Positions 1 through 64,000 are shown, numbered from the stretch's first letter. The stretch: DNA of 64,000 bases from Candidatus Woesearchaeota archaeon (GCA_016192995.1 JACPTB010000006.1:5687-69686), one strand, 5' to 3'. Notes: a model not told the origin generated them from the letters alone. Program-made: numbers and translations.

Positions 1-10
1 AAAGCGAGAA

Positions 11-18
11 TTTTATAA
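11..18 (+). promoter_or_regulatory. TATA-box-like element upstream of aglB paralogue 1
   Basis: TTTTATAA ends 23 nt before the ATG at 41. The same spacing recurs before many genes in the window. Confidence 0.5.
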
Positions 19-40
19 GGAAGTAATTATCCACAAATTT

Positions 41-3000
41 ATGTTCGAAGATACGTCAAAACTAAACTCATTGTCTAAATATTCATATCTTTTAATTTTA
101 TTAATACTGATAATGATAAGTGTCTTTCTTAGAATATTACCAACGTTCTTTTTAGGTGAAGAAGAGAAAGCTGAACAATATATTCATCTTCAGTTAAAAG
201 AGAAGATAACTCAACAAGTTAAGCTCCAATATCCACAACTCTCTCGTGAAAAGCAAAGTGCCTTCGTTGAACGAGAGGTACGTAATTATCTCAGGGATAA
301 TGCTGAAAAAATAAAGCAGTTGGTTAAAACTCAAGCTTTAGTAAACAAAGCAAAATTTCAAGATCCTTCTGGTCAAACATATCTGTTTGCAATAGATCCA
401 TGGCATTGGTATAGATTGGTTAAGAACTATCTTGATCATGGTTATGAAGGCGATGTAGAGAAAAAGGGGAGATATTATGATACCTATATCTATGCAAATC
501 TTCCTGATTTTTTCCGACCATCAGGCACAAGTAAAGTTAATAGTTTTCATGTATTCATAACAAGTATATTGTATAAAATAATTCACCTTTTGAATAAGGA
601 TATAAGTTTACTAGCGGTTTTATTTTATCTGTCGGTGTTCTTTAGTGCGCTTGCAGTAGTGCCTGCATTTTTCATAGGAAGAAAGTTTGGAGGCGCAATA
701 GGTGGTTTCTTCGCCGGTTTAATAGTAGCATTTCATAAAATAATATTACATAGAACCATGGTTGGTCTTTACGACACTGATGCTTATACAATATTATTTC
801 CTTTGATAATAATCTGGTTTTTTATTGAAGCATACCAGGGCTCTTTGACGAAGAGATTATTATTGATCCTAGCATCTGGTTTCTTAATGGGCGTTTATAG
901 TTTTGCATGGATTGGTTGGTGGTATACATTCTATCTAGTATTTTTTGGATTTATGTTAATTATGGTCTATAAATATATGAACAGTATAAAGCTAAAATTA
1001 ACACAATTCAGGGAATTTTTAAACGTCAGTGATATCTTTGGTGATATCTTTACTGGTTTTAAAAAAATTAAATTTGAAATGCTGTTGTCGCTAGTTTTTA
1101 TAAGCTCTTCAGCATTATTTGTTTTTCTTTTCAAAGGTTTTGAAGGATTAAAAGCAGGATTTCTTGGACCATTTGGTTTTTTGACTATCAAAGAGATATC
1201 TGCAGAAAACCTCTGGCCAAATATATTTTCAACAGTAGATGAATTTCAAACCGTAAATCTCATCGAGTTAATTAATGGCATTGATGGCCAGCTCTTTTTT
1301 TTCTTAGCTCTGGTTGGTTTTTTATTATTAAGTTATAATATTAAAAACATTAAAAGTATAACTTTGCTCGGAGGTTTAGGGTGGATAATGTTTTGGATGT
1401 TTGCGATTAAATATATTCTTAAAAAAGGTTTAGCTAATCTTTTTTTTATAATCCCCCTAGTGATTCTTTTATACGTTATGTATAAAAAAGAATATTTAAA
1501 AGAAGAGCATGATCCTCATTATAACCCCTATTTGAATGATTTTATACTGTTATGGCTCATGTTATATTTAGGGGTCGTCATCTTTTTAACCTATCTTTTT
1601 ACAAATATTATTTTCTTTTTAGCATTATTAGGACTTCCGTTTATATATATCTATCTCGTGAAAATAATTAAGGAAAGCGGTAGTGACTATGAAACTACCT
1701 TTGAGCCCTGTTTTGCCATGTTTTTTTTGTTATGGTTATTTATTACTATGTATTCAAGTACGCTTGGAAATCGGTTTGTTTTATTAGTTATTCCTCCTTT
1801 TGCATATGGATTCAGTTTTTGTATCAGCTATCTTATAGAAATGATTACACCAGCACTTAGTTCAGCGCTCTATCTCACAAAAACAGTAGTCAAAATCATA
1901 ATGGTCATATTTTTTATTGCTCTTTTGACGCCACCTCTGATAAGTGCTTACACCCTGGTAAAATCTGCCACACCTGCGGTTACAGATACATGGTATGATA
2001 GTCTTACCTATATCAAAGAGAACTCGGCAAAAAATGCAGTTATTATTTCATGGTGGGATTTTGGGCATTGGTTTAAAGCAATCGCTGATAGGCCAGTGGC
2101 TATAGATGGTGGTACACAAAGTGCTCAGCAAATTGTGTACATTGGAAAACTTTTGTTGACTTCAGATGAAAAAGAAAGCGCAGCCATTTTACGAGTATTA
2201 AGTTGCGCTTCATATGGAGCTTTTGAAACAATGAAAATCTTTTTCAAGTACGATGAAATCAAAACTCGTGATGTTCTGGAACAAATAATGATGCTGCCTA
2301 AGGATCAGGCGACAGAAGTTCTTAAAACAGAAGGATTCGCCCAAGACAAAGTAGAACAGATCTTGGACTATACTCATTGTAAGCCGCCGCAAACTTTTCT
2401 TATCCTTAGTTATGACATGATATTTAAGACGTTTGTTTGGGCTCAAGTAGGTTCATGGGATATAAAACGTGCGCAAATATTACAATATGCTAACAAAAAC
2501 AAACAAACTGAAGCAATAGCTTTTATGGAAACAAGCATGAATATGACTGAAGAGCAGGCGCAAACATCCTATGCAGAACTAAAAAAAATAAAAAATGCTG
2601 AAGAAAAAAATAAATGGGTCTCGCCGCAACTAAGATATCATGGCGTTGATACTTACTGTGAGAAAAAGAATGAAGCTGTTGTTTGTAAAAATAAAATTAT
2701 ACTTAACCTAACAACAGGAGAAGTCTATATTCAAGACGGTGATAAAAAATTCTATGCTTCCTATGCATCATATCTCAATCAAAATAATTCTGAATTTACC
2801 ATATTTAAATCCCAAGTAAATGATACAGATCTCAAACTTAACAAACTTAATGCAAGTGAATCTGGCATATCAATTTTCAAAGGAGCTGATAACAAGTATT
2901 CTCTCGCAGTTATGGACAATCAATTAGTAGGGAGCATGTTCAATAGGTTGTATTTCTACAATGGTACAGGATTAAAATGCTTTAAATTATTTCATGAAGC

Positions 3001-3064
3001 TCAAATACCTGCGAGTAACGAGAAACTCTCAATATGGGAAGTTAACTGGAGCTGTTTGGAATAA
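41..3064 (+). CDS. aglB: Oligosaccharyltransferase AglB/STT3, paralogue 1 (full length)
   Basis: 1007-aa ORF that is multi-TM. Motifs seen: EL1 DPWHWY, second acidic motif GLYDTDAY, TVDEF (TIXE-like), and a C-terminal domain with the WWDYG-type motif ISWWDFGHWF. Confidence 0.9.
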   Translation: MFEDTSKLNSLSKYSYLLILLILIMISVFLRILPTFFLGEEEKAEQYIHLQLKEKITQQVKLQYPQLSREKQSAFVEREVRNYLRDNAEKIKQLVKTQALVNKAKFQDPSGQTYLFAIDPWHWYRLVKNYLDHGYEGDVEKKGRYYDTYIYANLPDFFRPSGTSKVNSFHVFITSILYKIIHLLNKDISLLAVLFYLSVFFSALAVVPAFFIGRKFGGAIGGFFAGLIVAFHKIILHRTMVGLYDTDAYTILFPLIIIWFFIEAYQGSLTKRLLLILASGFLMGVYSFAWIGWWYTFYLVFFGFMLIMVYKYMNSIKLKLTQFREFLNVSDIFGDIFTGFKKIKFEMLLSLVFISSSALFVFLFKGFEGLKAGFLGPFGFLTIKEISAENLWPNIFSTVDEFQTVNLIELINGIDGQLFFFLALVGFLLLSYNIKNIKSITLLGGLGWIMFWMFAIKYILKKGLANLFFIIPLVILLYVMYKKEYLKEEHDPHYNPYLNDFILLWLMLYLGVVIFLTYLFTNIIFFLALLGLPFIYIYLVKIIKESGSDYETTFEPCFAMFFLLWLFITMYSSTLGNRFVLLVIPPFAYGFSFCISYLIEMITPALSSALYLTKTVVKIIMVIFFIALLTPPLISAYTLVKSATPAVTDTWYDSLTYIKENSAKNAVIISWWDFGHWFKAIADRPVAIDGGTQSAQQIVYIGKLLLTSDEKESAAILRVLSCASYGAFETMKIFFKYDEIKTRDVLEQIMMLPKDQATEVLKTEGFAQDKVEQILDYTHCKPPQTFLILSYDMIFKTFVWAQVGSWDIKRAQILQYANKNKQTEAIAFMETSMNMTEEQAQTSYAELKKIKNAEEKNKWVSPQLRYHGVDTYCEKKNEAVVCKNKIILNLTTGEVYIQDGDKKFYASYASYLNQNNSEFTIFKSQVNDTDLKLNKLNASESGISIFKGADNKYSLAVMDNQLVGSMFNRLYFYNGTGLKCFKLFHEAQIPASNEKLSIWEVNWSCLE

Positions 3065-3073
3065 AACAAAAAA

Positions 3074-3232
3074 AGAACTTTGCAAAATTATGGTTACTGC
3101 CAATTTTGTGAGCATTTTCGAAATACTTATCGAGCAATTTTCGGAGTTCCAGAGAGAAAATTGCTTTGTTAAACAGAGATCTAAATGCGAACTGGCAGTA
3201 ACCCGAGCTATGCGAGTATTTTGCAAAGTTCT
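3074..3232 (+). mobile_element. Palindromic MITE-like element, copy A (AGAACTTTGCAAAAT termini)
   Basis: Outer stem is AGAACTTTGCAAAAT / ATTTTGCAAAGTTCT. Second stem is GGTTACTGCCA / TGGCAGTAACC. Apical hairpin GCAATTTTC-GGAGTTCCAGAGA-GAAAATTGC lies at 3134-3164. It fills the whole convergent gap between aglB and the tri-domain gene. No TSD was seen. Confidence 0.75.
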
Positions 3233-3240
3233 CTGAAGAA

Positions 3241-6200
3241 TTATTGCATTCCAAGATGTTCCAAAGCAATCAATGCATCCTTCTTGACTGCGGTTGTAAG
3301 CTTTTTTCCAAGTAATTCTTGTATCTTTCTTGGATCAGTAATGCCTTTAAAATCTGCTCTTTTCATATCAATATCTTGTTCTGTCAAAATATGCCCGGCA
3401 GATAAATCATTAGTATAAATCAAGCTTTTTTGCGCCACTTTTTTCACATCTAACTCACTTTGATGAAATGTTTTTCGATAGTTGCCAGGAGCAACTTCTG
3501 CTTGTCTTTTCTCTTCTGGAGTGATGAGGAGTTGGGCAAGTTTTTCAGGTGTTTGGTGCAAGATTTTTGCGCCTTGTAAAATTCTTCGTAATTCGTCTGG
3601 TTCAGCAGAAAATCTATGGTCGGGTCCTTTGTCAAATTTATTTAAGGTAAAATGTTTCTCTATAACTGAAGCTCCCAAAGTCACAGCTTTTAAAGGTACA
3701 GCTACACCAGGAGTATGATCTGAAAAACCAGTTGGTATATGATAGGTATCATGAAGATATTTCATCGCATTAAGATTTACCATTTCTGCGGTTGTAGGAT
3801 AAGCACTGACACAGTGAAGGAGAATTAATTGTTTATTTCCCGCAGCATAAATTGATTCAACAGCTCCATGGATTTCTAGATCATTCGAATACCCAGTTGA
3901 TAAGATAATTGGTTTTCCTTTCCTTGCGACATAGGACAAAAAAGGATAGTTGGTTAGATCATCAGATCCAATCTTATAAGCATCAACGCCAATTCTTTCA
4001 AGGATTTCAACGCTTTCCTTATCTCCTCCTGGCGTAGAAATAAAGATAAGCCCTTTTGCTTCAGCATATGCTTTGAGTTCAACAAAATCTTTTTCAGTTA
4101 ATTCATACCTCTTAAACATATCATATTGTTTTTCAGTAATTTTTGTTCCATCGGCTAGTTCATAGCTATATTCAAGATTTTTATCAGAAATAAATGCTTC
4201 TGTTTTAAATGTTTGAAATTTAATGCACTCGGCTCCTAAAGCAGCTGCAGTATCAATCATTTTTTTTGCTTGCTGAACGCTTCCATTATGGTTTAAGGTT
4301 GTTTCAGGTATAATAAAACATGGTTCGCCTGGTCCAATTCTTCTTTTACCGATATAAATATGCTGTGGCATAATATCACCTTCTTTAGTCCTTGACATTT
4401 TTTCTAGTTCACTGATAACTTCTTTGATGCATGCTACTACTTGTCTAACATCTTTAACGTCCATAGTTGGAAATAAAGGCAGTGTTATAATTCGAGCAAA
4501 GATGTCTTCAGTATGAGGATAATTAAGGGGATTAACAAGTTCAGTGCTGTAAAATTTTTCTTTATAATACGTGAAGTGATAGATGGGCGTATAATGGACA
4601 TTGACCCCTATATTTCTCTCGCGCATTTTTTTGAAAAAAAGATCTCGATCTAAAAAAGGATATTTTCTAGTATTAAGAAATATGGTAAATAGATGCCATG
4701 CATGTTTGATAGTATCGGAATAGTTGGGTGTATTTATTTGAGGCACATCTTTGAAAAGTTGTTGATATTCATGTGCTAACTCAGTCCTCTTTTTAATAAA
4801 TAATTCTAATTTATTAAGTTGTGAAATTCCCAATGCTGCCTGAAAATCAGTAATGCGATAATTTCTTCCTAAAGCAACATGGTCGTACTGCCAGGAAGAA
4901 TCTTTACTGCATCGTTCGCGTGTCTCTTTAGTAATACCATGATTTCTCAGAATTTTTAATTGTTTATGCCATTGTTCATTGTTAGTGGTTATAGCGCCGC
5001 CTTCACCAGTAGTAATATGTTTAACAGGGTGAAAGCTGAATATCGTCAAATCAGCAGCGGTTCCTACGTTTCTCTTTCCTAAGTTGTCGTAAGATGCGCC
5101 CAAAGCATGTGCAGCATCTTCAACTAAATAAAGATTATATTTTCGCGCAATTTCTTTGAGCTGATCAAAAGCAGCAGGATAACCTGCAAAATCAACATAG
5201 AGTATGGCTTTTGTGTTTGGAGTTATTTTCGCTTCAATTTTATTGACGTCAATAGTTAATGTTTCTGGAGAGATGTCTACAAATACAGGTTTGCATTTGT
5301 TATAAATAATGCTATTTGCTGTTGCAACAAAAGTAAAGGGCGTTGTTATAATCTCAGAATCTTCAGGCAAATCAAGAGCTTGGAGGGCTAATTCAAGCGC
5401 AGCTGTTCCAGAATTAACAGCTACTGCATAAGTACATCCAATAGTAGAACACAACGCTTTTTCGAATTCCTCAATTTTTGGTCCAGTTGTTATCCATGAT
5501 GATCGTAAAACTTCAGTAACTGCTGTTATGTCATCTTCTTCAATACAATGACGACCATAGGGTAAGAGTGAGGTAAATCGAGTGTAAGAAGAGGAAGGGC
5601 TCTTTTGATTTCTATCGTTTATATTTAATTCCATACAACTTTGATCTTTAATCCATGCTTCAGTTTTTTTAATACCATCTGTTAATGATGTTTTTGGTTC
5701 CCAATTAAGAAGAGTATGTGCTTTGGTATAGTTGCAAACAAGTTTCATGATTTCAGCTTGGGGGTGATGATGAGGAATATGTTTTATTTTTGATGGAACT
5801 GGTTCAATGGAAGCTGCAAGTTCATTAATCCTTATATCCTTGCCAGTACCTGCGTTTAATATTTGTCCAACAGCTTTTTGTGAAAAAGCAGCTTTTACAA
5901 TAAACTCAGCACAGTCTTCAACATAGAGTAAATCCCTTGTTTGTTCGCCGCTGCCAAAAATATTAAGGTCATGTCCTCGGACATGACTGCTAATAAAAAT
6001 GCTTACAACTCCTCCTTCAAGATTTGTTTTTTGAAATGGACCATAGGTATTGAATGGTCGTAAAATAACAACGGGCAATCCTAATCCATAATAATAAGAT
6101 AATGCTAGTTGTTCTCCTGCTAATTTAGTTCCTGCATATGGCGAGGCAGGTTTTACAGGATGTTCCTCAGTAATGCCTTTACCTATCTCTTCAGGAGCAA

Positions 6201-6597
6201 CAGTGTCATACACCATGCAGGTGCTGATAAAAACAAACGTAGTTTTTTGTTTCATGCAACCTTCTAATAAATTATACGTTCCAAGGATATTGCTATTAAA
6301 ACTCTTTTTGGTGTTATCCAAACTATTTTGCACTTCTATTTGCGCAGCTAAATGAATGCAAACATCAAAATTATTTTCGAATAATTTTGATGTTTGTTTA
6401 TAATCAACAATATCTCCTTGAATTAAACCTTTGAAAAGGGAGTGATTATTAAATTCAGCGAGGTTTTCAGCAGAGCTATTGCTCAGATTATCAATAACCC
6501 AAACAGTATGATTTTCTTGAAGCAGCTTTTTAACTACAGCTCTTCCAATAAATCCAGCTCCGCCAGTTACAAGCACATTCATATACTGAAGGAACAA
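3241..6597 (-). CDS. Tri-domain fusion: extended SDR epimerase/dehydratase + DegT/PseC-type PLP aminotransferase + NeuB/PseI/LegI-type nonulosonate synthase with SAF domain
   Basis: Uninterrupted 1118-aa ORF. Residues ~6-330 carry GGAGFIG and YAGTK. Residues ~345-735 carry LPYGRHCIEEDD and SFHPVKHITTGEGG. Residues ~750-1118 carry KFQTFK, GFSDHTPG and EKHFTL..GPDH, with a SAF-like C-terminus. An alternative start (M6) lies at 6582. Confidence 0.85.
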   Translation of the reverse strand: MFLQYMNVLVTGGAGFIGRAVVKKLLQENHTVWVIDNLSNSSAENLAEFNNHSLFKGLIQGDIVDYKQTSKLFENNFDVCIHLAAQIEVQNSLDNTKKSFNSNILGTYNLLEGCMKQKTTFVFISTCMVYDTVAPEEIGKGITEEHPVKPASPYAGTKLAGEQLALSYYYGLGLPVVILRPFNTYGPFQKTNLEGGVVSIFISSHVRGHDLNIFGSGEQTRDLLYVEDCAEFIVKAAFSQKAVGQILNAGTGKDIRINELAASIEPVPSKIKHIPHHHPQAEIMKLVCNYTKAHTLLNWEPKTSLTDGIKKTEAWIKDQSCMELNINDRNQKSPSSSYTRFTSLLPYGRHCIEEDDITAVTEVLRSSWITTGPKIEEFEKALCSTIGCTYAVAVNSGTAALELALQALDLPEDSEIITTPFTFVATANSIIYNKCKPVFVDISPETLTIDVNKIEAKITPNTKAILYVDFAGYPAAFDQLKEIARKYNLYLVEDAAHALGASYDNLGKRNVGTAADLTIFSFHPVKHITTGEGGAITTNNEQWHKQLKILRNHGITKETRERCSKDSSWQYDHVALGRNYRITDFQAALGISQLNKLELFIKKRTELAHEYQQLFKDVPQINTPNYSDTIKHAWHLFTIFLNTRKYPFLDRDLFFKKMRERNIGVNVHYTPIYHFTYYKEKFYSTELVNPLNYPHTEDIFARIITLPLFPTMDVKDVRQVVACIKEVISELEKMSRTKEGDIMPQHIYIGKRRIGPGEPCFIIPETTLNHNGSVQQAKKMIDTAAALGAECIKFQTFKTEAFISDKNLEYSYELADGTKITEKQYDMFKRYELTEKDFVELKAYAEAKGLIFISTPGGDKESVEILERIGVDAYKIGSDDLTNYPFLSYVARKGKPIILSTGYSNDLEIHGAVESIYAAGNKQLILLHCVSAYPTTAEMVNLNAMKYLHDTYHIPTGFSDHTPGVAVPLKAVTLGASVIEKHFTLNKFDKGPDHRFSAEPDELRRILQGAKILHQTPEKLAQLLITPEEKRQAEVAPGNYRKTFHQSELDVKKVAQKSLIYTNDLSAGHILTEQDIDMKRADFKGITDPRKIQELLGKKLTTAVKKDALIALEHLGMQ

Positions 6598-6626
6598 GAA
6601 ACTATTCTTAAATCTTTCTTAATCAT

Positions 6627-6868
6627 GTACGTAATAAGTCTGGGGTTTTAGCGCCTACTTTTGTGAAGCTCCTCGATATCTTTATTAGGGATTTTTCGGG
6701 GTTCCTTGCCGATAGGCAAGTCTTATAATCCCAGACGCAAGCCAACTTATGAATCCTTGATTTATATTATTGAGGGAGTCGGGATTATATTTATAGAGAG
6801 AAAAATCCAATTGATGTACGCTTCCAAAGCTGAACCGGCGCTAAAACCATAGAGGACTTATTACGTAC
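6627..6868 (+). mobile_element. Palindromic MITE-like element, copy B (GTACGTAATAAGTCT termini) carrying a nested 89-nt insertion
   Basis: Termini, second stem GGTTTTAGCGCC/GGCGCTAAAACC and apical stem GGATTTTTC/GAAAAATCC match copies D, F and G. The conserved loop is split between ..GGTTCC and AGAGAG... It abuts the stop codon of the gene at 6869. Confidence 0.8.
6706..6794 (+). other. Structured 89-nt insert inside the apical loop of copy B
   Basis: Absent from D, F and G at the homologous position. It contains hairpin TTGCC-GATA-GGCAA and the imperfect stem ATAATCCCAGAC / GTCGGGATTAT. Confidence 0.65.
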
Positions 6869-7912
6869 TCAAGTAAGGTACTGTTCAAAATGAGATTCTG
6901 AAAGAAGCGTATCAATTTCAAGTTTAGTTAAAGGTATTTCATCAGCAGAATCGTATCCTTTAACATGGGCTTTTTTTAGGTTTAAAGAAGATGAAACTAG
7001 TTGTTGTTGAAACAAAACAATCTCAGGAGGTATAATAAACAGATCATCAAACTCATAAGCGCGCTCTGCTTCCTGCTCAGTCATGAGTTCTTCGCTCATA
7101 GTTTCTCCAGGTTTAAGCCCAATGATATTAATTTGAATCTTTTTCGGATCATAATGGTAATAATTTGCAAATTTTTCTACAAAAACCTCACCAAAATCTT
7201 TTATCTTAACAACAGGCATTTTAAACACAAAAATTTCACCGCCTTGCATAATACTTAAACATTTAAACAAAAGGGTAACTGCTTTTTCTGGCGACATAAA
7301 AAATCGCGTCATAGCTGGATCAGTAATAGTAAGAGGTCCGCCTTTTGCAAGCTGTTTTTTAAATAAAGGTCCTACTGATCCTCTGCTCCAGAGGATATTC
7401 CCAAACCTTACTGAGGAAAAAATAGTTTTTTTGCTGCCTTTGTAATGATTTGCAGCAATAATCAGGCGTTCAGCAAGAAGCTTTGTTGCACCCATAGTAT
7501 TATTAGGATTAACTGCTTTATCACTGCTGGTGTAAATAACCCTGCTAACACCTGTTTCAAGTGCAGTATTAATAACATTTTGTGTGCCAATAATATTTGT
7601 TTTAACAGCTTCAAAAGGATTGTATTCACAGGCTAAAACATGTTTTAATGCAGCGAGATGGAAGACCACATCAATATTTTCCATAGCAGTTTTTAATCGC
7701 TCTCTATCGCGGATATCACCTAATAAATACCTCAATTTATCACTGTTAAAATCCTGCTGCATCTCAAACTGTTCAGTTTCATCAATATCCAGAATTCGAA
7801 TTACTTTTGGATTAAATTGAAGGAGTTCTGTAATAAGAGGTCTTGCCAGTGATCCTGTGCCTCCGGTAATGAGTATGTTTTTATCTTGGACTAAATTATC
7901 AATAACAACCAC
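6869..7912 (-). CDS. UDP-N-acetylglucosamine 4,6-dehydratase, CapD/FlaA1/PseB-like
   Basis: 347 aa. Motifs seen: NILITGGTGS, LGDIRDRERL, HLAALKHV..EYNP, SSDKAVNPNNTMGATK, VRFGNILWSRGSV and MTRFFMS. Confidence 0.85.
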   Translation of the reverse strand: MVVIDNLVQDKNILITGGTGSLARPLITELLQFNPKVIRILDIDETEQFEMQQDFNSDKLRYLLGDIRDRERLKTAMENIDVVFHLAALKHVLACEYNPFEAVKTNIIGTQNVINTALETGVSRVIYTSSDKAVNPNNTMGATKLLAERLIIAANHYKGSKKTIFSSVRFGNILWSRGSVGPLFKKQLAKGGPLTITDPAMTRFFMSPEKAVTLLFKCLSIMQGGEIFVFKMPVVKIKDFGEVFVEKFANYYHYDPKKIQINIIGLKPGETMSEELMTEQEAERAYEFDDLFIIPPEIVLFQQQLVSSSLNLKKAHVKGYDSADEIPLTKLEIDTLLSESHFEQYLT

Positions 7913-7982
7913 CTTTTGTAATTAACTTTTCACAACTAAACAATGGGAACTATCTGTTTATTTATAAAGGTTCTCAACAAGT

Positions 7983-8146
7983 GGCGATATTGAAAAGCTT
8001 ATGTTGCCATCAATATCGCGAAGCTTATCACCTAAAAATATTGAGTACTTTTCGGAGTGCCAGAGAGAAAAGTACTATCTATAAACTACGCCAAAGCTGA
8101 GCCGATGGCAACCTTTGCTTTGCAAAGAGAGCTTTTCAATATCGCC
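7983..8146 (+). mobile_element. Palindromic MITE-like element, copy C (GGCGATATTGAAAAGCT termini)
   Basis: Outer stem is GGCGATATTGAAAAGCT / AGCTTTTCAATATCGCC. Second stem is GTTGCCATC / GATGGCAAC. Apical hairpin is GTACTTTTC-GGAGTGCCAGAGA-GAAAAGTAC. A perfect 8-bp direct repeat CAACAAGT flanks it at 7975-7982 and 8147-8154. Confidence 0.85.
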
Positions 8147-9797
8147 CAACAAGTTGAAGAACTCTATCAGCAACTTTTCCATCAATCTTATATACTTGTT
8201 TTTTAAGGAATTCTTGGGTATTTTTCTTAAGTTCTTGCTGGATATCTTTGCCATATAAAATGGCAAAGATATTCCGAGTAAGATTCTGTTTTTTTTCAGT
8301 AACCACTACAGCATTGCTGGCAATGTATCCTTGATCACGAATGTTTGAAGAAAAACAAATTAATACTACGGGTACACCAAACATAATTGCTTCTAAAACA
8401 ATAGTAGAGCTTTCTGCAATAAGGGCGTCAGTGATCGCAAAGAGTTCGTAGATAGGGGTATCTTTAATAAAAATAACATCATCTAAATTTTGTTGATGAG
8501 CAAGCTTTCGATACCATGCTTCATGAGGATCTCGCGGATGTAATTTTACTACCAACCTAAGTTGCTTTTTATCTTGATTTTGTGTTTGCGCTACAGCAGC
8601 AACACTTTTAAAGAGTTCCGTTGCAAGATCATAAGTTTTCCATGGTTCTTTATCAATGCTTGTTGCATAAACAACAACTTTTTCTTCAGGATTGATGCCT
8701 AAACGCTGTTTAAGTTCCTGACTTTTATTTTTCTTTTGCATGCTGTTTTTTATAATAACAAGGTTATCACTTGCTAATTGTCCAACGATATGAATCTTCT
8801 CTTGAGGAAAAGAGCCTTGTTTTACAAGAAACTGTTTGGTATGTTCACCATAAACTGCAATAAGATCAGCAAGTGGATAATGATCAGCAATATCTTTTTG
8901 GGTATGAACATAATCCAGATCGTATCCTATCAGTCCTTCTTGAATTTCAAGGACAGGAATACCTAACCTTTTTGCAGCAACAATCACAGACTTTCCTGGT
9001 GTTGTATTCCCTGACATGGTGACAACAATTTTTGGTTTTGTTGCTTTGAGCATTTCTTTGCTTAACAGAATATACGTGATTGCTTCAGGTAAAATTTTAG
9101 AAAACATAAGTTGAAATTTCTTATATAACGAGGTGTACAAATCAAGCTCTTTTCCCTTAAATCTTGTTTGGAGCGCTTTCTTAAACTCAGGGCTTGTTAA
9201 GATTTTTTTTCCAAGAGCGGCATATTTCTTTTTCTCTTGAGAAACTTTTCTCATTATTTCTATTGAATAAAATTTTTCAATAGGATTAGTATCAGAATAC
9301 ATTGAAGTTTGCAGTTTTGTTTTTCCTCCCCATGAAGCTAAATCGTCGTAATAAAAAACAAAGAGTTTTTTATGCTGCTGACGAATTTTTTCAATAAGCG
9401 GTCCGATTCTTATGTTATTGGCTGCTACACAGTATGAGGGATGTGTTGTAACAACAATAGTATCCTCTTGATTATTAAGGTCAAGAGAATGTTGAGGAAT
9501 AATATATTTTCTTACAACAAACCGGGCTTGTTCAAGATGGTTAAGCAGAAAAGTATAGAGTAGTGAGAAAATATTCTTTTCTGGCAAAGGTTCTCCTTTG
9601 AAAATACCTTTCAATGAAGGATAATGGTAAAAAGAAGCATCTGCTAACCATCGTTCAGCAAACCACCATAGTGATGTTTGTTCATATGTTAATAATTGTT
9701 TTATATTTTTACCGTCAAGGATAGTTTTATCTGCAAACTCTTTTAAAAAAATCATTTCAGGATAATCTTGATTAATAGTGGTGTTATTTTTTTCCAT
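8136..9797 (-). CDS. GT-B-fold protein of uncertain function (TagF / epimerase_2 / PseG-like C-terminal half)
   Basis: 553 aa. The C-terminal pattern is KLHPRDP ... ESSTIVLEAIMFGVPVV. It lies next to nonulosonate genes. Its last 3 codons plus the stop are encoded by element C. Confidence 0.4.
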   Translation of the reverse strand: MEKNNTTINQDYPEMIFLKEFADKTILDGKNIKQLLTYEQTSLWWFAERWLADASFYHYPSLKGIFKGEPLPEKNIFSLLYTFLLNHLEQARFVVRKYIIPQHSLDLNNQEDTIVVTTHPSYCVAANNIRIGPLIEKIRQQHKKLFVFYYDDLASWGGKTKLQTSMYSDTNPIEKFYSIEIMRKVSQEKKKYAALGKKILTSPEFKKALQTRFKGKELDLYTSLYKKFQLMFSKILPEAITYILLSKEMLKATKPKIVVTMSGNTTPGKSVIVAAKRLGIPVLEIQEGLIGYDLDYVHTQKDIADHYPLADLIAVYGEHTKQFLVKQGSFPQEKIHIVGQLASDNLVIIKNSMQKKNKSQELKQRLGINPEEKVVVYATSIDKEPWKTYDLATELFKSVAAVAQTQNQDKKQLRLVVKLHPRDPHEAWYRKLAHQQNLDDVIFIKDTPIYELFAITDALIAESSTIVLEAIMFGVPVVLICFSSNIRDQGYIASNAVVVTEKKQNLTRNIFAILYGKDIQQELKKNTQEFLKKQVYKIDGKVADRVLQLVGRY

Positions 9798-11286
9798 AGT
9801 GAAAACCTAATGAGTTGAACAGCGATGTAATTTCATGAAGAGTGATAATTTTACTGGCAAACAATAAGAGCAGGTATAACAATAGTGAAATAAATGAAGA
9901 GACAAGAATGCTCATATAAATATTAGCGCTGAAAATGTTTCTCAAGAGCGCTAATGAGGCATAAAATATTCCTGAAATAAAAATAAGTTTAATCCAGTTC
10001 CAAAAAGGATTCTGGAACTGAAGTGTTTTTCTCAAAAAATAATACGCTAAAATAAACATGCAAAGATAGCTTATTGATGTAGCGAGCGCGGCTCCTCCTG
10101 TTGAAAATTGAGGAATAAGAAGAGCATTAAGGATAAGATTAATGAAACCAGAACTGATAATAACAACAGCATCGTATTTTGGTTTTCCTATAGCAACCAG
10201 CGTTGTGGTGTACATAAGCGCTAAGGAGAGAGCAATATTTCCAAAGAGCAGAATTCTCAAAGGCATGGTTGCTGGAAGATATTCTTGTTTAAACAGAACA
10301 GTTATAATGACAGGAGCAAATTCAAAAATAAGAAGTGAAAGCGGCAAAAGAAGAAGCGGTACATATTTATTAAATAAATATATTCCACTAAGGAGTTTTT
10401 CTTTTTCGTTTTTTGTCCATAATTCAGAAATAGTTGGGAAGAAAACATATCGTAGTGACATGCCAATATAACCAATCAGTGCTGCGGTCGGAAACGCAAC
10501 ATTATAAACAGCAGCTTCTTTAACTCCTTGCAAATAGGTCAAAAATATAGTATCAATATAATTAGCAAAAATTCCTCCAAAAATAGTCATCGTAGCGGGA
10601 AGTGAAAAGTAGATCAGTTCTTTGACAAAAGGTTTTGTAAGGCTATACTTAACTTGGAATAAATCAGGGAATACTAATTTCCAAAAAATGTAGGCATAGA
10701 TAATTAAGACTACCAAAAAAGAAAAAATGTACCCGAGTACCGGCGAAAAAATATTATTGAAAAATATAAAGAAAATAAAGGTAGTCACCCATAACAAAAT
10801 TATTTTTGTTAATTCAATGCTTGAAAAGAACCCAATCTTTTGAAAGCCAAGAAATGTTTGCCTGAGCAATAACACTCCTGATGAAAAAACAAAAGAAATG
10901 CTTAATCCAATAATCACCAGTTTTGCAGTTTCATCTTTAAAATAAGAAGTGCTAAGAAAAGGTGCAAGTAAGAAGAAAACAATAACGCTGATCAGCGCAA
11001 CAATGAGAATAATGCTTCCTACAAATATAATGCTTGCCTTGACCAGGTCTTTTCGTTTTTCAACAAGATATTGAGGGATATATTTTACCATGGTCCGCGA
11101 AAAACCTAGATCAACAAATCCCATAAAAAACCCTAAAAACGCAAAAACACTGTAAAACAGCCCAAATTCAGTTATAGATAGATTTCTGCTGAGGTAAATC
11201 CGATAGCCATAGGTAAGAAACGCAACAACAATAGAGGTAATAAAAGTAATAGAAAATCCCTTGATAATATGCTTTAAATAACCCAT
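9784..11286 (-). CDS. Wzx-like polysaccharide flippase (MOP superfamily)
   Basis: 500 aa with about 14 hydrophobic segments. It sits within the glycan cluster and overlaps the downstream gene by 14 nt. Confidence 0.75.
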   Translation of the reverse strand: MGYLKHIIKGFSITFITSIVVAFLTYGYRIYLSRNLSITEFGLFYSVFAFLGFFMGFVDLGFSRTMVKYIPQYLVEKRKDLVKASIIFVGSIILIVALISVIVFFLLAPFLSTSYFKDETAKLVIIGLSISFVFSSGVLLLRQTFLGFQKIGFFSSIELTKIILLWVTTFIFFIFFNNIFSPVLGYIFSFLVVLIIYAYIFWKLVFPDLFQVKYSLTKPFVKELIYFSLPATMTIFGGIFANYIDTIFLTYLQGVKEAAVYNVAFPTAALIGYIGMSLRYVFFPTISELWTKNEKEKLLSGIYLFNKYVPLLLLPLSLLIFEFAPVIITVLFKQEYLPATMPLRILLFGNIALSLALMYTTTLVAIGKPKYDAVVIISSGFINLILNALLIPQFSTGGAALATSISYLCMFILAYYFLRKTLQFQNPFWNWIKLIFISGIFYASLALLRNIFSANIYMSILVSSFISLLLYLLLLFASKIITLHEITSLFNSLGFHYGKK

Positions 11287-11330
11287 GACCTATAAAAGTG
11301 GCTTCTTATTTATAAAATTATAACTGAAGA

Positions 11331-11483
11331 GTACGTAATAAGTCTGGGGTTTTAGTGCCTATTTCGTGAAGCTCTTCTTAGTCAACATCGGGGATTTTTC
11401 GGAGTGCCAGAAAGAAAAATCCAATGTTAAATAACCTTTTGAAGCTGAACTGGCACTAAAACCATAGAAGACTTATTACGTAC
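11331..11483 (+). mobile_element. Palindromic MITE-like element, copy D (GTACGTAATAAGTCT termini)
   Basis: Same architecture as F and G. Its second stem carries a compensatory change, GTTTTAGTGCC / GGCACTAAAAC. The loop is GGAGTGCCAGAAA. Flanking 8-bp repeats are ACTGAAGA (11323-11330) and ACTGAAAA (11484-11491). An extra right-end fragment AAGACTTATTAC lies at 11491-11502. Confidence 0.8.
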
Positions 11484-11498
11484 ACTGAAAAAGACTTA

Positions 11499-12449
11499 TT
11501 ACCTATCATAAGCTGTTTTAGATGTTCTGGATTTAGGATGAGTATCTATTGTTTTTTCTTCACCGCAGCTATACAGCGTTTCACTGTATTGTTTCATAAA
11601 ACTATGAAAACCATAAAAATATTGATAAAAAAAGCTAATCAACACAAGTATAGGAAACGTTAACGCATAAAATAAAAGCAATGGTTTAAAGCTTCCAAAC
11701 AAAGCAGATATTAAAATAAAAAAATTAATAGTATTAAAATAAAACAGTGTTGAGATAGTCTTAAAAATAATACTTCCGCATTTTTTTATAAATGGTTGAT
11801 GATCACTATATACATTTGTTTTTGTTTTCTTAGTAGAGGAAGGAGTTTTATACAAAAATCCAAAACTTAATCCTGCTTTATACAATTGTTCAAAGCTTGG
11901 TTTTTTAGGTAAGTGATATTTTTCATATAATGCTGGGATTGTTTTCACCTTGATAAGTTCTTGAACAAGGCAGCTGTATTTTAACATTAAAAATGAATTA
12001 TACACCAGGATAGATGAAAAAATAATAATTCCCGCTAAAAAAAGCAGAGGTGAATTAGGTGAATCATATCTGACAAAAGCATTATATCCTAATCCGAGAA
12101 AAACAGTCACTCTAATGATGTTTGTTCCCATGCCATCAAGATACCCTCCCCGCTGGGAAGATAAATTTCTAAAACGTGCAATTTCTCCATCAACACAGTC
12201 AATAGTAAACCATAACTGCAGGAGAATTGCTCCAATAATATTCAGCGTGTAATCAGGAAATGCAAGAAATACGCTTGCAAGAATGCCAGTAAAAATCTCA
12301 GCAAAAGTGACTTGGTTAGGTGTTACTGATGTGTGGACTAACACCCACGTAATATAGCGAGAAATCCTTCGGTAATAATAATACATAAAAAACGACTGTT
12401 TTTCTTTAGGGAGCTGAGTTCGTTCAACAACTTCTCGCAAGCTTATCAT
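11499..12449 (-). CDS. CDP-alcohol phosphatidyltransferase family membrane protein
   Basis: Motif DCVDGEIAR...GGYLDGMGTN (D-G-x2-A-R..G..D) plus multiple TM segments. The start is chosen at MISLREV. In-frame upstream ATGs at 12497 and 12569 are possible, but they run into the divergent promoter and neighbouring gene. Confidence 0.7.
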   Translation of the reverse strand: MISLREVVERTQLPKEKQSFFMYYYYRRISRYITWVLVHTSVTPNQVTFAEIFTGILASVFLAFPDYTLNIIGAILLQLWFTIDCVDGEIARFRNLSSQRGGYLDGMGTNIIRVTVFLGLGYNAFVRYDSPNSPLLFLAGIIIFSSILVYNSFLMLKYSCLVQELIKVKTIPALYEKYHLPKKPSFEQLYKAGLSFGFLYKTPSSTKKTKTNVYSDHQPFIKKCGSIIFKTISTLFYFNTINFFILISALFGSFKPLLLFYALTFPILVLISFFYQYFYGFHSFMKQYSETLYSCGEEKTIDTHPKSRTSKTAYDR

Positions 12450-12532
12450 TTTAATGGAAATTAAAGGTGAGTTTAAATATTTTCTTAAACTAAACATATA
12501 TAAATCAATCAAATATTCGATAAGCGTATAAC

Positions 12533-13231
12533 ATGGTACATATAGTAGGAACAATTGGTCCAGCTTCATGGAATGAAAACGTATTAAACATCCTTAATGA
12601 AAAACTAGGCTTGGTGCGATTTAATGGTTCATGGTTGGATTATGATACGTTTAAAGTAGTGAGGCAGAAAATTAAGAAACCTATTCTTTTAGACATCCCA
12701 GGTGACAGAAAAAAACCACGCCAAAAAACATTAACTGATGATATGTTAATTAACCTTGCTATTCAAGAAAAACTTAATTACATTGGCTTGTCATATGTGC
12801 GAAGTGCAGAAGAAGTTCATGCTATGAGAAAAAGGCTTGAAGGGAGTAATGTAAAAATAGTTGCAAAAATTGAAACGCAGGAAGCATTGCAATATTTGCC
12901 GGAAATTGTAGCTGCAGCTGATATGTTATTAGTTGATCGCGGTGATTTAGGCACTGCAATAGGTTTTGAAAAAGTGCCTATTGCTCAAGTAAATATCTTA
13001 AAAGAATGCAATAAGCAAAACAAGCCAGTGATTACAGCAACTGAAATGATGATGTCAACATTAGCTTCCCATAAGCCGAATTGCGCTGATGTCTCAGATG
13101 TATTTTTTGCGGTGTATCATGGTACAAATTATGTTATGTTGTCTGAAGAAACTGCAATCGGTCAGAATCCTATTCAAACCGTTGAAGTAATGCAGAAAAT
13201 TATTGATGAAGCAGTAAAACATAAAAAATAA
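12533..13231 (+). CDS. Minimal pyruvate-kinase-like TIM-barrel protein (A domain only, no B or C domain)
   Basis: 232 aa. Motifs seen: IVGTIGPAS, VRFNGSW, LLDIPGDR, AKIETQEA, VDRGDLG, PVITATEMMMS and MLSEETA. These line up with PK active-site segments. Confidence 0.7.
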   Translation: MVHIVGTIGPASWNENVLNILNEKLGLVRFNGSWLDYDTFKVVRQKIKKPILLDIPGDRKKPRQKTLTDDMLINLAIQEKLNYIGLSYVRSAEEVHAMRKRLEGSNVKIVAKIETQEALQYLPEIVAAADMLLVDRGDLGTAIGFEKVPIAQVNILKECNKQNKPVITATEMMMSTLASHKPNCADVSDVFFAVYHGTNYVMLSEETAIGQNPIQTVEVMQKIIDEAVKHKK

Positions 13232-13236
13232 ATTTT

Positions 13237-14967
13237 TTATTCAATAAAACTCTCTGGATCATCCATAATTATTTTGGCAATTTCAGGCCGCATAAATTCT
13301 TTAGGGGGAAATTGTTTCTTCAATAACATTTTTCGCGCTTCTGTTCCTGAAATGACAAGGTGATGCTCTTGATCATGAGGGCAAGTATGTTCAGTAGCAA
13401 TATTTTCGCATTTCTTGCAATAATATGGACCATGAAGTTTCATAATAGTTATCCCTAAATCTGAAAACAAGTCGGCGTACGCGTGGCCAGCATATTTAGC
13501 ATAATAATTGCCAACACCTGCATGATCTCTGCCAATAATAAAATGTGTGCAGCCAAAGTTTTTCCTAATAATCGCATGAAATACTGCTTCTCGAGGACCT
13601 GCATAACGCATAGCTGTCGTTAATATCCCAAAGACAACTCTGTTTTTATTGTAAAAATGAGCAACAGCATGCTGATAGGCTTTGATAATAACTCGTGGTG
13701 AAAAATCTCCAGGTTTTTTCCATCCTACTAATGGTTGAATAAACAATCCATCAACATGTTCAAGCGCTGTTTTTTGCAAATGTTCATGAGCGCGATGAGG
13801 CGCGTTTCTTGTTTGAAAACCAACAATGGTTTTCCATCCTTTCTCAGCAAACATTTTTCGCGTTTGCATGGGATCATAATTAAACCCTTGAAAATCACCA
13901 ATCGGATAGCGATTAATAAGTTCTATCTTTCCTGAAATAAGGATATTGCTTCTATTGAAAAGCCTTTTTACTCCGGGATGATTAACATCTGTTGTGCCAT
14001 ACACTTGCTGAGCTTCTTTTTGTTTATCATAAGTAAAAATATCATCCACTTCTAACAAGGCAATTGGTGTTGTATCTTCTGCTCGAAGAATCACCTGATC
14101 TTTCTTATGAAATTGTTGCGCTTGTTCTTGAGGAACTGGAAGTACTATGGGGATAGTAAAGGGAACATTATTGGTTAATCTTCCTTTTTCAACAACAGAT
14201 TCGTAATCTGCTTTATTCATAAATCCTTGTAAGGGACTAAACACCCCTGTCGCAATATTTTCAGCGTCAAGAATAGAGTCTCTGCCAATGATAAGCTGTT
14301 TAAAATTAGTAAGCTGAGAAAGAATATTTTTCTTCTTTTTATCATCCATAAACCCTTGGACGAGATTCCCTCCATGTGCCTGAAGAGAAATATTATTATT
14401 ATTTGAAGCAGTAATATTATTGACAAGGATTCCTTGTTGTTTAAGATATTCCAATATATGATGGGCAGATTCTTCAACAGGAAGTTTATCAGTCTCTAGA
14501 ACAAGCTCCGGATGATCAGATTCTTGATATGGTTGATCAACGCCAACAAAATTAGTCATAGTTCCTTGTTGCACTTTTTTATAATGTCCTTGAGGATCTC
14601 GCTCAGCGCAAATTTGAAAAGGGCATTTAACATAAACCTCTATAAATTTTCCTGCAGTCTCAATATTCTTTCTAATAGTTTTTCTAACTTCTCTATCTCC
14701 TGAAACAAAAGCTGCTAACACAAGCTGATTGTTTTGAGCAAGAGTTGTTGCAAGATACGTTACCCGTTGAAGATGTTTTTTTCTATCTTCAGGAGAATAT
14801 CCTAAGTCAGGAGACAGCACTTTACGTACCTCATCTCCATCCAATACAACATGGGCAATAGCATGTCTTTTAAGCTTCTCACTTATGAAGCGTGAGATGG
14901 TTGTTTTCCCAGCTCCGCTTAACCCAGTAAACCAAATAACAGTGCCTTTCGGTGTATGATTATGCAT
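13237..14967 (-). CDS. Bifunctional PAPS synthase: N-terminal APS kinase + C-terminal sulfate adenylyltransferase
   Basis: Kinase motifs: GLSGAGKTT, LDGDEVR and ERDPQGHYKK. Sulfurylase motifs: FQTRNAPHRAHEHL, MRYAGPREAVFHA and HFIIGRDHAGVG. The start is chosen at MHNHTPKG, which has an upstream A/T-rich box. The ORF track extends to 15021. Confidence 0.85.
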   Translation of the reverse strand: MHNHTPKGTVIWFTGLSGAGKTTISRFISEKLKRHAIAHVVLDGDEVRKVLSPDLGYSPEDRKKHLQRVTYLATTLAQNNQLVLAAFVSGDREVRKTIRKNIETAGKFIEVYVKCPFQICAERDPQGHYKKVQQGTMTNFVGVDQPYQESDHPELVLETDKLPVEESAHHILEYLKQQGILVNNITASNNNNISLQAHGGNLVQGFMDDKKKKNILSQLTNFKQLIIGRDSILDAENIATGVFSPLQGFMNKADYESVVEKGRLTNNVPFTIPIVLPVPQEQAQQFHKKDQVILRAEDTTPIALLEVDDIFTYDKQKEAQQVYGTTDVNHPGVKRLFNRSNILISGKIELINRYPIGDFQGFNYDPMQTRKMFAEKGWKTIVGFQTRNAPHRAHEHLQKTALEHVDGLFIQPLVGWKKPGDFSPRVIIKAYQHAVAHFYNKNRVVFGILTTAMRYAGPREAVFHAIIRKNFGCTHFIIGRDHAGVGNYYAKYAGHAYADLFSDLGITIMKLHGPYYCKKCENIATEHTCPHDQEHHLVISGTEARKMLLKKQFPPKEFMRPEIAKIIMDDPESFIE

Positions 14968-15063
14968 ATCTAAGAGAATTATTAGTTGTTTTAAAAAGAT
15001 TGCCTTTGTTAGAAAAAACATATATATCTAACTAAGTTTTGCACTAGTAACGAGCTGTTATTT

Positions 15064-16836
15064 ATGAGTGAAGATATAAAACAAGATGCATCTGCTATAA
15101 CATGGAATAAAAAGTATTCTTTCTTGCTTCTTTTGTTGATACCAATTATCTTGAGCATGTATCTTAGGGTCATGCCTGCTTATTTACCATTTATTGATGA
15201 AAAAGCTGAAGACGATGTTCTGTTAGGGTTGAAAAACCAAATCTCGAAAGCAGTGGATAAACAATACTCTTCTCTGCCTCAAGAAAATAAAGACGTATTG
15301 ATCAAAAAACAATATGATGAATATCTTAAACAACACCAGAGTGAAATTGATCAAGTTATTTATCAACAATCAAAGAAATACAAAGATAATTTTCAGGATG
15401 ATACTGGGCATACCTATCTATTAGAGGTAGATCCTTGGCATTGGTATAGGCTTGCAAGAAATTATATTGATCATGGTTATGATCGTAATGTAGCATATGA
15501 AGGAAAATATTATGATACCTATATATCCGCAGGTTTGCCATTAGTGCTCTTGTTTGGAATAACAGTGAGTACTATCTATAAATTATTTGTTCCAGGACTG
15601 ATTTCTTTTTCAAAAGAGAAGTTCTTTCTTTCTGAAATAGTTACCAAGGTTTTAGTCGTTATTATTTTTTTGGTATTATTGTTGATATTATTAATCCACC
15701 CATTTAAACAAACGTCTGTAACTATCCACTCTGAGACAAAAGCTATTTTGGTAAACGATCAATGGTACAACATTCTTGTCAACATCAAAGATAAGTCTGC
15801 TCCTGATGCAATTATTACTTCGTGGTGGGATTTTGGGCATTTTTTTAAAGCAATTGGTGATCGAGCTACAACGTTAGATGGGGGAAATCAGAATTCTCCA
15901 CAAGCGCATTGGATAGGAAAACTATTATTAACTGATAATGAAAAAGAAAGTGTTGGTATTTTACGAATGCTTGCGTGTGGTGCGACAGTAGCATTTGATG
16001 AGTTAGAGCAACTATTTAACCATGATCAAGTCAAAACTAAAAAAGTTGTTGATCATATTATTTTATTATCAAAGAATGAGGCGAAGAAGTACCTCCTTCA
16101 ACAAGATTTATCTGAACAACAAGCTGAACATATTCTGCAATACACCCATTGCCAGCCGCCAGAAAATTATCTTATCGTCAGTTCCGATATGATTCCTAAA
16201 TCATCATCTTGGGCGCATTTTGGCAGCTGGAACTTCTCACGCGCTCAAGTAATCTATTTAACGAATAAGAACATGAAAGAAGAAGCTGTCACCTTTATGC
16301 GAGAGGATATGGCACTTACGAAAGAACAAGCTGAAGAAACTTATACACAAATAAAATCGTATAGCTCTGGTGATAAAGCTACTGCATGGATCGCTCCATG
16401 GTACAGTTATAGGCCGCTCCTTAATCTTTGTAAAAAAATAGATAATAATTTTGTTTGTCTGGATGCTTTGATGGTAAATCTCACTGAACATCAAGTGTAT
16501 AAACCAAAAATAAATGGCGATAAAGTATATTCTATAATTAGTTCATTTATAGATGAAGATGGTAACTACACTGTGGAGAATTTAGAATACTCAAATAAAA
16601 CATTTTTTACAACAAAAGAAGATGAGATGCTTGGTGTTTCAATATACCTGGATCGAAATAGGAACTACTACAATTTTTATATGGATCCAATACTGGTAAA
16701 TAGCATGTTTAATAAGATGATGCTTTTTAGTGATCATATTCATTTTAAGTGTTTTGATTTATTTGATAATACGGGATCTATCTCAGAGCAAAATAAAATA
16801 CAAGTATGGAAAGTAGACTGGAATTGCACATCTTAA
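15064..16836 (+). CDS. aglB: AglB/STT3 paralogue 2 lacking the membrane core (TM1 + EL1 start fused to the last TM + C-terminal WWDFG domain)
   Basis: 590 aa. Residues 1-160 and ~161-590 align closely with the N-terminal ~200 aa and C-terminal ~400 aa of the 54456-57521 paralogue. The junction is ..YISAGLPL|VLLFGI.. near 15543/15544. GxxDxDxY and TIXE-like motifs are absent; TSWWDFGHFF is retained. Confidence 0.8.
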   Translation: MSEDIKQDASAITWNKKYSFLLLLLIPIILSMYLRVMPAYLPFIDEKAEDDVLLGLKNQISKAVDKQYSSLPQENKDVLIKKQYDEYLKQHQSEIDQVIYQQSKKYKDNFQDDTGHTYLLEVDPWHWYRLARNYIDHGYDRNVAYEGKYYDTYISAGLPLVLLFGITVSTIYKLFVPGLISFSKEKFFLSEIVTKVLVVIIFLVLLLILLIHPFKQTSVTIHSETKAILVNDQWYNILVNIKDKSAPDAIITSWWDFGHFFKAIGDRATTLDGGNQNSPQAHWIGKLLLTDNEKESVGILRMLACGATVAFDELEQLFNHDQVKTKKVVDHIILLSKNEAKKYLLQQDLSEQQAEHILQYTHCQPPENYLIVSSDMIPKSSSWAHFGSWNFSRAQVIYLTNKNMKEEAVTFMREDMALTKEQAEETYTQIKSYSSGDKATAWIAPWYSYRPLLNLCKKIDNNFVCLDALMVNLTEHQVYKPKINGDKVYSIISSFIDEDGNYTVENLEYSNKTFFTTKEDEMLGVSIYLDRNRNYYNFYMDPILVNSMFNKMMLFSDHIHFKCFDLFDNTGSISEQNKIQVWKVDWNCTS

Positions 16837-18843
16837 CTATTTTTTATTAAGAACTTTAACCAGAAACAATCTGTTATTTTTACTACCAAATTCTTTCTCA
16901 AGAGCAAACATATCAACTGAATTATTAAGATTTTCAAAAAACAAACTCTGAGGTTTGTAAAATTGCTCAGAAAATTCATCTGGTTCAGTAAATGAAGCAG
17001 GAGTATAAACCAGATTATTACTATCTGCAACAGCAACATAGGTAACGTTATTATCATCTAAAAATTTGATAAACGCTGTTTCAGATTTTAAAGCAGCGTA
17101 TGGTATTTGTTGAAGTCGTATAATTGGAGTATCAATTCCATAATGGACACGATAAAAGTCGATATGCTGGATGAGAAATAGCACTTTTTGATCAGGCGAA
17201 ACATCTTCTCCGATATACTGATACAATTCATCATACGGCCAATAATGATCTTCAATATGTTGATAGGTCATGGCCATACTATAAAGTATGACCATGAAGA
17301 GGAAAATACTGTACACTATTCTTCGAAGCAAAAGAGAAGAACATAATCTAAAAATAAAAATGCTTAATAACACGACAACAGGTGGAATAAGTACCACTAT
17401 AAACCGAAGTACAGGCTCTCGCCAGTTATACATAACATAGATGCTAAGCAGTATCAAAATCCATAACAGCGAAAATCTAACAGCAAAAAAATCTTTATCT
17501 AAAAATATATTTTTAAAATGCATGGTTAAAAAGTATACAACACTTAACAGAAACAATAGTAACAGCGGCCAGGTGAGTAGTTCTGGAAAAAGGGCAAGGT
17601 ACTTTATCCAAGTATTGAATGAAAATAGTTTCAGGAAGACAAGGTACTGCTGCTGTGAGTTAGTTAAAGTAAAAAATGTTGACCTAATAATAATCCATAC
17701 TCCTGCAAATACCAACACTAATAAGGTCAGCAGCCAAAATGCTTTGAACTCTTTAAAAACTTGTCTGCTCTTTTCCCAATTCCATTGATATAGAATGCTG
17801 TATTCAAAAACTAAACTTACTGCAAAAACAGGTACTATAAACAAAACAGGTTCTTTATAGAAAACTCCAAGTAACAGCAAGAGAAATAATAATCCTAATT
17901 CGTGGAGTGCATGCTTTTGTTGAGTAAGATACGTATGAATATATTTAACAAAATAATAGCTTGCTGCAAGAAGGAAAAAAACTTCTCCACCGGTCATAAA
18001 GGCAAGATTGCTGAAGTAAAAAATGCCAGGAACAAATAAAAATAATATACTGCTTATCGCGGCAGTTTCTTTATCAATAAATAAGCTGAGAAGTTTATAG
18101 AGATAAAGTGCAGCAAAAAATAAGAATACTAGTTGGATAACTCTTGCAAAAAAAACTTCTTCAAAACCGAGTAAACTAACAAAGCCATTAGTGATAGTTC
18201 CAAGGGGTGGAAATCGAATAAGCCATCCTAATAATGATGCCGGGTCAGAAGATCCAAAAACTGTTAAACCAACTTTTTCAAACAAAAGACGCAAAGTGAT
18301 AACATAGACATTAACCGTGAGTATTCCACAAAAAACAAAGAATATTTTTGAAGAGATTTTCAATTTTTTCCAACGATCTTGAAGGTAGTCCTTATTTTTT
18401 ATCAGGAGATAGCCAATACCCAACAGAAACAATAAACTAACAATCACTTGAAACAAATAATTTTGAATCAAATACATAACTACTAACCTAATACTTTCAG
18501 CAAAATAAACTCCTTTGCTTACATGAAAATGCTCGTCATCACTCGGTTGAATGGGAAATGAAAGGCTATAAGCGTGAATTCCTAACAACAGCAAAAACAA
18601 TACTACGAGGAGTAAAATTCTGCAGTGGGTATTTTTTTCTTTCTTTTTTGAAGGAAGAACAGTAACTCGTCTAGTATCTTGAAACATTTCTCTGAGAATA
18701 TAATATCCTCCTATAATCAATACTAATATTATATTAACTATAACCATTCCTTTAGGGAATGAGTCTATTAACAACCACCACGGATAAACAATAAAACAGA
18801 GAAACAAAACCAGTGCATACCAAAGAGATATTTTTTTGAACAT
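16837..18843 (-). CDS. GT-C-fold membrane glycosyltransferase (ArnT/PMT GT39/GT83-like)
   Basis: 668 aa and multi-TM. The first loop carries the acidic motif PSDDEHFH, and there is a ~130-aa C-terminal soluble domain. Its stop codon directly abuts the stop of the convergent gene. Confidence 0.55.
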   Translation of the reverse strand: MFKKISLWYALVLFLCFIVYPWWLLIDSFPKGMVIVNIILVLIIGGYYILREMFQDTRRVTVLPSKKKEKNTHCRILLLVVLFLLLLGIHAYSLSFPIQPSDDEHFHVSKGVYFAESIRLVVMYLIQNYLFQVIVSLLFLLGIGYLLIKNKDYLQDRWKKLKISSKIFFVFCGILTVNVYVITLRLLFEKVGLTVFGSSDPASLLGWLIRFPPLGTITNGFVSLLGFEEVFFARVIQLVFLFFAALYLYKLLSLFIDKETAAISSILFLFVPGIFYFSNLAFMTGGEVFFLLAASYYFVKYIHTYLTQQKHALHELGLLFLLLLLGVFYKEPVLFIVPVFAVSLVFEYSILYQWNWEKSRQVFKEFKAFWLLTLLVLVFAGVWIIIRSTFFTLTNSQQQYLVFLKLFSFNTWIKYLALFPELLTWPLLLLFLLSVVYFLTMHFKNIFLDKDFFAVRFSLLWILILLSIYVMYNWREPVLRFIVVLIPPVVVLLSIFIFRLCSSLLLRRIVYSIFLFMVILYSMAMTYQHIEDHYWPYDELYQYIGEDVSPDQKVLFLIQHIDFYRVHYGIDTPIIRLQQIPYAALKSETAFIKFLDDNNVTYVAVADSNNLVYTPASFTEPDEFSEQFYKPQSLFFENLNNSVDMFALEKEFGSKNNRLFLVKVLNKK

Positions 18844-18851
18844 AGTGCAAA

Positions 18852-19895
18852 TTATTTACTTCTTTGTAATACATTCATTGTATCAGGGTAATTTGGCGCA
18901 TCCCAGGGAAATGGCTTGCCCTGAAGATGTAATTTCCATCTGCGTAAATCTTCAGTAACCATAATTGAAACAAGTTCTTTAAAGGTAGTTTTTGGCTTCC
19001 ATCCAGTTTTCTCCATAAACTTTCGAGCATTACCTTGGAGGACATTAACTTCTTTTGGTCGTATCAGCAATTTCGATGTTTTTACATAATCAGTTGGATT
19101 TAGACCAACAACCTTAAATGCTTCATCAACAAATTCTTTTACCGTGTGTGTTTCACCAGTTGCAATAACAAAATCATCTGGTTTGTCAAGCTGGAGCATC
19201 TTCCACATTGCTTCGCAATATTCAGGTGCGTATCCCCAATCGCGCTTCGCATCTAAATTACCAAGGACAAGTTCTTTTTGCAATCCTAATTTAATCCGCG
19301 CAACTCCGTTGCTGATCTTTCTGGTCACAAATTCTAAACTTCGAAGCTCACTTTCGTGGTTGAACAATATGCCGTTGCAGGCAAACAATCCATATCCTTC
19401 CCGATAAATTCGCGTATTATGAAATGACATTAATTTTGCAGCAGCATAGGGAGAATTCGGCATAAAAGGAGTATGTTCATGCTGAGGTGTGATCTCTGTT
19501 GCGCCATATAATTCACTAGTTGATGCCTGATAAAACCGAATGTTTTTATTCAAATGCCTGATAATCTCCAGTAATCGTAATGAACCAGAACCATCAATTT
19601 CTGTTGTTAATAATGGTTGGTCAAAACTTGCGCCAACAAAGCTTTGCGCAGCTAAGTTATAAACTTCATCAGGTTGTGAAACAGATACTGCTTCAAGCAG
19701 CGATGCCATATCTGCTAAATCTGCAGGAATCAAGGTAACCTTTTCAAAAACATCCAATGCTTGTAAGCGCCAGAAATTTGGTGTAGATGTTCTTCTATAC
19801 GTTCCAAACACTTTATATCCTTTTTTCAAGAGCAGTTGAGCTAAATAAGCTCCATCCTGGCCTGTTATTCCCGTAATAAGTGCTTTTTTACCCAT
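18852..19895 (-). CDS. gmd: GDP-mannose 4,6-dehydratase
   Basis: 347 aa. Motifs seen: KKALITGITGQDGAYLAQLLLKKGY, STSELYG, SPYAAAKL and LFNHES. Confidence 0.9.
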   Translation of the reverse strand: MGKKALITGITGQDGAYLAQLLLKKGYKVFGTYRRTSTPNFWRLQALDVFEKVTLIPADLADMASLLEAVSVSQPDEVYNLAAQSFVGASFDQPLLTTEIDGSGSLRLLEIIRHLNKNIRFYQASTSELYGATEITPQHEHTPFMPNSPYAAAKLMSFHNTRIYREGYGLFACNGILFNHESELRSLEFVTRKISNGVARIKLGLQKELVLGNLDAKRDWGYAPEYCEAMWKMLQLDKPDDFVIATGETHTVKEFVDEAFKVVGLNPTDYVKTSKLLIRPKEVNVLQGNARKFMEKTGWKPKTTFKELVSIMVTEDLRRWKLHLQGKPFPWDAPNYPDTMNVLQRSK

Positions 19896-19941
19896 ATTCC
19901 AGCAAAAGTACCAAGACCCTTTTAAATTTTTCCTCTAAGTT

Positions 19942-20103
19942 GGCTCTGTAGAAAATGTAGTTTTTGGCATCTTTTGGTGAGGCTCTTCACGTTTATATGT
20001 GGGGATTTTTCGGAGTGCCAGAGAGAAAAATCCAATAAAATATACTCTTTAACAGCCGAACTGATGCCAAAACCGAGGCTATGCCGAGATTTTCTACAGA
20101 GCC
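19942..20103 (+). mobile_element. Palindromic MITE-like element, copy E (GGCTCTGTAGAAAAT termini)
   Basis: Outer stem is GGCTCTGTAGAAAAT / ATTTTCTACAGAGCC. Second stem is GTTTTTGGCATC / GATGCCAAAAC. Apical hairpin GGATTTTTC-GGAGTGCCAGAGA-GAAAAATCC lies at 20003-20033. The right-arm bulge is CGAGGCTATGCCGAG. It sits in a divergent promoter gap. No TSD was seen. Confidence 0.8.
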
Positions 20104-20159
20104 CTACCAAAAAGTATTTTAATAAGTAAAACAAGATGCTATGATAATGAGGTAGTAAC

Positions 20160-20471
20160 ATGGTAGATGAATCACTTAATAACCTTCAATCAAAACAACA
20201 GCTTCAAGATAATAAATCAGGCAATAATAAAAGATGGCTATTCCAAGCATTGCCGCTATTCATAGGTATAATTATAATAGTTTCCTTACTCACCATTGAC
20301 TTTACAGGTTCAGTTTCTCAAGGTGATATTACGGGAATGTCAGTTGCAACAGGTATGACACCCAAACCAATGCCTAAACAATGCAGATCAGATGTTGATT
20401 GCAATCCTGATGAAATTTGTTATGATTCAGGAGCTATTAAAGTCTGTATGAAACTAACTTTTATAAAATAG
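20160..20471 (+). CDS. Small N-terminally anchored Cys-rich protein
   Basis: 103 aa with one TM segment. It then has ITGMSV..CRSDVDCNPDEICYDSGAIKVC, a motif shared with the N-terminus of the 23091 protein. Confidence 0.5.
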   Translation: MVDESLNNLQSKQQLQDNKSGNNKRWLFQALPLFIGIIIIVSLLTIDFTGSVSQGDITGMSVATGMTPKPMPKQCRSDVDCNPDEICYDSGAIKVCMKLTFIK

Positions 20472-20489
20472 TTCATTCTTTAATAATCA

Positions 20490-21698
20490 ATGCAAGGTAA
20501 AAAACTCACCAACGTACTATTCTTCACCAATGGATTAGTTGGCTTAGGAGGTCAGGAGCGTGTTTTATTAGAAGCAGCTTCCTATTTTCAAAAAGAAAAA
20601 AAAATAACAACAAATGTTGCAACCTTTGTTTTGGACAAAGATATTCTTGAAAACTATCAGCATCTTGCAGTTACTGAGATCAGCAACTGCTCATATATTC
20701 AAAGAATAAAGTTATTGAGAAATTATTTGAAGCAAACAAAACCAGCTTTAATTATTGCATCATCATCACTCGATTGTATGTATGTATTCTTAGCATCATA
20801 TGGTTTAAACATTCCTTACATCAGCTACATTCATGGTTCTTTATTCTGGCTTGAAAACGAAGAACTCAAATATACTCTTCTTCATAAAAATTGTTTTCAT
20901 CGTATTAGAAATTCAGTCCAAGGTCATAAAGAATTTGTTCCAGAAAAAATCAAGAATACTTTCACGAAAAAAATCTTCAATAACCTAGTTGCAGTTCTCG
21001 ATTATATTGCTGTTAAAAGAGCGCGGGCAATAGTCGTATTAACAAAACAGATTGCATGGGAAATTGAAGAATTATATAACAAATATTCGATAGTGGTGAG
21101 AGGTTGTCTTGACAAAAAATTATTTAACTATCAGCCAAAGGTTGATATCAGGAAAAAATACCATATTAATAAAAAAACAAAAATTATTATGAATATTGGC
21201 AGATTAGATCCAAGAAAAAGAATTGATGTTTTAATCAAGGCATTTGACCATGTTGCAGAAAAATACAACGATAAAAACAATGATGTTGTTCTCTTAATAG
21301 GCGGCAAAGGTCCAGATAAAGAACGGTTAGATAACATCCATAAAACATTGAAGCATAAAGAAAAAATCAAATTTCTTGGTTTTATTCCAGACAACGAATA
21401 TTATGATCATCTTGCAGGCTGTGATATTTTTGCATTTCCAAGCTGGACAACGTCCGGAATTCCGCCGTATGAGGCATTAGCGTTAGGAAAGAAAGTTGTT
21501 TGGACAACTGAAGCAGAAGAGCCAGTCTTGACAGATCCCTTAGTGTTTCTTGCAGATCCAAATGTTGAAGCATTCACTCAGGCAATGAACAAAGCATTAA
21601 CAATGAAGGTGAAGGAAAAACCTCCAACATATCTTAAAGATCATATATGGGGGAAGTATTTTGAAACGTTATATGAAATTGCCATAAAAAATGTTTAA
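20490..21698 (+). CDS. GT4-family glycosyltransferase
   Basis: 402 aa. Motifs seen: GRLDPRKRIDVLIKAF and FPSWTTSGIPPYEALALGKKVV (an E-x7-E-like region). Confidence 0.8.
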   Translation: MQGKKLTNVLFFTNGLVGLGGQERVLLEAASYFQKEKKITTNVATFVLDKDILENYQHLAVTEISNCSYIQRIKLLRNYLKQTKPALIIASSSLDCMYVFLASYGLNIPYISYIHGSLFWLENEELKYTLLHKNCFHRIRNSVQGHKEFVPEKIKNTFTKKIFNNLVAVLDYIAVKRARAIVVLTKQIAWEIEELYNKYSIVVRGCLDKKLFNYQPKVDIRKKYHINKKTKIIMNIGRLDPRKRIDVLIKAFDHVAEKYNDKNNDVVLLIGGKGPDKERLDNIHKTLKHKEKIKFLGFIPDNEYYDHLAGCDIFAFPSWTTSGIPPYEALALGKKVVWTTEAEEPVLTDPLVFLADPNVEAFTQAMNKALTMKVKEKPPTYLKDHIWGKYFETLYEIAIKNV

Positions 21699-21707
21699 GC
21701 TTTTTTA

Positions 21708-21861
21708 GTACGTAATAAGTCTGGGGTTTTAGCGCCTACTTTTGTGAAGCTCTTCTTAAATTCACTTTGGGGATTTTTCGGAGTTCCAGAGAGAAAAATC
21801 CAATTGATATATGCTTGAAAAGCTGAACCGGCGCTAAAACCATAGAAGACTTATTACGTAC
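21708..21861 (+). mobile_element. Palindromic MITE-like element, copy F (GTACGTAATAAGTCT termini)
   Basis: Complete architecture with loop GGAGTTCCAGAGA. A perfect 8-bp direct repeat CTTTTTTA flanks it at 21700-21707 and 21862-21869. Its right terminus supplies the stop codon (21854-21856) of the convergent GT4 gene. Confidence 0.85.
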
Positions 21862-23005
21862 CTTTTTTAAGAACTTTATTATACACACCAATATATTTTT
21901 CTATGATCTTTTTCCAGTCATATTCTTTCTCAACATTTTGCTGAATAGCTTTTCCTAAATTAAGGCGTAATGATCTAATTCTTAAACGAAGAATTCTATT
22001 CGCAATTTGTTCAGGTTCATCTTTAACAACAAAACCATTTTTGCCATTTTCAACAATATCATTGACTATGCCGACGGGCGTGCAAACTAATGCTAATCCA
22101 GATGCACCAGCCTCAAGAATAGTTTGTCCAAAATTTTCAGATAATGAAGTATAAACAAATATATCAGCTTTTTTGTATTCATCAATTAATTCTTTGCCAT
22201 ATTTAAGTCCAGCAAACGTAATGTTCTCACCTACATCAAGCTCCTTAACGAGTTCTTTCATTTCATCAAGATAGCCAGGTTTATCAGTTGCGCTGTTAAC
22301 AATTTCTTCTCCAACAATCCGAAGAACAATAGCTTCTTTCTTCAATAAAGACATAGCTCTAATCAATGGTGCAATATTTCTATTTCTTGATATTCTCCCA
22401 ACAAACAGCAGGGTCAATATTTTATTTTTTCTTTTAGTTCTATCAACATAATATTGTTGTGCATCAATTCCCATAGGAATAACCTGTATTTTATCTTCAG
22501 CAACGCCATACTTTAGTGCTTCTTTTTTTTCGAAATGCGATGAAACAATAACAGCATCTGCTTTTTTTGCTACCATTTTCATAGTCAGGACATCATATAA
22601 TCTATACGGCAGTTTAACCCAACTATTTTTCAAATATTTGTCATACCCTAACAACCCACCATGGGTATTCAGCACAAAGGGTTTTCTCAATAATTTTGCC
22701 ATAACAAAGCTGAGATCTGTTTGAAAACTTCTATAATTATGAGCATGAATAATATCAGTGTTCTTAAACACAGATATCATGCTCGGTGTTATAATATATT
22801 GTAAAAATCTAAACCATGGTTTGCATCGTTCAACAGAAACCCCTTTATAATGTTCACATTCAGGAGCATCTTTCGCTTTAAAGGTGGTTGTTGTAATAGG
22901 AGAATGTATTCCTTGTTGTTCAAGTCTAAGAGAAATTTGATAAGCTTGATTAACAGGACCTGTTACATTTGGATAAAATGTTTCAATAACCCTTATAACC
23001 TTCAT
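21854..23005 (-). CDS. GT4-family glycosyltransferase
   Basis: 383 aa. Motifs seen: GRISRNRNI and TSLSENFGQTILEAGASGLALV. Confidence 0.8.
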   Translation of the reverse strand: MKVIRVIETFYPNVTGPVNQAYQISLRLEQQGIHSPITTTTFKAKDAPECEHYKGVSVERCKPWFRFLQYIITPSMISVFKNTDIIHAHNYRSFQTDLSFVMAKLLRKPFVLNTHGGLLGYDKYLKNSWVKLPYRLYDVLTMKMVAKKADAVIVSSHFEKKEALKYGVAEDKIQVIPMGIDAQQYYVDRTKRKNKILTLLFVGRISRNRNIAPLIRAMSLLKKEAIVLRIVGEEIVNSATDKPGYLDEMKELVKELDVGENITFAGLKYGKELIDEYKKADIFVYTSLSENFGQTILEAGASGLALVCTPVGIVNDIVENGKNGFVVKDEPEQIANRILRLRIRSLRLNLGKAIQQNVEKEYDWKKIIEKYIGVYNKVLKKGT

Positions 23006-23054
23006 GGTTATAAGGGTTAATCGAAATCTTTATAAATATGTTTTTTCAAAGTAT

Positions 23055-23070
23055 GGTTTATATATAAACC
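23055..23070. promoter_or_regulatory. Palindromic TATA element GGTTTATATATAAACC
   Basis: Perfect 16-nt palindrome centred about 29 nt upstream of the ATG at 23091. A second box, TTTATAAATA, at 23029-23038 fits the divergent gene. Confidence 0.45.
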
Positions 23071-23090
23071 ATAATTAGAGGTGTATTTCA

Positions 23091-25019
23091 ATGGTAAAAA
23101 AGTCAATGAATTCTTCAGAAGCAAATTCAAAGGAATCTCTTTACACTCCGATTGGAGCGATTGTTGCGTTATTATTGATTACTCTTATTGCTGTTTATTC
23201 TACAGGGTCAAATACGAGTAATTCTTCTAGTCCTACTGGTCTAGCGATAGGTATGTCGTGCCAAGCAGATGCAGATTGCGGAAATGTAAAAGAAGTGTGT
23301 TATAGTAATGTATGTGTCAGTAAAGCATGGGTATATAAATTAAATAAAATGTCAGCTAGCGGAAAACAAAAAGCATTACAGACCTTTCAAGCAAATTATA
23401 AAAAGTCTCAGGAGAAAAAATCTCAGGAGCAGCAACCTACTCCACCAGTTCCACAACCAAGTGAACAGCCTAAAGAACAACCCTCTTCAGCAGTGCCTTC
23501 AGGTGGAAGTCCTTCAGGTGGCAGTGGTGGCAGTGGTAGTAAAAAACTTGAGTGTAATCCTAATTTTGATTATAATGGTGATGGTTGGGTTGGTAAAAAA
23601 GACAGTGATTTTCTTATTCAAATAGTTATGAAAAAACAATCATGTCCTTCAGGAAAGACCTGTGATGTTGATGGTGATGGAAACGTAAACACCAATGACC
23701 TGCAGGCATTTGTCAATGCAAACCAGAAATGTTTAGACACAGCTTTAGCTGATCCAAGTTTGGAGAAATCAGTTTGCGGCAATAACTTCCTTGAAACTGG
23801 AGAAGTATGTGATGGAACTCAATTACAACCTACTAGTTGCCCGACAGGAACAACAGGAACAGTAACTTCTTGTAAAACTGACTGTTCTGGTCCTGATACC
23901 AGTAAGTGTTTAGCTCCGCCTAAATGCACTAAAGGTCAATGGGGTGGTTCATATTATGGCACTAAAATGTGTGCGAATAATGATGATTTGTCATGGTATG
24001 CAAATATGAATACACCAGTATGCAATGATGATCCAGCAAAAGGCACCTTGGGATGTTGTCAACTGACGAGTAAATCAGTAACCTGCGATGGTAATTCATG
24101 GGTTAATGTATCGGTAAGTTCATGTACAGGTCAAGAAGTTGTCCAGAAATATGATTGCAGCAGTAAATCTCCTCAAACCTGTGGAACATTATCTAATGGC
24201 AAGATTGATTGTGTACCAGTTAAACTTAATAAATGTACTAAACTATCAAGTGGGTGGTACATATATGGTTCAAATAACTGTGGTTTCTCTCCCGAAAGTT
24301 GTAATGATGATCCATCAAAAGGCAAAGTTGGGTGCTGTACTGAAAAATTAAATTCATGGGTATGTGATGCTGCTATAAATCAAACTTTAGTATGTACTAC
24401 AGCTGGTTCATATGGAAATCAGTATTGCGGCAGTACACCAGGTTCTTGTAATGATAATCCAGCAAAAGGTAAAGTTGGATGTTGCACTTTAGACTTAGTT
24501 CCTGATTCACTACATTGTGAAGGGAATATCTTAGTCAATCAAACCATAAATAGTTGTACTAATGAAAAAACAACGAATAAGCTTGACTGTACAATCCCTG
24601 AATGGAGCGGTTCTCCATCAAGAGTATGTGACACAATTGGTAGCAAACCTGGTTGTTATCAAACATGCACTGAAAAAGGTTTACCTCTTGGCTCTAGCAC
24701 TAAAATTATGCTTAATACGACGCAGAGCAATGTGGCTCTACCTTTCAACCAGTATAGTTCCTACTGCTCTTTAGACGGATTAAAAATAGGAAAATGGTTA
24801 TTTGTTGATGCATCAGGAAAGCTCTGTGATAAAGATGAGAAACTAAAAGGTTGTTACTTTGACACTCAGAAAGATTGGTCCGGTAAATCCTATACAAATG
24901 CCTATTATTATACTTTTAGTTGCAGTGACTCTGGTAAGGCTTACATAACAGAAACTAATAAATGGTGCGGTGATAGTGTGAATTCCTGTAATCCATCTAC
25001 AGGTTGTGTAAAGAAATAA
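23091..25019 (+). CDS. Anchored/secreted Cys-rich repeat protein with a dockerin-like Ca-binding pair
   Basis: 642 aa. It has an N-terminal TM segment, a P/S/G/Q linker, and DYNGDGWVGKKD / DVDGDGNVNTNDLQAF. It also has three copies of CND[DN]P[AS]KG[KT][VL]GCC at nt 24021, 24300 and 24447. Confidence 0.65.
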   Translation: MVKKSMNSSEANSKESLYTPIGAIVALLLITLIAVYSTGSNTSNSSSPTGLAIGMSCQADADCGNVKEVCYSNVCVSKAWVYKLNKMSASGKQKALQTFQANYKKSQEKKSQEQQPTPPVPQPSEQPKEQPSSAVPSGGSPSGGSGGSGSKKLECNPNFDYNGDGWVGKKDSDFLIQIVMKKQSCPSGKTCDVDGDGNVNTNDLQAFVNANQKCLDTALADPSLEKSVCGNNFLETGEVCDGTQLQPTSCPTGTTGTVTSCKTDCSGPDTSKCLAPPKCTKGQWGGSYYGTKMCANNDDLSWYANMNTPVCNDDPAKGTLGCCQLTSKSVTCDGNSWVNVSVSSCTGQEVVQKYDCSSKSPQTCGTLSNGKIDCVPVKLNKCTKLSSGWYIYGSNNCGFSPESCNDDPSKGKVGCCTEKLNSWVCDAAINQTLVCTTAGSYGNQYCGSTPGSCNDNPAKGKVGCCTLDLVPDSLHCEGNILVNQTINSCTNEKTTNKLDCTIPEWSGSPSRVCDTIGSKPGCYQTCTEKGLPLGSSTKIMLNTTQSNVALPFNQYSSYCSLDGLKIGKWLFVDASGKLCDKDEKLKGCYFDTQKDWSGKSYTNAYYYTFSCSDSGKAYITETNKWCGDSVNSCNPSTGCVKK

Positions 25020-25035
25020 TTTTTTTCTTTTTTTC
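25020..25035 (+). terminator. Oligo-T tract (archaeal-type terminator candidate)
   Basis: TTTTTTTCTTTTTTTC lies immediately after the stop at 25017-25019. The TATA-like box TTTTATAAAT follows at 25041-25050. Confidence 0.5.
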
Positions 25036-25071
25036 TTAAATTTTATAAATAAGTAATCTCTAGGATAAGCT

Positions 25072-26091
25072 ATGGCATCAAAGCAACCATTAGTTTCAAT
25101 AGTAATTCCTTCTTACAACGCTCATAAAAAAATAGCAAGTGTTTTAGATGCTATTATCGCAAATAACTATCCACATTTAGAAGTGATAGTCATAGATGAT
25201 AATTCTGCTGACCATACCTTAGAAATCGTTGAAACCTACCAGCATAAACTCTCTATTAAAATTATCAAAAAACCAAAATCAATGAAAAAAGGAGCTGCAA
25301 TAAGCACAAATCTAGGGATCAAAAAAGCAAAAGGTGAGATTGTTTGTTCTATTGATAGTGATGCTGTTATTTCTAATAATTGGATTAAAGAAGTAGTTAA
25401 GCAATTCAGAACAAACAGGAAATTAGGCGCAGTTGCAGGTTATATTTATACCGGCAACAAAGAAAATCTCTGGGCTAATTTCATGGGCGCTGAATTAGAA
25501 GATCGTTATGATAACATAACCAGCGATTATGTAGAACATATTAGTACGTGTAACACTGCTTATCGGAAAAAAGCATTAGAAGAAGTTGGTTTATTTGATG
25601 AAAAATTCTATTATGGTTATGATGTTGATCTTAGCTACAAACTAAGAAAAAAAGGCTATCAGTTAAAACTGCTTAAAACAATCTCTTGTGAACATTATTG
25701 GAAAGAAACATTAGGGGGATATTTAAAACAACAATATGATGTAGCATATGCGCGTTTACAGCTTCTTAATAAATATCCGCAAAAAAAAACAGGCGACGAT
25801 GTAGCAAATTGGTTTATGTTCATGCAAGTGCCTTTAACAGGATTATTTTATGCATTTTTAGGCTTAGGGCTGCTTTTCTATCTAACATTTGGAGCAACTA
25901 CTTCAAGCATACTTATGAAAATCAGCCTTATTCCTCTTGCATTTCTCATGTTATTAGAAATACCTCAAACATTAAGAATCCTTATTAAGCGTGAAGACGT
26001 ATCATTTATACTATTTCCTCTATTTATTCTTCTTAGAAACACTGCGTGGTGTTACGCAGCAGCAAGGTATGTGATGAAGCTAGTATTTTAG
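25072..26091 (+). CDS. GT2-family glycosyltransferase with C-terminal TM segments
   Basis: 339 aa. Motifs seen: SIVIPSYNA, VIVIDDNSAD and DSDAV. Confidence 0.8.
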   Translation: MASKQPLVSIVIPSYNAHKKIASVLDAIIANNYPHLEVIVIDDNSADHTLEIVETYQHKLSIKIIKKPKSMKKGAAISTNLGIKKAKGEIVCSIDSDAVISNNWIKEVVKQFRTNRKLGAVAGYIYTGNKENLWANFMGAELEDRYDNITSDYVEHISTCNTAYRKKALEEVGLFDEKFYYGYDVDLSYKLRKKGYQLKLLKTISCEHYWKETLGGYLKQQYDVAYARLQLLNKYPQKKTGDDVANWFMFMQVPLTGLFYAFLGLGLLFYLTFGATTSSILMKISLIPLAFLMLLEIPQTLRILIKREDVSFILFPLFILLRNTAWCYAAARYVMKLVF

Positions 26092-26244
26092 GTACGTAAT
26101 AAGTCTGGGGTTTTAGCGCCTACTTTTGTGAAGCTTTTCTATCTTTACGTTGAGGATTTTTCGGAGTTCCAGAGAGAAAAATCCAATATTTAAATCACTT
26201 TGGAGCTGAACCGGCGCTAAAACCATAGAAGACTTATTACGTAC
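26092..26244 (+). mobile_element. Palindromic MITE-like element, copy G (GTACGTAATAAGTCT termini)
   Basis: Starts at the nucleotide after the TAG stop of the GT2 gene. The architecture is complete, with loop GGAGTTCCAGAGA. There is no clean TSD. Confidence 0.8.
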
Positions 26245-26432
26245 TAATTTGTGGACAATACTTTATTCATGATACCTCCCTTATATCATCGAAGAATATG
26301 ACCTTATCCATGTAATTATTTAATATTATTAATGGCTATAAAGTTGATTTTATCAATTTTAAACGCTTATAACCTAAATCTAAATATTTAAATAACTATG
26401 CTGTTTTATGCCTTAAAACAAAGGTGATCAAT

Positions 26433-27866
26433 ATGGTTAAAAAGGTTATATTTGCCGTTGCTCCTAATATTGAGGGGAGGCGTCCTGAACGCTCATTTGG
26501 CTGTTCATTTACTAACTATCCTATGCCAAATCTGGGGTTATTAACGGTAGCTGCTCTTCTGGATAAAGAAGGACATAATGTTGAAATTATTGACGATCCT
26601 AATTATACCTGGAGTGAATTCTATGAAAAGCTCTTTGAGCAAAAAGCAGATTATTATATTTTTCACACGCCTATTTTAGCAACAAATATTGATTTAGGAA
26701 TTGCCAAAAAATTATTAGAGCAGATTCCTTCAGCAGGTATCATTTTTTTTGGTCCGCACCCAACTTATACGCCAGAAAAATTCCTTTTTGATGAGCGTGT
26801 TGTTATTGCGCGAGGCGAAGCAGATTATATTATTCGCGATCTTGTTGCAGGTAGACCAATCGAAGAAGTCAAAGGAATAAGTTATCTTAAGGAAGGCAAA
26901 CTGCTTGAAAACGAAACAGCAGGTATCATCAAAGACATAGATCAGCTGCCAATTCCTGCTCGGTGGTTGGATAAGCATGGATATGCAAACCCTAAAATGA
27001 GTGGTAAAAAATATACTAATATTTTAACAACGCGTGGTTGCGCATATCAATGCTATTATTGTGTTCCTAATTCAGTAAGCTGGGCAAGGGAATTAGAATG
27101 GAAGCGGTTTAACAAAGGCAAGCCTCCAGTAACAAAACGCTCTCCTGAAGCAGTGCTTGAAGAAGTAAAGCAATTAGTTGCTCAAGGATATCAAGAATTT
27201 TCATTTATTGATGATCAGTTTGTCTGGGAAAAAGAAAGAACATTGAAAATGCTCAATGGCTTAAAACAACTTAACATCAAATATGGTGTTCTTGCAAGAG
27301 CTGATCGCTTATGTGATGAAGATATTGTAAAAGCAATGGCTGAAAGTGGTTGTCAATATATTGACATAGGTGTTGAAAGTTTTGATCAAGAAGTGCTTAA
27401 TTATATTAAAAAAGGGATGCGCGTAGAATCTATCTACAAAGCAATAGAGTTATTGAATAAATATAACATTACGCCCAAAGTCAATATTATGTTTGGAACT
27501 TCCCCTAATGAAACTAAGGAATCAATCATAGCAACGATAAAAAAGACCAAAGCATTGCCGATTGATTACTGTATGTTTTCGATTGCAACGCCTTTTCCAG
27601 GAACGGAATTTGAAAAGCATTGTGAAGAAAAAGGTTGGCTTACAGAAAATGCAAAAGACGAGCGCATTTACGAAAATCTTAATCCAGCAAAGCGTTCATT
27701 GATCAAGCATCAATATTTAACACCGGAAGATTTAGAAAGGTTAACAAAACAAGCAAACCGCGAATTTTATTTAAGGCCAAGTGTTATTGTCAAGCAGATC
27801 AGAAAAACTAAAACAATTAAAGGCTTCAAAGAAGGAGCAAAAACCTTACTTAAACTAATCAAATAA
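26433..27866 (+). CDS. B12-binding-domain radical SAM enzyme (class B-like)
   Basis: It has an N-terminal Rossmann-like B12-binding region and then TTRGCAYQCYYC (CxxxCxxC). The start is taken at an ATG preceded by AAGGTGA. The track begins at a GTG at 26424. Confidence 0.8.
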   Translation: MVKKVIFAVAPNIEGRRPERSFGCSFTNYPMPNLGLLTVAALLDKEGHNVEIIDDPNYTWSEFYEKLFEQKADYYIFHTPILATNIDLGIAKKLLEQIPSAGIIFFGPHPTYTPEKFLFDERVVIARGEADYIIRDLVAGRPIEEVKGISYLKEGKLLENETAGIIKDIDQLPIPARWLDKHGYANPKMSGKKYTNILTTRGCAYQCYYCVPNSVSWARELEWKRFNKGKPPVTKRSPEAVLEEVKQLVAQGYQEFSFIDDQFVWEKERTLKMLNGLKQLNIKYGVLARADRLCDEDIVKAMAESGCQYIDIGVESFDQEVLNYIKKGMRVESIYKAIELLNKYNITPKVNIMFGTSPNETKESIIATIKKTKALPIDYCMFSIATPFPGTEFEKHCEEKGWLTENAKDERIYENLNPAKRSLIKHQYLTPEDLERLTKQANREFYLRPSVIVKQIRKTKTIKGFKEGAKTLLKLIK

Positions 27867-27922
27867 ACATAGAGATTGTATATAATCAGTAGTATTACTC
27901 GTAGCTTATGGGATAACTTGAA

Positions 27923-28020
27923 GGAGAGAAAAAATAATATTGGCGCAAACGGCATGTATCATGCCGAGCTTTTACCGCAGTAAAAGCGGTTTGCCTGCCA
28001 ATAATATTATTTTTTTCTCC
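27923..28020. repeat. 98-nt Y-shaped palindromic element (short relative of the MITE-like superfamily?)
   Basis: Outer arms are GGAGAGAAAAAATAATATTGGC / GCCAATAATATTATTTTTTTCTCC. The inner stem is GCAAAC / GTTTGC. It encloses two hairpins, GGCATG-TAT-CATGCC and GCTTTTAC-CGCA-GTAAAAGC. Confidence 0.6.
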
Positions 28021-28069
28021 AACATATATTGCGCATGATATATCCAATATAACAATATAAAACGGTGGA

Positions 28070-29161
28070 ATGATGTCAGTTACTTTAGGCAAGAAAAACA
28101 TTGCTGTTGAAACAGTAAGAAGGCTGCTGTATCTAGTTCCAGAACTTCCTTCCTATGTTCAAATTGAAATTACGAATGACTGTAATCTGTCATGCAAAAT
28201 GTGCCCGAGGGAAGTGCTGAATGTTAAATTTGTCAGCATGCCGCTCGAAAAATATAAATTATATATTGATAAAATTGCAGCAGTTGGTGTTGAACAGATT
28301 TCTTTAACAGGCTGGGGCGAACCATTAGTGCATCCACATTTGATTGAATGTTTAAGTTATGCAAAATCAAAAGGATTAATCACTAAATTTACGACGAATG
28401 GAGTTCTTATCAGGAAGGATGTTGTCGAGCCGATTATTGCTACGGGTGTTGATGAAATTACTTTTTCTATAGATTCTATTAATATGGATCCAAAAAATGA
28501 CTGGGCGCATTTGAATAAAGTGGCTTTAAAAAGAATTGAGGATTTCATCAGGTTGCGAAAAGAGAAAAATCAGCAGAATCCTAAAATTATTCTGCAAACC
28601 ATGCTCCAGAAAAATCATAGTGAAGATATATTTGACGTAATCAAATGGGCAGGAAAAACTGGCTGTGATGCAGTTAATCTTGGCAGATTAAACCTTAGTT
28701 TTGATCCAAACCTTGATCGGCCTAATCTGGAAGAAGAAAAGTTTATATTGGATAAAGCAGAATCACTAGGAACAGAATATAACATTCAGGTTGATTGTGT
28801 GCAAGGAGGGATGTTTTCAGGTATTGCGCGATTTGCTTACAAAAAATTAAAAAAATATTTGCATCGCGGTGGAAAAACATGCCTTAAAACTTATGATTAT
28901 TGTTATATTAATGTTCATGGAAAAGTGACTCCTTGTTGCTTGCTCCCGAACACTGAAATGGGAGATTTAAATACAGGAGAGTTACATGATATATGGAATA
29001 ATGATGCATTTAAATCATTCAGAGAACATGAAACAGCTTTTTGTGGAAGCTGTGATGTGATGAGAGTTGATATGCTTGAACAAAAGAAAGAGCAGCAAAA
29101 TGCCCAAAAAGCAGTTGAAGAAGGAAAATTGTACGGTATCCGTCGTAGTTCCCACGTATAA
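28070..29161 (+). CDS. Radical SAM enzyme with a C-terminal SPASM/twitch-like Cys cluster
   Basis: 363 aa. Motifs seen: EITNDCNLSCKMCP near the N-terminus and TPCCLLP...FCGSCD near the C-terminus. Confidence 0.75.
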   Translation: MMSVTLGKKNIAVETVRRLLYLVPELPSYVQIEITNDCNLSCKMCPREVLNVKFVSMPLEKYKLYIDKIAAVGVEQISLTGWGEPLVHPHLIECLSYAKSKGLITKFTTNGVLIRKDVVEPIIATGVDEITFSIDSINMDPKNDWAHLNKVALKRIEDFIRLRKEKNQQNPKIILQTMLQKNHSEDIFDVIKWAGKTGCDAVNLGRLNLSFDPNLDRPNLEEEKFILDKAESLGTEYNIQVDCVQGGMFSGIARFAYKKLKKYLHRGGKTCLKTYDYCYINVHGKVTPCCLLPNTEMGDLNTGELHDIWNNDAFKSFREHETAFCGSCDVMRVDMLEQKKEQQNAQKAVEEGKLYGIRRSSHV

Positions 29162-29846
29162 TGAACGTAAAAATATAGTTCTTTTAGTTGACGAGTTATC
29201 TCAAATTTACAATAAGCATTTGTATGCTTATTGTAAATTTGAGATAATTATTGTTGATGATAATTCCCCTGATGGTACTGGTAAAGTCATTGATGATTTA
29301 GCAAAAAAATATCAGGGTAAAAAATACCGTGTTATTGCTCTTCATCGTCAAGGAAAGCTAGGATTAGGAACTGCAGTTGTTGCAGGTTTTAAACAAGCAA
29401 AAGGCTCAATAGTTGGTGTTATGGACGCAGATCTAAGCCATCCTCCTGAAATTATTCCCAATATGATTGAACCCATTCTAAAAGGCAAAGCAGAACTTAC
29501 GGTGGGAAGTAGGTACGTTCAAGGCGGCGGTGTAGAAGTCTGGCCTTGGCATAGAAAATTAATGAGCAGAATTGCAACATTGTTGGCAAGTCCTTTAACT
29601 AAAATCCATGATCCGATGTCTGGATTGTTTTTCATTAAAAAAGATCTTCTTAAAGGAATAGACTTAGGAACTGAAGGTTATAAGATAGGTTTAGAAATAT
29701 TTGTAAAAACAAATTATAAAACTTTTGAAGAAGTGCCCTATCTCTTCAGGAATCGAGAATTTGGTCAAAGTAAGTTAAATACTAAAGAAAATATGCGTTA
29801 TCTTCAGGAATTAGGCAGATTATATTGGTATAAACGGCTCCGGTGA
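29100..29846 (+). CDS. Dolichyl-phosphate hexose synthase-like GT2 (DPM1/AglD-like)
   Basis: Motifs seen: VSVVVPTYNERKNI, IIIVDDNSPDGTG and MDADLSHPP. The first plausible ATG overlaps the previous gene by 62 nt. The last three codons plus the stop lie in element H. Confidence 0.8.
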   Translation: MPKKQLKKENCTVSVVVPTYNERKNIVLLVDELSQIYNKHLYAYCKFEIIIVDDNSPDGTGKVIDDLAKKYQGKKYRVIALHRQGKLGLGTAVVAGFKQAKGSIVGVMDADLSHPPEIIPNMIEPILKGKAELTVGSRYVQGGGVEVWPWHRKLMSRIATLLASPLTKIHDPMSGLFFIKKDLLKGIDLGTEGYKIGLEIFVKTNYKTFEEVPYLFRNREFGQSKLNTKENMRYLQELGRLYWYKRLR

Positions 29847-29997
29847 AAATGTAGTTTTTGGCATCTCTTTGTGAGGTTCTTTAATTTCATAAGTGAGGAT
29901 TTTTCAGAGTGCCAGAGAGAAAAATCCAATAAAATAAATCCATCAAAAGCCGAACTGATGCCAAAACCGAGGCTATGCCGAGATTTTCACCAGAGCC
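29836..29997 (+). mobile_element. Palindromic MITE-like element, copy H (GGCTCCGGTGAAAAT termini)
   Basis: Same subfamily as E, with compensatory outer-stem changes. The loop is AGAGTGCCAGAGA. A direct repeat TATAAAC flanks it at 29829-29835 and 29998-30004. Confidence 0.85.
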
Positions 29998-30041
29998 TAT
30001 AAACTAAAAAGTATATAAATAAGTGATAATGAGACATATCT

Positions 30042-31505
30042 ATGGATGTTAAGAAGAACATGAAAGAATGGTTTGCTATAGACAAGCATACATTGCTATT
30101 TATCTTAATCCTGCTTCTTTTTATTGGCTCAAATGCTTATTTTCTTAACAATCAATTTGCTTACAATGAGAGAAAACATGCGCAAGTGGCATTAGATGTT
30201 TTTTCAGAAGATAAAACTCATATAAATTATTTTTATGAATCAAGCGCTTCTCCTCATACTAGTTTCATTCCTATTGCTTTCATCAAAGGAATATTCAAAA
30301 ATGATTTGGTAGTTGCCTCAAGAACCTATATATTTACTATAAGCATTTTATTTCTTATGATAGTGGTTCTTTTTGTGAGTAAAATACTTAACCCAAAAAC
30401 TGCCCTTCTTGCAATGCTCTTACTAGCTGTTCATCCGATGTTTATGGTTTATGGGAAGTATGTTGTTGCTGATGTTCCTTTTGTATTTTTTGCAACACTT
30501 GCGTTAGTACTTTTCTATCTCGGTCGTGAACAGCAAAAAGACAAGCTTGTTTGGAAATACGATATCTTCGGAGTGCTTTGTTTAGGAATTGCATTTCTTA
30601 TCAAGTACAATGCTATTATCCTTTATCCAATTATAGGCATATATCTTTTCATCCTTCTTAAATGTACCTGGTCAGATATAAGAACATGGAATAGAGAGAA
30701 ACTATATCCTCTGATAAAAATATCATTGTTTTATGGGTTAATCTCTGTTGCCATGGTGCTTCCCATGATAATCTGGATAAAAACAAAATATGGCAGTCTT
30801 ATTCCAGCAAAATGGCATGATTCATTATTTTATGAAGCATGGAAATATAGTATTCCCCAGTTTTCATCGTATTTGTTATGGTTGGGATTATTTGCTGGTG
30901 TAGTCTCATTATTTCTCTTGGTTGATCTTTATCACCGCATAGTCAAATTATCTTTTTTTAAGAGTGAGAAAAATAAGAAAAATCTTATCATTGCATTTAT
31001 TGGTCTGCTGGTATTGCATTCAGTATTATTTTACGTTGTCCACACACAATTAAATCCTCTTGGTATCCGGGGGGAAATGAATCTTGGTTGGCTTGAGAAA
31101 TATATCCCTGTAACTTATTTGACCATAGGATTTTATTTCATTCTTTTATTAGGGGAATTGTTATTTATTAATTTCCTTATGATAATAGTCCATGAGAAAA
31201 ATAACTTTAATAGATTTCTCTCGTTATGGATCGTGGTGTCCATGGTTGTTATGTCATTTACAAGACCAGCAAATCGTTATATGATGATTATCTTTTTTCC
31301 CTTAGTAACCTATACAGCTCAGGTTGTTAATCGTTATTACCAAAAAAAATACAATGCCATCATCAATAAAAAGGTAGTTATAACCCTCGTTGTCCTGCAC
31401 GTCATCATATTTCTTGCTCTTGGGGTGTTATCAAATATCTACCTGAGAAAATTAGGGATAGAAATGCTGCCTAAAGTAACAGTTTCTTTGGATGCTTTAA
31501 GTTAA
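30042..31505 (+). CDS. GT-C-like multi-TM glycosyltransferase (ArnT/GT39-like)
   Basis: 487 aa with about 12 TM segments. It is flanked by two dolichyl-phosphate sugar synthase-like genes. Confidence 0.5.
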   Translation: MDVKKNMKEWFAIDKHTLLFILILLLFIGSNAYFLNNQFAYNERKHAQVALDVFSEDKTHINYFYESSASPHTSFIPIAFIKGIFKNDLVVASRTYIFTISILFLMIVVLFVSKILNPKTALLAMLLLAVHPMFMVYGKYVVADVPFVFFATLALVLFYLGREQQKDKLVWKYDIFGVLCLGIAFLIKYNAIILYPIIGIYLFILLKCTWSDIRTWNREKLYPLIKISLFYGLISVAMVLPMIIWIKTKYGSLIPAKWHDSLFYEAWKYSIPQFSSYLLWLGLFAGVVSLFLLVDLYHRIVKLSFFKSEKNKKNLIIAFIGLLVLHSVLFYVVHTQLNPLGIRGEMNLGWLEKYIPVTYLTIGFYFILLLGELLFINFLMIIVHEKNNFNRFLSLWIVVSMVVMSFTRPANRYMMIIFFPLVTYTAQVVNRYYQKKYNAIINKKVVITLVVLHVIIFLALGVLSNIYLRKLGIEMLPKVTVSLDALS

Positions 31506-31522
31506 ATTATTTATTTAATAAT

Positions 31523-32866
31523 TTATTTTCTAGAATTAATCATCTTAATAATAAATGCCATGCCTCTCCAATAGTGGATAAAGCGTTTAATAGTAAAATA
31601 TTTTTTAAATAACTGAACCCATTTCTGAGGTGTCATAACATGAACATGTGTTTCATGCCATTGTCCTCCAAAGGTTCTCTCCCAAAACCACCAGAATGTT
31701 TTCTGAAACCAGGAATCAGTTGGCGATGACATAATAAAAATACCGTTTTTTTTCAAACACCGTTTTACTTCAGAGATTGCTTTTTCAGGTTCATCAATAT
31801 GCTCGAAAATTTCCATGGCAACAATGACGTCAAAGTGATTATCTTTGAAAGGCATCTGATAAATGCTTCCTTGGTTAAAGGGAAAATCAATAGTCATGTC
31901 AGTTCGGATATCTAATCCTTGCGCATGAAATCCTTTTTTTGTAATAAACTTAACAAAACTGCCGTCTTCCATGCTGTCGCAGGGTCTTCCGCAGCCAATA
32001 TCCAATAAAACAGGGTGATTATGTTCTTTGCTTTCTTTAATAAGATTATAAACAATTCCATAACGAGTATAATGGACATGTTCTCTCACTTTGTCAACAA
32101 AAGAAATAAAACGCAGTTTAAGAATGGTTAAAGGATAATTTACAATCACAGCCCAGGTTCCTTTAGATTCACCATAAACTCTATTTCTAAAAACAATAGG
32201 AATTTCCTTTATGCGTAATTTTCGTTGTCGTGCTCTAAATAATAACTCTGCGCCAATCGAATATTCTTTTGAAATAAGATAATTAAGATTTATTTTTTGA
32301 AGAGCAGATCTACGATAACACTTAAATCCTCCTGTATTATCCTTAACAGGAAGTCCTAAAAGAATTCGATTATAGATATTTGCGACAGAGCTGATAAAGC
32401 GATGAAACATAGTGCATCGCAGTTGTTTGCCGCCAGGAACATTTCTGCTTCCAACAACAATATCGCAGTTTTTTATAGCTTCAAGCATACGAGGAATATC
32501 TTTTGGATCATGGGAGAAATCAGCATCCATCTCAATAATACAATCAACATCCTGTTTAAGGCAAAATTTAAAGCCGTCAATCCCTGCAGAACCTCTTCCT
32601 CGTTTTTTCCGGTGAATAACAAAAATTCTTCCGGTATGTTTTTTTGCTAAGTCATCTGCAAGTTGCCCGGTGCCATCAGGACTGGAATCATCTACTATCA
32701 CAATACCAAGGTGTTCATTCTGAGCAAGAATTTGAGGAACAATGTTCTCTATATTTTCGCGTTCATTATAGGTTGGCAGCATGACTAAGGTTCTTGCAGA
32801 AAAAACTGTTTGTTGTTTTCTTTTGGTAGAAATTATATCTTTAGTTTTTTTTACCGTTGTTGCCAT
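31523..32866 (-). CDS. Fusion of a DPM1-like GT2 and a class I SAM-dependent methyltransferase
   Basis: N-terminal half: VMLPTYNERENI, VIVDDSSPDGTG and MDADFSHDP. C-terminal half: VLLDIGCGRP and FDVIVAMEIFEHIDEPEKAI..LKKNGIFIM. Confidence 0.75.
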   Translation of the reverse strand: MATTVKKTKDIISTKRKQQTVFSARTLVMLPTYNERENIENIVPQILAQNEHLGIVIVDDSSPDGTGQLADDLAKKHTGRIFVIHRKKRGRGSAGIDGFKFCLKQDVDCIIEMDADFSHDPKDIPRMLEAIKNCDIVVGSRNVPGGKQLRCTMFHRFISSVANIYNRILLGLPVKDNTGGFKCYRRSALQKINLNYLISKEYSIGAELLFRARQRKLRIKEIPIVFRNRVYGESKGTWAVIVNYPLTILKLRFISFVDKVREHVHYTRYGIVYNLIKESKEHNHPVLLDIGCGRPCDSMEDGSFVKFITKKGFHAQGLDIRTDMTIDFPFNQGSIYQMPFKDNHFDVIVAMEIFEHIDEPEKAISEVKRCLKKNGIFIMSSPTDSWFQKTFWWFWERTFGGQWHETHVHVMTPQKWVQLFKKYFTIKRFIHYWRGMAFIIKMINSRK

Positions 32867-32889
32867 CTATTTTTGGCAAAGGGGTATCA

Positions 32890-32947
32890 TTTATAAATCT
32901 TGTTTCGGTATGGGCTTCACAGCCCATACTAGAACAAGATTTATAAA
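32890..32947. promoter_or_regulatory. 58-nt near-perfect palindrome whose two ends are TTTATAAA boxes of a divergent gene pair
   Basis: Sequence is TTTATAAATCTTGTTTCGGTATGGGCT-TCAC-AGCCCATACTAGAACAAGATTTATAAA, with 2 mismatches. The boxes lie 24-31 nt from the ATG at 32866 (minus strand) and 42-49 nt from the ATG at 32989. Confidence 0.55.
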
Positions 32948-32988
32948 ATAACTACTTATTCTAAGTAACGGGTGAGGTAGCGATAATC

Positions 32989-34053
32989 ATGAGCAATATA
33001 TTTACTAAAATCATACGTTCACGAGCGCCAGTCCGGCTGAGTTTTGGCGGTGGCGGAACAGATTTATCTCCATACACTGAAGAAAAAGGCGGAGCTGTCA
33101 TTAGTACAACGATCAATAAATATGTCTATGGCACGTTGATTCCTAAACAAGATAAATCAATTAAAATAATCTCAACAGACTATAAAAAAACATATACTTT
33201 TGCAGATATTAACAACATTGAATATAATGGTGATTTGGATTTAATTAAGGCAGTGATCAAATTAATGAAGCCTGATTTTGGTTTTGAGCTTTTTTTAAGA
33301 TCTGACGTTCCGCCAAATACAGGGCTTGGTTCATCAGGAAGCGTTGCAGTAGCAATGATTGGGTTGTTTAATCATCTCAGAACAAAGGATAAATTAAATA
33401 GTTATGAAATTGCTGAATTAGCATTTAAAGTTGAAAACGAAGAAATAAAAAACAAAGGCGGCAGGCAGGATCAATATGCTGCAGCATTTGGCGGGTTTAA
33501 CTTTATAGAATTTAAAGGCAATAATTTTGTCAGAGTTTCACCAGTTAAAATTCCTCATCATTCATTGCTTGAATTGGAAAAACATATCGTGCTTGCTTTC
33601 GTAGGAAAAAGGCTGGCATCAGGTGGTATGCAGGAATTACTGATGAAAGAACAGCAATCGCATTTAAAAGAAGAAAAACAGCGTCATCTTGATGCGATTA
33701 AACAGGCAGCGTATGATATGTATCATGCATTAATGTCAGGAAAATTAGATGAGTTTGGAAGATTGCTAGCTAAAGGTTGGGAAGAAAAAAAACTGCTCAC
33801 TCCTCAAGCCACAAATTCGCATATTGATGAATTATATGACGTAGGAATCAAACATGGCGCTTTAGGCGCAAAAATCACTGGTGCAGGTTCAGGCGGTTGC
33901 ATGATGTTTTACTGCAAATCAAACACTGAACAGATTGTAGCAAATAAATTAGAAGAAGCAGGTGCAAAAGTCGTTGATTTCAGCTTTGAAACTTCAGGTT
34001 TGCAAACATGGGAATTAAATCGTGAAGATAGGGAAATTACTGAATATGGTTAG
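32989..34053 (+). CDS. hddA: D-glycero-alpha-D-manno-heptose 7-phosphate kinase (GHMP family)
   Basis: 354 aa. Motifs seen: RAPVRLSFGGGGTDLSPY, PPNTGLGSSGS and GAGSGGCMMF. It sits in a heptose operon. Confidence 0.8.
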   Translation: MSNIFTKIIRSRAPVRLSFGGGGTDLSPYTEEKGGAVISTTINKYVYGTLIPKQDKSIKIISTDYKKTYTFADINNIEYNGDLDLIKAVIKLMKPDFGFELFLRSDVPPNTGLGSSGSVAVAMIGLFNHLRTKDKLNSYEIAELAFKVENEEIKNKGGRQDQYAAAFGGFNFIEFKGNNFVRVSPVKIPHHSLLELEKHIVLAFVGKRLASGGMQELLMKEQQSHLKEEKQRHLDAIKQAAYDMYHALMSGKLDEFGRLLAKGWEEKKLLTPQATNSHIDELYDVGIKHGALGAKITGAGSGGCMMFYCKSNTEQIVANKLEEAGAKVVDFSFETSGLQTWELNREDREITEYG

Positions 34054-34057
34054 GTTA

Positions 34058-34108
34058 TAGGCTCTGCTCCGAATGTATTGCGTAGCAATACATTCGGAGC
34101 AGAGCCTA
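34058..34108. repeat. 51-nt perfect hairpin resembling the bare termini of the GGCTCTG-type element
   Basis: Sequence is TAGGCTCTGCTCCGAATGTATTGC-GTA-GCAATACATTCGGAGCAGAGCCTA. Compare the copy J terminus GGCTCTGTCCCGAATG. Confidence 0.7.
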
Positions 34109-34150
34109 ATTATAATAAACTTTAATAATAACACAGAAAACATACTCACT

Positions 34151-34777
34151 ATGGACTCATCAAAAATGCAATCAATTATTGGAGAGCGAATTAAGCAGAG
34201 TATTGCTGTCAAACAAGCAGTTTTAGATAAACTTGTTCCTCAGATTGAGCAGCTTACAACGAAAGTTATAGAGAGTTATAAAAAAGGTGGCAAATTAATT
34301 TTATTTGGCAATGGCGGCAGTGCATCAGATGCTCAGCACATTGTTGCAGAACTTGTCAATAAGCAATATTTTGACCGGCCAATGCTGGATGCGATAGCAT
34401 TAAATGTTAATACTTCAGTTATCACTGCCATTGGCAATGACAGCAGTTATGATTATGTTTTTTCCCGGCAGATCGAATCATTAGTGAAACCAAATGATGT
34501 ACTGATCGCAATTACTACTTCAGGTAATTCCATTAATATTATTAACGCTGTCAAAAAAGCATGCGAGAAAGGGATTTACACCGTGTTGTGGACAGGATTA
34601 ACTGGTGGAAAGCTTGTTGCAGAGCATAAAGATAAACTAAATCTGATTATTAATGTTCCCTCTCAAGACACTGCTCGTATACAGGAAAGCCATATTATGG
34701 TTGGTCATATCATGTGCGAATTAATTGAAAAAGAATTGTTTAAAGAATATATCGGTAGTGACTATAAGGTCACTTGA
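34151..34777 (+). CDS. gmhA: Phosphoheptose (sedoheptulose-7-phosphate) isomerase, SIS domain
   Basis: Motifs seen: GNGGSASDAQHIVAELV and ITTSGNS. The start is taken at MDSSKMQ. The track start at 34073 lies inside the hairpin. Confidence 0.85.
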   Translation: MDSSKMQSIIGERIKQSIAVKQAVLDKLVPQIEQLTTKVIESYKKGGKLILFGNGGSASDAQHIVAELVNKQYFDRPMLDAIALNVNTSVITAIGNDSSYDYVFSRQIESLVKPNDVLIAITTSGNSINIINAVKKACEKGIYTVLWTGLTGGKLVAEHKDKLNLIINVPSQDTARIQESHIMVGHIMCELIEKELFKEYIGSDYKVT

Positions 34778-34787
34778 GGGTACTATT

Positions 34788-35726
34788 ATGTCTAATACAG
34801 TTTACTTAACAGCGAGTACTAATGCGATTGATGCTTTTCTTTACCGAAAAAGCGATGGTATTGAAGCTAAAATCAGCAGAGGTGGAATTGACCGTAGGAA
34901 TGTTGTTGTTATTGGTGATGGTGATAATGACTTAGATATGTTTGTCATACCTCAAGTTTTTTCACGTGGGTGTCCTAGAAATGCTTTGGATTCAGTAAAA
35001 GAGGTTGTTCGTCAGCTTGGAGGACATGTGTCTCAATATCCTGTAATGGATGGTTTTTTTGATATTGTTGCTGATGTAAAAATGCACGCACAGCAACAAG
35101 GATATAATTCACGCGATCTTGTTGTGTTTACTGATAGAGATGGGGTTCTAACAGCAAAAAGAAATTATAGTGAAGGTGATAGATTTGCAGATTTTATTAA
35201 GGGTAGTGGCATAGATCAACCAAGAACGTATATACTAACGGGATCTTCAGTAGCGCAAAATAAAGACTCTGGTTTTATGGCAGCATATGGTTTAACACCT
35301 GAGAATTTGCGTGATAACTATTTTATTCAACAAGATCCTTATCTAATTGGTTGTGAGAATGGCACGCTTTGGATAAATGTTCTTGACGACAACGATGTAA
35401 GAAGTGTTGTTGATAAATTACATCCTGATACTTTAAGAAAGTTAATGCAAGATTTTAAAGAAGAAGTATTAGATAAATTACAAAAACAAGTATTGCCGGT
35501 GATGGATTTAACTTTTATTGAAAAATATGGATCACGGAGAAATCCTCGAGGTGTTTATTGTTCACCAAAGCAGTCAATGGTGACATTAAATATTCCACAT
35601 GCTATAAGGGGAACAGATCAAGAAAAAGAGTATGTATCGAGAGTATTAGACGTTATGCAGGAAGTTGCGAAACAAGTAGGTTTACAAGTAGATTTATTAG
35701 CATCCACGGTTAAACAATATTCATAA
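34788..35726 (+). CDS. HAD-IIB (Cof)-like protein with motifs in permuted order
   Basis: VVVIGDGDNDLDMF and the NA..K..DG tail (C-terminal-type HAD motifs) come first. FTDRDGVLT (motif I), YILTGSS (motif II) and a cap-like region follow. GAGGG lies before the ATG. Confidence 0.45.
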   Translation: MSNTVYLTASTNAIDAFLYRKSDGIEAKISRGGIDRRNVVVIGDGDNDLDMFVIPQVFSRGCPRNALDSVKEVVRQLGGHVSQYPVMDGFFDIVADVKMHAQQQGYNSRDLVVFTDRDGVLTAKRNYSEGDRFADFIKGSGIDQPRTYILTGSSVAQNKDSGFMAAYGLTPENLRDNYFIQQDPYLIGCENGTLWINVLDDNDVRSVVDKLHPDTLRKLMQDFKEEVLDKLQKQVLPVMDLTFIEKYGSRRNPRGVYCSPKQSMVTLNIPHAIRGTDQEKEYVSRVLDVMQEVAKQVGLQVDLLASTVKQYS

Positions 35727-35752
35727 ACTTAATTACAGCAGAGGTAAAGATT

Positions 35753-36502
35753 ATGCAACTCTTAATCAACACTGGCGGCAAAGGAACACGATTATATCCA
35801 TTGACTATTGATCTGCCAAAACCAATGCTGCCGATTGAAGGCAAACCAGTCCTCGAGCATTTAGTAGCATGGGCAAAAAAATATGGGGTAACAGAGATTG
35901 TTATGCTGAATGGTTTTAAACATGAAATGATTGAAGAGTATTTTGGCGATGGACAAAAATTTGGGATAAAAATCAAGCATTCCAATGAACCAAAACCTCT
36001 TGGCAGCGGTGGGCCATTAAAATATGCGTATGATCAGGGATTAATCAGCAAAAAAGAACCAGTTATTTTTATTTCAGGCGATGTTATTTGCCATGTTAAT
36101 TTAACGAAGATGATGGAGTTTCATAAAAAGCATCATGCAGTTCTCACTATTCTTATCCATAAATCTGATCATCCTGAAGACAGCGATTTAATTCAAATAG
36201 ATCAAAATGCACGAGTTACCAGTATGATTAAAAAAGGAACTTTGCAGCCAAATCAGAAATTCCAAAATCTAACCAATGCAGGTTTAACGATACTTGAACC
36301 AAAAGTATTTGAATATTTGACTGATGAAGTATTCACGTATGAACATTATGTCTATCCTAAATTAATCAAGGCAGGAGAATCAGTATATGGTTATGATACT
36401 GATGAATATATCAAAGACATGGGAACTCCGCAACGTTTGGAAAAGGTAACCAAATACTTGCAGGAATTACAGGATAAAGAAATGGAGAGAGAAGAGAAAT
36501 AA
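35753..36502 (+). CDS. hddC: D-glycero-alpha-D-manno-heptose 1-phosphate guanylyltransferase (sugar nucleotidyltransferase)
   Basis: 249 aa. Motif seen: LINTGGKGTRLYPLTIDLPKPMLPIEGKPVLEHLV. Confidence 0.8.
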   Translation: MQLLINTGGKGTRLYPLTIDLPKPMLPIEGKPVLEHLVAWAKKYGVTEIVMLNGFKHEMIEEYFGDGQKFGIKIKHSNEPKPLGSGGPLKYAYDQGLISKKEPVIFISGDVICHVNLTKMMEFHKKHHAVLTILIHKSDHPEDSDLIQIDQNARVTSMIKKGTLQPNQKFQNLTNAGLTILEPKVFEYLTDEVFTYEHYVYPKLIKAGESVYGYDTDEYIKDMGTPQRLEKVTKYLQELQDKEMEREEK

Positions 36503-36643
36503 GTAATATATTGTTCACACGATCATTAATAGTAAAGAAAAAATGAGAATAAATATAAACGAGAAACATACTCTCTTCCTGTATACATTTAGTTGTATAG
36601 ATTTACAAAATTATATCACATAAAAATACAATAGGTGGTAGTA

Positions 36644-37621
36644 ATGTCTGAAGAAAATAAAACAGTTTTACAAATACAAAACACACAATCCGCATTAGAT
36701 GTTGTATTTCAAGGAGTTACCATTGACAGGCAAGTCCCAGATCATATAATTACAACAGGAGTTACGCTTGATCAAGTGCTACTCATAGATAAAACAGCAG
36801 GTGCATTAACTGAAAGAATTCTTCGTGAAGGAGGATATGTTGCATTTCCAAGCCACGCAGCAACAACTGTATCAAATGAGCTTCTTCAACAGTATGGAGA
36901 TAGAATCATGCTAAGCGAACATCCCTATGCTAAGGGAACTCGTCAAATTTTAGAAACTCATCCTGAAATTAAAAGTGGAAGAATACAAAGAGTTCTGCTT
37001 CACACCGGAGCAGCATACGAAAGAGGAAATATGGCAGACCAAGATATAGATATTCGAGGAATAGCTATCTTTGTTTCTAATGAAGATCTTCCTGATCAAC
37101 CATATGTTAGAATGGTAACGGGTAGGTCAGCTGATCAGATGCTGGTTAGACCTTATGCAGCTGCAGAAGAGGATCCAGCAGATAGACTTGATCAAGGAAT
37201 GCTTAGTTCTTTTGGAATGCTTCTGTATACAAATAAGGAAGGACAACAACTGCCAAATTATCTTGAAGACGGCGCTGTCCTTCTTAGGAAAGCAAAAGAA
37301 GGAAGAGATAATTCTGAAGTAGAAACTGAATTAAATCTACTTCAAGGTGTTGATGGACAAGTAATGACCGGGTTAATTCAAAGATTAAATTCGATGCTTA
37401 CTGGATTGAATGAACAATATGCAGCATTTACTGACAATGGCAAAGATCCATTTTATATTCCAGTAGGAAAACAAACACGATTTACGTTGAATTTACCTAA
37501 AGCACTTCGTAATGATCCTAAAAGAGCTGAAGTTGAAGCAGAAATTATTAAGCATATTACAAAATATGCAACTAATCAAGGAGCTGCAGTAACTGACAAG
37601 AGAACATATCAAGTAAGATAA
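36644..37621 (+). CDS. Hypothetical protein, degenerate paralogue of the 34788 HAD-like protein
   Basis: Aligned segments are AIFVSNEDLP..DQPYVRMVTGRS versus VVFTDRDGVL..DQPRTYILTGSS, and KQTRFTLNLPKALR versus KQSMVTLNIPHAIR. The nucleophile Asp position reads Ser. Confidence 0.4.
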   Translation: MSEENKTVLQIQNTQSALDVVFQGVTIDRQVPDHIITTGVTLDQVLLIDKTAGALTERILREGGYVAFPSHAATTVSNELLQQYGDRIMLSEHPYAKGTRQILETHPEIKSGRIQRVLLHTGAAYERGNMADQDIDIRGIAIFVSNEDLPDQPYVRMVTGRSADQMLVRPYAAAEEDPADRLDQGMLSSFGMLLYTNKEGQQLPNYLEDGAVLLRKAKEGRDNSEVETELNLLQGVDGQVMTGLIQRLNSMLTGLNEQYAAFTDNGKDPFYIPVGKQTRFTLNLPKALRNDPKRAEVEAEIIKHITKYATNQGAAVTDKRTYQVR

Positions 37622-37657
37622 ATAAATCAATTAATAAAGTAATTCAACTACATTATC

Positions 37658-38221
37658 ATGAACAAATTAACCAAGTCAATTTTCATAGATAGGGATGGAG
37701 TTATTAATGAAGATGTTGGCTTTGCCCATAAAAATCATGAGCTTGTATTTATTCCCCGTTCCTTGCAGGCATTAAAACTTCTTGCAGCGTCAGATTACAA
37801 AATATTTATTGTTACCAATCAGCCGGTTATAGGAAGAGGTATGTGCAGTGAAGAAGAATACTTAGAATTTGAAAAATACCTTCTAAAACAGATCAAAGAC
37901 GCAGGCGGCAGAATCGATAAATGCTATTATTGCCCTCATCATCCAACAGCAGGCAAAGGGAAATACCTTCTTGATTGCAGTTGTCGCAAGCCAAAACCGG
38001 GTTTGCTACTCCAAGCAAAGAAGGAATTTAATATTGATATGCAGCATAGTTTTATGATCGGTGACAAACGCAGCGACATAGCAGCAGGAAAAGCAGCTGG
38101 TTGTAAAACCATCCTTGTTAAAACAGGTCATGCTGGAGAAGGCGGCAATACTGAACAAAAAATTACACCAGATTATATTGTTGATGATTTATACGCAGCC
38201 ATACACAAAATAACTTTATAA
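37658..38221 (+). CDS. gmhB: D-glycero-D-manno-heptose 1,7-bisphosphate phosphatase (HAD)
   Basis: 187 aa. Motifs seen: IFIDRDGVINED, VTNQP, CSCRKPKPGLL and MIGDKRSDIAAGKAAG. Confidence 0.85.
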   Translation: MNKLTKSIFIDRDGVINEDVGFAHKNHELVFIPRSLQALKLLAASDYKIFIVTNQPVIGRGMCSEEEYLEFEKYLLKQIKDAGGRIDKCYYCPHHPTAGKGKYLLDCSCRKPKPGLLLQAKKEFNIDMQHSFMIGDKRSDIAAGKAAGCKTILVKTGHAGEGGNTEQKITPDYIVDDLYAAIHKITL

Positions 38222-38243
38222 ATAATAACAACATAACAATATT

Positions 38244-38405
38244 ATGAGCGGTAATAAAGGTTTGTTAGGAGAGTTATGGGATTTTCTTAAAATAAGGAAA
38301 ATGTGGTGGCTTGCGCCTATTATAATTATGTTGATATTAGTAGGTATCTTAATAATTTTTAGCCAAAGCAGTGCAATTTCTCCCTTTCTTTATGCATTAT
38401 TTTAA
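38244..38405 (+). CDS. 53-aa single-TM protein, DUF5989-like (not in the supplied ORF track)
   Basis: My hand translation is MSGNKGLLGELWDFLKIRKMWWLAPIIIMLILVGILIIFSQSSAISPFLYALF. From memory, this matches the small family that accompanies NodU-type carbamoyltransferases. Confidence 0.55.
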   Translation: MSGNKGLLGELWDFLKIRKMWWLAPIIIMLILVGILIIFSQSSAISPFLYALF

Positions 38406-38450
38406 AATAACAGGTTAAACTTTATAAACCTGTTATTTGTTTCAGGCAGT

Positions 38451-38654
38451 ATGGAGTTTGAATCAACAGATGCCTATGAAAAAACAGGAATGTATCTTGG
38501 TTTTCTGGTAAGTTATCTTATCTTTACTACCATTCTTTATGGACTATTATATTTTCTTAAAAAACTCCCCTTATCATGGTCTTTTGTTCATATCGGAAGC
38601 ATAACCTTGGTAATTGCAAGTGTAGGGTTAATCATACGGTGGTTGTTAAAATGA
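38451..38654 (+). CDS. Small 2-TM membrane protein
   Basis: 67 aa. Its stop overlaps the next start (ATGA at 38651-38654). Confidence 0.4.
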   Translation: MEFESTDAYEKTGMYLGFLVSYLIFTTILYGLLYFLKKLPLSWSFVHIGSITLVIASVGLIIRWLLK

Positions 38655-38902
38655 GCAATTTTAAATTATTTTTTAGAGGTTTTAAAAAAGGTACAACATT
38701 GTTTGGCTATACTATCGCAGGAATAGTAAATACTCTATTGTTGATGATAGCCTATGTTCTTGGAGTAGGTATAACTTCTATTATTGCAAAGATCTGTAAA
38801 AAGCATTTTTTAGAATTAAAACTTAACAAACAGGCAAAAACATATTGGCAGGATTTGAATCTTAAAACAAGCTCTCGTGAGGAATATGTAAGGCAATTTT
38901 AA
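38651..38902 (+). CDS. Small membrane protein, possibly SxtJ-like
   Basis: 83 aa from MSNFKLFF, with one or two TM segments. It lies directly upstream of the carbamoyltransferase. Confidence 0.4.
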   Translation: MSNFKLFFRGFKKGTTLFGYTIAGIVNTLLLMIAYVLGVGITSIIAKICKKHFLELKLNKQAKTYWQDLNLKTSSREEYVRQF

Positions 38903-38917
38903 AGAGGCGAATAATAA

Positions 38918-40678
38918 ATGTATATTTTAGGAATAAGTTGTTATTATCATGATGCGTCAGCAGCATTATTAAAAGACGGCAAAGTAGTTGCAGCTGCAGA
39001 AGAAGAACGTTTCACCAGAAAAAAACATGATAAATCATTTCCCATCAATGCACTCAAGTTTTGCTTAAAAAGCCAAAATATCTCTAGTAAAGACATTGCA
39101 TTTATTGGTTTTTATGAAAAGCCGTTGTTAAAATTCGAACGGTTGTTAAGTCAGCATCTTGAATGTTTTCCATTAAGCTTGAAAACCTTCTTAAAATCAA
39201 TGCCGCAATGGATTACTTCTCGGTTAAGAATCACAAAAACAATAAAAAAGAACTTGCAATATACGGGCGATGTTTTTTTTGTCGAGCATCATCTTGCCCA
39301 TGCAGCAAGCGCTTTTCTTGTTTCGCCGTATGAAAAAGCAGCGATTGTAACTATTGATGGCGTAGGCGAATGGTCAACAGCAACATTTGGGGTAGGAAAT
39401 AAAAATGAGATTAATTTAATCAAAGAGATAAGATTCCCCTCATCGCTTGGTTTATTATATTCAACGATCACAGCGTATTTAGGATTCAGTGTTAACAATT
39501 CAGAATACAAAGTAATGGGTTTAAGCCCTTATGGAGAAATGAATAAAGAAAAAAATGTGTATTATCCCAAATTAAAGCAAGTTATTGACATTAAAGAGGA
39601 TGGAAGCTTTCGTTTGGATATGGATTATTTCAAATTTCATTTCAGTGATAGAATGCCCTCCAAAAAACTCTGCATGCTTCTCGGCAGTAATCCGAGAAAA
39701 GGATATGAAGAAGTTACGCAGCGTCATAAAGATATTGCTGCAGCATTGCAGTTGATTACTGAAGAAGTCATGACTAAAATACTGCATCATGTTCATCAAG
39801 TTACTAAGGAAGATGCGATAGTTCTTGCAGGAGGGGTAGCCTTAAACAGCGTTTACAATGGGAAAATTCTAAAGACTACGCCTTTTAAAAAAATTTGGAT
39901 TCAGCCAAATGCTTCAGATGGTGGAACAAGTATTGGTGTTGCAGCATATGTCTATCACACAATTCTAAAACACAAACGCACTTTTGTTGAAAGTTCAGCG
40001 TATCTCGGGCCATCGTATACTGATGAAGAAATAAAACAATTTCTCGATAATAATCATATTAAGTACACAGCCTTTTCTAATCAAGAACAGTTAATAAAAA
40101 CAACGGCAAAGTTGATTTTCGAAAACAAGGTTGTTGGTTGGTTTCAAGGAAGTATGGAATGGGGTCCAAGAGCTTTAGGGAGCAGGAGTATTTTGGCAAA
40201 TCCCTGTAATCCCAAAGCAAAAGAATTATTAAATGAAAAAGTAAAACATCGTGAGAAATTCAGACCTTTTGCGCCAGTAGTTTGCGAAGATGAAGCATTA
40301 ACCTATTTTGACTGTGATGAACCGATTCCAGAGCCAACAGATTATATGTTGATGGTGTATCCTGTTAAGAAGCAATGGCAAAAGAAAATTCCTTCAGTAA
40401 CTCATGTTGATGGGTCGGGAAGACTGCAAACTATTCGCCGCCATCAGAATCAGCTGTATTATGATCTTATTAAAGAATTTGGAAAACTCTCAGGTATTCC
40501 CATTTTAATTAACACGTCTTTTAATATTCGCGGAGAACCAATTGTCTGTACACCTTATGATGGTTATAAATGTATGATGGGAACAGGAATAGATTGTCTT
40601 GTCATTGGGAAATTTCTCGTCAAACGGGAAGATAATTCTCAAGACAAATGGGATAGTGAAAAATATGCAACTGATTGA
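38918..40678 (+). CDS. Carbamoyltransferase (NodU/CmcH family)
   Basis: 586 aa. Motifs seen: MYILGISCYYHDASAALLKDGKVVAAAEEERFTRKKHD, VEHHLAHAASAF, WGPRALGSRSILANP and TSFNIRGEPIV. Confidence 0.9.
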   Translation: MYILGISCYYHDASAALLKDGKVVAAAEEERFTRKKHDKSFPINALKFCLKSQNISSKDIAFIGFYEKPLLKFERLLSQHLECFPLSLKTFLKSMPQWITSRLRITKTIKKNLQYTGDVFFVEHHLAHAASAFLVSPYEKAAIVTIDGVGEWSTATFGVGNKNEINLIKEIRFPSSLGLLYSTITAYLGFSVNNSEYKVMGLSPYGEMNKEKNVYYPKLKQVIDIKEDGSFRLDMDYFKFHFSDRMPSKKLCMLLGSNPRKGYEEVTQRHKDIAAALQLITEEVMTKILHHVHQVTKEDAIVLAGGVALNSVYNGKILKTTPFKKIWIQPNASDGGTSIGVAAYVYHTILKHKRTFVESSAYLGPSYTDEEIKQFLDNNHIKYTAFSNQEQLIKTTAKLIFENKVVGWFQGSMEWGPRALGSRSILANPCNPKAKELLNEKVKHREKFRPFAPVVCEDEALTYFDCDEPIPEPTDYMLMVYPVKKQWQKKIPSVTHVDGSGRLQTIRRHQNQLYYDLIKEFGKLSGIPILINTSFNIRGEPIVCTPYDGYKCMMGTGIDCLVIGKFLVKREDNSQDKWDSEKYATD

Positions 40679-42089
40679 AAATATGATCTATACAAAATAT
40701 TTATTTAACGCGTTGAAAGTAAGCATCGTGTTGCTAGGAATATTTCTTATTATAAAATCATTAATTACTCCTCTTGAAGTTGGAACAAAATCACTATACT
40801 TGCTGTTGGTTGTCTTTAAAGGAATTGTTTTTTTAATGGGTTTTTTCCTTACAGGGATAGGAATAGCATCATTATTGTTTGCCCAACATTGGTCAGGCTT
40901 TGTAGAGAGGAAAAAAGAAGTAATAAAAAATCTTTTCACGTTGTTGATTGCCTGCGTTGTTATCTTTTTTATGATGGAAGGTTTTTTAAGAATAATAGAT
41001 TTTCTAGAACCTCGCAGTGTAGAAACCTACCGAACAACTGATGATGTTATGCATCATGCGTTTCTCCCTAATAGTTCAGGGGTATTTACTACCCCTGAAT
41101 GGAATGTATCATACAAAATCAATAGTTTGGGATTGCGTGATTATGAATATGAACTTTATGAATTTGATAACCAAGAAAAACAGAGGACAAGAATTCTTAT
41201 GTTGGGTGATTCGTTTATTGAAGGTTATGGCGTTGAACTTGAGCAAAGTGTTTCAAAAGTGCTGGAAAAGAAATTAAACAAAAATCAATTAAGTAAAGAC
41301 AAAAAATACGAAGTAATTAATGCTGGAGTCTCAAGTTATTCGCCTATCTTAGAGTATCTTTACCTTAAAGAAAAGGGTCTTAAGCTGAAGCCGGATATTA
41401 TTATTCTTAATCTTGATCTTCTTGATGTGAGCAATGATGTTGAATACAAAAGCAAGGCTCTCTTTAATGAGCAAAAAAAGATAATTGCAGTTCCTGGGAG
41501 CAAACATGAACAAGCAGCTGTAGAGAAAGGCGTGATAGGAACACTGTTCTCACTAAAAATAATACAAAAAACAAAAAATCTTTATGACCATCTGCTTTTT
41601 TACAAATTTCCTTTTCTGTTTAATAAACGGTTTAATAATGCAATTAAAACTAAAAACATTCTTATTGATCCCTATGTAATTTCACGGACTGATAATATAA
41701 TTGAGTTTAAGGAAGAGATTGATATCACTAAACAATACATTCAAGAAGTAGCAGCTCTTTCAAAAAGCAACAATATTACTTTTATCCTGCATATTTTTCC
41801 GCGTCCTCATCAAGTCAGCGCTACTGAATGGAAAAGCAGAACTTTGAATGGATTTGATCTTGGGGAAATTTATTCAACAAAAGTTCTTGAAGAGTTTGAA
41901 GTATTTGCAAGAGAGAATAACATTCTCGCAATTAACTCAATGGATTATTTCAAAAATACCACTGAGCATGGTGTTTTCTTTACCTATGATTATCATTGGA
42001 CAGAAAAAGGTCATGAAATTGCAGCTCAGGCATTATATGAATACCTTTATAAAATCACGTCTGTTTCTTTAAAACATGTACCAAAATAA
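40665..42089 (+). CDS. Membrane-anchored SGNH/GDSL-like hydrolase or acyltransferase
   Basis: It has N-terminal TM segments, then LMLGDSFIEGYG (a GDS block), and a C-terminal DYHWT. Its start overlaps the carbamoyltransferase stop. Confidence 0.55.
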   Translation: MQLIENMIYTKYLFNALKVSIVLLGIFLIIKSLITPLEVGTKSLYLLLVVFKGIVFLMGFFLTGIGIASLLFAQHWSGFVERKKEVIKNLFTLLIACVVIFFMMEGFLRIIDFLEPRSVETYRTTDDVMHHAFLPNSSGVFTTPEWNVSYKINSLGLRDYEYELYEFDNQEKQRTRILMLGDSFIEGYGVELEQSVSKVLEKKLNKNQLSKDKKYEVINAGVSSYSPILEYLYLKEKGLKLKPDIIILNLDLLDVSNDVEYKSKALFNEQKKIIAVPGSKHEQAAVEKGVIGTLFSLKIIQKTKNLYDHLLFYKFPFLFNKRFNNAIKTKNILIDPYVISRTDNIIEFKEEIDITKQYIQEVAALSKSNNITFILHIFPRPHQVSATEWKSRTLNGFDLGEIYSTKVLEEFEVFARENNILAINSMDYFKNTTEHGVFFTYDYHWTEKGHEIAAQALYEYLYKITSVSLKHVPK

Positions 42090-43020
42090 AAAAGTTTGTT
42101 TAGTAATTCCTGCTTATAACGAAAAAAGATTAATAAAACCAACCCTAACTCATGTTCCAGATACTATTGATAGAATCTATGTTATTGATGATGCTTCTAC
42201 TGATGGGATGGGAGATGTTGTTAAAGAAGTGATGAAGAAAGATAAAAGAATTTCTCTGATTCAGCATAAGAAAAATAAAGGTGTTGGTGCAGGTATTATT
42301 ACAGGATATAATTATGCTCTTAAAGAAGGTTATGATATTGCAGTAGTTATTGGCGGAGATTATCAAATGGATTTAGGGGATTTGCCGAATTTTTTAGATC
42401 CTCTGATTAATGATGAAGCAGATTATACAAAGGGAAATAGGTTTTTGTACGCAAAAGGGATTCCTGACGTTATGCCAAGTCATAGATTATTTGGAAATTC
42501 AATGTTATCATTAATGACTAAAATTGCTTCGGGGTATTACAAAGTGTTTGACACCATGGATGGGTACACAGCAATTAATAAAAAAGCCTTAGAAGTTGTT
42601 GATTGGAAAAATGCTTGGAAAGGATATGGGTATCCGGCAGAATTTCTTATTAGATTAAATGCTTATGGATTAAAGGTAAAAGATGTTCCTCGACGGGCTA
42701 TTTATTTAAAAGGTGAACGACAGTCGCAAATTAAGGTAGTGAAATATATGCTGAAAGTAATGCCTATGCTGATGAGAGGTTTTTTTTGGCGTTTAGGAAA
42801 CAAATATGTTTTGCGAGATTTCCATCCCCTGGTATTCTTTTATATTATGGGTTTAATGCTTTTTCCGTTAGGATTATTATTAGGGTTTTGGATAATGTAT
42901 CGTTTAACCTTCAATTTGGGTATTTCTATTAATTGGGCAATTTTATGTGCATTATTAGTGATAACAGGTTTTCAATCAATTCTTTTCGCAATGTTTTTTG
43001 ATATGGAACAAAGCAAATAG
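42076..43020 (+). CDS. GT2-family glycosyltransferase with C-terminal TM segments
   Basis: 314 aa. Motifs seen: CLVIPAYNE and YVIDDASTDG. Confidence 0.8.
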   Translation: MYQNKKVCLVIPAYNEKRLIKPTLTHVPDTIDRIYVIDDASTDGMGDVVKEVMKKDKRISLIQHKKNKGVGAGIITGYNYALKEGYDIAVVIGGDYQMDLGDLPNFLDPLINDEADYTKGNRFLYAKGIPDVMPSHRLFGNSMLSLMTKIASGYYKVFDTMDGYTAINKKALEVVDWKNAWKGYGYPAEFLIRLNAYGLKVKDVPRRAIYLKGERQSQIKVVKYMLKVMPMLMRGFFWRLGNKYVLRDFHPLVFFYIMGLMLFPLGLLLGFWIMYRLTFNLGISINWAILCALLVITGFQSILFAMFFDMEQSK

Positions 43021-43032
43021 GCGAGTAATAAA

Positions 43033-43608
43033 TTATGGTTTATTACCGCTTATTTGCTTTGTTCCAATATATAACAGTTGATACCGCAAATTTCGCGGAA
43101 TTGGCAGGGGAAGATAAGGAATGCCTTCTCGTCTGATAATTTTCAATCCGCAATAATGAAACATCCGGTCAAGCATCCGGGGAGTAAAATGGTGGAGATG
43201 AACTTCTCCGCTGTACAATCCATATTCACGTTGAAAGTAAAATCGTTTGATCATGAACAGATCACAGAAAAAAATAGGAAGATAGCAGGAATTAGGTGTG
43301 GTAATAATAACACGCCCTCCTTTTTTCACAACGCGTTTGCATTCTCGTAAAAAGGCAAAAGGATTTTCAAGATGTTCAAGGATTTCTCCTGCAACAACAG
43401 TGTCAAAAGTATTATCTTTGAAAGGAAATTTTTCATGAACATTGTGTGATACTAATTTAATATAATTGCTCGGTAGTTTAACCTTATCATTTAAATCCAT
43501 GCCAATGACGTTTTTAAGATAAGGATTAGGGTTTGCAGCGCAACCAATATCAAGCACGTTGCCGGAAGCATAACTCCCTATTCTTTTTAACCTAATTCTT
43601 TCATCCAT
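43033..43608 (-). CDS. Class I SAM-dependent methyltransferase
   Basis: 191 aa. Motifs seen: VLDIGCA, FDTVVAGEILEHLENP and KKGGRVIITTP. Confidence 0.75.
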   Translation of the reverse strand: MDERIRLKRIGSYASGNVLDIGCAANPNPYLKNVIGMDLNDKVKLPSNYIKLVSHNVHEKFPFKDNTFDTVVAGEILEHLENPFAFLRECKRVVKKGGRVIITTPNSCYLPIFFCDLFMIKRFYFQREYGLYSGEVHLHHFTPRMLDRMFHYCGLKIIRREGIPYLPLPIPRNLRYQLLYIGTKQISGNKP

Positions 43609-43631
43609 TCTCTAGCAAAATAAGGTATGTT

Positions 43632-44945
43632 TTATATATTTTTATGAGTGGAAGGAATAATTTTACTACTTTTTATAGACAAATATCCTACCATAAACAA
43701 AAATGCAATAATAGTTGCAACTATAGCTCCATAGAGTTCAAATAAGGGAATAAGGAGCCAATTAAGAGCAATATTAATAACAGCTGCGATAACAATGGCA
43801 ATCGTAGCATAACGAGAGCCAGGTAAGCTGGTAGCATTAAAAAAAGAGGCATATAAATAATAAACAAGGCTAATGGTTGCCGATAGGGTAAAGAGAAGAA
43901 TATACCATATATTGTAAGGATATTCTTTTCCAAACAATAAAACCAATAAACTGCTTACTATTCCGATAAGAAGATACAGTCCAGGAAGGATTCTGAACAA
44001 CTTATTAATTCTCTCCCAGATATTCTTTTTATCCCTTGTAGTTGTTTCAGGAAAAAGGATCGTAGTAAAAACACTGACAAATAGCTCGACAAAGATCATG
44101 GTTCCAAGATAATAAACTTGATATAATCCTAATGCTTTGCTTCCAAGGAAATAATGGACAAAGACATTATCAATATAAGTTAAAATCACAATAGAAATAA
44201 CACTTAGTCCATTATAACTTCCGTAAGTAAACAATTTTTGCATAAGAGGATAATTCCATGACCATTTCCATAAACGAAAAAAATCAGGAATAAGGAGGGC
44301 AAAGGAAAAAATGTATCCAGAAAATAACGCAATTATTGACGGAAGTAGCGAATAATTCTCAAAATAAAAAAAGACTACCATAATAACTGCAAAAGCAATA
44401 AGAGATCTTAAAAGTACAATGTTAGTGAGGAGATAATATCTTTTTAATCCCTGCGCTACATGCCGTGCAAAGGTAAATAAGGTGTTTCCAAGAGCAAGGA
44501 GGATTGCAAATATAAACAATGATTTATCAATGTTAAGGACAGTTGAAATCTCTTGAGAAAGAATATAGAACAGCGCTGAAAATAAAACAGTAAACAATCC
44601 AACAATAATAGTAGAATTACTAACAATTCTAGAAAGTTCTTTATGATTAGTTGTTTCTGAAGCATATTTTGTCAGACTGACATTAACTCCCCATAAGAAT
44701 GGCACAAACAAGAATGAAGCAATAGTTTGCACAAGCGTTAAATCGCCAAATAAGCTTGCTCCTAAAAACCGCGCAGTTACCAACTGGAAAAGAAATGCAA
44801 AGAGTCGAGAAAGACCAAATCCTATAAATACAAAGCTCATGCTTTTACCTAAGATCAGGGCTGTTGATGATGGTTCTTCCCCAAAAATAAGAAAATACGC
44901 TTTTCTCAACAGAGAATCCAACGGTTTCATCCACTTGTTTTCCAT
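43632..44945 (-). CDS. Wzx-like polysaccharide flippase (MOP superfamily)
   Basis: 437 aa with about 12 TM segments. Confidence 0.7.
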   Translation of the reverse strand: MENKWMKPLDSLLRKAYFLIFGEEPSSTALILGKSMSFVFIGFGLSRLFAFLFQLVTARFLGASLFGDLTLVQTIASFLFVPFLWGVNVSLTKYASETTNHKELSRIVSNSTIIVGLFTVLFSALFYILSQEISTVLNIDKSLFIFAILLALGNTLFTFARHVAQGLKRYYLLTNIVLLRSLIAFAVIMVVFFYFENYSLLPSIIALFSGYIFSFALLIPDFFRLWKWSWNYPLMQKLFTYGSYNGLSVISIVILTYIDNVFVHYFLGSKALGLYQVYYLGTMIFVELFVSVFTTILFPETTTRDKKNIWERINKLFRILPGLYLLIGIVSSLLVLLFGKEYPYNIWYILLFTLSATISLVYYLYASFFNATSLPGSRYATIAIVIAAVINIALNWLLIPLFELYGAIVATIIAFLFMVGYLSIKSSKIIPSTHKNI

Positions 44946-44990
44946 AGAGGTTATAAATTGAATGTGCTTTTAATGTTTTATCGTTTTCAA

Positions 44991-45156
44991 GGCTTCGTCG
45001 AAAAATAAGGTTAGCGCCCTCAGGTCGAAACTCTTCACAGTAACGGTTTAAAGAGGTCAGAGGGACGGCTCCTTCGGAGCGTGACCGTTTATGCGATTGA
45101 AATATGCAAAGTTTCGAAGGCGCTAACCTGGCGACAGCCATTTTTTGGATGAAGCC
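44991..45156 (+). mobile_element. GC-rich 166-nt rod-like element, copy K (divergent member of the palindromic superfamily; stand-alone ncRNA not excluded)
   Basis: Five nested helices are visible: 44991-44999/45148-45156, 45009-45018/45119-45128, 45025-45031/45111-45117, 45042-45047/45084-45089 and 45068-45072/45076-45080. The terminus GGCTTCGTCGAAAAAT resembles that of E. The second stem GGTTAGCGCC/GGCGCTAACC resembles that of B, F and G. A right-arm-only bulge is present, and the core GTCAGAGGGA resembles GCCAGAGAGA. TTTTCAA occurs at 44984-44990 and 45159-45165. Confidence 0.55.
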
Positions 45157-45212
45157 CATTTTCAATCAGTAAACTATATATAGGGTAGTTTAGCACTAAC
45201 AACTAAGAATCG

Positions 45213-45241
45213 AATTAAAATAAATTAAAATAAATTAAAAT
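45213..45241. repeat. Tandem repeat (AATTAAAATA) x 2.9 in a promoter region
   Basis: Read directly from the sequence, 19 nt upstream of the ATG at 45260. Confidence 0.7.
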
Positions 45242-45259
45242 CTTTTAAAAGGGAATGAG

Positions 45260-46351
45260 ATGTTCAAAGTTGTTACTGTTGTAGGAACAAGGCCAAATTT
45301 CAATAAAGAAATGCTGATACACAAGTATCTTATAGATGCAGGAATAACGGAAATTATCATTCACACGGGTCAGCATTACGATATTGAAATGAGTAAAGTA
45401 TTTTTTCAAGATTGTGATTTACCTGAACCAGATTATAATTTAGAAGTTGGGTCTTTAAGTCATGCAAAACAAACAGGACTTATGATGGAGAAAATAGAAG
45501 AAATTCTCCTCAAAGAAAAGCCAGACCTAGTCGTAGTGTATGGTGATGTTAACTCAACTATGGCTACAGCATTAGCAGCAGCAAAATTGCGAATCCCTAT
45601 TGCTCATATTGAGGCTGGGCCGCGAAATAAAATGCAATACATGCCTGAAGAAATTAATAGGGTGGTTACTGATAGAATTTCAACCTTATTATTTGCTCCA
45701 ACAAAAGAGGCATACAATAACCTGCTGAAGGAAAACTATGCTCGTGAAAATATTTTTTTTACTGGTGATATTCTCAAAGATAATCTCTTGTATATTATGA
45801 AAAAACACCATATTGAATGTATACCTTCTGCTAAAAGTACGTATCTTCTTGCTACAGTCCATAGATGTGAAAATACTGATGTTCGAGAAAATATTCAGGA
45901 AATCATAGAGGGGTTTATAGATTCCAAAGAAAAGATTATCTTCCCTCTTCACCCAAGAACAAAGAAACAATTAGAGCGCTTTGGTCTCTTTGAAAAATTG
46001 AAACAAACGCCAAACATAGAACTAAAACCTCCGTTAGGCTATGTTGAATTTGTAAAATATTTAGCTGGCTCAAGAAAAGTACTGACAGATTCCGGCGGTG
46101 TTAGGAGAGAAGCATATATGTTAGGCAAGCCCGTGATCACAGTTATTAGTGAAGACGGTGAGTGGTGGCCTGAAATTGTTACTGCAGGCTGGAATAAAAT
46201 TACTGGTCCAAATAAAAAGAACATCATTGATGCTATCAAACATTTTGACCCAACATCATTGCCACAGCCAGAAATTTTCGGTGATGGAACTGCGGCAAGA
46301 AAGATTGTTAACATTATTATTGATTTTCTCAAAAACCATGGTAAAAAATAA
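45260..46351 (+). CDS. wecB: UDP-N-acetylglucosamine 2-epimerase (non-hydrolysing type)
   Basis: 363 aa. Motifs seen: VVTVVGTRPNFNK, HTGQHYD, VYGDVNST, HIEAG and PEEINR. Confidence 0.85.
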   Translation: MFKVVTVVGTRPNFNKEMLIHKYLIDAGITEIIIHTGQHYDIEMSKVFFQDCDLPEPDYNLEVGSLSHAKQTGLMMEKIEEILLKEKPDLVVVYGDVNSTMATALAAAKLRIPIAHIEAGPRNKMQYMPEEINRVVTDRISTLLFAPTKEAYNNLLKENYARENIFFTGDILKDNLLYIMKKHHIECIPSAKSTYLLATVHRCENTDVRENIQEIIEGFIDSKEKIIFPLHPRTKKQLERFGLFEKLKQTPNIELKPPLGYVEFVKYLAGSRKVLTDSGGVRREAYMLGKPVITVISEDGEWWPEIVTAGWNKITGPNKKNIIDAIKHFDPTSLPQPEIFGDGTAARKIVNIIIDFLKNHGKK

Positions 46352-47126
46352 TCAACTTGAATCTGAAAATAATCAGTATGATACTAAAGCAGAATTTATA
46401 AAAAAATCTAGGCATAATCACGACTGGGATTATCTTTGGAAAAAGACAAGAAAACAGATGCAGTATTCTATAAAAAAAGCAAATTATATGAGTCAAAGAA
46501 TGGTAAAAGAAATTAAAAAACATACTCTACTAAATAATAAAGACTGTTTTGAAATCGGTTCAGGTTCTGGAAGATTATCATGGATGTTATTAAAAGCAGA
46601 TGTGCGATCAGTAACCTTGCTTGACACCTCAAAAGAGGCATTAGAAATTGCTAAGACTTTATTTACCGAAAAAGAAAAAGAAACTAAAGTTTCTTTTTTG
46701 CAAAAAAGTATTTTTGAATTTCCCACACATAAAAAATACGATATCGTGGTAAGCGGCGCTACCATTCAGCATTTTAAAGAGGAAGATGTGCAGTTGATCT
46801 TAAAAAAGCATCTTGATCTGACCAGAAAAGGGGGTGTTTGTTGTATAATCTTTCCTTCAAGCAATTATTTTAATGTTCAGCGCGAGAAAACAGAAAGCAA
46901 TCGAAAACTCTATGGCTGGTTTGATACGCAATTAGAAAAAAAAATACATACTCTTATGCCGATACAACAATATGTTCATTACCGCTTTGATTTCTTTTAT
47001 GGAAAGCCAAAATTCATATTATATCTCCATCGAATTATCTTTTATCTTTTTGGTATAGATTTAAATGTAGCATGCTTAGAAAAACGTTTTGGTGGGCTTG
47101 TTTTCTTGGCATTTAAAAAATCATAA
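46338..47126 (+). CDS. Class I SAM-dependent methyltransferase
   Basis: Motifs seen: CFEIGSGSGRLS and a later GGVCCIIFP. The start at MVKNNQ overlaps the wecB stop by 14 nt. Confidence 0.65.
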   Translation: MVKNNQLESENNQYDTKAEFIKKSRHNHDWDYLWKKTRKQMQYSIKKANYMSQRMVKEIKKHTLLNNKDCFEIGSGSGRLSWMLLKADVRSVTLLDTSKEALEIAKTLFTEKEKETKVSFLQKSIFEFPTHKKYDIVVSGATIQHFKEEDVQLILKKHLDLTRKGGVCCIIFPSSNYFNVQREKTESNRKLYGWFDTQLEKKIHTLMPIQQYVHYRFDFFYGKPKFILYLHRIIFYLFGIDLNVACLEKRFGGLVFLAFKKS

Positions 47127-48031
47127 AGCTCTCCTAAAGTGCAAAACCACGTATTTCTTTTCTTACCTTCAAGAAGTAGTTTCTCATATAACTCAAAATA
47201 TCCCGGATAATCCTTTTTACTAAACGCAGTATTATGCCAAATAATGACCAAAGGTAAACTTTCCTGTTCAGCGAGGTCATAAAGTGCAATAATTTTCTTC
47301 CAAAGTTCTTCGGTGGCAATAAGGTGTTGAGGAAGAGCAGAATCCATTAATGCAATCGGGAAAACCATAAATCTATCGCCTTCTTTGGAAAATGGTTTAA
47401 ACGGAGTTTTATGCTGAAGCTCTTTAAAACCAATTCCTCTTGTTAAACCAAAACTGCTGTCATACTGAAAACCTGCTTTTTTCTGCAATTCCCATGTTTT
47501 TTCAAAATCAAAGTTCAAATAATGTTGTCGAATCCCTTTAATCTTATGTCCAACAATGCGTTCTAAGAGTTGTTTTTGAGCGGTAAGCAACTTAATTTGA
47601 TCATAAGAATGGTAAGATCCATGAACGCCAATTTCCCATCCCTCAGCATCAAGTTTTTGAATAAGCTCGGTTATTTTTTTTTGTTGAATATTATATCTTC
47701 CTACAAACAACATTATATCTCTTAACGACAAAGGGAATTTTCGTTGTTCTTGAAGGAAGAAAAACGTTGATTTAATATTATGGAACTTTTCAAGTTCCAT
47801 AATGGTATCAAAAGTCCAATAAGGATTATGGAAATAAGAACTTAGATGATACCATGCATTCTTGAAATTAAAGTTATATAACTCTTTTAAAAAATAATAG
47901 GGGCATTGGTAAGTTTTTTTAGTTCGATCAATATCATGGGTTAGACAAACAGCAAATCTGCTTTTTCCTGGGTACTGTAGTTGTTGTTTCATAAGTTTAA
48001 GCATCGAGCTTTTTATAGAGCAATTCAACAT
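47042..48031 (-). CDS. Polysaccharide deacetylase (CE4 / NodB-homology)
   Basis: 329 aa. Motifs seen: CLTHDIDR, GVHGSYHS and RQHY. Its 3' end overlaps the convergent methyltransferase gene by 85 nt. Confidence 0.65.
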   Translation of the reverse strand: MLNCSIKSSMLKLMKQQLQYPGKSRFAVCLTHDIDRTKKTYQCPYYFLKELYNFNFKNAWYHLSSYFHNPYWTFDTIMELEKFHNIKSTFFFLQEQRKFPLSLRDIMLFVGRYNIQQKKITELIQKLDAEGWEIGVHGSYHSYDQIKLLTAQKQLLERIVGHKIKGIRQHYLNFDFEKTWELQKKAGFQYDSSFGLTRGIGFKELQHKTPFKPFSKEGDRFMVFPIALMDSALPQHLIATEELWKKIIALYDLAEQESLPLVIIWHNTAFSKKDYPGYFELYEKLLLEGKKRNTWFCTLGELYDFLNAKKTSPPKRFSKHATFKSIPKR

Positions 48032-49205
48032 TTTTCATTTGTGAATCCCAATTATATGTTTTCTCTACTAATAATCGTGATTTTTCTCCAATAGCTGTAA
48101 GTTTTTTTCTATCAGTTGCTAAAACAGTGATAGCGTCAGCTATTTCTTGAGCTGAGCCAGGAGTAACAGTACATCCTAATTGATTATGTTCAACAACACT
48201 GCGCATTCCAGGAAGGTTACTGATGATTAAAGCGCATGCTCCAGCCATATACTCAAACAGCTTATTTGGGCTGCAAAATTCATTGTTTCGAGTAAGATAT
48301 TGAACATGAAGACCTATGTCTGCTAAAGCTGAATAAGTAGGAACTTCATCATAAGGAATCTTGCCAATAATATGAACATTTTTCGCATTTTGGTCTTGAG
48401 CAAAAGCAACTAATCGTTGATAATAGGGGCCATCACCTACAATGAAAAAAACAACGTTGTCTCGAAGCGCAGCAGGGAGAAGCTTCGAGGCAATAACAAT
48501 CTCTTTCACACCGCGTATTTCTTTAATGATCCCACAATACATCGCAACAATGGTGTCTTGTTTAATACCATACTTTTTCTTCAGAAAAGATATTTTCTTA
48601 TGATTCTTATAAGTATCGAACCAGGTGAGATCAATATAATTAGCTGCTACAACAACTGGCTTGCCAAATCGTTCCAATTTCTGAGCAAATTCTTTGTTGA
48701 TGGTAATAATACCATTAACAAAGTAGCTGCATATTTTCTCAAGAAACAAGCCAGGTAGCCATAATAAAATAGACATGTCTCTCAAAAGATTAGGGTAATC
48801 TTCATGCGAATCATAAATTAACGTTTTTCGTTTGAACCATTTCAATATAACTCCTAAGGGGAGTGCTGTTAAATCATGAGCATGAATGATATCACATGGC
48901 TTTTTTAATGCATAAAAAAAAGCATGAGCCATAAATCCAATAATGCTATACAACACCGAGATTATTTTTAGAAAAATATTTCTTTTTTCAAAGTTTTGTA
49001 TCAAGGCAGGACCAAGATGAACTACCTTAAAATGTTTATACTCCTCTTGGGGATAATCTCCTCTATACTTCCACGCTATAATTTCAATATCATAGCCTTT
49101 TCTTGCAAGGTAATTAGCTTCTTTAAGAACTCTTGGATCAGGAGCAAAGTCTTTCAAGAGAAGCATCAAAATCTTTTTCTTTTTTTCTTTTTGTTGCGGT
49201 ATCAT
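47997..49205 (-). CDS. GT4-family glycosyltransferase
   Basis: 402 aa with typical GT-B halves. Motif seen: SPNKLFEYMAGACALIISN. Confidence 0.8.
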   Translation of the reverse strand: MIPQQKEKKKKILMLLLKDFAPDPRVLKEANYLARKGYDIEIIAWKYRGDYPQEEYKHFKVVHLGPALIQNFEKRNIFLKIISVLYSIIGFMAHAFFYALKKPCDIIHAHDLTALPLGVILKWFKRKTLIYDSHEDYPNLLRDMSILLWLPGLFLEKICSYFVNGIITINKEFAQKLERFGKPVVVAANYIDLTWFDTYKNHKKISFLKKKYGIKQDTIVAMYCGIIKEIRGVKEIVIASKLLPAALRDNVVFFIVGDGPYYQRLVAFAQDQNAKNVHIIGKIPYDEVPTYSALADIGLHVQYLTRNNEFCSPNKLFEYMAGACALIISNLPGMRSVVEHNQLGCTVTPGSAQEIADAITVLATDRKKLTAIGEKSRLLVEKTYNWDSQMKNVELLYKKLDA

Positions 49206-49211
49206 GATGGA

Positions 49212-50336
49212 TTATAGCTGAGCTTCTAAAACTTCCTTAACATTCGAAATAATATACTCTTGTTGAGCAGATGATAATTCTGGATAAATTGGCAGTGAGA
49301 GAATTTCATCAGCGATTTTTTCGCTTATAGGATAACTTCCTTTTTTTAATCCTAAACAAGAAAATGCAGGCTGGAGGTGGAGAGGAATGGGAAAATATAT
49401 CTGTGTAGGAATTCCTCTTTTTTCAAGCTCAGACATAACTGCTGATCTCTGTTTTACACGAACAGTATAGACGTAATATACAGGTTTCGCATGAGCTTCT
49501 TCATAAGGTAATATTATCTTTCCCTGGCTAGAAATATCTTTAAACGCTGCAGTATAACGTTGGGCAAGAGTTCTTCTTTTCTCGTTGACAAACTCCAATG
49601 CTTTTAATTTAACTCGAAGCACAGCTGCTTGCAAACTATCCATTCGTTCGTTATACCCTAAATAATTATGTTCGTATTTTTGTCCTGGCAATCTCCCATG
49701 GTTGCGAAGAGCAATAAGCATATTTTTAATGTTGCTATTATTAAATACAATAGCTCCTCCATCGCCAAAACAACCAAGATTTTTTGCAGGATAAAAAGAA
49801 AAGCAGCCTATATCTCCTTGAGGTACCTTCTTATCATGATACATGCATCCATGAGCCTGAGCGCAGTCTTCAATAACAAATAAATTATGTTTTCGAGCAA
49901 TCTCAATGATCTTATCCACAGCACAAGGATAACCATACAAATGTACGGCAATAATTGCTTTTGTTTTTTTTGTTATAGCTGCTTCAAGTTTTGATGAATC
50001 TATGTTGTAGGTTTTTTGGTCAATATCAACGAGCTTAATGCTTGCTCCGCTATGGATAATCACTTCCCCTGTTGCGATAAACGTATGCGGTGTTGTAATA
50101 ACCTCATCGCCTTCTTTAATGTCAAGAACTTTTAATGCTAAAAAAAGAGCGCTTGTTCCAGAGTTAGTACTTACACAATATTTGCTTTCACAATAATCAG
50201 CAAATTCTTGTTCAAACAAAGAAACATCTTTGCCATTGACAAAATCAGTTTGTTCTATTACCTGGGCAAGCGCAGCATCTATTGCTTCTTTCTGGCTGAT
50301 ATATGATGCTTTCAAATCAACAAAAGGGATTTTCAT
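49212..50336 (-). CDS. DegT/DnrJ/EryC1/StrS-family sugar aminotransferase
   Basis: 374 aa. Motifs seen: NSGTSALFLAL, FSFYPAKNLGCFGDGGA and NSRLD-like YNERMDSLQAAVL. Confidence 0.9.
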   Translation of the reverse strand: MKIPFVDLKASYISQKEAIDAALAQVIEQTDFVNGKDVSLFEQEFADYCESKYCVSTNSGTSALFLALKVLDIKEGDEVITTPHTFIATGEVIIHSGASIKLVDIDQKTYNIDSSKLEAAITKKTKAIIAVHLYGYPCAVDKIIEIARKHNLFVIEDCAQAHGCMYHDKKVPQGDIGCFSFYPAKNLGCFGDGGAIVFNNSNIKNMLIALRNHGRLPGQKYEHNYLGYNERMDSLQAAVLRVKLKALEFVNEKRRTLAQRYTAAFKDISSQGKIILPYEEAHAKPVYYVYTVRVKQRSAVMSELEKRGIPTQIYFPIPLHLQPAFSCLGLKKGSYPISEKIADEILSLPIYPELSSAQQEYIISNVKEVLEAQL

Positions 50337-50356
50337 GTCCTCGCCTCTTTTTCTCC

Positions 50357-51340
50357 TTATTCAACATCTAAATCTCTTTTAAAATGTGCTGATTGTAATG
50401 CTAATTGGCAAATTTTTGTGGTATAATATTCTTCTTCGCCAATATTAACAATCTGTTGATACTCTCCATTATTATTTTTATGTTTTTTAATCACTTCAAC
50501 AAAATATTTTAATTCTTCTTTCAAAGGTTCATTTTTATGCATCTCTAAATTTTCTTCAGCACTTTTAACAACACAGCCCTGTTCTATGCTGATAGGGAAT
50601 ATTTTCAATGTTTGTTCAAGAAAATCAGCATAGAGTTTCTTTTTGCTTCCAATAACCCATAGGTCTCTTTTTTTCAAAGGATGGCAGCAGCTTACTTCAA
50701 TTTCAGCAAAAAAAGAGCCATAGTCGAAAATAATCACTGCTGAATCTTCGTGTTTTTGGTCTATAATGTTTACTCTTTTGCAATACACTTTTTTCGGGAA
50801 TTGTCCAAGAACAAAATTAAGAATATCAATCATGTGAATGCCTAAATTAAAAATAACTCCAGAGTCTGAGCGTGGTGGTTTGCTTGAATGAATATATCTG
50901 CTGTGGATATAGTGGAGTTTTCCTAGCTCTCCTTTCGCAATCAATTCTTTTAATGCTATTACTGAAGGATTAAATCTGAATAAATACCCAACTGATAAGA
51001 TCAAATTTTTTTCTTTTGCTAGGCTAACAAGTTCACGTGCTTGGTCTGCATCGAGGGTAATAGGTTTTTCTACAAGAACATGCTTTCCAGCTGCAAGGCA
51101 TTCTTTAACAATAGGGTAATGAAGTGTCGTTGGTACAACAACAGAAACAGCATCAACTAACGGTAATAATTCTTTATAATTCTGCATAAACAAAATTCCA
51201 TAACTTTCTGCGAGAGTTTTTTTTGAAGCATCAATATCTGCTAATCCAACAAGCTGGCAGTCCAGCTCTTTAAGTTCAGCATATACTCTGAGATGATTTT
51301 CTCCCCATTTTCCAGAACCTATAACCCCTATTCTAACCAT
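50357..51340 (-). CDS. Gfo/Idh/MocA-family NAD-dependent sugar dehydrogenase (WbpB-like)
   Basis: 327 aa. Motifs seen: RIGVIGSGKWGENH and VLVEKPI. Confidence 0.85.
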   Translation of the reverse strand: MVRIGVIGSGKWGENHLRVYAELKELDCQLVGLADIDASKKTLAESYGILFMQNYKELLPLVDAVSVVVPTTLHYPIVKECLAAGKHVLVEKPITLDADQARELVSLAKEKNLILSVGYLFRFNPSVIALKELIAKGELGKLHYIHSRYIHSSKPPRSDSGVIFNLGIHMIDILNFVLGQFPKKVYCKRVNIIDQKHEDSAVIIFDYGSFFAEIEVSCCHPLKKRDLWVIGSKKKLYADFLEQTLKIFPISIEQGCVVKSAEENLEMHKNEPLKEELKYFVEVIKKHKNNNGEYQQIVNIGEEEYYTTKICQLALQSAHFKRDLDVE

Positions 51341-51359
51341 AATAAGCTAGATTTATGGT

Positions 51360-51422
51360 TGATTTATATAGTTTATTACGATCTTGGGTATCGCCAAAGA
51401 TCGTAATAAACTATATAAATCA
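51360..51422. promoter_or_regulatory. 63-nt palindrome (26-bp perfect arms) containing the TATA boxes of a divergent gene pair
   Basis: Sequence is TGATTTATATAGTTTATTACGATCTT-GGGTATCGCCA-AAGATCGTAATAAACTATATAAATCA. The TATA-like ends lie about 23-30 nt from the ATGs at 51340 (minus strand) and 51442 (plus strand). Confidence 0.6.
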
Positions 51423-51441
51423 TTGAAAATCTCATAATTCT

Positions 51442-53412
51442 ATGATGAGTATTGATGCAATATTAGTCTTTTTTATCATGATCTATTGTTTTGGATATTC
51501 AGTTACTTTCTTTTTGAAGCGTTCTTCGTTATCACTTGAAGATATTTTGATGAATTTAGGCATTGGTCTGGGTGTATTTCCCATCATTGCAACAATATTT
51601 ACTATGCTGAGAATTCCCTTGAGCTGGTGGATTTTTCTTGGTGTAGGGCTTATAGTGCCGGTGTATAGTTTCTTTCAACATTTGAAGCAAAACACGAATA
51701 TATCGCCTCAATTCAATCTCAAAGAAAGATATAAAAAATTGACAAAATATCATCTCTATGTTTTTCTGGTTATTCTCATTGCAGGATTTTCGTTCTACAC
51801 AAATCATAAAGGTGCATTTTCTTATCCATGGCTCGAAGATGATGATCCATGGATTCATGCAATGGGGGTAAGTTATATCTCTGAGTACAGAACTGCCCTT
51901 GAACCAGTTACCGGAGAAAATGCTTTTCAATATTTAGATGCGTATCCAGTTGCGTATGATGTGCTGATGTCACTGCTTCATCAAATAAGCAGCAACATGA
52001 TTTGGACATTAAAATTTTTTAATGCATTATTGATTGCGCTTGGGTTTATTTCATTATTCTTTTTTGTCAGGGAATTCACCAGAAGTGATGAAAAAGCTTT
52101 ATGGTCAACATTTATTTTAGCAATGTTGCCTTCATATCTTACTCATTTTATTTGGGCGCACGTTCTTATTATCATCAATATATTTCCTCTGTTGTATAGC
52201 TTTGAAAAAACTCGGACCAATCATCAGTGGTGGTATGTCTCCTTATTATTAGTCGTAGGTATTTTTCTTGTGCAGCCAGATCAGCCTATAAAAATTATAG
52301 TTATGATCGGTTTATACTGGCTGGCAAGGGCTTTGTTAGAACGATCATGGCATAAATATATTCTTCTAAGCTCATTTGGTGGTTTTTTGGTATCATTTCT
52401 TGTATGGTGGGGGCCAATGCTCTTAAAATACAAGAGTAAATTTATGTGTTTGGGTTTGACGCAGGGTTCTTGTGGAGCAGAAGTAAGTTCAAAATTTGTT
52501 GACAAAGGTGTTATTGGCGCGTTAGGTGGCGCGACAAGAAAATATACTTTCAATGATTTTTTTATAGCAGAAAAAGCAGGTTTGATTAACAACTCTGTTG
52601 GTATTGGAATTGTTGTTTTTATACTTGTGGTTATAGCATTAATTGTTTTTATCGTCAAATGGAGGAGTCTCATACAAAAAGAACAATACTGGAAACTAGT
52701 TACAGTACTGTGGTTTATTTTTACCGTGATGGGTTTATACGGTGGAACAGTATTTCCAGTTGCATTATTCACGTTCAGATTTTGGATGCTTTTTTCAATT
52801 CCTGTGGCTCTCCTTGGTGCTGAAGCAATAGTGTTTATTTTAGAAATAATAAGATGTTTGGAGCATGATCTTCATCATTATCTAAAGCAAGGTTTTTTTG
52901 CTGTTGTTCTCAATAAAATAAAACCTTTTCAAGTGATCATCATTATCCTCTTAGTTTTTGGAATTTGGCATACTTCAGGGTTGCAGCGCTATTCAATTAA
53001 CACTTCTATGTGGCCATTTAACGCTCAGTTCTCTTCTTTCGAACAAATTAATGGTTATAATTGGATGAAAGACAATATTGGCAGTCATAAAAATGTTTTT
53101 CCCTTGTGTGATTCAGCGATGAAGCCATTAACTTATGACAAACAGTTTACCTGGAACAATGCCTCAATTGCTGCTTGGAAAAGAACAATACTCAGCAAAG
53201 ATTCTTATTTTAAAGATTTGCAGGCAGGTGATCTCCGTAATCTTCTTGTAGAGAATAACTTTGATTATCTTGTACTGGGATATAGTTGCATCTATGTGCA
53301 TGGTTTAAATGAAACGCAAAAAGTATTGAATGAATTGATGTCAATCCCTGATCAAATCATTCTAGAATATCAAGGCAAGGACGGCTTGCCATTTATATTT
53401 AAGATACAATAA
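51442..53412 (+). CDS. GT-C-like multi-TM protein with a C-terminal soluble domain
   Basis: 656 aa. The first loop carries the acidic motif YPWLEDDDPWIHA. No WWDYG motif was seen. Confidence 0.5.
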   Translation: MMSIDAILVFFIMIYCFGYSVTFFLKRSSLSLEDILMNLGIGLGVFPIIATIFTMLRIPLSWWIFLGVGLIVPVYSFFQHLKQNTNISPQFNLKERYKKLTKYHLYVFLVILIAGFSFYTNHKGAFSYPWLEDDDPWIHAMGVSYISEYRTALEPVTGENAFQYLDAYPVAYDVLMSLLHQISSNMIWTLKFFNALLIALGFISLFFFVREFTRSDEKALWSTFILAMLPSYLTHFIWAHVLIIINIFPLLYSFEKTRTNHQWWYVSLLLVVGIFLVQPDQPIKIIVMIGLYWLARALLERSWHKYILLSSFGGFLVSFLVWWGPMLLKYKSKFMCLGLTQGSCGAEVSSKFVDKGVIGALGGATRKYTFNDFFIAEKAGLINNSVGIGIVVFILVVIALIVFIVKWRSLIQKEQYWKLVTVLWFIFTVMGLYGGTVFPVALFTFRFWMLFSIPVALLGAEAIVFILEIIRCLEHDLHHYLKQGFFAVVLNKIKPFQVIIIILLVFGIWHTSGLQRYSINTSMWPFNAQFSSFEQINGYNWMKDNIGSHKNVFPLCDSAMKPLTYDKQFTWNNASIAAWKRTILSKDSYFKDLQAGDLRNLLVENNFDYLVLGYSCIYVHGLNETQKVLNELMSIPDQIILEYQGKDGLPFIFKIQ

Positions 53413-53413
53413 A

Positions 53414-53773
53414 TTATTTATATTCTTCATTTGCTTTATCAAATGCTTGCTTTCGAACAAGGTGTTCTATTTTCCGCTGGTTTTTTCTTACTAAAGCATA
53501 TAAATAAAAAATAACAACAGAGAAAAATAAAAATCCGCACATAATGATAAAGTCAACAGTTCTTTTAATCTTTAATTGTCCCATAATGCCATAGAGTCCT
53601 TGGGGAAAAAGCATCACTAAAATAAAACTAATCCAGACAACTAACCACACTGCAAAATCACCAAACTTATAGTCGCCTTTGCGATAATAAAGAAGGGTTA
53701 AATAAGTCATAAACAAACCAAATAAAATCCCAATAATTTGAACTCCTAAAATCATCTTGATAATCTCCACCAC
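53414..53773 (-). CDS. DUF2304-like small 4-TM protein (typical partner of a GT2)
   Basis: 119 aa. It overlaps the upstream GT2 gene by 22 nt. Confidence 0.55.
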   Translation of the reverse strand: MVEIIKMILGVQIIGILFGLFMTYLTLLYYRKGDYKFGDFAVWLVVWISFILVMLFPQGLYGIMGQLKIKRTVDFIIMCGFLFFSVVIFYLYALVRKNQRKIEHLVRKQAFDKANEEYK

Positions 53774-54444
53774 AAAATATAAAGCACTACTTTGATGCCA
53801 TCGATGATGGTAGTGCCTTTATATTTATCTAAATATATTGTTTGAATCGGAATCTCAGCATAGCTGAGGTTGTTTTTGCCAACCCTTGCAATCATTTCAG
53901 ATTCCATACTATAATCAGATGCATGCCATCTGATTTTTTTATAAGCTTCTGCAGTAAAACATCTAAATCCTGATTGGCTGTCTTTAAGATTGACATTATA
54001 CAGCCAGTTAATGAGCAGACTCATAACATTATTGCCAAATTTCAAGATTAAGGGCATGGTTTTATTAAGTTTTCTATAGCTGAAAACAATATCCTGTTTT
54101 TTCTCTTCAAGAATTTTTATAAGGCGTGGAATATCTTCAGGTTGGTGCTGTCCATCAGCATCCATAACTACCAAAACCTTTGCATTTTTTTGTAACGCAT
54201 AGTCGCATCCTGTCCGTAAGGCAGCTCCTTTGCCTAAATTAATCATCTGGTCAAGAACAAGCACTCCTGCTTCCCGAGCAACACTGCTGGTAGCATCTTT
54301 TGAGCCATCATTTACAACAATGATATGTTGAGTAAACAGCTTTGTTTTCTCAAGCACATGCTTTATTCTCTCAGCCTCATTATATGCAGGAATGACAACC
54401 CATACAGATGACGGCAATAAAGACTGGTTTTTCTTCCTGATCAT
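53752..54444 (-). CDS. GT2-family glycosyltransferase (dolichyl-phosphate glucosyltransferase-like)
   Basis: 230 aa. Motifs seen: WVVIPAYNEAERI, VVNDGSKDAT and MDADGQHQP. Confidence 0.8.
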   Translation of the reverse strand: MIRKKNQSLLPSSVWVVIPAYNEAERIKHVLEKTKLFTQHIIVVNDGSKDATSSVAREAGVLVLDQMINLGKGAALRTGCDYALQKNAKVLVVMDADGQHQPEDIPRLIKILEEKKQDIVFSYRKLNKTMPLILKFGNNVMSLLINWLYNVNLKDSQSGFRCFTAEAYKKIRWHASDYSMESEMIARVGKNNLSYAEIPIQTIYLDKYKGTTIIDGIKVVLYILWWRLSR

Positions 54445-54455
54445 CCTATATCATC

Positions 54456-57400
54456 TCAATTACTGGTATTTTTTTGACTGCAATCCCAATCAACCTTCCA
54501 TATTGCAATCTTTTGTTGTGAAGTAATTCCAGAAAATTGAAATAGATCAAAGCAGGCAAGATCCTGATTGCTGAAATAAAACATTCTATTAAACATGCTT
54601 TTTGCCAAAACGGGATCCATAAGCACGGTATAATACTTGCCATTTTCATCAATAAATAGCGATGCGCCAAACGGCTGACCGTCAGTAGTTCGTAAGAGTG
54701 TTTTATTTGAGTCTTCCATATTTTGAACAGTATACTTACCCGTAGCATCTATGAATGAACCTACGAGAGGAAATAATTTACCGCCATCAGGAGTAGGTGC
54801 GTAAAATTGGTTTTCAGTGAAGTTAACAAGTAACCCGTTTTCACAAATAATATCTTTTTCTCTTTTGATGCAAGGGACTTTATCAGATCTATAACTTGGC
54901 CAAGGAGCAATCCAGGTATTGGCTTTATCTCCTGAACCATACGGTTTTATTTGCGCATAGGTTTCCTCAGCTTGTTCTTTCGTAAGCTTCATATCTTCCT
55001 GCATAAAGGTTATAGCTTCTTCTTTCATATTCTTATTCGCTAAATAAATTACTTGAGCGCGTGAAAAATTCCAGCTGCCAAAATGCGCCCATACTCCTGC
55101 TTTTCCAATCATATCCCAGCTTACAACGAGATAATCTTCTGGTGGTTGGCAATGAGTATATTGGAGAATATGTTCAGATTGTTCTTGAGATAAGCCTTGC
55201 TGAAGCAGATAGTTTTTTGCCTCGCTTTTTGACAATAAAATAATATGGTCAATGACATTCTTGGTTTTTACTTGATCTAAATTAAACATACTCTGTGATT
55301 CATTAAACGCAGTATTTGCTCCGCAATCTAACATACGTAGTATTCCCATGCTTTCATATTCATTATCAGTGAGCAATAATTTTCCTAACCAATGCGCTTG
55401 CGGAGAATTCTGATTGCCGCCGTCAAGTGTCGTTGCCCTGTTGCCAATCGCTTTAAACCAATGTCCCATATCCCACCATGAATTAATGATTGCATCAGGA
55501 GCAGATTTTTCTCTGAGATCTACTAACAGATTATACCACTGATCATTAATGCTGGGGATCATATTTATGGACATAGTATAACCTTCTTTAAATGGTTGTA
55601 TCAAAAGGAGCAGGAATAAAATAATCAGCGCTATTTTGCTAATAATATTTGGAATGAAAAGCATATTTTTCAATACAGGCACGAGGAGGTTATAAAGAGT
55701 ATAAAGCGCAATGCCAAAACAAAGCACTAACGGCACAACAAGTAATAAGGTAAAGCGCACGCCTTTGATAGAAGCATAAAATGTAGCAAACAACCACATA
55801 ATTAAAAGGCTTGTATAAATAATATGGCTGCTGGCTTGTTGATTATGCCATGCTCCAAATGCCATCTGCAGGATAAAAGGAATAGTTAACAAAATAATAT
55901 AATAAATAACATTATCAAAATAAGCGCCATTGATTATCGTCAGATTCAACCACAACAAAAGTATGATGGTGAATGGATTTTCATGCAAAAATGTTTTATA
56001 TGTTTTATAAAGTAAAGAAATACAAATAAGAGGCACTGAGAGAAATAAGATATAAAACAAAACTTTGCTGGTGAAATATTTGTTTAACCAAAAGAGCAAA
56101 AACATCCATAGATAACTCAATACAATCATCGGTGAGTAATCTTTATAACTCTTATGACTTAAAGCAAGATATAATAAAACACCCGTAATTGCAAGAAAGA
56201 ATAAAATAGGTCCGCCGGTTAATGAAATAGCTTCTGAAATAGAAGAACTGTTTTGTTCTGCGACGGTGGTAAAGACATTAGGCCATAAGGTAGAGGTTGC
56301 TACAGCTTTAAAACGAACAAAATTAAGTGGTGCTAAAACGAGATTTAAGAAGGTAGCGGCTATTTTTGAAAAACCCATAGACATGCTTACACTAAATATT
56401 CCACCTGCAATAAATACAAAAAGCACTAATAGCTGCATTTTGATAAGATTGTAACTTTTCTTAATAGTCTCAGCCAATGCAAAGCATTGGCTGAAATGGC
56501 AGACAAGAATATACAGCAAGGTTATTAAGACAGCAGCAATAATAAAATAGAAAATATTCCACCAGCCAGACCATGCATAGCTGTATACTCCGACAAGAAG
56601 CCCGGCTCCTGCGCTAAGAAGTATTTTTGCTAATTTTTTTTCAGCATCCCACGCTTCTATGAACAGCCAAATGATCATGAGGGGGAAAAATATACTATAA
56701 CCATCAGTATCTGAAAATCCGGCAGAGGTTCTTAAAATAAGAGCTTTGTGGATCGAAAGCAGGAGTGCGGCAAAAAATCCGCCAATATTGCCGGCAAATT
56801 TTCTTCCGATAAAAAATGCAGGTATAATAAACAATGCGCCAAAAATCATAGGGACATAAAAGGCAACAGTTGTTAATGCAACAGAAGGATTAAAGAATGA
56901 AGCGATTTTATAGAAAACAATAATCATCAAAACATGAAATGTTCCTATTTTCTTAGGCGAGCTGCTCCTTTTATCTAAAGGCAGACCCGCATAAATATAA
57001 GTATCATAATATCTTCCGTTGTATTCTAAATCTCCTTCATAACCATGGTCAAGGTAGTTTTTTGCTAGCCTATACCAATGCCAAGGATCAAGTTCAAAAA
57101 GATAGGTATGTCCTGTAGCATCTTGATAGAAATCTTTATAGCTCTTTGATTGCTGATCAATAACTTGATAAATCTCCTCCTTATGCTCTTTAAGGTATTC
57201 ATCATGTTGTTTTTTGATCAATTCATCTTTATTTTGTTGGGGCAAGTTAGGATATTGCGCCTCAACAGCATTTGAAACTTGTCCTTTAAGTCCCAAAAGC
57301 ACATTTTCTTCAGCCCGTATATCAGTGAGAGGTAAATAAGCAGGCATAGTCCTAAGATAAATGCTCATCACTATAGGGATGAGCAAGAGAAGAATAAAAT

Positions 57401-57521
57401 AATGTTTTTTAATCCATTGCCAAACCTGCTGGCTTGCAAGTTTTTGCTCTTTTTGTTCTTGGTGATGTGGCTCTGAAATAGGTTGTGGAGCATGCTTATC
57501 TGATGGTAAATGATTGCTCAT
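54456..57521 (-). CDS. aglB: Oligosaccharyltransferase AglB/STT3, paralogue 3 (full length)
   Basis: Motifs seen: ELDPWHWY, AGFSDTDGY, TTVAEQ and NSWWDMGHWF. The start is taken at MSNHLPSDK, with TTTATAAA 41-48 nt upstream. The track's start at 57578 is a TTG inside a repeat fragment. Confidence 0.9.
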   Translation of the reverse strand: MSNHLPSDKHAPQPISEPHHQEQKEQKLASQQVWQWIKKHYFILLLLIPIVMSIYLRTMPAYLPLTDIRAEENVLLGLKGQVSNAVEAQYPNLPQQNKDELIKKQHDEYLKEHKEEIYQVIDQQSKSYKDFYQDATGHTYLFELDPWHWYRLAKNYLDHGYEGDLEYNGRYYDTYIYAGLPLDKRSSSPKKIGTFHVLMIIVFYKIASFFNPSVALTTVAFYVPMIFGALFIIPAFFIGRKFAGNIGGFFAALLLSIHKALILRTSAGFSDTDGYSIFFPLMIIWLFIEAWDAEKKLAKILLSAGAGLLVGVYSYAWSGWWNIFYFIIAAVLITLLYILVCHFSQCFALAETIKKSYNLIKMQLLVLFVFIAGGIFSVSMSMGFSKIAATFLNLVLAPLNFVRFKAVATSTLWPNVFTTVAEQNSSSISEAISLTGGPILFFLAITGVLLYLALSHKSYKDYSPMIVLSYLWMFLLFWLNKYFTSKVLFYILFLSVPLICISLLYKTYKTFLHENPFTIILLLWLNLTIINGAYFDNVIYYIILLTIPFILQMAFGAWHNQQASSHIIYTSLLIMWLFATFYASIKGVRFTLLLVVPLVLCFGIALYTLYNLLVPVLKNMLFIPNIISKIALIILFLLLLIQPFKEGYTMSINMIPSINDQWYNLLVDLREKSAPDAIINSWWDMGHWFKAIGNRATTLDGGNQNSPQAHWLGKLLLTDNEYESMGILRMLDCGANTAFNESQSMFNLDQVKTKNVIDHIILLSKSEAKNYLLQQGLSQEQSEHILQYTHCQPPEDYLVVSWDMIGKAGVWAHFGSWNFSRAQVIYLANKNMKEEAITFMQEDMKLTKEQAEETYAQIKPYGSGDKANTWIAPWPSYRSDKVPCIKREKDIICENGLLVNFTENQFYAPTPDGGKLFPLVGSFIDATGKYTVQNMEDSNKTLLRTTDGQPFGASLFIDENGKYYTVLMDPVLAKSMFNRMFYFSNQDLACFDLFQFSGITSQQKIAIWKVDWDCSQKNTSN

Positions 57522-57576
57522 AATGATAACACCTTCTTTCAGCAATTGGCATATAGTTTCCTTTATAAAAGTTGCC

Positions 57577-57602
57577 AAAACCTAAGAAGACTTATTACGT
57601 AC
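57577..57602 (+). mobile_element. Solo right-end fragment of the GTACG-type element
   Basis: AAAACCTAAGAAGACTTATTACGTAC matches the right terminus of D, F and G (AAAACCATAGAAGACTTATTACGTAC). No left half is present. Confidence 0.7.
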
Positions 57603-57604
57603 TT

Positions 57605-58714
57605 CTAAAAAAGTAATTTCCTTGCAAACAACGCTAGTCGAGGTTCTTTTAAGAGAAGTTTTATTGCTAATTTCTTTGCATTGTCTCGAGTTATAGTGAG
57701 CAGATCTTGTTTTAATCGCTCTTGATTCAATAATTTTACTAGAGTATCATAATCTTTATTATCAAATTTATCCAGCATCTTTCTAATGAGTAAATGCAGT
57801 TTCAATTCTCTTGTTACATTTTTAATCTCGTTTTCATAGCAAGTATTATTATGTAATGCTCGCGCTAAACCAGCAGCAGCTTCCATGCCAGGGATAATGC
57901 CTCCGCCAGTTGTTGCTTTAACCTGGAGCGCAGCATCTCCGACAACAGCAAGATGAAGCTTATGAACAGCATCAAAACAAGTTAATTTCACGTTTGGATC
58001 ATAGATGGGTATTAATCCTCCCTGGAATTCAACAATATCTTTTTTATCAACCTTCATTCGTTGTAAAAGCATATCAAAATATTTTCCTGGGTTTTCTAAA
58101 GTGGCAATTCCTATCCTGGAAAACTCCTCATTTTCAGGGACACTCCAACCAAAAAATTTAGGCGCAATATCATTGCCTAAAAAAACTTGAAAAAGATCTT
58201 TCTGAAAGCGCCCTCGGGCAAGCCCTTGTTTTCCTAAATAAAATTGCGGTTGTTTATTGCCAATTAATTTTGACACAGGACTATTAGGTCCATCAGCTCC
58301 AATCAGATGGGTGAATCCAGTTTCAGTAATAATCTTTCCATGAACTTTAAACTCAAGTTTTCCGTTGTTAACACTAAGAAATTTATGGCCTGTTTTAATA
58401 ACAGCGCCTTGTTGTTTTGCAAGATTGCCAATATGTTGATCGAACAAAGTTCGATCAACGATAATATCATCACATTTTGCTTTGAAATAATTATGTTGAG
58501 AAAACACTTCAACATAATTCATTTGATTGACAACAAATTCATCACTCAACGTAAGATGGTTTTTAATAGATGAAGTTAGTATGCCAGTGCATTGTATCGG
58601 CTTGCCAATATCGATGTTTTCTTCATAAATGGTGACTGCATGGCCATTTTTTGCAAGTAAATACCCAAGATAATTCCCGCAAGGTCCAGCTCCGATAATA
58701 GCCACAGTGTGCAT
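57605..58714 (-). CDS. Geranylgeranyl reductase family FAD-dependent oxidoreductase
   Basis: 369 aa. Motifs seen: VAIIGAGPCGNYLGYLLAKNGH and VGDAALQVKATTGGGI. Confidence 0.8.
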   Translation of the reverse strand: MHTVAIIGAGPCGNYLGYLLAKNGHAVTIYEENIDIGKPIQCTGILTSSIKNHLTLSDEFVVNQMNYVEVFSQHNYFKAKCDDIIVDRTLFDQHIGNLAKQQGAVIKTGHKFLSVNNGKLEFKVHGKIITETGFTHLIGADGPNSPVSKLIGNKQPQFYLGKQGLARGRFQKDLFQVFLGNDIAPKFFGWSVPENEEFSRIGIATLENPGKYFDMLLQRMKVDKKDIVEFQGGLIPIYDPNVKLTCFDAVHKLHLAVVGDAALQVKATTGGGIIPGMEAAAGLARALHNNTCYENEIKNVTRELKLHLLIRKMLDKFDNKDYDTLVKLLNQERLKQDLLTITRDNAKKLAIKLLLKEPRLALFARKLLF

Positions 58715-58759
58715 AGTAACTATGGTTATTAAGAAGTATTATTTAATTAATATGGTTTT

Positions 58760-59236
58760 TTATGAAAGTTCCTGTATTATTTTCAAATAAAGTTCAGGAG
58801 ATAAATAATATCCTTGTTGCACTAATTGCTCGATATATTCTTTACCTTGTTTTTTTGTTATATATTTTTGTTGTACATTCCAAAAAATAATTCCTAACGT
58901 GCCTAAAACAGGGATGTTATGTAACCTCGCATAGGTTCTCGCTTTTTTATCATCAGTGAGAAAGCACATTTTTTTCTCAAGAGCTAAACTTAATGCAGTA
59001 TTTTCTCCTGCGCCGAGGTTTGAGGTGAGTATTTCTTGAGGGTTTGAGACTATAAGGAACGTATTTATTTCTCGGGTGATATATTGTGTATTGATGATGT
59101 ATTTTTGTGACGAAGTAAGCTCCTCGAGAACTATTGAAGGAATAAACACTGTTTGGTATTTCTTTTTGAGTAAATCGAGCTTATTAATTTTACTAAGAAG
59201 TATTAACGCCGTTGTGTTGCTTACTGCTTCTTCCAT
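58760..59236 (-). CDS. DUF3368 PIN-like nuclease domain protein (toxin-like partner of UPF0175)
   Basis: 158 aa. Motif seen: LTDDKKARTYARLHNIPVLGTLGIIF. It overlaps the upstream gene by 16 nt. Confidence 0.75.
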   Translation of the reverse strand: MEEAVSNTTALILLSKINKLDLLKKKYQTVFIPSIVLEELTSSQKYIINTQYITREINTFLIVSNPQEILTSNLGAGENTALSLALEKKMCFLTDDKKARTYARLHNIPVLGTLGIIFWNVQQKYITKKQGKEYIEQLVQQGYYLSPELYLKIIQELS

Positions 59237-59550
59237 GCAATCAACTTAAGATCTTTTTCCAATTCATCTACATCGTAATTAATTGAGATTTTATACTGCT
59301 TTAATACATCAAAGAATTCCCACGGTGAAATGCCAGCAAACACAGAAGCTTGTTCTAATGAGAATATCCCTGTTTGGTATTGTTCTAAAGCTTTTTTCAA
59401 TCTCCATTGTTTTATAGCTTCTGCTAATAATCTTCTCACTACTTCAGATTTCTCTAAATGTTCTGCTTTTGCAATCTCTTGCAGGTCATTCACAAAACTC
59501 TCTGATAACCTTGTTGTTAAGACTTCACCCATGTATTCATTGTAATACAA
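59221..59550 (-). CDS. RHH + UPF0175 antitoxin-like protein
   Basis: 109 aa. It has an RHH-like segment, LEKSEVVRRLLAEAI, and then YQTGIFSLEQASVFAGISPWEFFDVLKQYKI. Confidence 0.75.
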   Translation of the reverse strand: MYYNEYMGEVLTTRLSESFVNDLQEIAKAEHLEKSEVVRRLLAEAIKQWRLKKALEQYQTGIFSLEQASVFAGISPWEFFDVLKQYKISINYDVDELEKDLKLIAWKKQ

Positions 59551-59577
59551 TGTAATATATATGTTTTTTGTTTTTGC

Positions 59578-59740
59578 GGCTCTGTCCCGAATGAAGTTTT
59601 TGGTGCCATGCTTGTGATTATCTTAAGAATAAATAATCGAGAAAAAAGGGAATTCCAATGGGAATTTTTTCCTTCTTATCAACAAGTGGGATAATCACGG
59701 CACCAAAACCGAGACGTAAGCCGAGATTCGGGACAGAGCC
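59578..59740 (+). mobile_element. Palindromic MITE-like element, copy J (GGCTCTGTCCCGAAT termini, different apex)
   Basis: Outer stem is GGCTCTGTCCCGAAT / ATTCGGGACAGAGCC. Second stem is GTTTTTGGTGCC / GGCACCAAAAC. The right-arm bulge is CGAGACGTAAGCCGAG. The apex is GAAAAAAGGGAATTCCAATGGGAATTTTTTC. A perfect 8-bp direct repeat GTTTTTGC flanks it at 59570-59577 and 59741-59748. Confidence 0.85.
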
Positions 59741-59926
59741 GTTTTTGCCATCAATCACTTTAAATACCACCTCTCACTCACCATTATAATATATACTCAT
59801 TATAAAGTGGCAACAAAATCAAAAGCTTTAAATATCCCCTATGATTTTACCCTTTATAATACTGTCACTTTATAGTTGTAATAACTATACTACATATAAT
59901 AATGGTATCCAATAGGTGAACAACAT

Positions 59927-61174
59927 ATGGGTAGGTCATTAACTGGTCTTGTTACATCATTGTTTGCAGCATCGACGCTAGCGGTTGCTCCTGGATGTAA
60001 CAAAGTAGGTCAATGGTTAGATGAGGATTCTCCTGGTTCTTCTAATTTAAATTTAGAAAACAATCCATTGGCTCCAGCTTTAAAAACACTCGACACTGCA
60101 ATTAAAAGTGTAGGGGGTACTATAACTTATTACAGAGGATCAGATGGCAAACTTTACGTCGAAAATGTTACTTTACCAGAATCTTGTAACAGAGCAAAAG
60201 ATTCCCCACAATCAACTAGAGATGTTCCAAGTCCTGTACCAGGTCCTGCAAGCAGCATAGTTCCAGGTTTAACGGAGAGAGTTATGACACAAGGTGAAAG
60301 TAATTATGATGACGCTAAAGCTGCATTAACAGATGATAAAAGAAATATTCATATTCGTGTTGTAACTCATTCAGATAAAGATCCAGAATTTTCAAAAGCT
60401 ACAGTAGAGGAAGATCCAGCAACAATTATTTGTTATGTTCAAGGTCCGCCAGGTAAACCTAAAGAGCCAGAAAAACCAAAAGCACCTCCGGAAGGATGTC
60501 CTTATACTATTTGGAAAGAATATCCACGTCCTAGTCGTCAAAATATAATTGATGATATCTTTAATGCAGTGTTACGAGGTAAAACAATCAAAGGAATTGA
60601 AGCTTTAACTGCAGATTCTGCAGATAACTTATATTCACAACTAGCAGCAAAATTTATGATGGAGTATACTGATGCTATTGATAACGCAATTAGTAAGAGG
60701 GTAGATGAAGTAAGATTGTATGATAATTTGAGAGAAAAGAGTGAAACCAGAGATGTAAATGGCGTTAATGTAAAAGTAGGTTATTCTGTTCAGGGAGATA
60801 GATACACTGCAAATGGAAAAGATTTTGCATCAAAAGTAAATATAGATAAAATTAATGACAGTAATGTCCGTGCAGGAATCAAAGGTAAATTAATTGCAGC
60901 ATTAAAAGGCGGAGCTTTAAGATTTTATAATAATCACTTTTACCATAAATATAATTTCAATTCAAATGGAGAGCCAACTACTTCTCCAGCAACAGCAGTA
61001 ACCATTCCAAATGCTAATTATTCAAATAAATCATTCGACTATGCAGCGCAAGATAGAATCGTCTTGGATACAACAAGTCTATTATGTAAACCACAATCAG
61101 TTGATCCAACTTCAACTCCTTTAGATCAATGTGGTGTTGGAGTAACTACACAATGCCAGACAGATGTCAAATAA
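59927..61174 (+). CDS. Secreted hypothetical protein with a lipobox-like signal end
   Basis: 415 aa. The N-terminus is LFAASTLAVAPGC. It has P-rich linkers (PPGKPKEPEKPKAPPEG). AGGTGA lies before the ATG. Confidence 0.5.
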   Translation: MGRSLTGLVTSLFAASTLAVAPGCNKVGQWLDEDSPGSSNLNLENNPLAPALKTLDTAIKSVGGTITYYRGSDGKLYVENVTLPESCNRAKDSPQSTRDVPSPVPGPASSIVPGLTERVMTQGESNYDDAKAALTDDKRNIHIRVVTHSDKDPEFSKATVEEDPATIICYVQGPPGKPKEPEKPKAPPEGCPYTIWKEYPRPSRQNIIDDIFNAVLRGKTIKGIEALTADSADNLYSQLAAKFMMEYTDAIDNAISKRVDEVRLYDNLREKSETRDVNGVNVKVGYSVQGDRYTANGKDFASKVNIDKINDSNVRAGIKGKLIAALKGGALRFYNNHFYHKYNFNSNGEPTTSPATAVTIPNANYSNKSFDYAAQDRIVLDTTSLLCKPQSVDPTSTPLDQCGVGVTTQCQTDVK

Positions 61175-61188
61175 CGAGGTTTTCGAAA

Positions 61189-62313
61189 ATGGTTTTAGAT
61201 GATATTGTGAGTGCAATCAGAAATTGGTATGGAGCAGGAAAAATAGCTCGTGTAATGGAAGCAACAACATTAGCTGCAGCTCCAGTTACAGCGTATGCAG
61301 TTGATACTCAATCAGCAAGAGCAGAACCTCCAGCAGGATGTCATGATCAAGAAAAATGTCGAGAATATGATACAAGTGAACATTTAACTGTTGAAGTAGG
61401 ACGAGGAAAACCTCTTCCGCCTCCCGATACTTCAGGCAATGAACCTATTCTTGCTCTTTATGCTTTAATAGGTGGAGACTTTAAAAATTATGAAGATGTT
61501 AGGACTGGTAATTTGGAGTCTTCTCGAGCAGGAATGGGATGGGCGTTTGGTGCAGGTGCTGATTTACGATTAGTTACATCATATCTTCTTACACAAGTTG
61601 GTTTATATTATTTATATAAATCAGTTCATGTAAATATTTCTCCAGAAGGTAAAGATGGTGGAGAATCTGGATCATTGGAAGGAACTGAACATAATCTCGG
61701 TGCTAAACTTAGATTTGTTCCTGGATGGAATGGAAACGTTTTTACTGGACCATTTTTGTTTGAAGGTAATGCTCGATTCTCATTTCGTGATTACTCAGGA
61801 TCAAAAATTAATTCAGATACAGGTGATTCTTTTCCCGAAGAAAAGAGTGCAACAAATTATAGTTTAGACGCAGTACTTGGAGGATATTTTGGTATTAATT
61901 TTAGTGGTGAACTAGGACGAGGAGACTATCTTGGGTTATTGATTGGTTGGAGTCCAAAGATGTGGTACTTTGATAATACAAAAGCCTCAACATTGGATGG
62001 AATGAAATTTGGTGCGCGTCTTAGATTAAATCCAGTATTGTTTGAGGCAGTTGCCGGTCTTTATGGTTTGCGTGGCTTAGATAACATAGATGCATCGTAC
62101 GGAGATGGTGTTTCAGTTAAACCAACAGGTTTGTTGTATGATGTTGACGCAAAACTAACGCTTGAATTATTACAAGGCGACAAAGGTTGCTTATACGTAT
62201 TAGCATTTTATCGTGGAAATAACCATAACTTTAAACCAGAGGCAGGTAGTCAAGCAGAAAGAAATTGGACTAATCATGAAGTTGGTGTTGGTGTAGGTGG
62301 TTGTGTAAAATAA
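61189..62313 (+). CDS. Beta-strand-rich hypothetical protein (barrel-like alternating pattern)
   Basis: About 12 amphipathic alternating segments are visible, e.g. GWAFGAGADLRL, VGLYYLYKSVHVNI, LGAKLRFVP, FLFEGNARFSF, AVLGGYFGINF, KFGARLRLN and CLYVLAFYRG. GAGGT lies 8 nt before the ATG. Confidence 0.45.
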   Translation: MVLDDIVSAIRNWYGAGKIARVMEATTLAAAPVTAYAVDTQSARAEPPAGCHDQEKCREYDTSEHLTVEVGRGKPLPPPDTSGNEPILALYALIGGDFKNYEDVRTGNLESSRAGMGWAFGAGADLRLVTSYLLTQVGLYYLYKSVHVNISPEGKDGGESGSLEGTEHNLGAKLRFVPGWNGNVFTGPFLFEGNARFSFRDYSGSKINSDTGDSFPEEKSATNYSLDAVLGGYFGINFSGELGRGDYLGLLIGWSPKMWYFDNTKASTLDGMKFGARLRLNPVLFEAVAGLYGLRGLDNIDASYGDGVSVKPTGLLYDVDAKLTLELLQGDKGCLYVLAFYRGNNHNFKPEAGSQAERNWTNHEVGVGVGGCVK

Positions 62314-62411
62314 TTATGATCGCAAGGTAAGATTTTGAGGTGTTTAGAGAGTGTTAAGAAACAAAGATGTGTTAAGAAGAAACAAGAATTACAATCACGA
62401 GGTAAAAACAC

Positions 62412-64000
62412 ATGAAACAAAAACAACTCTTTGGAACACTTTTGGCATTTTTATTAGTTCTCAGTACCATCGCAAGCGCATTCGCAGCTCCGCCATTTGA
62501 TAATAGTAATCCTAACAATTTCTATGGATTTAATAATTTAAATGATAAATCAAACAATGGCCAAGATAAAGATTCTGATTTAATCGATGACGGTAATGAT
62601 TTATGTCCATTTATCAAAAATCCAACAGATAAAAATGTTGATACTTTTGCTGGAGTAGATCAAGATATTGATAATGACGATTTAGGTAATCTTTGTGATC
62701 CTAATAATTATGACCCTTATGTTTTAGCAACAAGCAACAAAGGAACTGGAAAGTTGCAAGATCCTTTTGTCGGTAAAGAAGGGGAAACCTTAGTTATCAA
62801 TCTTGAAGGTAAATATGGTGGTAGTACAGTAAAAGATCCTGATGTTCAGGCACATCATGGTGTTAATAATCCAGAACTTCTTAATATTCCAGAAGATCCT
62901 TTTGTTATTGGATTTAATGCGATTCCATTACTCATAACACTGGATAAGTTAATCAAGGATAGTAATAATGATAATACCTTTGATGAAAAAAAAGAGCAGG
63001 TTGGTATGCTCATTTCCGGCATAGATCAGGGCAATAATAAAAAAGAATTACAATGGACTCCTGATTTTGATGAGGCTGGCATGTATGTTCTTTTAGTTAA
63101 AACACTTGATGGTGGAGATGATTTAGCTCAACACGACAAACAACGAACAACTACCGATAGGATTTTTATTAAAATTGAAGAAGGCGTTCCTCCTAATGAA
63201 TGTCCTGTTGTTAATGATATTGTTATGAACCCAAATCAAGCTACAGTCGGTGAACCAGTAACCTTCTCAGCATTATTTAATGACGCTGATGGTGATGCTG
63301 TTTCATGTACTTGGGAAGTTGATGGCGCTGTAGTTCCAGGAGTTTCAACCTGTACATTTGATTTCACCTTCACCACAGCAGGAGATCACAGTGTTAAGGC
63401 AACTGCGAGCGATGGTAAAAAAGATAATGATGGAAACGATTGTGCAAAATCATTAACTAAAACATTCAAAGCAAACGAAGCTCCAAACAGCTGTCCAACG
63501 GGTCAAATAGAATATGATATTAAAAATCCAGAACAAGGCGATGTTATTAACTTCAATGCAATTAATGTCGTTGACGCAGAAGGTGATGCACCAGTTGCCT
63601 GTACCTGGGAAATTAATAATGTTGTTGTCTCAAATCAATGTTCATTCCAATACACGGTGCCAGACCAGAATGATTTGCACGTAGAATTATATCTTTCAGA
63701 TGGTAGTGATGAATGTGCTTATCCTTTGAATTTAGCAGACGAAGAAGACATTCCTGTTGAGAAAAATCAGTGTCCAGTCGTGGAAATATTCCCAAAAGTT
63801 ACAACGGTTGTCGAAGGCGACTCAGTAACCTTTACTGCTCTTACTGATGATCCACAAAACGATCAAGTTAGTTGTACATGGGAAGTAGATAACCAGGTTG
63901 TTTTTACTAATCAGGCAGTGAATGGCGTATGTACATTTACCGCCCAGTTTAATACTGTTGGTCAAAGCGCAGTCACCGTTACGGTTACTGATAACAAAAA
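62412..64000 (+). CDS. Large secreted surface protein, 5' partial (signal peptide, TSP3-like Asp-rich Ca-binding repeats, at least 3 PKD-like repeats); runs off the window
   Basis: I translated the frame by hand from the ATG at 62412 through 63240 with no stop, and read the remainder to 64000 by eye with no stop seen. The N-terminus is MKQKQLFGTLLAFLLVLSTIASAFA. The Asp-rich run is DKDSDLIDDGNDLCP..DQDIDNDDLGNLCD. Repeats start at 63201, 63492 and 63771, each with C..CTWE[VI][DN]. It is absent from the ORF track because it has no stop. Confidence 0.7.
   Translation, partial: MKQKQLFGTLLAFLLVLSTIASAFAAPPFDNSNPNNFYGFNNLNDKSNNGQDKDSDLIDDGNDLCPFIKNPTDKNVDTFAGVDQDIDNDDLGNLCDPNNYDPYVLATSNKGTGKLQDPFVGKEGETLVINLEGKYGGSTVKDPDVQAHHGVNNPELLNIPEDPFVIGFNAIPLLITLDKLIKDSNNDNTFDEKKEQVGMLISGIDQGNNKKELQWTPDFDEAGMYVLLVKTLDGGDDLAQHDKQRTTTDRIFIKIEEGVPPNECPVVNDIVMNPNQATVGEPVTFSALFNDADGDAVSCTWEVDGAVVPGVSTCTFDFTFTTAGDHSVKATASDGKKDNDGNDCAKSLTKTFKANEAPNSCPTGQIEYDIKNPEQGDVINFNAINVVDAEGDAPVACTWEINNVVVSNQCSFQYTVPDQNDLHVELYLSDGSDECAYPLNLADEEDIPVEKNQCPVVEIFPKVTTVVEGDSVTFTALTDDPQNDQVSCTWEVDNQVVFTNQAVNGVCTFTAQFNTVGQSAVTVTVTDNK

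Follow-up and report, generated by a model that had tools for sequence, protein, structure and literature searches.

What are the hairpin-shaped repeats that recur along this 64-kb window (the whole stretch of DNA analysed) from a tiny-genome DPANN archaeon (G+C 34%), and did they, as a sequence-only reading had proposed, arrive by transposition and rewrite the ends of the genes that they abut? Core-motif and covariance-model searches place nine copies in the window, all nine on the + strand, the closest being 87–90% identical to one another; a further 22 loci are found elsewhere. Members of the family measure 153–165 bp (~160 bp; 153–242 bp when all copies are taken together), lack any coding capacity, and are closed by a terminal inverted repeat—a stem of 15–17 bp, ‘P1’, present in every copy. 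Short length without a real gene, terminal inverted repeats and multiple copies are all features of a MITE, and we consider it very probable that the repeats form a family of non-coding, non-autonomous DNA transposons of this kind. Some neighbouring ORFs extend a few codons into the element.

3074–3232, + strand: copy A; termini AGAACTTTGCAAAAT / ATTTTGCAAAGTTCT; core motif match; covariance model 131 bits
6627–6868, + strand: copy B; GTACGTAATAAGTCT subfamily; covariance model 87.5 bits
7983–8146 (with duplication 7975–8154), + strand: copy C; termini GGCGATATTGAAAAG
11331–11483 (with duplication 11323–11491), + strand: copy D; GTACGTAAT subfamily
19942–20103, + strand: copy E; termini GGCTCTGTAGAAAAT; covariance model 145 bits
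21708–21861 (with duplication 21700–21869), + strand: copy F; GTACGTAAT subfamily
26092–26244, + strand: copy G; GTACGTAAT subfamily; flanks match at only 5/8
29836–29997 (with repeat 29829–30004), + strand: copy H; termini GGCTCCGGTGAAAAT
59578–59740 (with duplication 59570–59748), + strand: copy J; termini GGCTCTGTCCCGAAT; covariance model 89 bits
34058–34108, no strand assigned: palindrome I; perfect 24-bp arms TAGGCTCTGCTCCGAATGTATTGC / GCAATACATTCGGAGCAGAGCCTA

Copy A sits between the convergent AglB gene (41–3064, +) and a fusion gene (3241–6597, −), copy E within a divergent promoter region, and copy G begins immediately past the stop of a GT2 gene (25072–26091), whilst copy F keeps apart two convergent GT4 genes (20490–21698, + and 21854–23005, −). 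The arms of palindrome I form a back-to-back pair of GGCTCTG-type termini; judged solely by this similarity of termini, the palindrome may be what is left of a family member after an internal deletion.

An exact-core scan located the 22 outside loci in 13 assemblies titled Woesearchaeota, Nanoarchaeota or Nanoarchaeia, and none was found in the viral contigs scanned; we regard it as confined to DPANN archaea of the Woesearchaeota/Nanoarchaeota type. The 13 element-bearing assemblies include two titled Methanosarcinales. In a published bulk survey, one Woesearchaea genome carried 105 MITEs per Mb (PMC11602168).

A mobile element with 8-bp target duplications

Direct repeats flank copies C, F, J, D and H, just as the sequence-only reading described, each directly adjoining the outermost base pair of the terminal inverted repeat:

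7975–7982 / 8147–8154: copy C, CAACAAGT, 8/8
21700–21707 / 21862–21869: copy F, CTTTTTTA, 8/8
59570–59577 / 59741–59748: copy J, GTTTTTGC, 8/8
11323–11330 / 11484–11491: copy D, ACTGAAGA / ACTGAAAA, 7/8
29829–29835 / 29998–30004: copy H, TATAAAC, a 7-bp repeat (7/8 if taken as an 8-bp duplication)

The repeats vary between copies and therefore do not belong to the inverted repeat itself. Pairs of 8-mers set one element apart in the window agree by chance at 8/8 with a frequency of 1.1e-4 (at least 7/8, 1.5e-3), such that the probability of at least three perfect duplications among nine copies is ~1e-10. The same rule holds in other genomes: with ends called automatically, and with L016 counted after correction of its ends, 7 of 20 copies show a perfect 8/8 duplication (L010, L015, L017, L020, L021, L023 and L016); two more (L018, L025) become perfect after an adjustment of 1–2 nt, and six (L005, L006, L007, L011, L014, L024) match at 7/8. 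Across the 29 copies examined, 12 have 8/8 and nine have 7/8 or a 7-bp repeat, a duplication fixed in length (8 bp) and variable in sequence, as seen for MITEs. The element is mobile, and its insertion duplicates 8 bp of the target.

One could instead take the flanking repeats for AT-rich coincidences and the copies for an immobile dispersed repeat (REP-like, or a terminator), given that copies A, B, E and G have no recognisable target-site duplication and that G+C is so low; the chance rate, the persistence of the 8-bp rule in other genomes and two orthologous empty sites (see below) all contradict this, and by that chance rate and the empty sites for H and F we regard the idea as refuted, leaving it next to no probability.

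Measured on 34 copies, the positions of the element fall into two narrow types of ‘slot’, the only ones that this compact genome tolerates: in the first, the copy precedes a start codon by ~43–48 nt, which puts it just beyond the core promoter; in the second, it overlaps a stop codon or lies at a distance of 0–30 nt from one.

Rewritten gene ends and empty orthologous sites

At three genes the present stop codon lies inside an element:

29100–29846, + strand: DPM1-like (dolichol-phosphate mannosyltransferase-like) GT2 gene; last residues RLR* from copy H
8136–9797, − strand: GT-B-fold glycosyltransferase-like gene; last residues GRY* from copy C
21854–23005, − strand: GT4 glycosyltransferase gene; last residues GT* from copy F

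Deleting the element together with one copy of the repeat reproduces exactly the three ancestral C-termini put forward earlier: WYKRLR* becomes WYKLKSI* (copy H), LQLVGRY* becomes LQLVENLYK* (copy C) and VLKKGT* becomes VLKKA* (copy F), the reconstructed GT4 ancestor being 382 aa long with both convergent stops overlapping as TTAA. In each case the AT-rich terminus of the element brings in a stop of its own only a few codons on, so that the last 1–5 residues are exchanged (GRY in place of ENLYK, GT of A, RLR of LKSI).

Relatives that lack the element bear out two of these reconstructions. The closest orthologue of the DPM1-like protein (P0002, 86% identical; locus L001, NCBI GCA_053531935.1) ends ...LYWYKLKMT at 249 aa, precisely the predicted ancestral length and with the YKLK of the reconstruction in common; its orthologous site is element-free (it reads TGGTATAAATTAAAAATGACC, also given as TGGTATAAATTAAAAATG, as compared to the predicted empty site TGGTATAAACTAAAAAGTATA), and the H site is also empty at the orthologous locus L002. 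For the GT4 gene, the orthologue P0126 at locus L029 is 77% identical and 382 aa long, and belongs to the same convergent GT4 pair, which here overlaps by 4 nt (843–1991, + / 1988–3190, −) with no element between, matching the overlapping stops and zero spacer predicted for the F site. Unoccupied orthologous sites, a further feature of MITEs, are therefore present for both H (L001/L002) and F (L029), and no element-free relative carries a present-day tail; the alignment of orthologue tails, proposed in the sequence-only reading as its own check, agrees with it at two of the three genes. The sole homologue of the GT-B protein is 34% identical, and at this gene the insertion of copy C and the ancestral tail are predicted solely from the perfect 8/8 duplication.

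Judged from these comparisons, at least two insertions have evidently struck sugar-transfer genes within their final codons and given the proteins new tails. The earlier proposal of recent transposition into an already zero-spacer genome gains from the overlapping arrangement at L029, with ‘recent’ holding only relative to the split from these relatives. Same-strain short-read assemblies (assembled contigs) are identical to the window, their contigs breaking inside elements, and showed no empty-site polymorphism. The rewriting of protein tails by a transposon is real, but a fairly ordinary sort of event; what is unusual here are three traits of the family itself: an interior fold kept better than the termini, dense covariation, and the placement of all window copies on one strand.

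Fold of the element, and what it might serve

Internally, the element folds into four helices that include G·A motifs, and its apical loop is invariant. In an alignment of 27 copies, paired cells make up 96.6% of the total and both sides change at 29 of the 39 base pairs, with very few one-sided changes; none of 500 shuffles reaches the observed values, and controls in which the pairing was slid are only 27–47% paired. The interior of P3 holds a tandem G·A/A·G, conserved, strand-specific and non-Watson–Crick, flanked by a covarying Y–R pair, and a CGA-stem-loop-stem-GAG ‘mini-hairpin’, whose loop is frequently GAAA, is found in most subfamilies. The apical loop GGAGTKCCAGAGA is unchanged in the 26 copies with that apical module; copy J has a different one (GGGAATTCCAATGGGAAT) and a fully Watson–Crick P3. 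Insertions occur in loops only: 89 nt of self-folding sequence in the apical loop of copy B (6706–6794), and another in the mini-hairpin loop of L025. The invariant columns of the alignment are all found in P2/P3 and the apical hairpin, with none in P1; that the interior should be kept better than the termini is the reverse of what simple end-binding by a transposase predicts.

Such a pattern could reflect function as RNA; that is, the element might primarily be the gene for a structured small RNA of ~160 nt, perhaps bound by protein through its G·A motifs, and also mobile. The paired and covarying positions, the G·A/A·G of P3 with its Y–R pair, the mini-hairpin and its GAAA loops, the constancy of the apical loop and the restriction of insertions to loops are all as this would have it. 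Saying this, G·U pairs are not in excess over A·C (14 versus 11), one-sided changes are few, and many exchanges are transversions from one Watson–Crick pair to another; orientation with respect to neighbouring genes is unbiased (the four configurations hold 8, 7, 6 and 5 copies), the element contains no conserved promoter—nearby TATA boxes being those of flanking genes—and Rfam 15 gives no match over the whole window at gathering score, nor any overlapping the element at E<=5 over 2900–11700. Comparison of both G·A motifs with the canonical k-turn (the L7Ae-binding motif), by inspection of the alignment, likewise counts against this idea: neither has the 3-nt bulge, and the tandem G·A pairs are directly flanked by Watson–Crick pairs on both sides, such that the k-turn is rejected. 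Overall, we judge a primary role as a small RNA unlikely.

The strand bias invites a different suggestion: a hairpin of single-stranded DNA, formed from one strand where it is exposed at replication forks and mobilised by a structure-specific enzyme that reads the scaffold rather than terminal sequence. If true, this would explain at once the swappable termini, the strict Watson–Crick pairing and the co-orientation. P1 occurs as four unrelated sequences on a common scaffold, all with the same duplication length; the + strand carries 9/9 window copies (two-sided p ~0.004) and cumulative GC skew rises throughout the window; pairing is almost purely Watson–Crick, with few wobbles; and both G·A motifs stand in a Y-GA-R context, which stabilises tandem G·A pairs of the sheared type in RNA and DNA alike. 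The known IS200/IS605 single-strand transposons, however, make no target duplication and insert beside a fixed short motif, unlike the 8-bp duplication without target consensus seen here. Moreover, loci with two copies are mixed in orientation (the two copies point opposite ways in L012 and L026 and the same way in L022 and L056), local GC skew is unrelated to orientation in 22 other loci (11 positive, 11 negative), and no candidate enzyme was seen. We therefore think this suggestion improbable, more so than a small RNA.

Termini, mobilising enzyme and known systems

For the MITE that we favour, mobilisation would be in trans, by a DDE-type transposase encoded elsewhere that makes 8-bp staggered cuts in the target; the four-helix fold, with its tandem G·A motifs and invariant apical loop, would be needed either for propagation or for an added function. 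The orientation of the nine window copies counts against a transposase with two equivalent ends, for which either orientation is expected. Most termini of the family are similar to IS6/IS26 and ISL3 ends, and for GG-type termini an IS6/IS26-like or ISL3-like enzyme is the likeliest: IS6/IS26 elements have the inverted-repeat consensus GGTTCTGTTGCAAA, with GG and G7 conserved, and an 8-bp duplication (PMC6807381), and GG-type termini match this consensus at 8–11 of 14 positions (null mean 3.65; P(>=10) 9e-4), whilst published ISL3 inverted repeats start GGCTCT and are accompanied by 8-bp repeats (PMC6305408, PMC5398504). The GTACGTAAT (GTA-type) subfamily (B, D, F, G, L014, L017) resembles neither, its 3–5/14 match to the IS6 consensus being at chance level; as it nonetheless has 8-bp duplications, either one scaffold would serve several transposases or something other than the terminal sequence is recognised.

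No transposase was found in the window, nor, there or in L001–L029, any inverted-repeat pair with family termini, an 8-bp duplication and 400–3500-bp spacing; the single match, in L009, has unrelated termini. Scans of metagenomes and viruses with terminal patterns gave almost only chance matches. Nanobdellota genomes collectively hold all 27 annotated IS families (PMC13343696).

Turning to individual systems, ISfinder lists the MITEs MITEBth2 and MITEHarch3 under the IS6/IS26 group (PMC6807381). With this group the family has in common the 8-bp duplication and, in its GG-type copies, termini that open with GG, have G as seventh base and read TTGNAAA at positions 8–14, best illustrated by copy E (11/14 of GGTTCTGTTGCAAA); it differs in being a hairpin of four helices over its full length, conserved inside, rather than just two short inverted repeats, in its off-consensus GTACGTAAT subfamily, and in the lack of an IS6-type transposase in the window. 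With ISL3 it shares the 8-bp direct repeat and the GGCTCT start (ISArsp7, Fervidobacterium ISL3) of E, H, J and palindrome I; the comparison covers the first 6–7 bases, GGCG- and GTA-type termini start otherwise, as does the commonest terminus across genomes (GGCGGCATTGAAAAG), and a transposase is again lacking in the window. Palindromic elements derived from IS200/IS605 (PATEs) and REP sequences resemble the family in hairpin dependence and a possible strand/orientation bias; they use a fixed target motif and make no duplication, and the 8-bp duplications at varied AT-rich sites seen here rule out an IS200/IS605 derivative or REP, for which insertion is 3′ of a fixed tetra-/pentanucleotide.

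The Correia elements of Neisseria and the enterobacterial ERIC/IRU are likewise short elements without coding function that lie between genes or at their ends and can fold end to end; these hairpin MITEs can alter the expression or the termini of neighbouring genes, Correia duplicating TA. Our family is like them in form and position, and unlike them in host domain, sequence and duplication, in a fold with dense compensatory change across genomes, and in having apical modules and termini that are interchangeable.

Target duplications and rewritten protein tails

Copies C, F, J, D and H, five of the nine copies (A–H and J) of the hairpin element in the window, are flanked by direct repeats; on rereading the sequence we find each pair exactly where the sequence-only reading had placed it.

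Direct repeats flanking five element copies (positions in the window)
Copy C, 7975-7982 / 8147-8154: CAACAAGT, 8/8 identical
Copy F, 21700-21707 / 21862-21869: CTTTTTTA, 8/8 identical
Copy J, 59570-59577 / 59741-59748: GTTTTTGC, 8/8 identical
Copy D, 11323-11330 / 11484-11491: ACTGAAGA / ACTGAAAA, 7/8 identical
Copy H, 29829-29835 / 29998-30004: TATAAAC, 7 bp

Each repeat directly abuts the outermost pair of the 15-17-bp terminal inverted repeat. As 8-mers one element apart in the window match by chance at 8/8 with a frequency of just 1.1e-4 (1.5e-3 for at least 7/8), the probability of three perfect repeats among nine copies is ~1e-10. Almost all copies in other genomes likewise sit between 8-bp duplications, AT-rich and unrelated in sequence; this marks the element as a mobile, non-coding and non-autonomous transposon (MITE). 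Three genes have had their tails altered by a copy:

8136-9797, minus strand: GT-B gene (copy C)
21854-23005, minus strand: GT4 gene (copy F)
29100-29846, plus strand: DPM1-like gene (copy H)

Taking out the element together with one repeat copy yields, for all three, precisely the ancestral C-termini that had been proposed (LQLVENLYK, VLKKA and WYKLKSI, respectively), with predicted empty junctions that include TGGTATAAACTAAAAAGTATATAA, AATGTTTAAGCTTTTTTAAGAACTTT and GGTTCTCAACAAGTTGAAGAAC. At site H, the DPM1-like protein has its closest orthologue in P0002 (86% identical, NCBI GCA_053531935.1), which has 249 amino acids, the same length as the reconstructed ancestor, and the tail ...LYWYKLKMT. 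In the window the tail is WYKRLR; a YKL... tail is also found in more distant homologues. The P0002 locus (L001) is without the element, its sequence at the site being TGGTATAAATTAAAAATGACC as against the predicted TGGTATAAACTAAAAAGTATA; element-free locus, ancestral length and retained YKLK tail together bear out the rewriting of this gene. At site F, the orthologue P0126 (77% identical; tail KVLNVR) has the predicted ancestral length of 382 amino acids and, in locus L029, adjoins the same convergent GT4 gene without an element between them; there is a 4-nt overlap between the pair (843-1991, plus strand; 1988-3190, minus strand) and the junction reads AAAGTTCTGAACGTACGTTAAACAGTTTT, compared with AAAGTTCTTAAAAAAGCTTAAACATTTTT in our reconstruction. 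The proposed zero-spacer ancestor with overlapping stop codons thus has a direct counterpart in a relative. For the GT-B-like gene there is a single homologue, 34% identical, and its alignment ends before the tail, so that at site C it is the perfect duplication that carries the reconstruction. The insertion finding holds, with good support at two of the three genes (H and F); a change of tail is what MITE insertion ordinarily brings about, a MITE with its target duplication being textbook biology.

The accompanying claim of recent transposition stands in so far as the insertions are later than the split from relatives that are 77-86% identical; it does not extend to ongoing activity. Six short-read Logan contigs of the same strain, from several runs (SRR12113419-28), are 100% identical to the window, end inside elements and include no polymorphic empty site, so that this population appears to have the insertions fixed. 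Within the window, the closest copies are 87-90% identical to each other.

A family with a conserved interior and exchangeable ends

The window contains the conserved core of the element, TTTTCGGAGTGCCAGAGAGAAAA, seven times (none expected), always on the plus strand; addition of B and J brings the copies to nine, and a covariance model finds no further ones. Scanned for the exact core, a set with one genome for each prokaryotic species yields 22 loci from 13 assemblies, all titled Woesearchaeota, Nanoarchaeota or Nanoarchaeia except two ‘uncultured Methanosarcinales archaeon’ bins; the latter hold four element loci (L005, L009 and L021 in CAYVTQ01; L024 in CAYNCK01), which could result from mis-binning, mislabelling or horizontal transfer. 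In viral contigs, the core pattern had no matches and two terminal patterns had 64 chance matches, none with the element. Rfam returned no match, whether for the whole window at gathering score or for positions 2900-11700 at E<=5, and a tRNA or tmRNA origin was set aside, ARAGORN finding neither in the window. A bulk survey records 105 MITEs per Mb for a Woesearchaea genome, among the highest archaeal MITE densities (PMC11602168); a full-text literature search found no description of this family, which appears to be an undescribed, structurally unusual and DPANN-specific one. In locus L056 (560-830, minus strand), two copies from different subfamilies lie head to tail, ~30 nt apart.

Our alignment of 27 copies (A2) describes a hairpin running from end to end of the element.

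Parts of the fold
P1: terminal stem, 14-16 bp
P2: 10 bp
P3: a covarying G-C and Y-R pair, followed by tandem G·A/A·G and a further 4 bp
Internal loop: hypervariable, ~20 nt per side
P4: 9-bp stem with loop GGAGTKCCAGAGA, constant among copies with that module
Mini-hairpin: on the 3' arm in most subfamilies, CGA-stem-loop-stem-GAG

Standard pairs occupy 96.6% of cells in this structure and 29 of its 39 pairs show two-sided change; none of 500 column shuffles equals the observed pairing values, and with partners slid by 1-3 columns pairing is 27-47%. Conservation is lowest at the termini, all invariant columns lying within P2/P3 and the apical hairpin. Four unrelated P1 sequences are present in the window alone (GTACGTAATAAGTCT, GGCTCTGTAGAAAAT, GGCGATATTGAAAAG and AGAACTTTGCAAAAT), and the end types of the family include GGCTCTG... 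and GGCGGCATTGAAAAG. Diverged copies keep P1-P3 but carry different apical modules (J, L012:4199-4397, L022:5575-5739, L026:4172-4337 and L056), and insertions of length fall in loops: the apical loop of B (89 nt) and the mini-hairpin of L025. The B insertion (6706-6794) sits exactly within the otherwise invariant apical loop, folds on itself (-26.3 kcal/mol) and is not bordered by a duplication.

Copies of one subfamily, such as F and G, have identical stems and differ at about half of the positions in the two 20-nt strands of the internal loop; the divergence is concentrated at A2 columns 48-66 / 98-118 rather than spread evenly. A guide-like role for these hypervariable loops was rejected, the longest match between loop and flank averaging 6.5 nt for a copy's own flanks and 6.65 nt for those of other copies. 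By inspection, the element contains neither a canonical k-turn nor a bulge-helix-bulge motif. A covariance model of the family could help annotation, assist in explaining repeat-induced assembly breaks and aid the typing of strains among Woesearchaeota MAGs.

Insertion slots in a compact glycosylation island

The window (34% G+C) is a large archaeal N-glycosylation island, with many GT2 and GT4 transferases, flippases and nucleotide-sugar enzymes; it contains no tRNA, Rfam family or transposase. Its proteins have their best homologues in entries named Woesearchaeota or Nanoarchaeota, which makes the organism a DPANN archaeon.

Further features of the window
41-3064, 15064-16836 and 54456-57578: STT3/AglB-type oligosaccharyltransferase genes, three in 64 kb, one short (590 aa)
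3241-6597, minus strand: one 1118-aa ORF combining NAD-dependent epimerase/dehydratase, DegT-type aminotransferase and NeuB with SAF domain
29196-29247: perfect palindrome with 24-bp arms, TTATCTCAAATTTACAATAAGCAT / ATGCTTATTGTAAATTTGAGATAA, within the DPM1-like coding region
32890-32947: hairpin palindrome, 27-nt arms, 89%
34058-34108: perfect 51-nt palindrome, two GGCTCTG-type termini back to back, between GHMP-kinase and SIS-domain genes
51360-51422: hairpin palindrome, 29-nt arms, 97%
58760-59550, minus strand: UPF0175 / DUF3368-PIN toxin-antitoxin-like pair, adjoining copy J

In the 1118-aa ORF, a single polypeptide combines three steps of a pathway of the nonulosonic-acid type. The toxin-antitoxin-like pair also directly follows the GT4 orthologue in L027 (4092-4780) and L028 (5538-6314), a position taken in the window by copy F and the convergent GT4 gene; placed differently in these two relatives, the module appears to have moved. 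At the DPM1-like palindrome, the L001 orthologue has the same length and forms only an imperfect quasi-palindrome, the left arm being the more changed (15/24 identical, versus 19/24 for the right), as though template switching had copied the right arm into it. The palindromes at 32890-32947 and 51360-51422 lie in divergent promoter regions and have no sequence relationship with the element; that at 34058-34108 may be an internally deleted copy.

Across 34 copies, the ends of the element concentrate in two places, 43-48 nt upstream of start codons and 0-30 nt from stop codons, which fits survival only in slots that spare coding sequence and core promoter. Several of these copies overlap the stop codon (by 1, 4, 8, 11, 11 and 29 nt), making tail-rewriting a general side effect of the family. 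The upstream clustering, seen on either side in the window and in L005-L026, is effectively a mark of the minimal promoter footprint. Many copies have TATA boxes ~25 nt upstream; these lie on either side of the element and form part of the promoters of flanking genes, and a promoter of the element's own was accordingly discarded. Taken together, this is a clean, orthologue-verified case of mobile-element survival in a genome almost without intergenic DNA, the elements squeezing in between stop codon and following promoter, at times with rewriting of the protein tail.

Orientation shows no bias relative to neighbouring genes (34 copies). All nine window copies lie on the plus strand (two-sided p ~0.004), with adjoining genes on both strands, and cumulative GC skew climbs across the whole window; elsewhere, only 2/4 two-copy loci are co-oriented, and in 22 other loci orientation has no relation to local GC skew (11 to 11).

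Folding strand and candidate mobilising enzymes

The strand that folds is the plus strand, as its asymmetric loops and conserved tandem G·A pairs show; it could act as RNA or as single-stranded DNA. Mismatches of the G·T and A·C kinds are equally frequent (14 versus 11), hence uninformative on an RNA strand, and one-sided changes are rare, so that the usual RNA signature is absent; most mismatches may simply reflect the decay of dead copies. We think it improbable, if worth stating, that a single structure- and strand-specific machinery, working on single-stranded DNA or via RNA, reads the four-helix scaffold with its invariant apical loop and G·A motifs rather than the termini, and so moves copies with unrelated termini, always with an 8-bp duplication and in an orientation tied to replication. 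With an interior conserved above its ends, interchangeable termini and apical modules, and one orientation in the window, the family is a reasonable candidate for the study of archaeal MITE recognition.

None of the window ORFs of ~100 aa or more is a transposase by Pfam and NCBIfam. An autonomous IS, sought in the window and loci L001-L029 as inverted-repeat pairs spaced 400-3500 bp and bearing 8-bp duplications, did not emerge, the one pair obtained being unrelated. A metagenome scan with the terminus GGCTCTGYYCCGAATG gave at least 120 single chance matches, the element being present only at L056 among the matches listed.

All 27 annotated IS families are collectively present in Nanobdellota genomes (PMC13343696), which makes transposase partners plausible. 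IS6/IS26 combines an 8-bp duplication with the terminal consensus GGTTCTGTTGCAAA (PMC6807381), which the GG-type termini of our element match at 8-11 of 14 positions (null mean 3.65, P(>=10) = 9e-4), whereas the GTA-type termini match it at chance level only. ISL3 elements, too, start GGCTCT and make an 8-bp duplication. GTAA-type ends with 8-bp duplications would presumably recall IS66. Mobilisation by way of the scaffold, if true, would be a transposition logic undescribed for any IS family.
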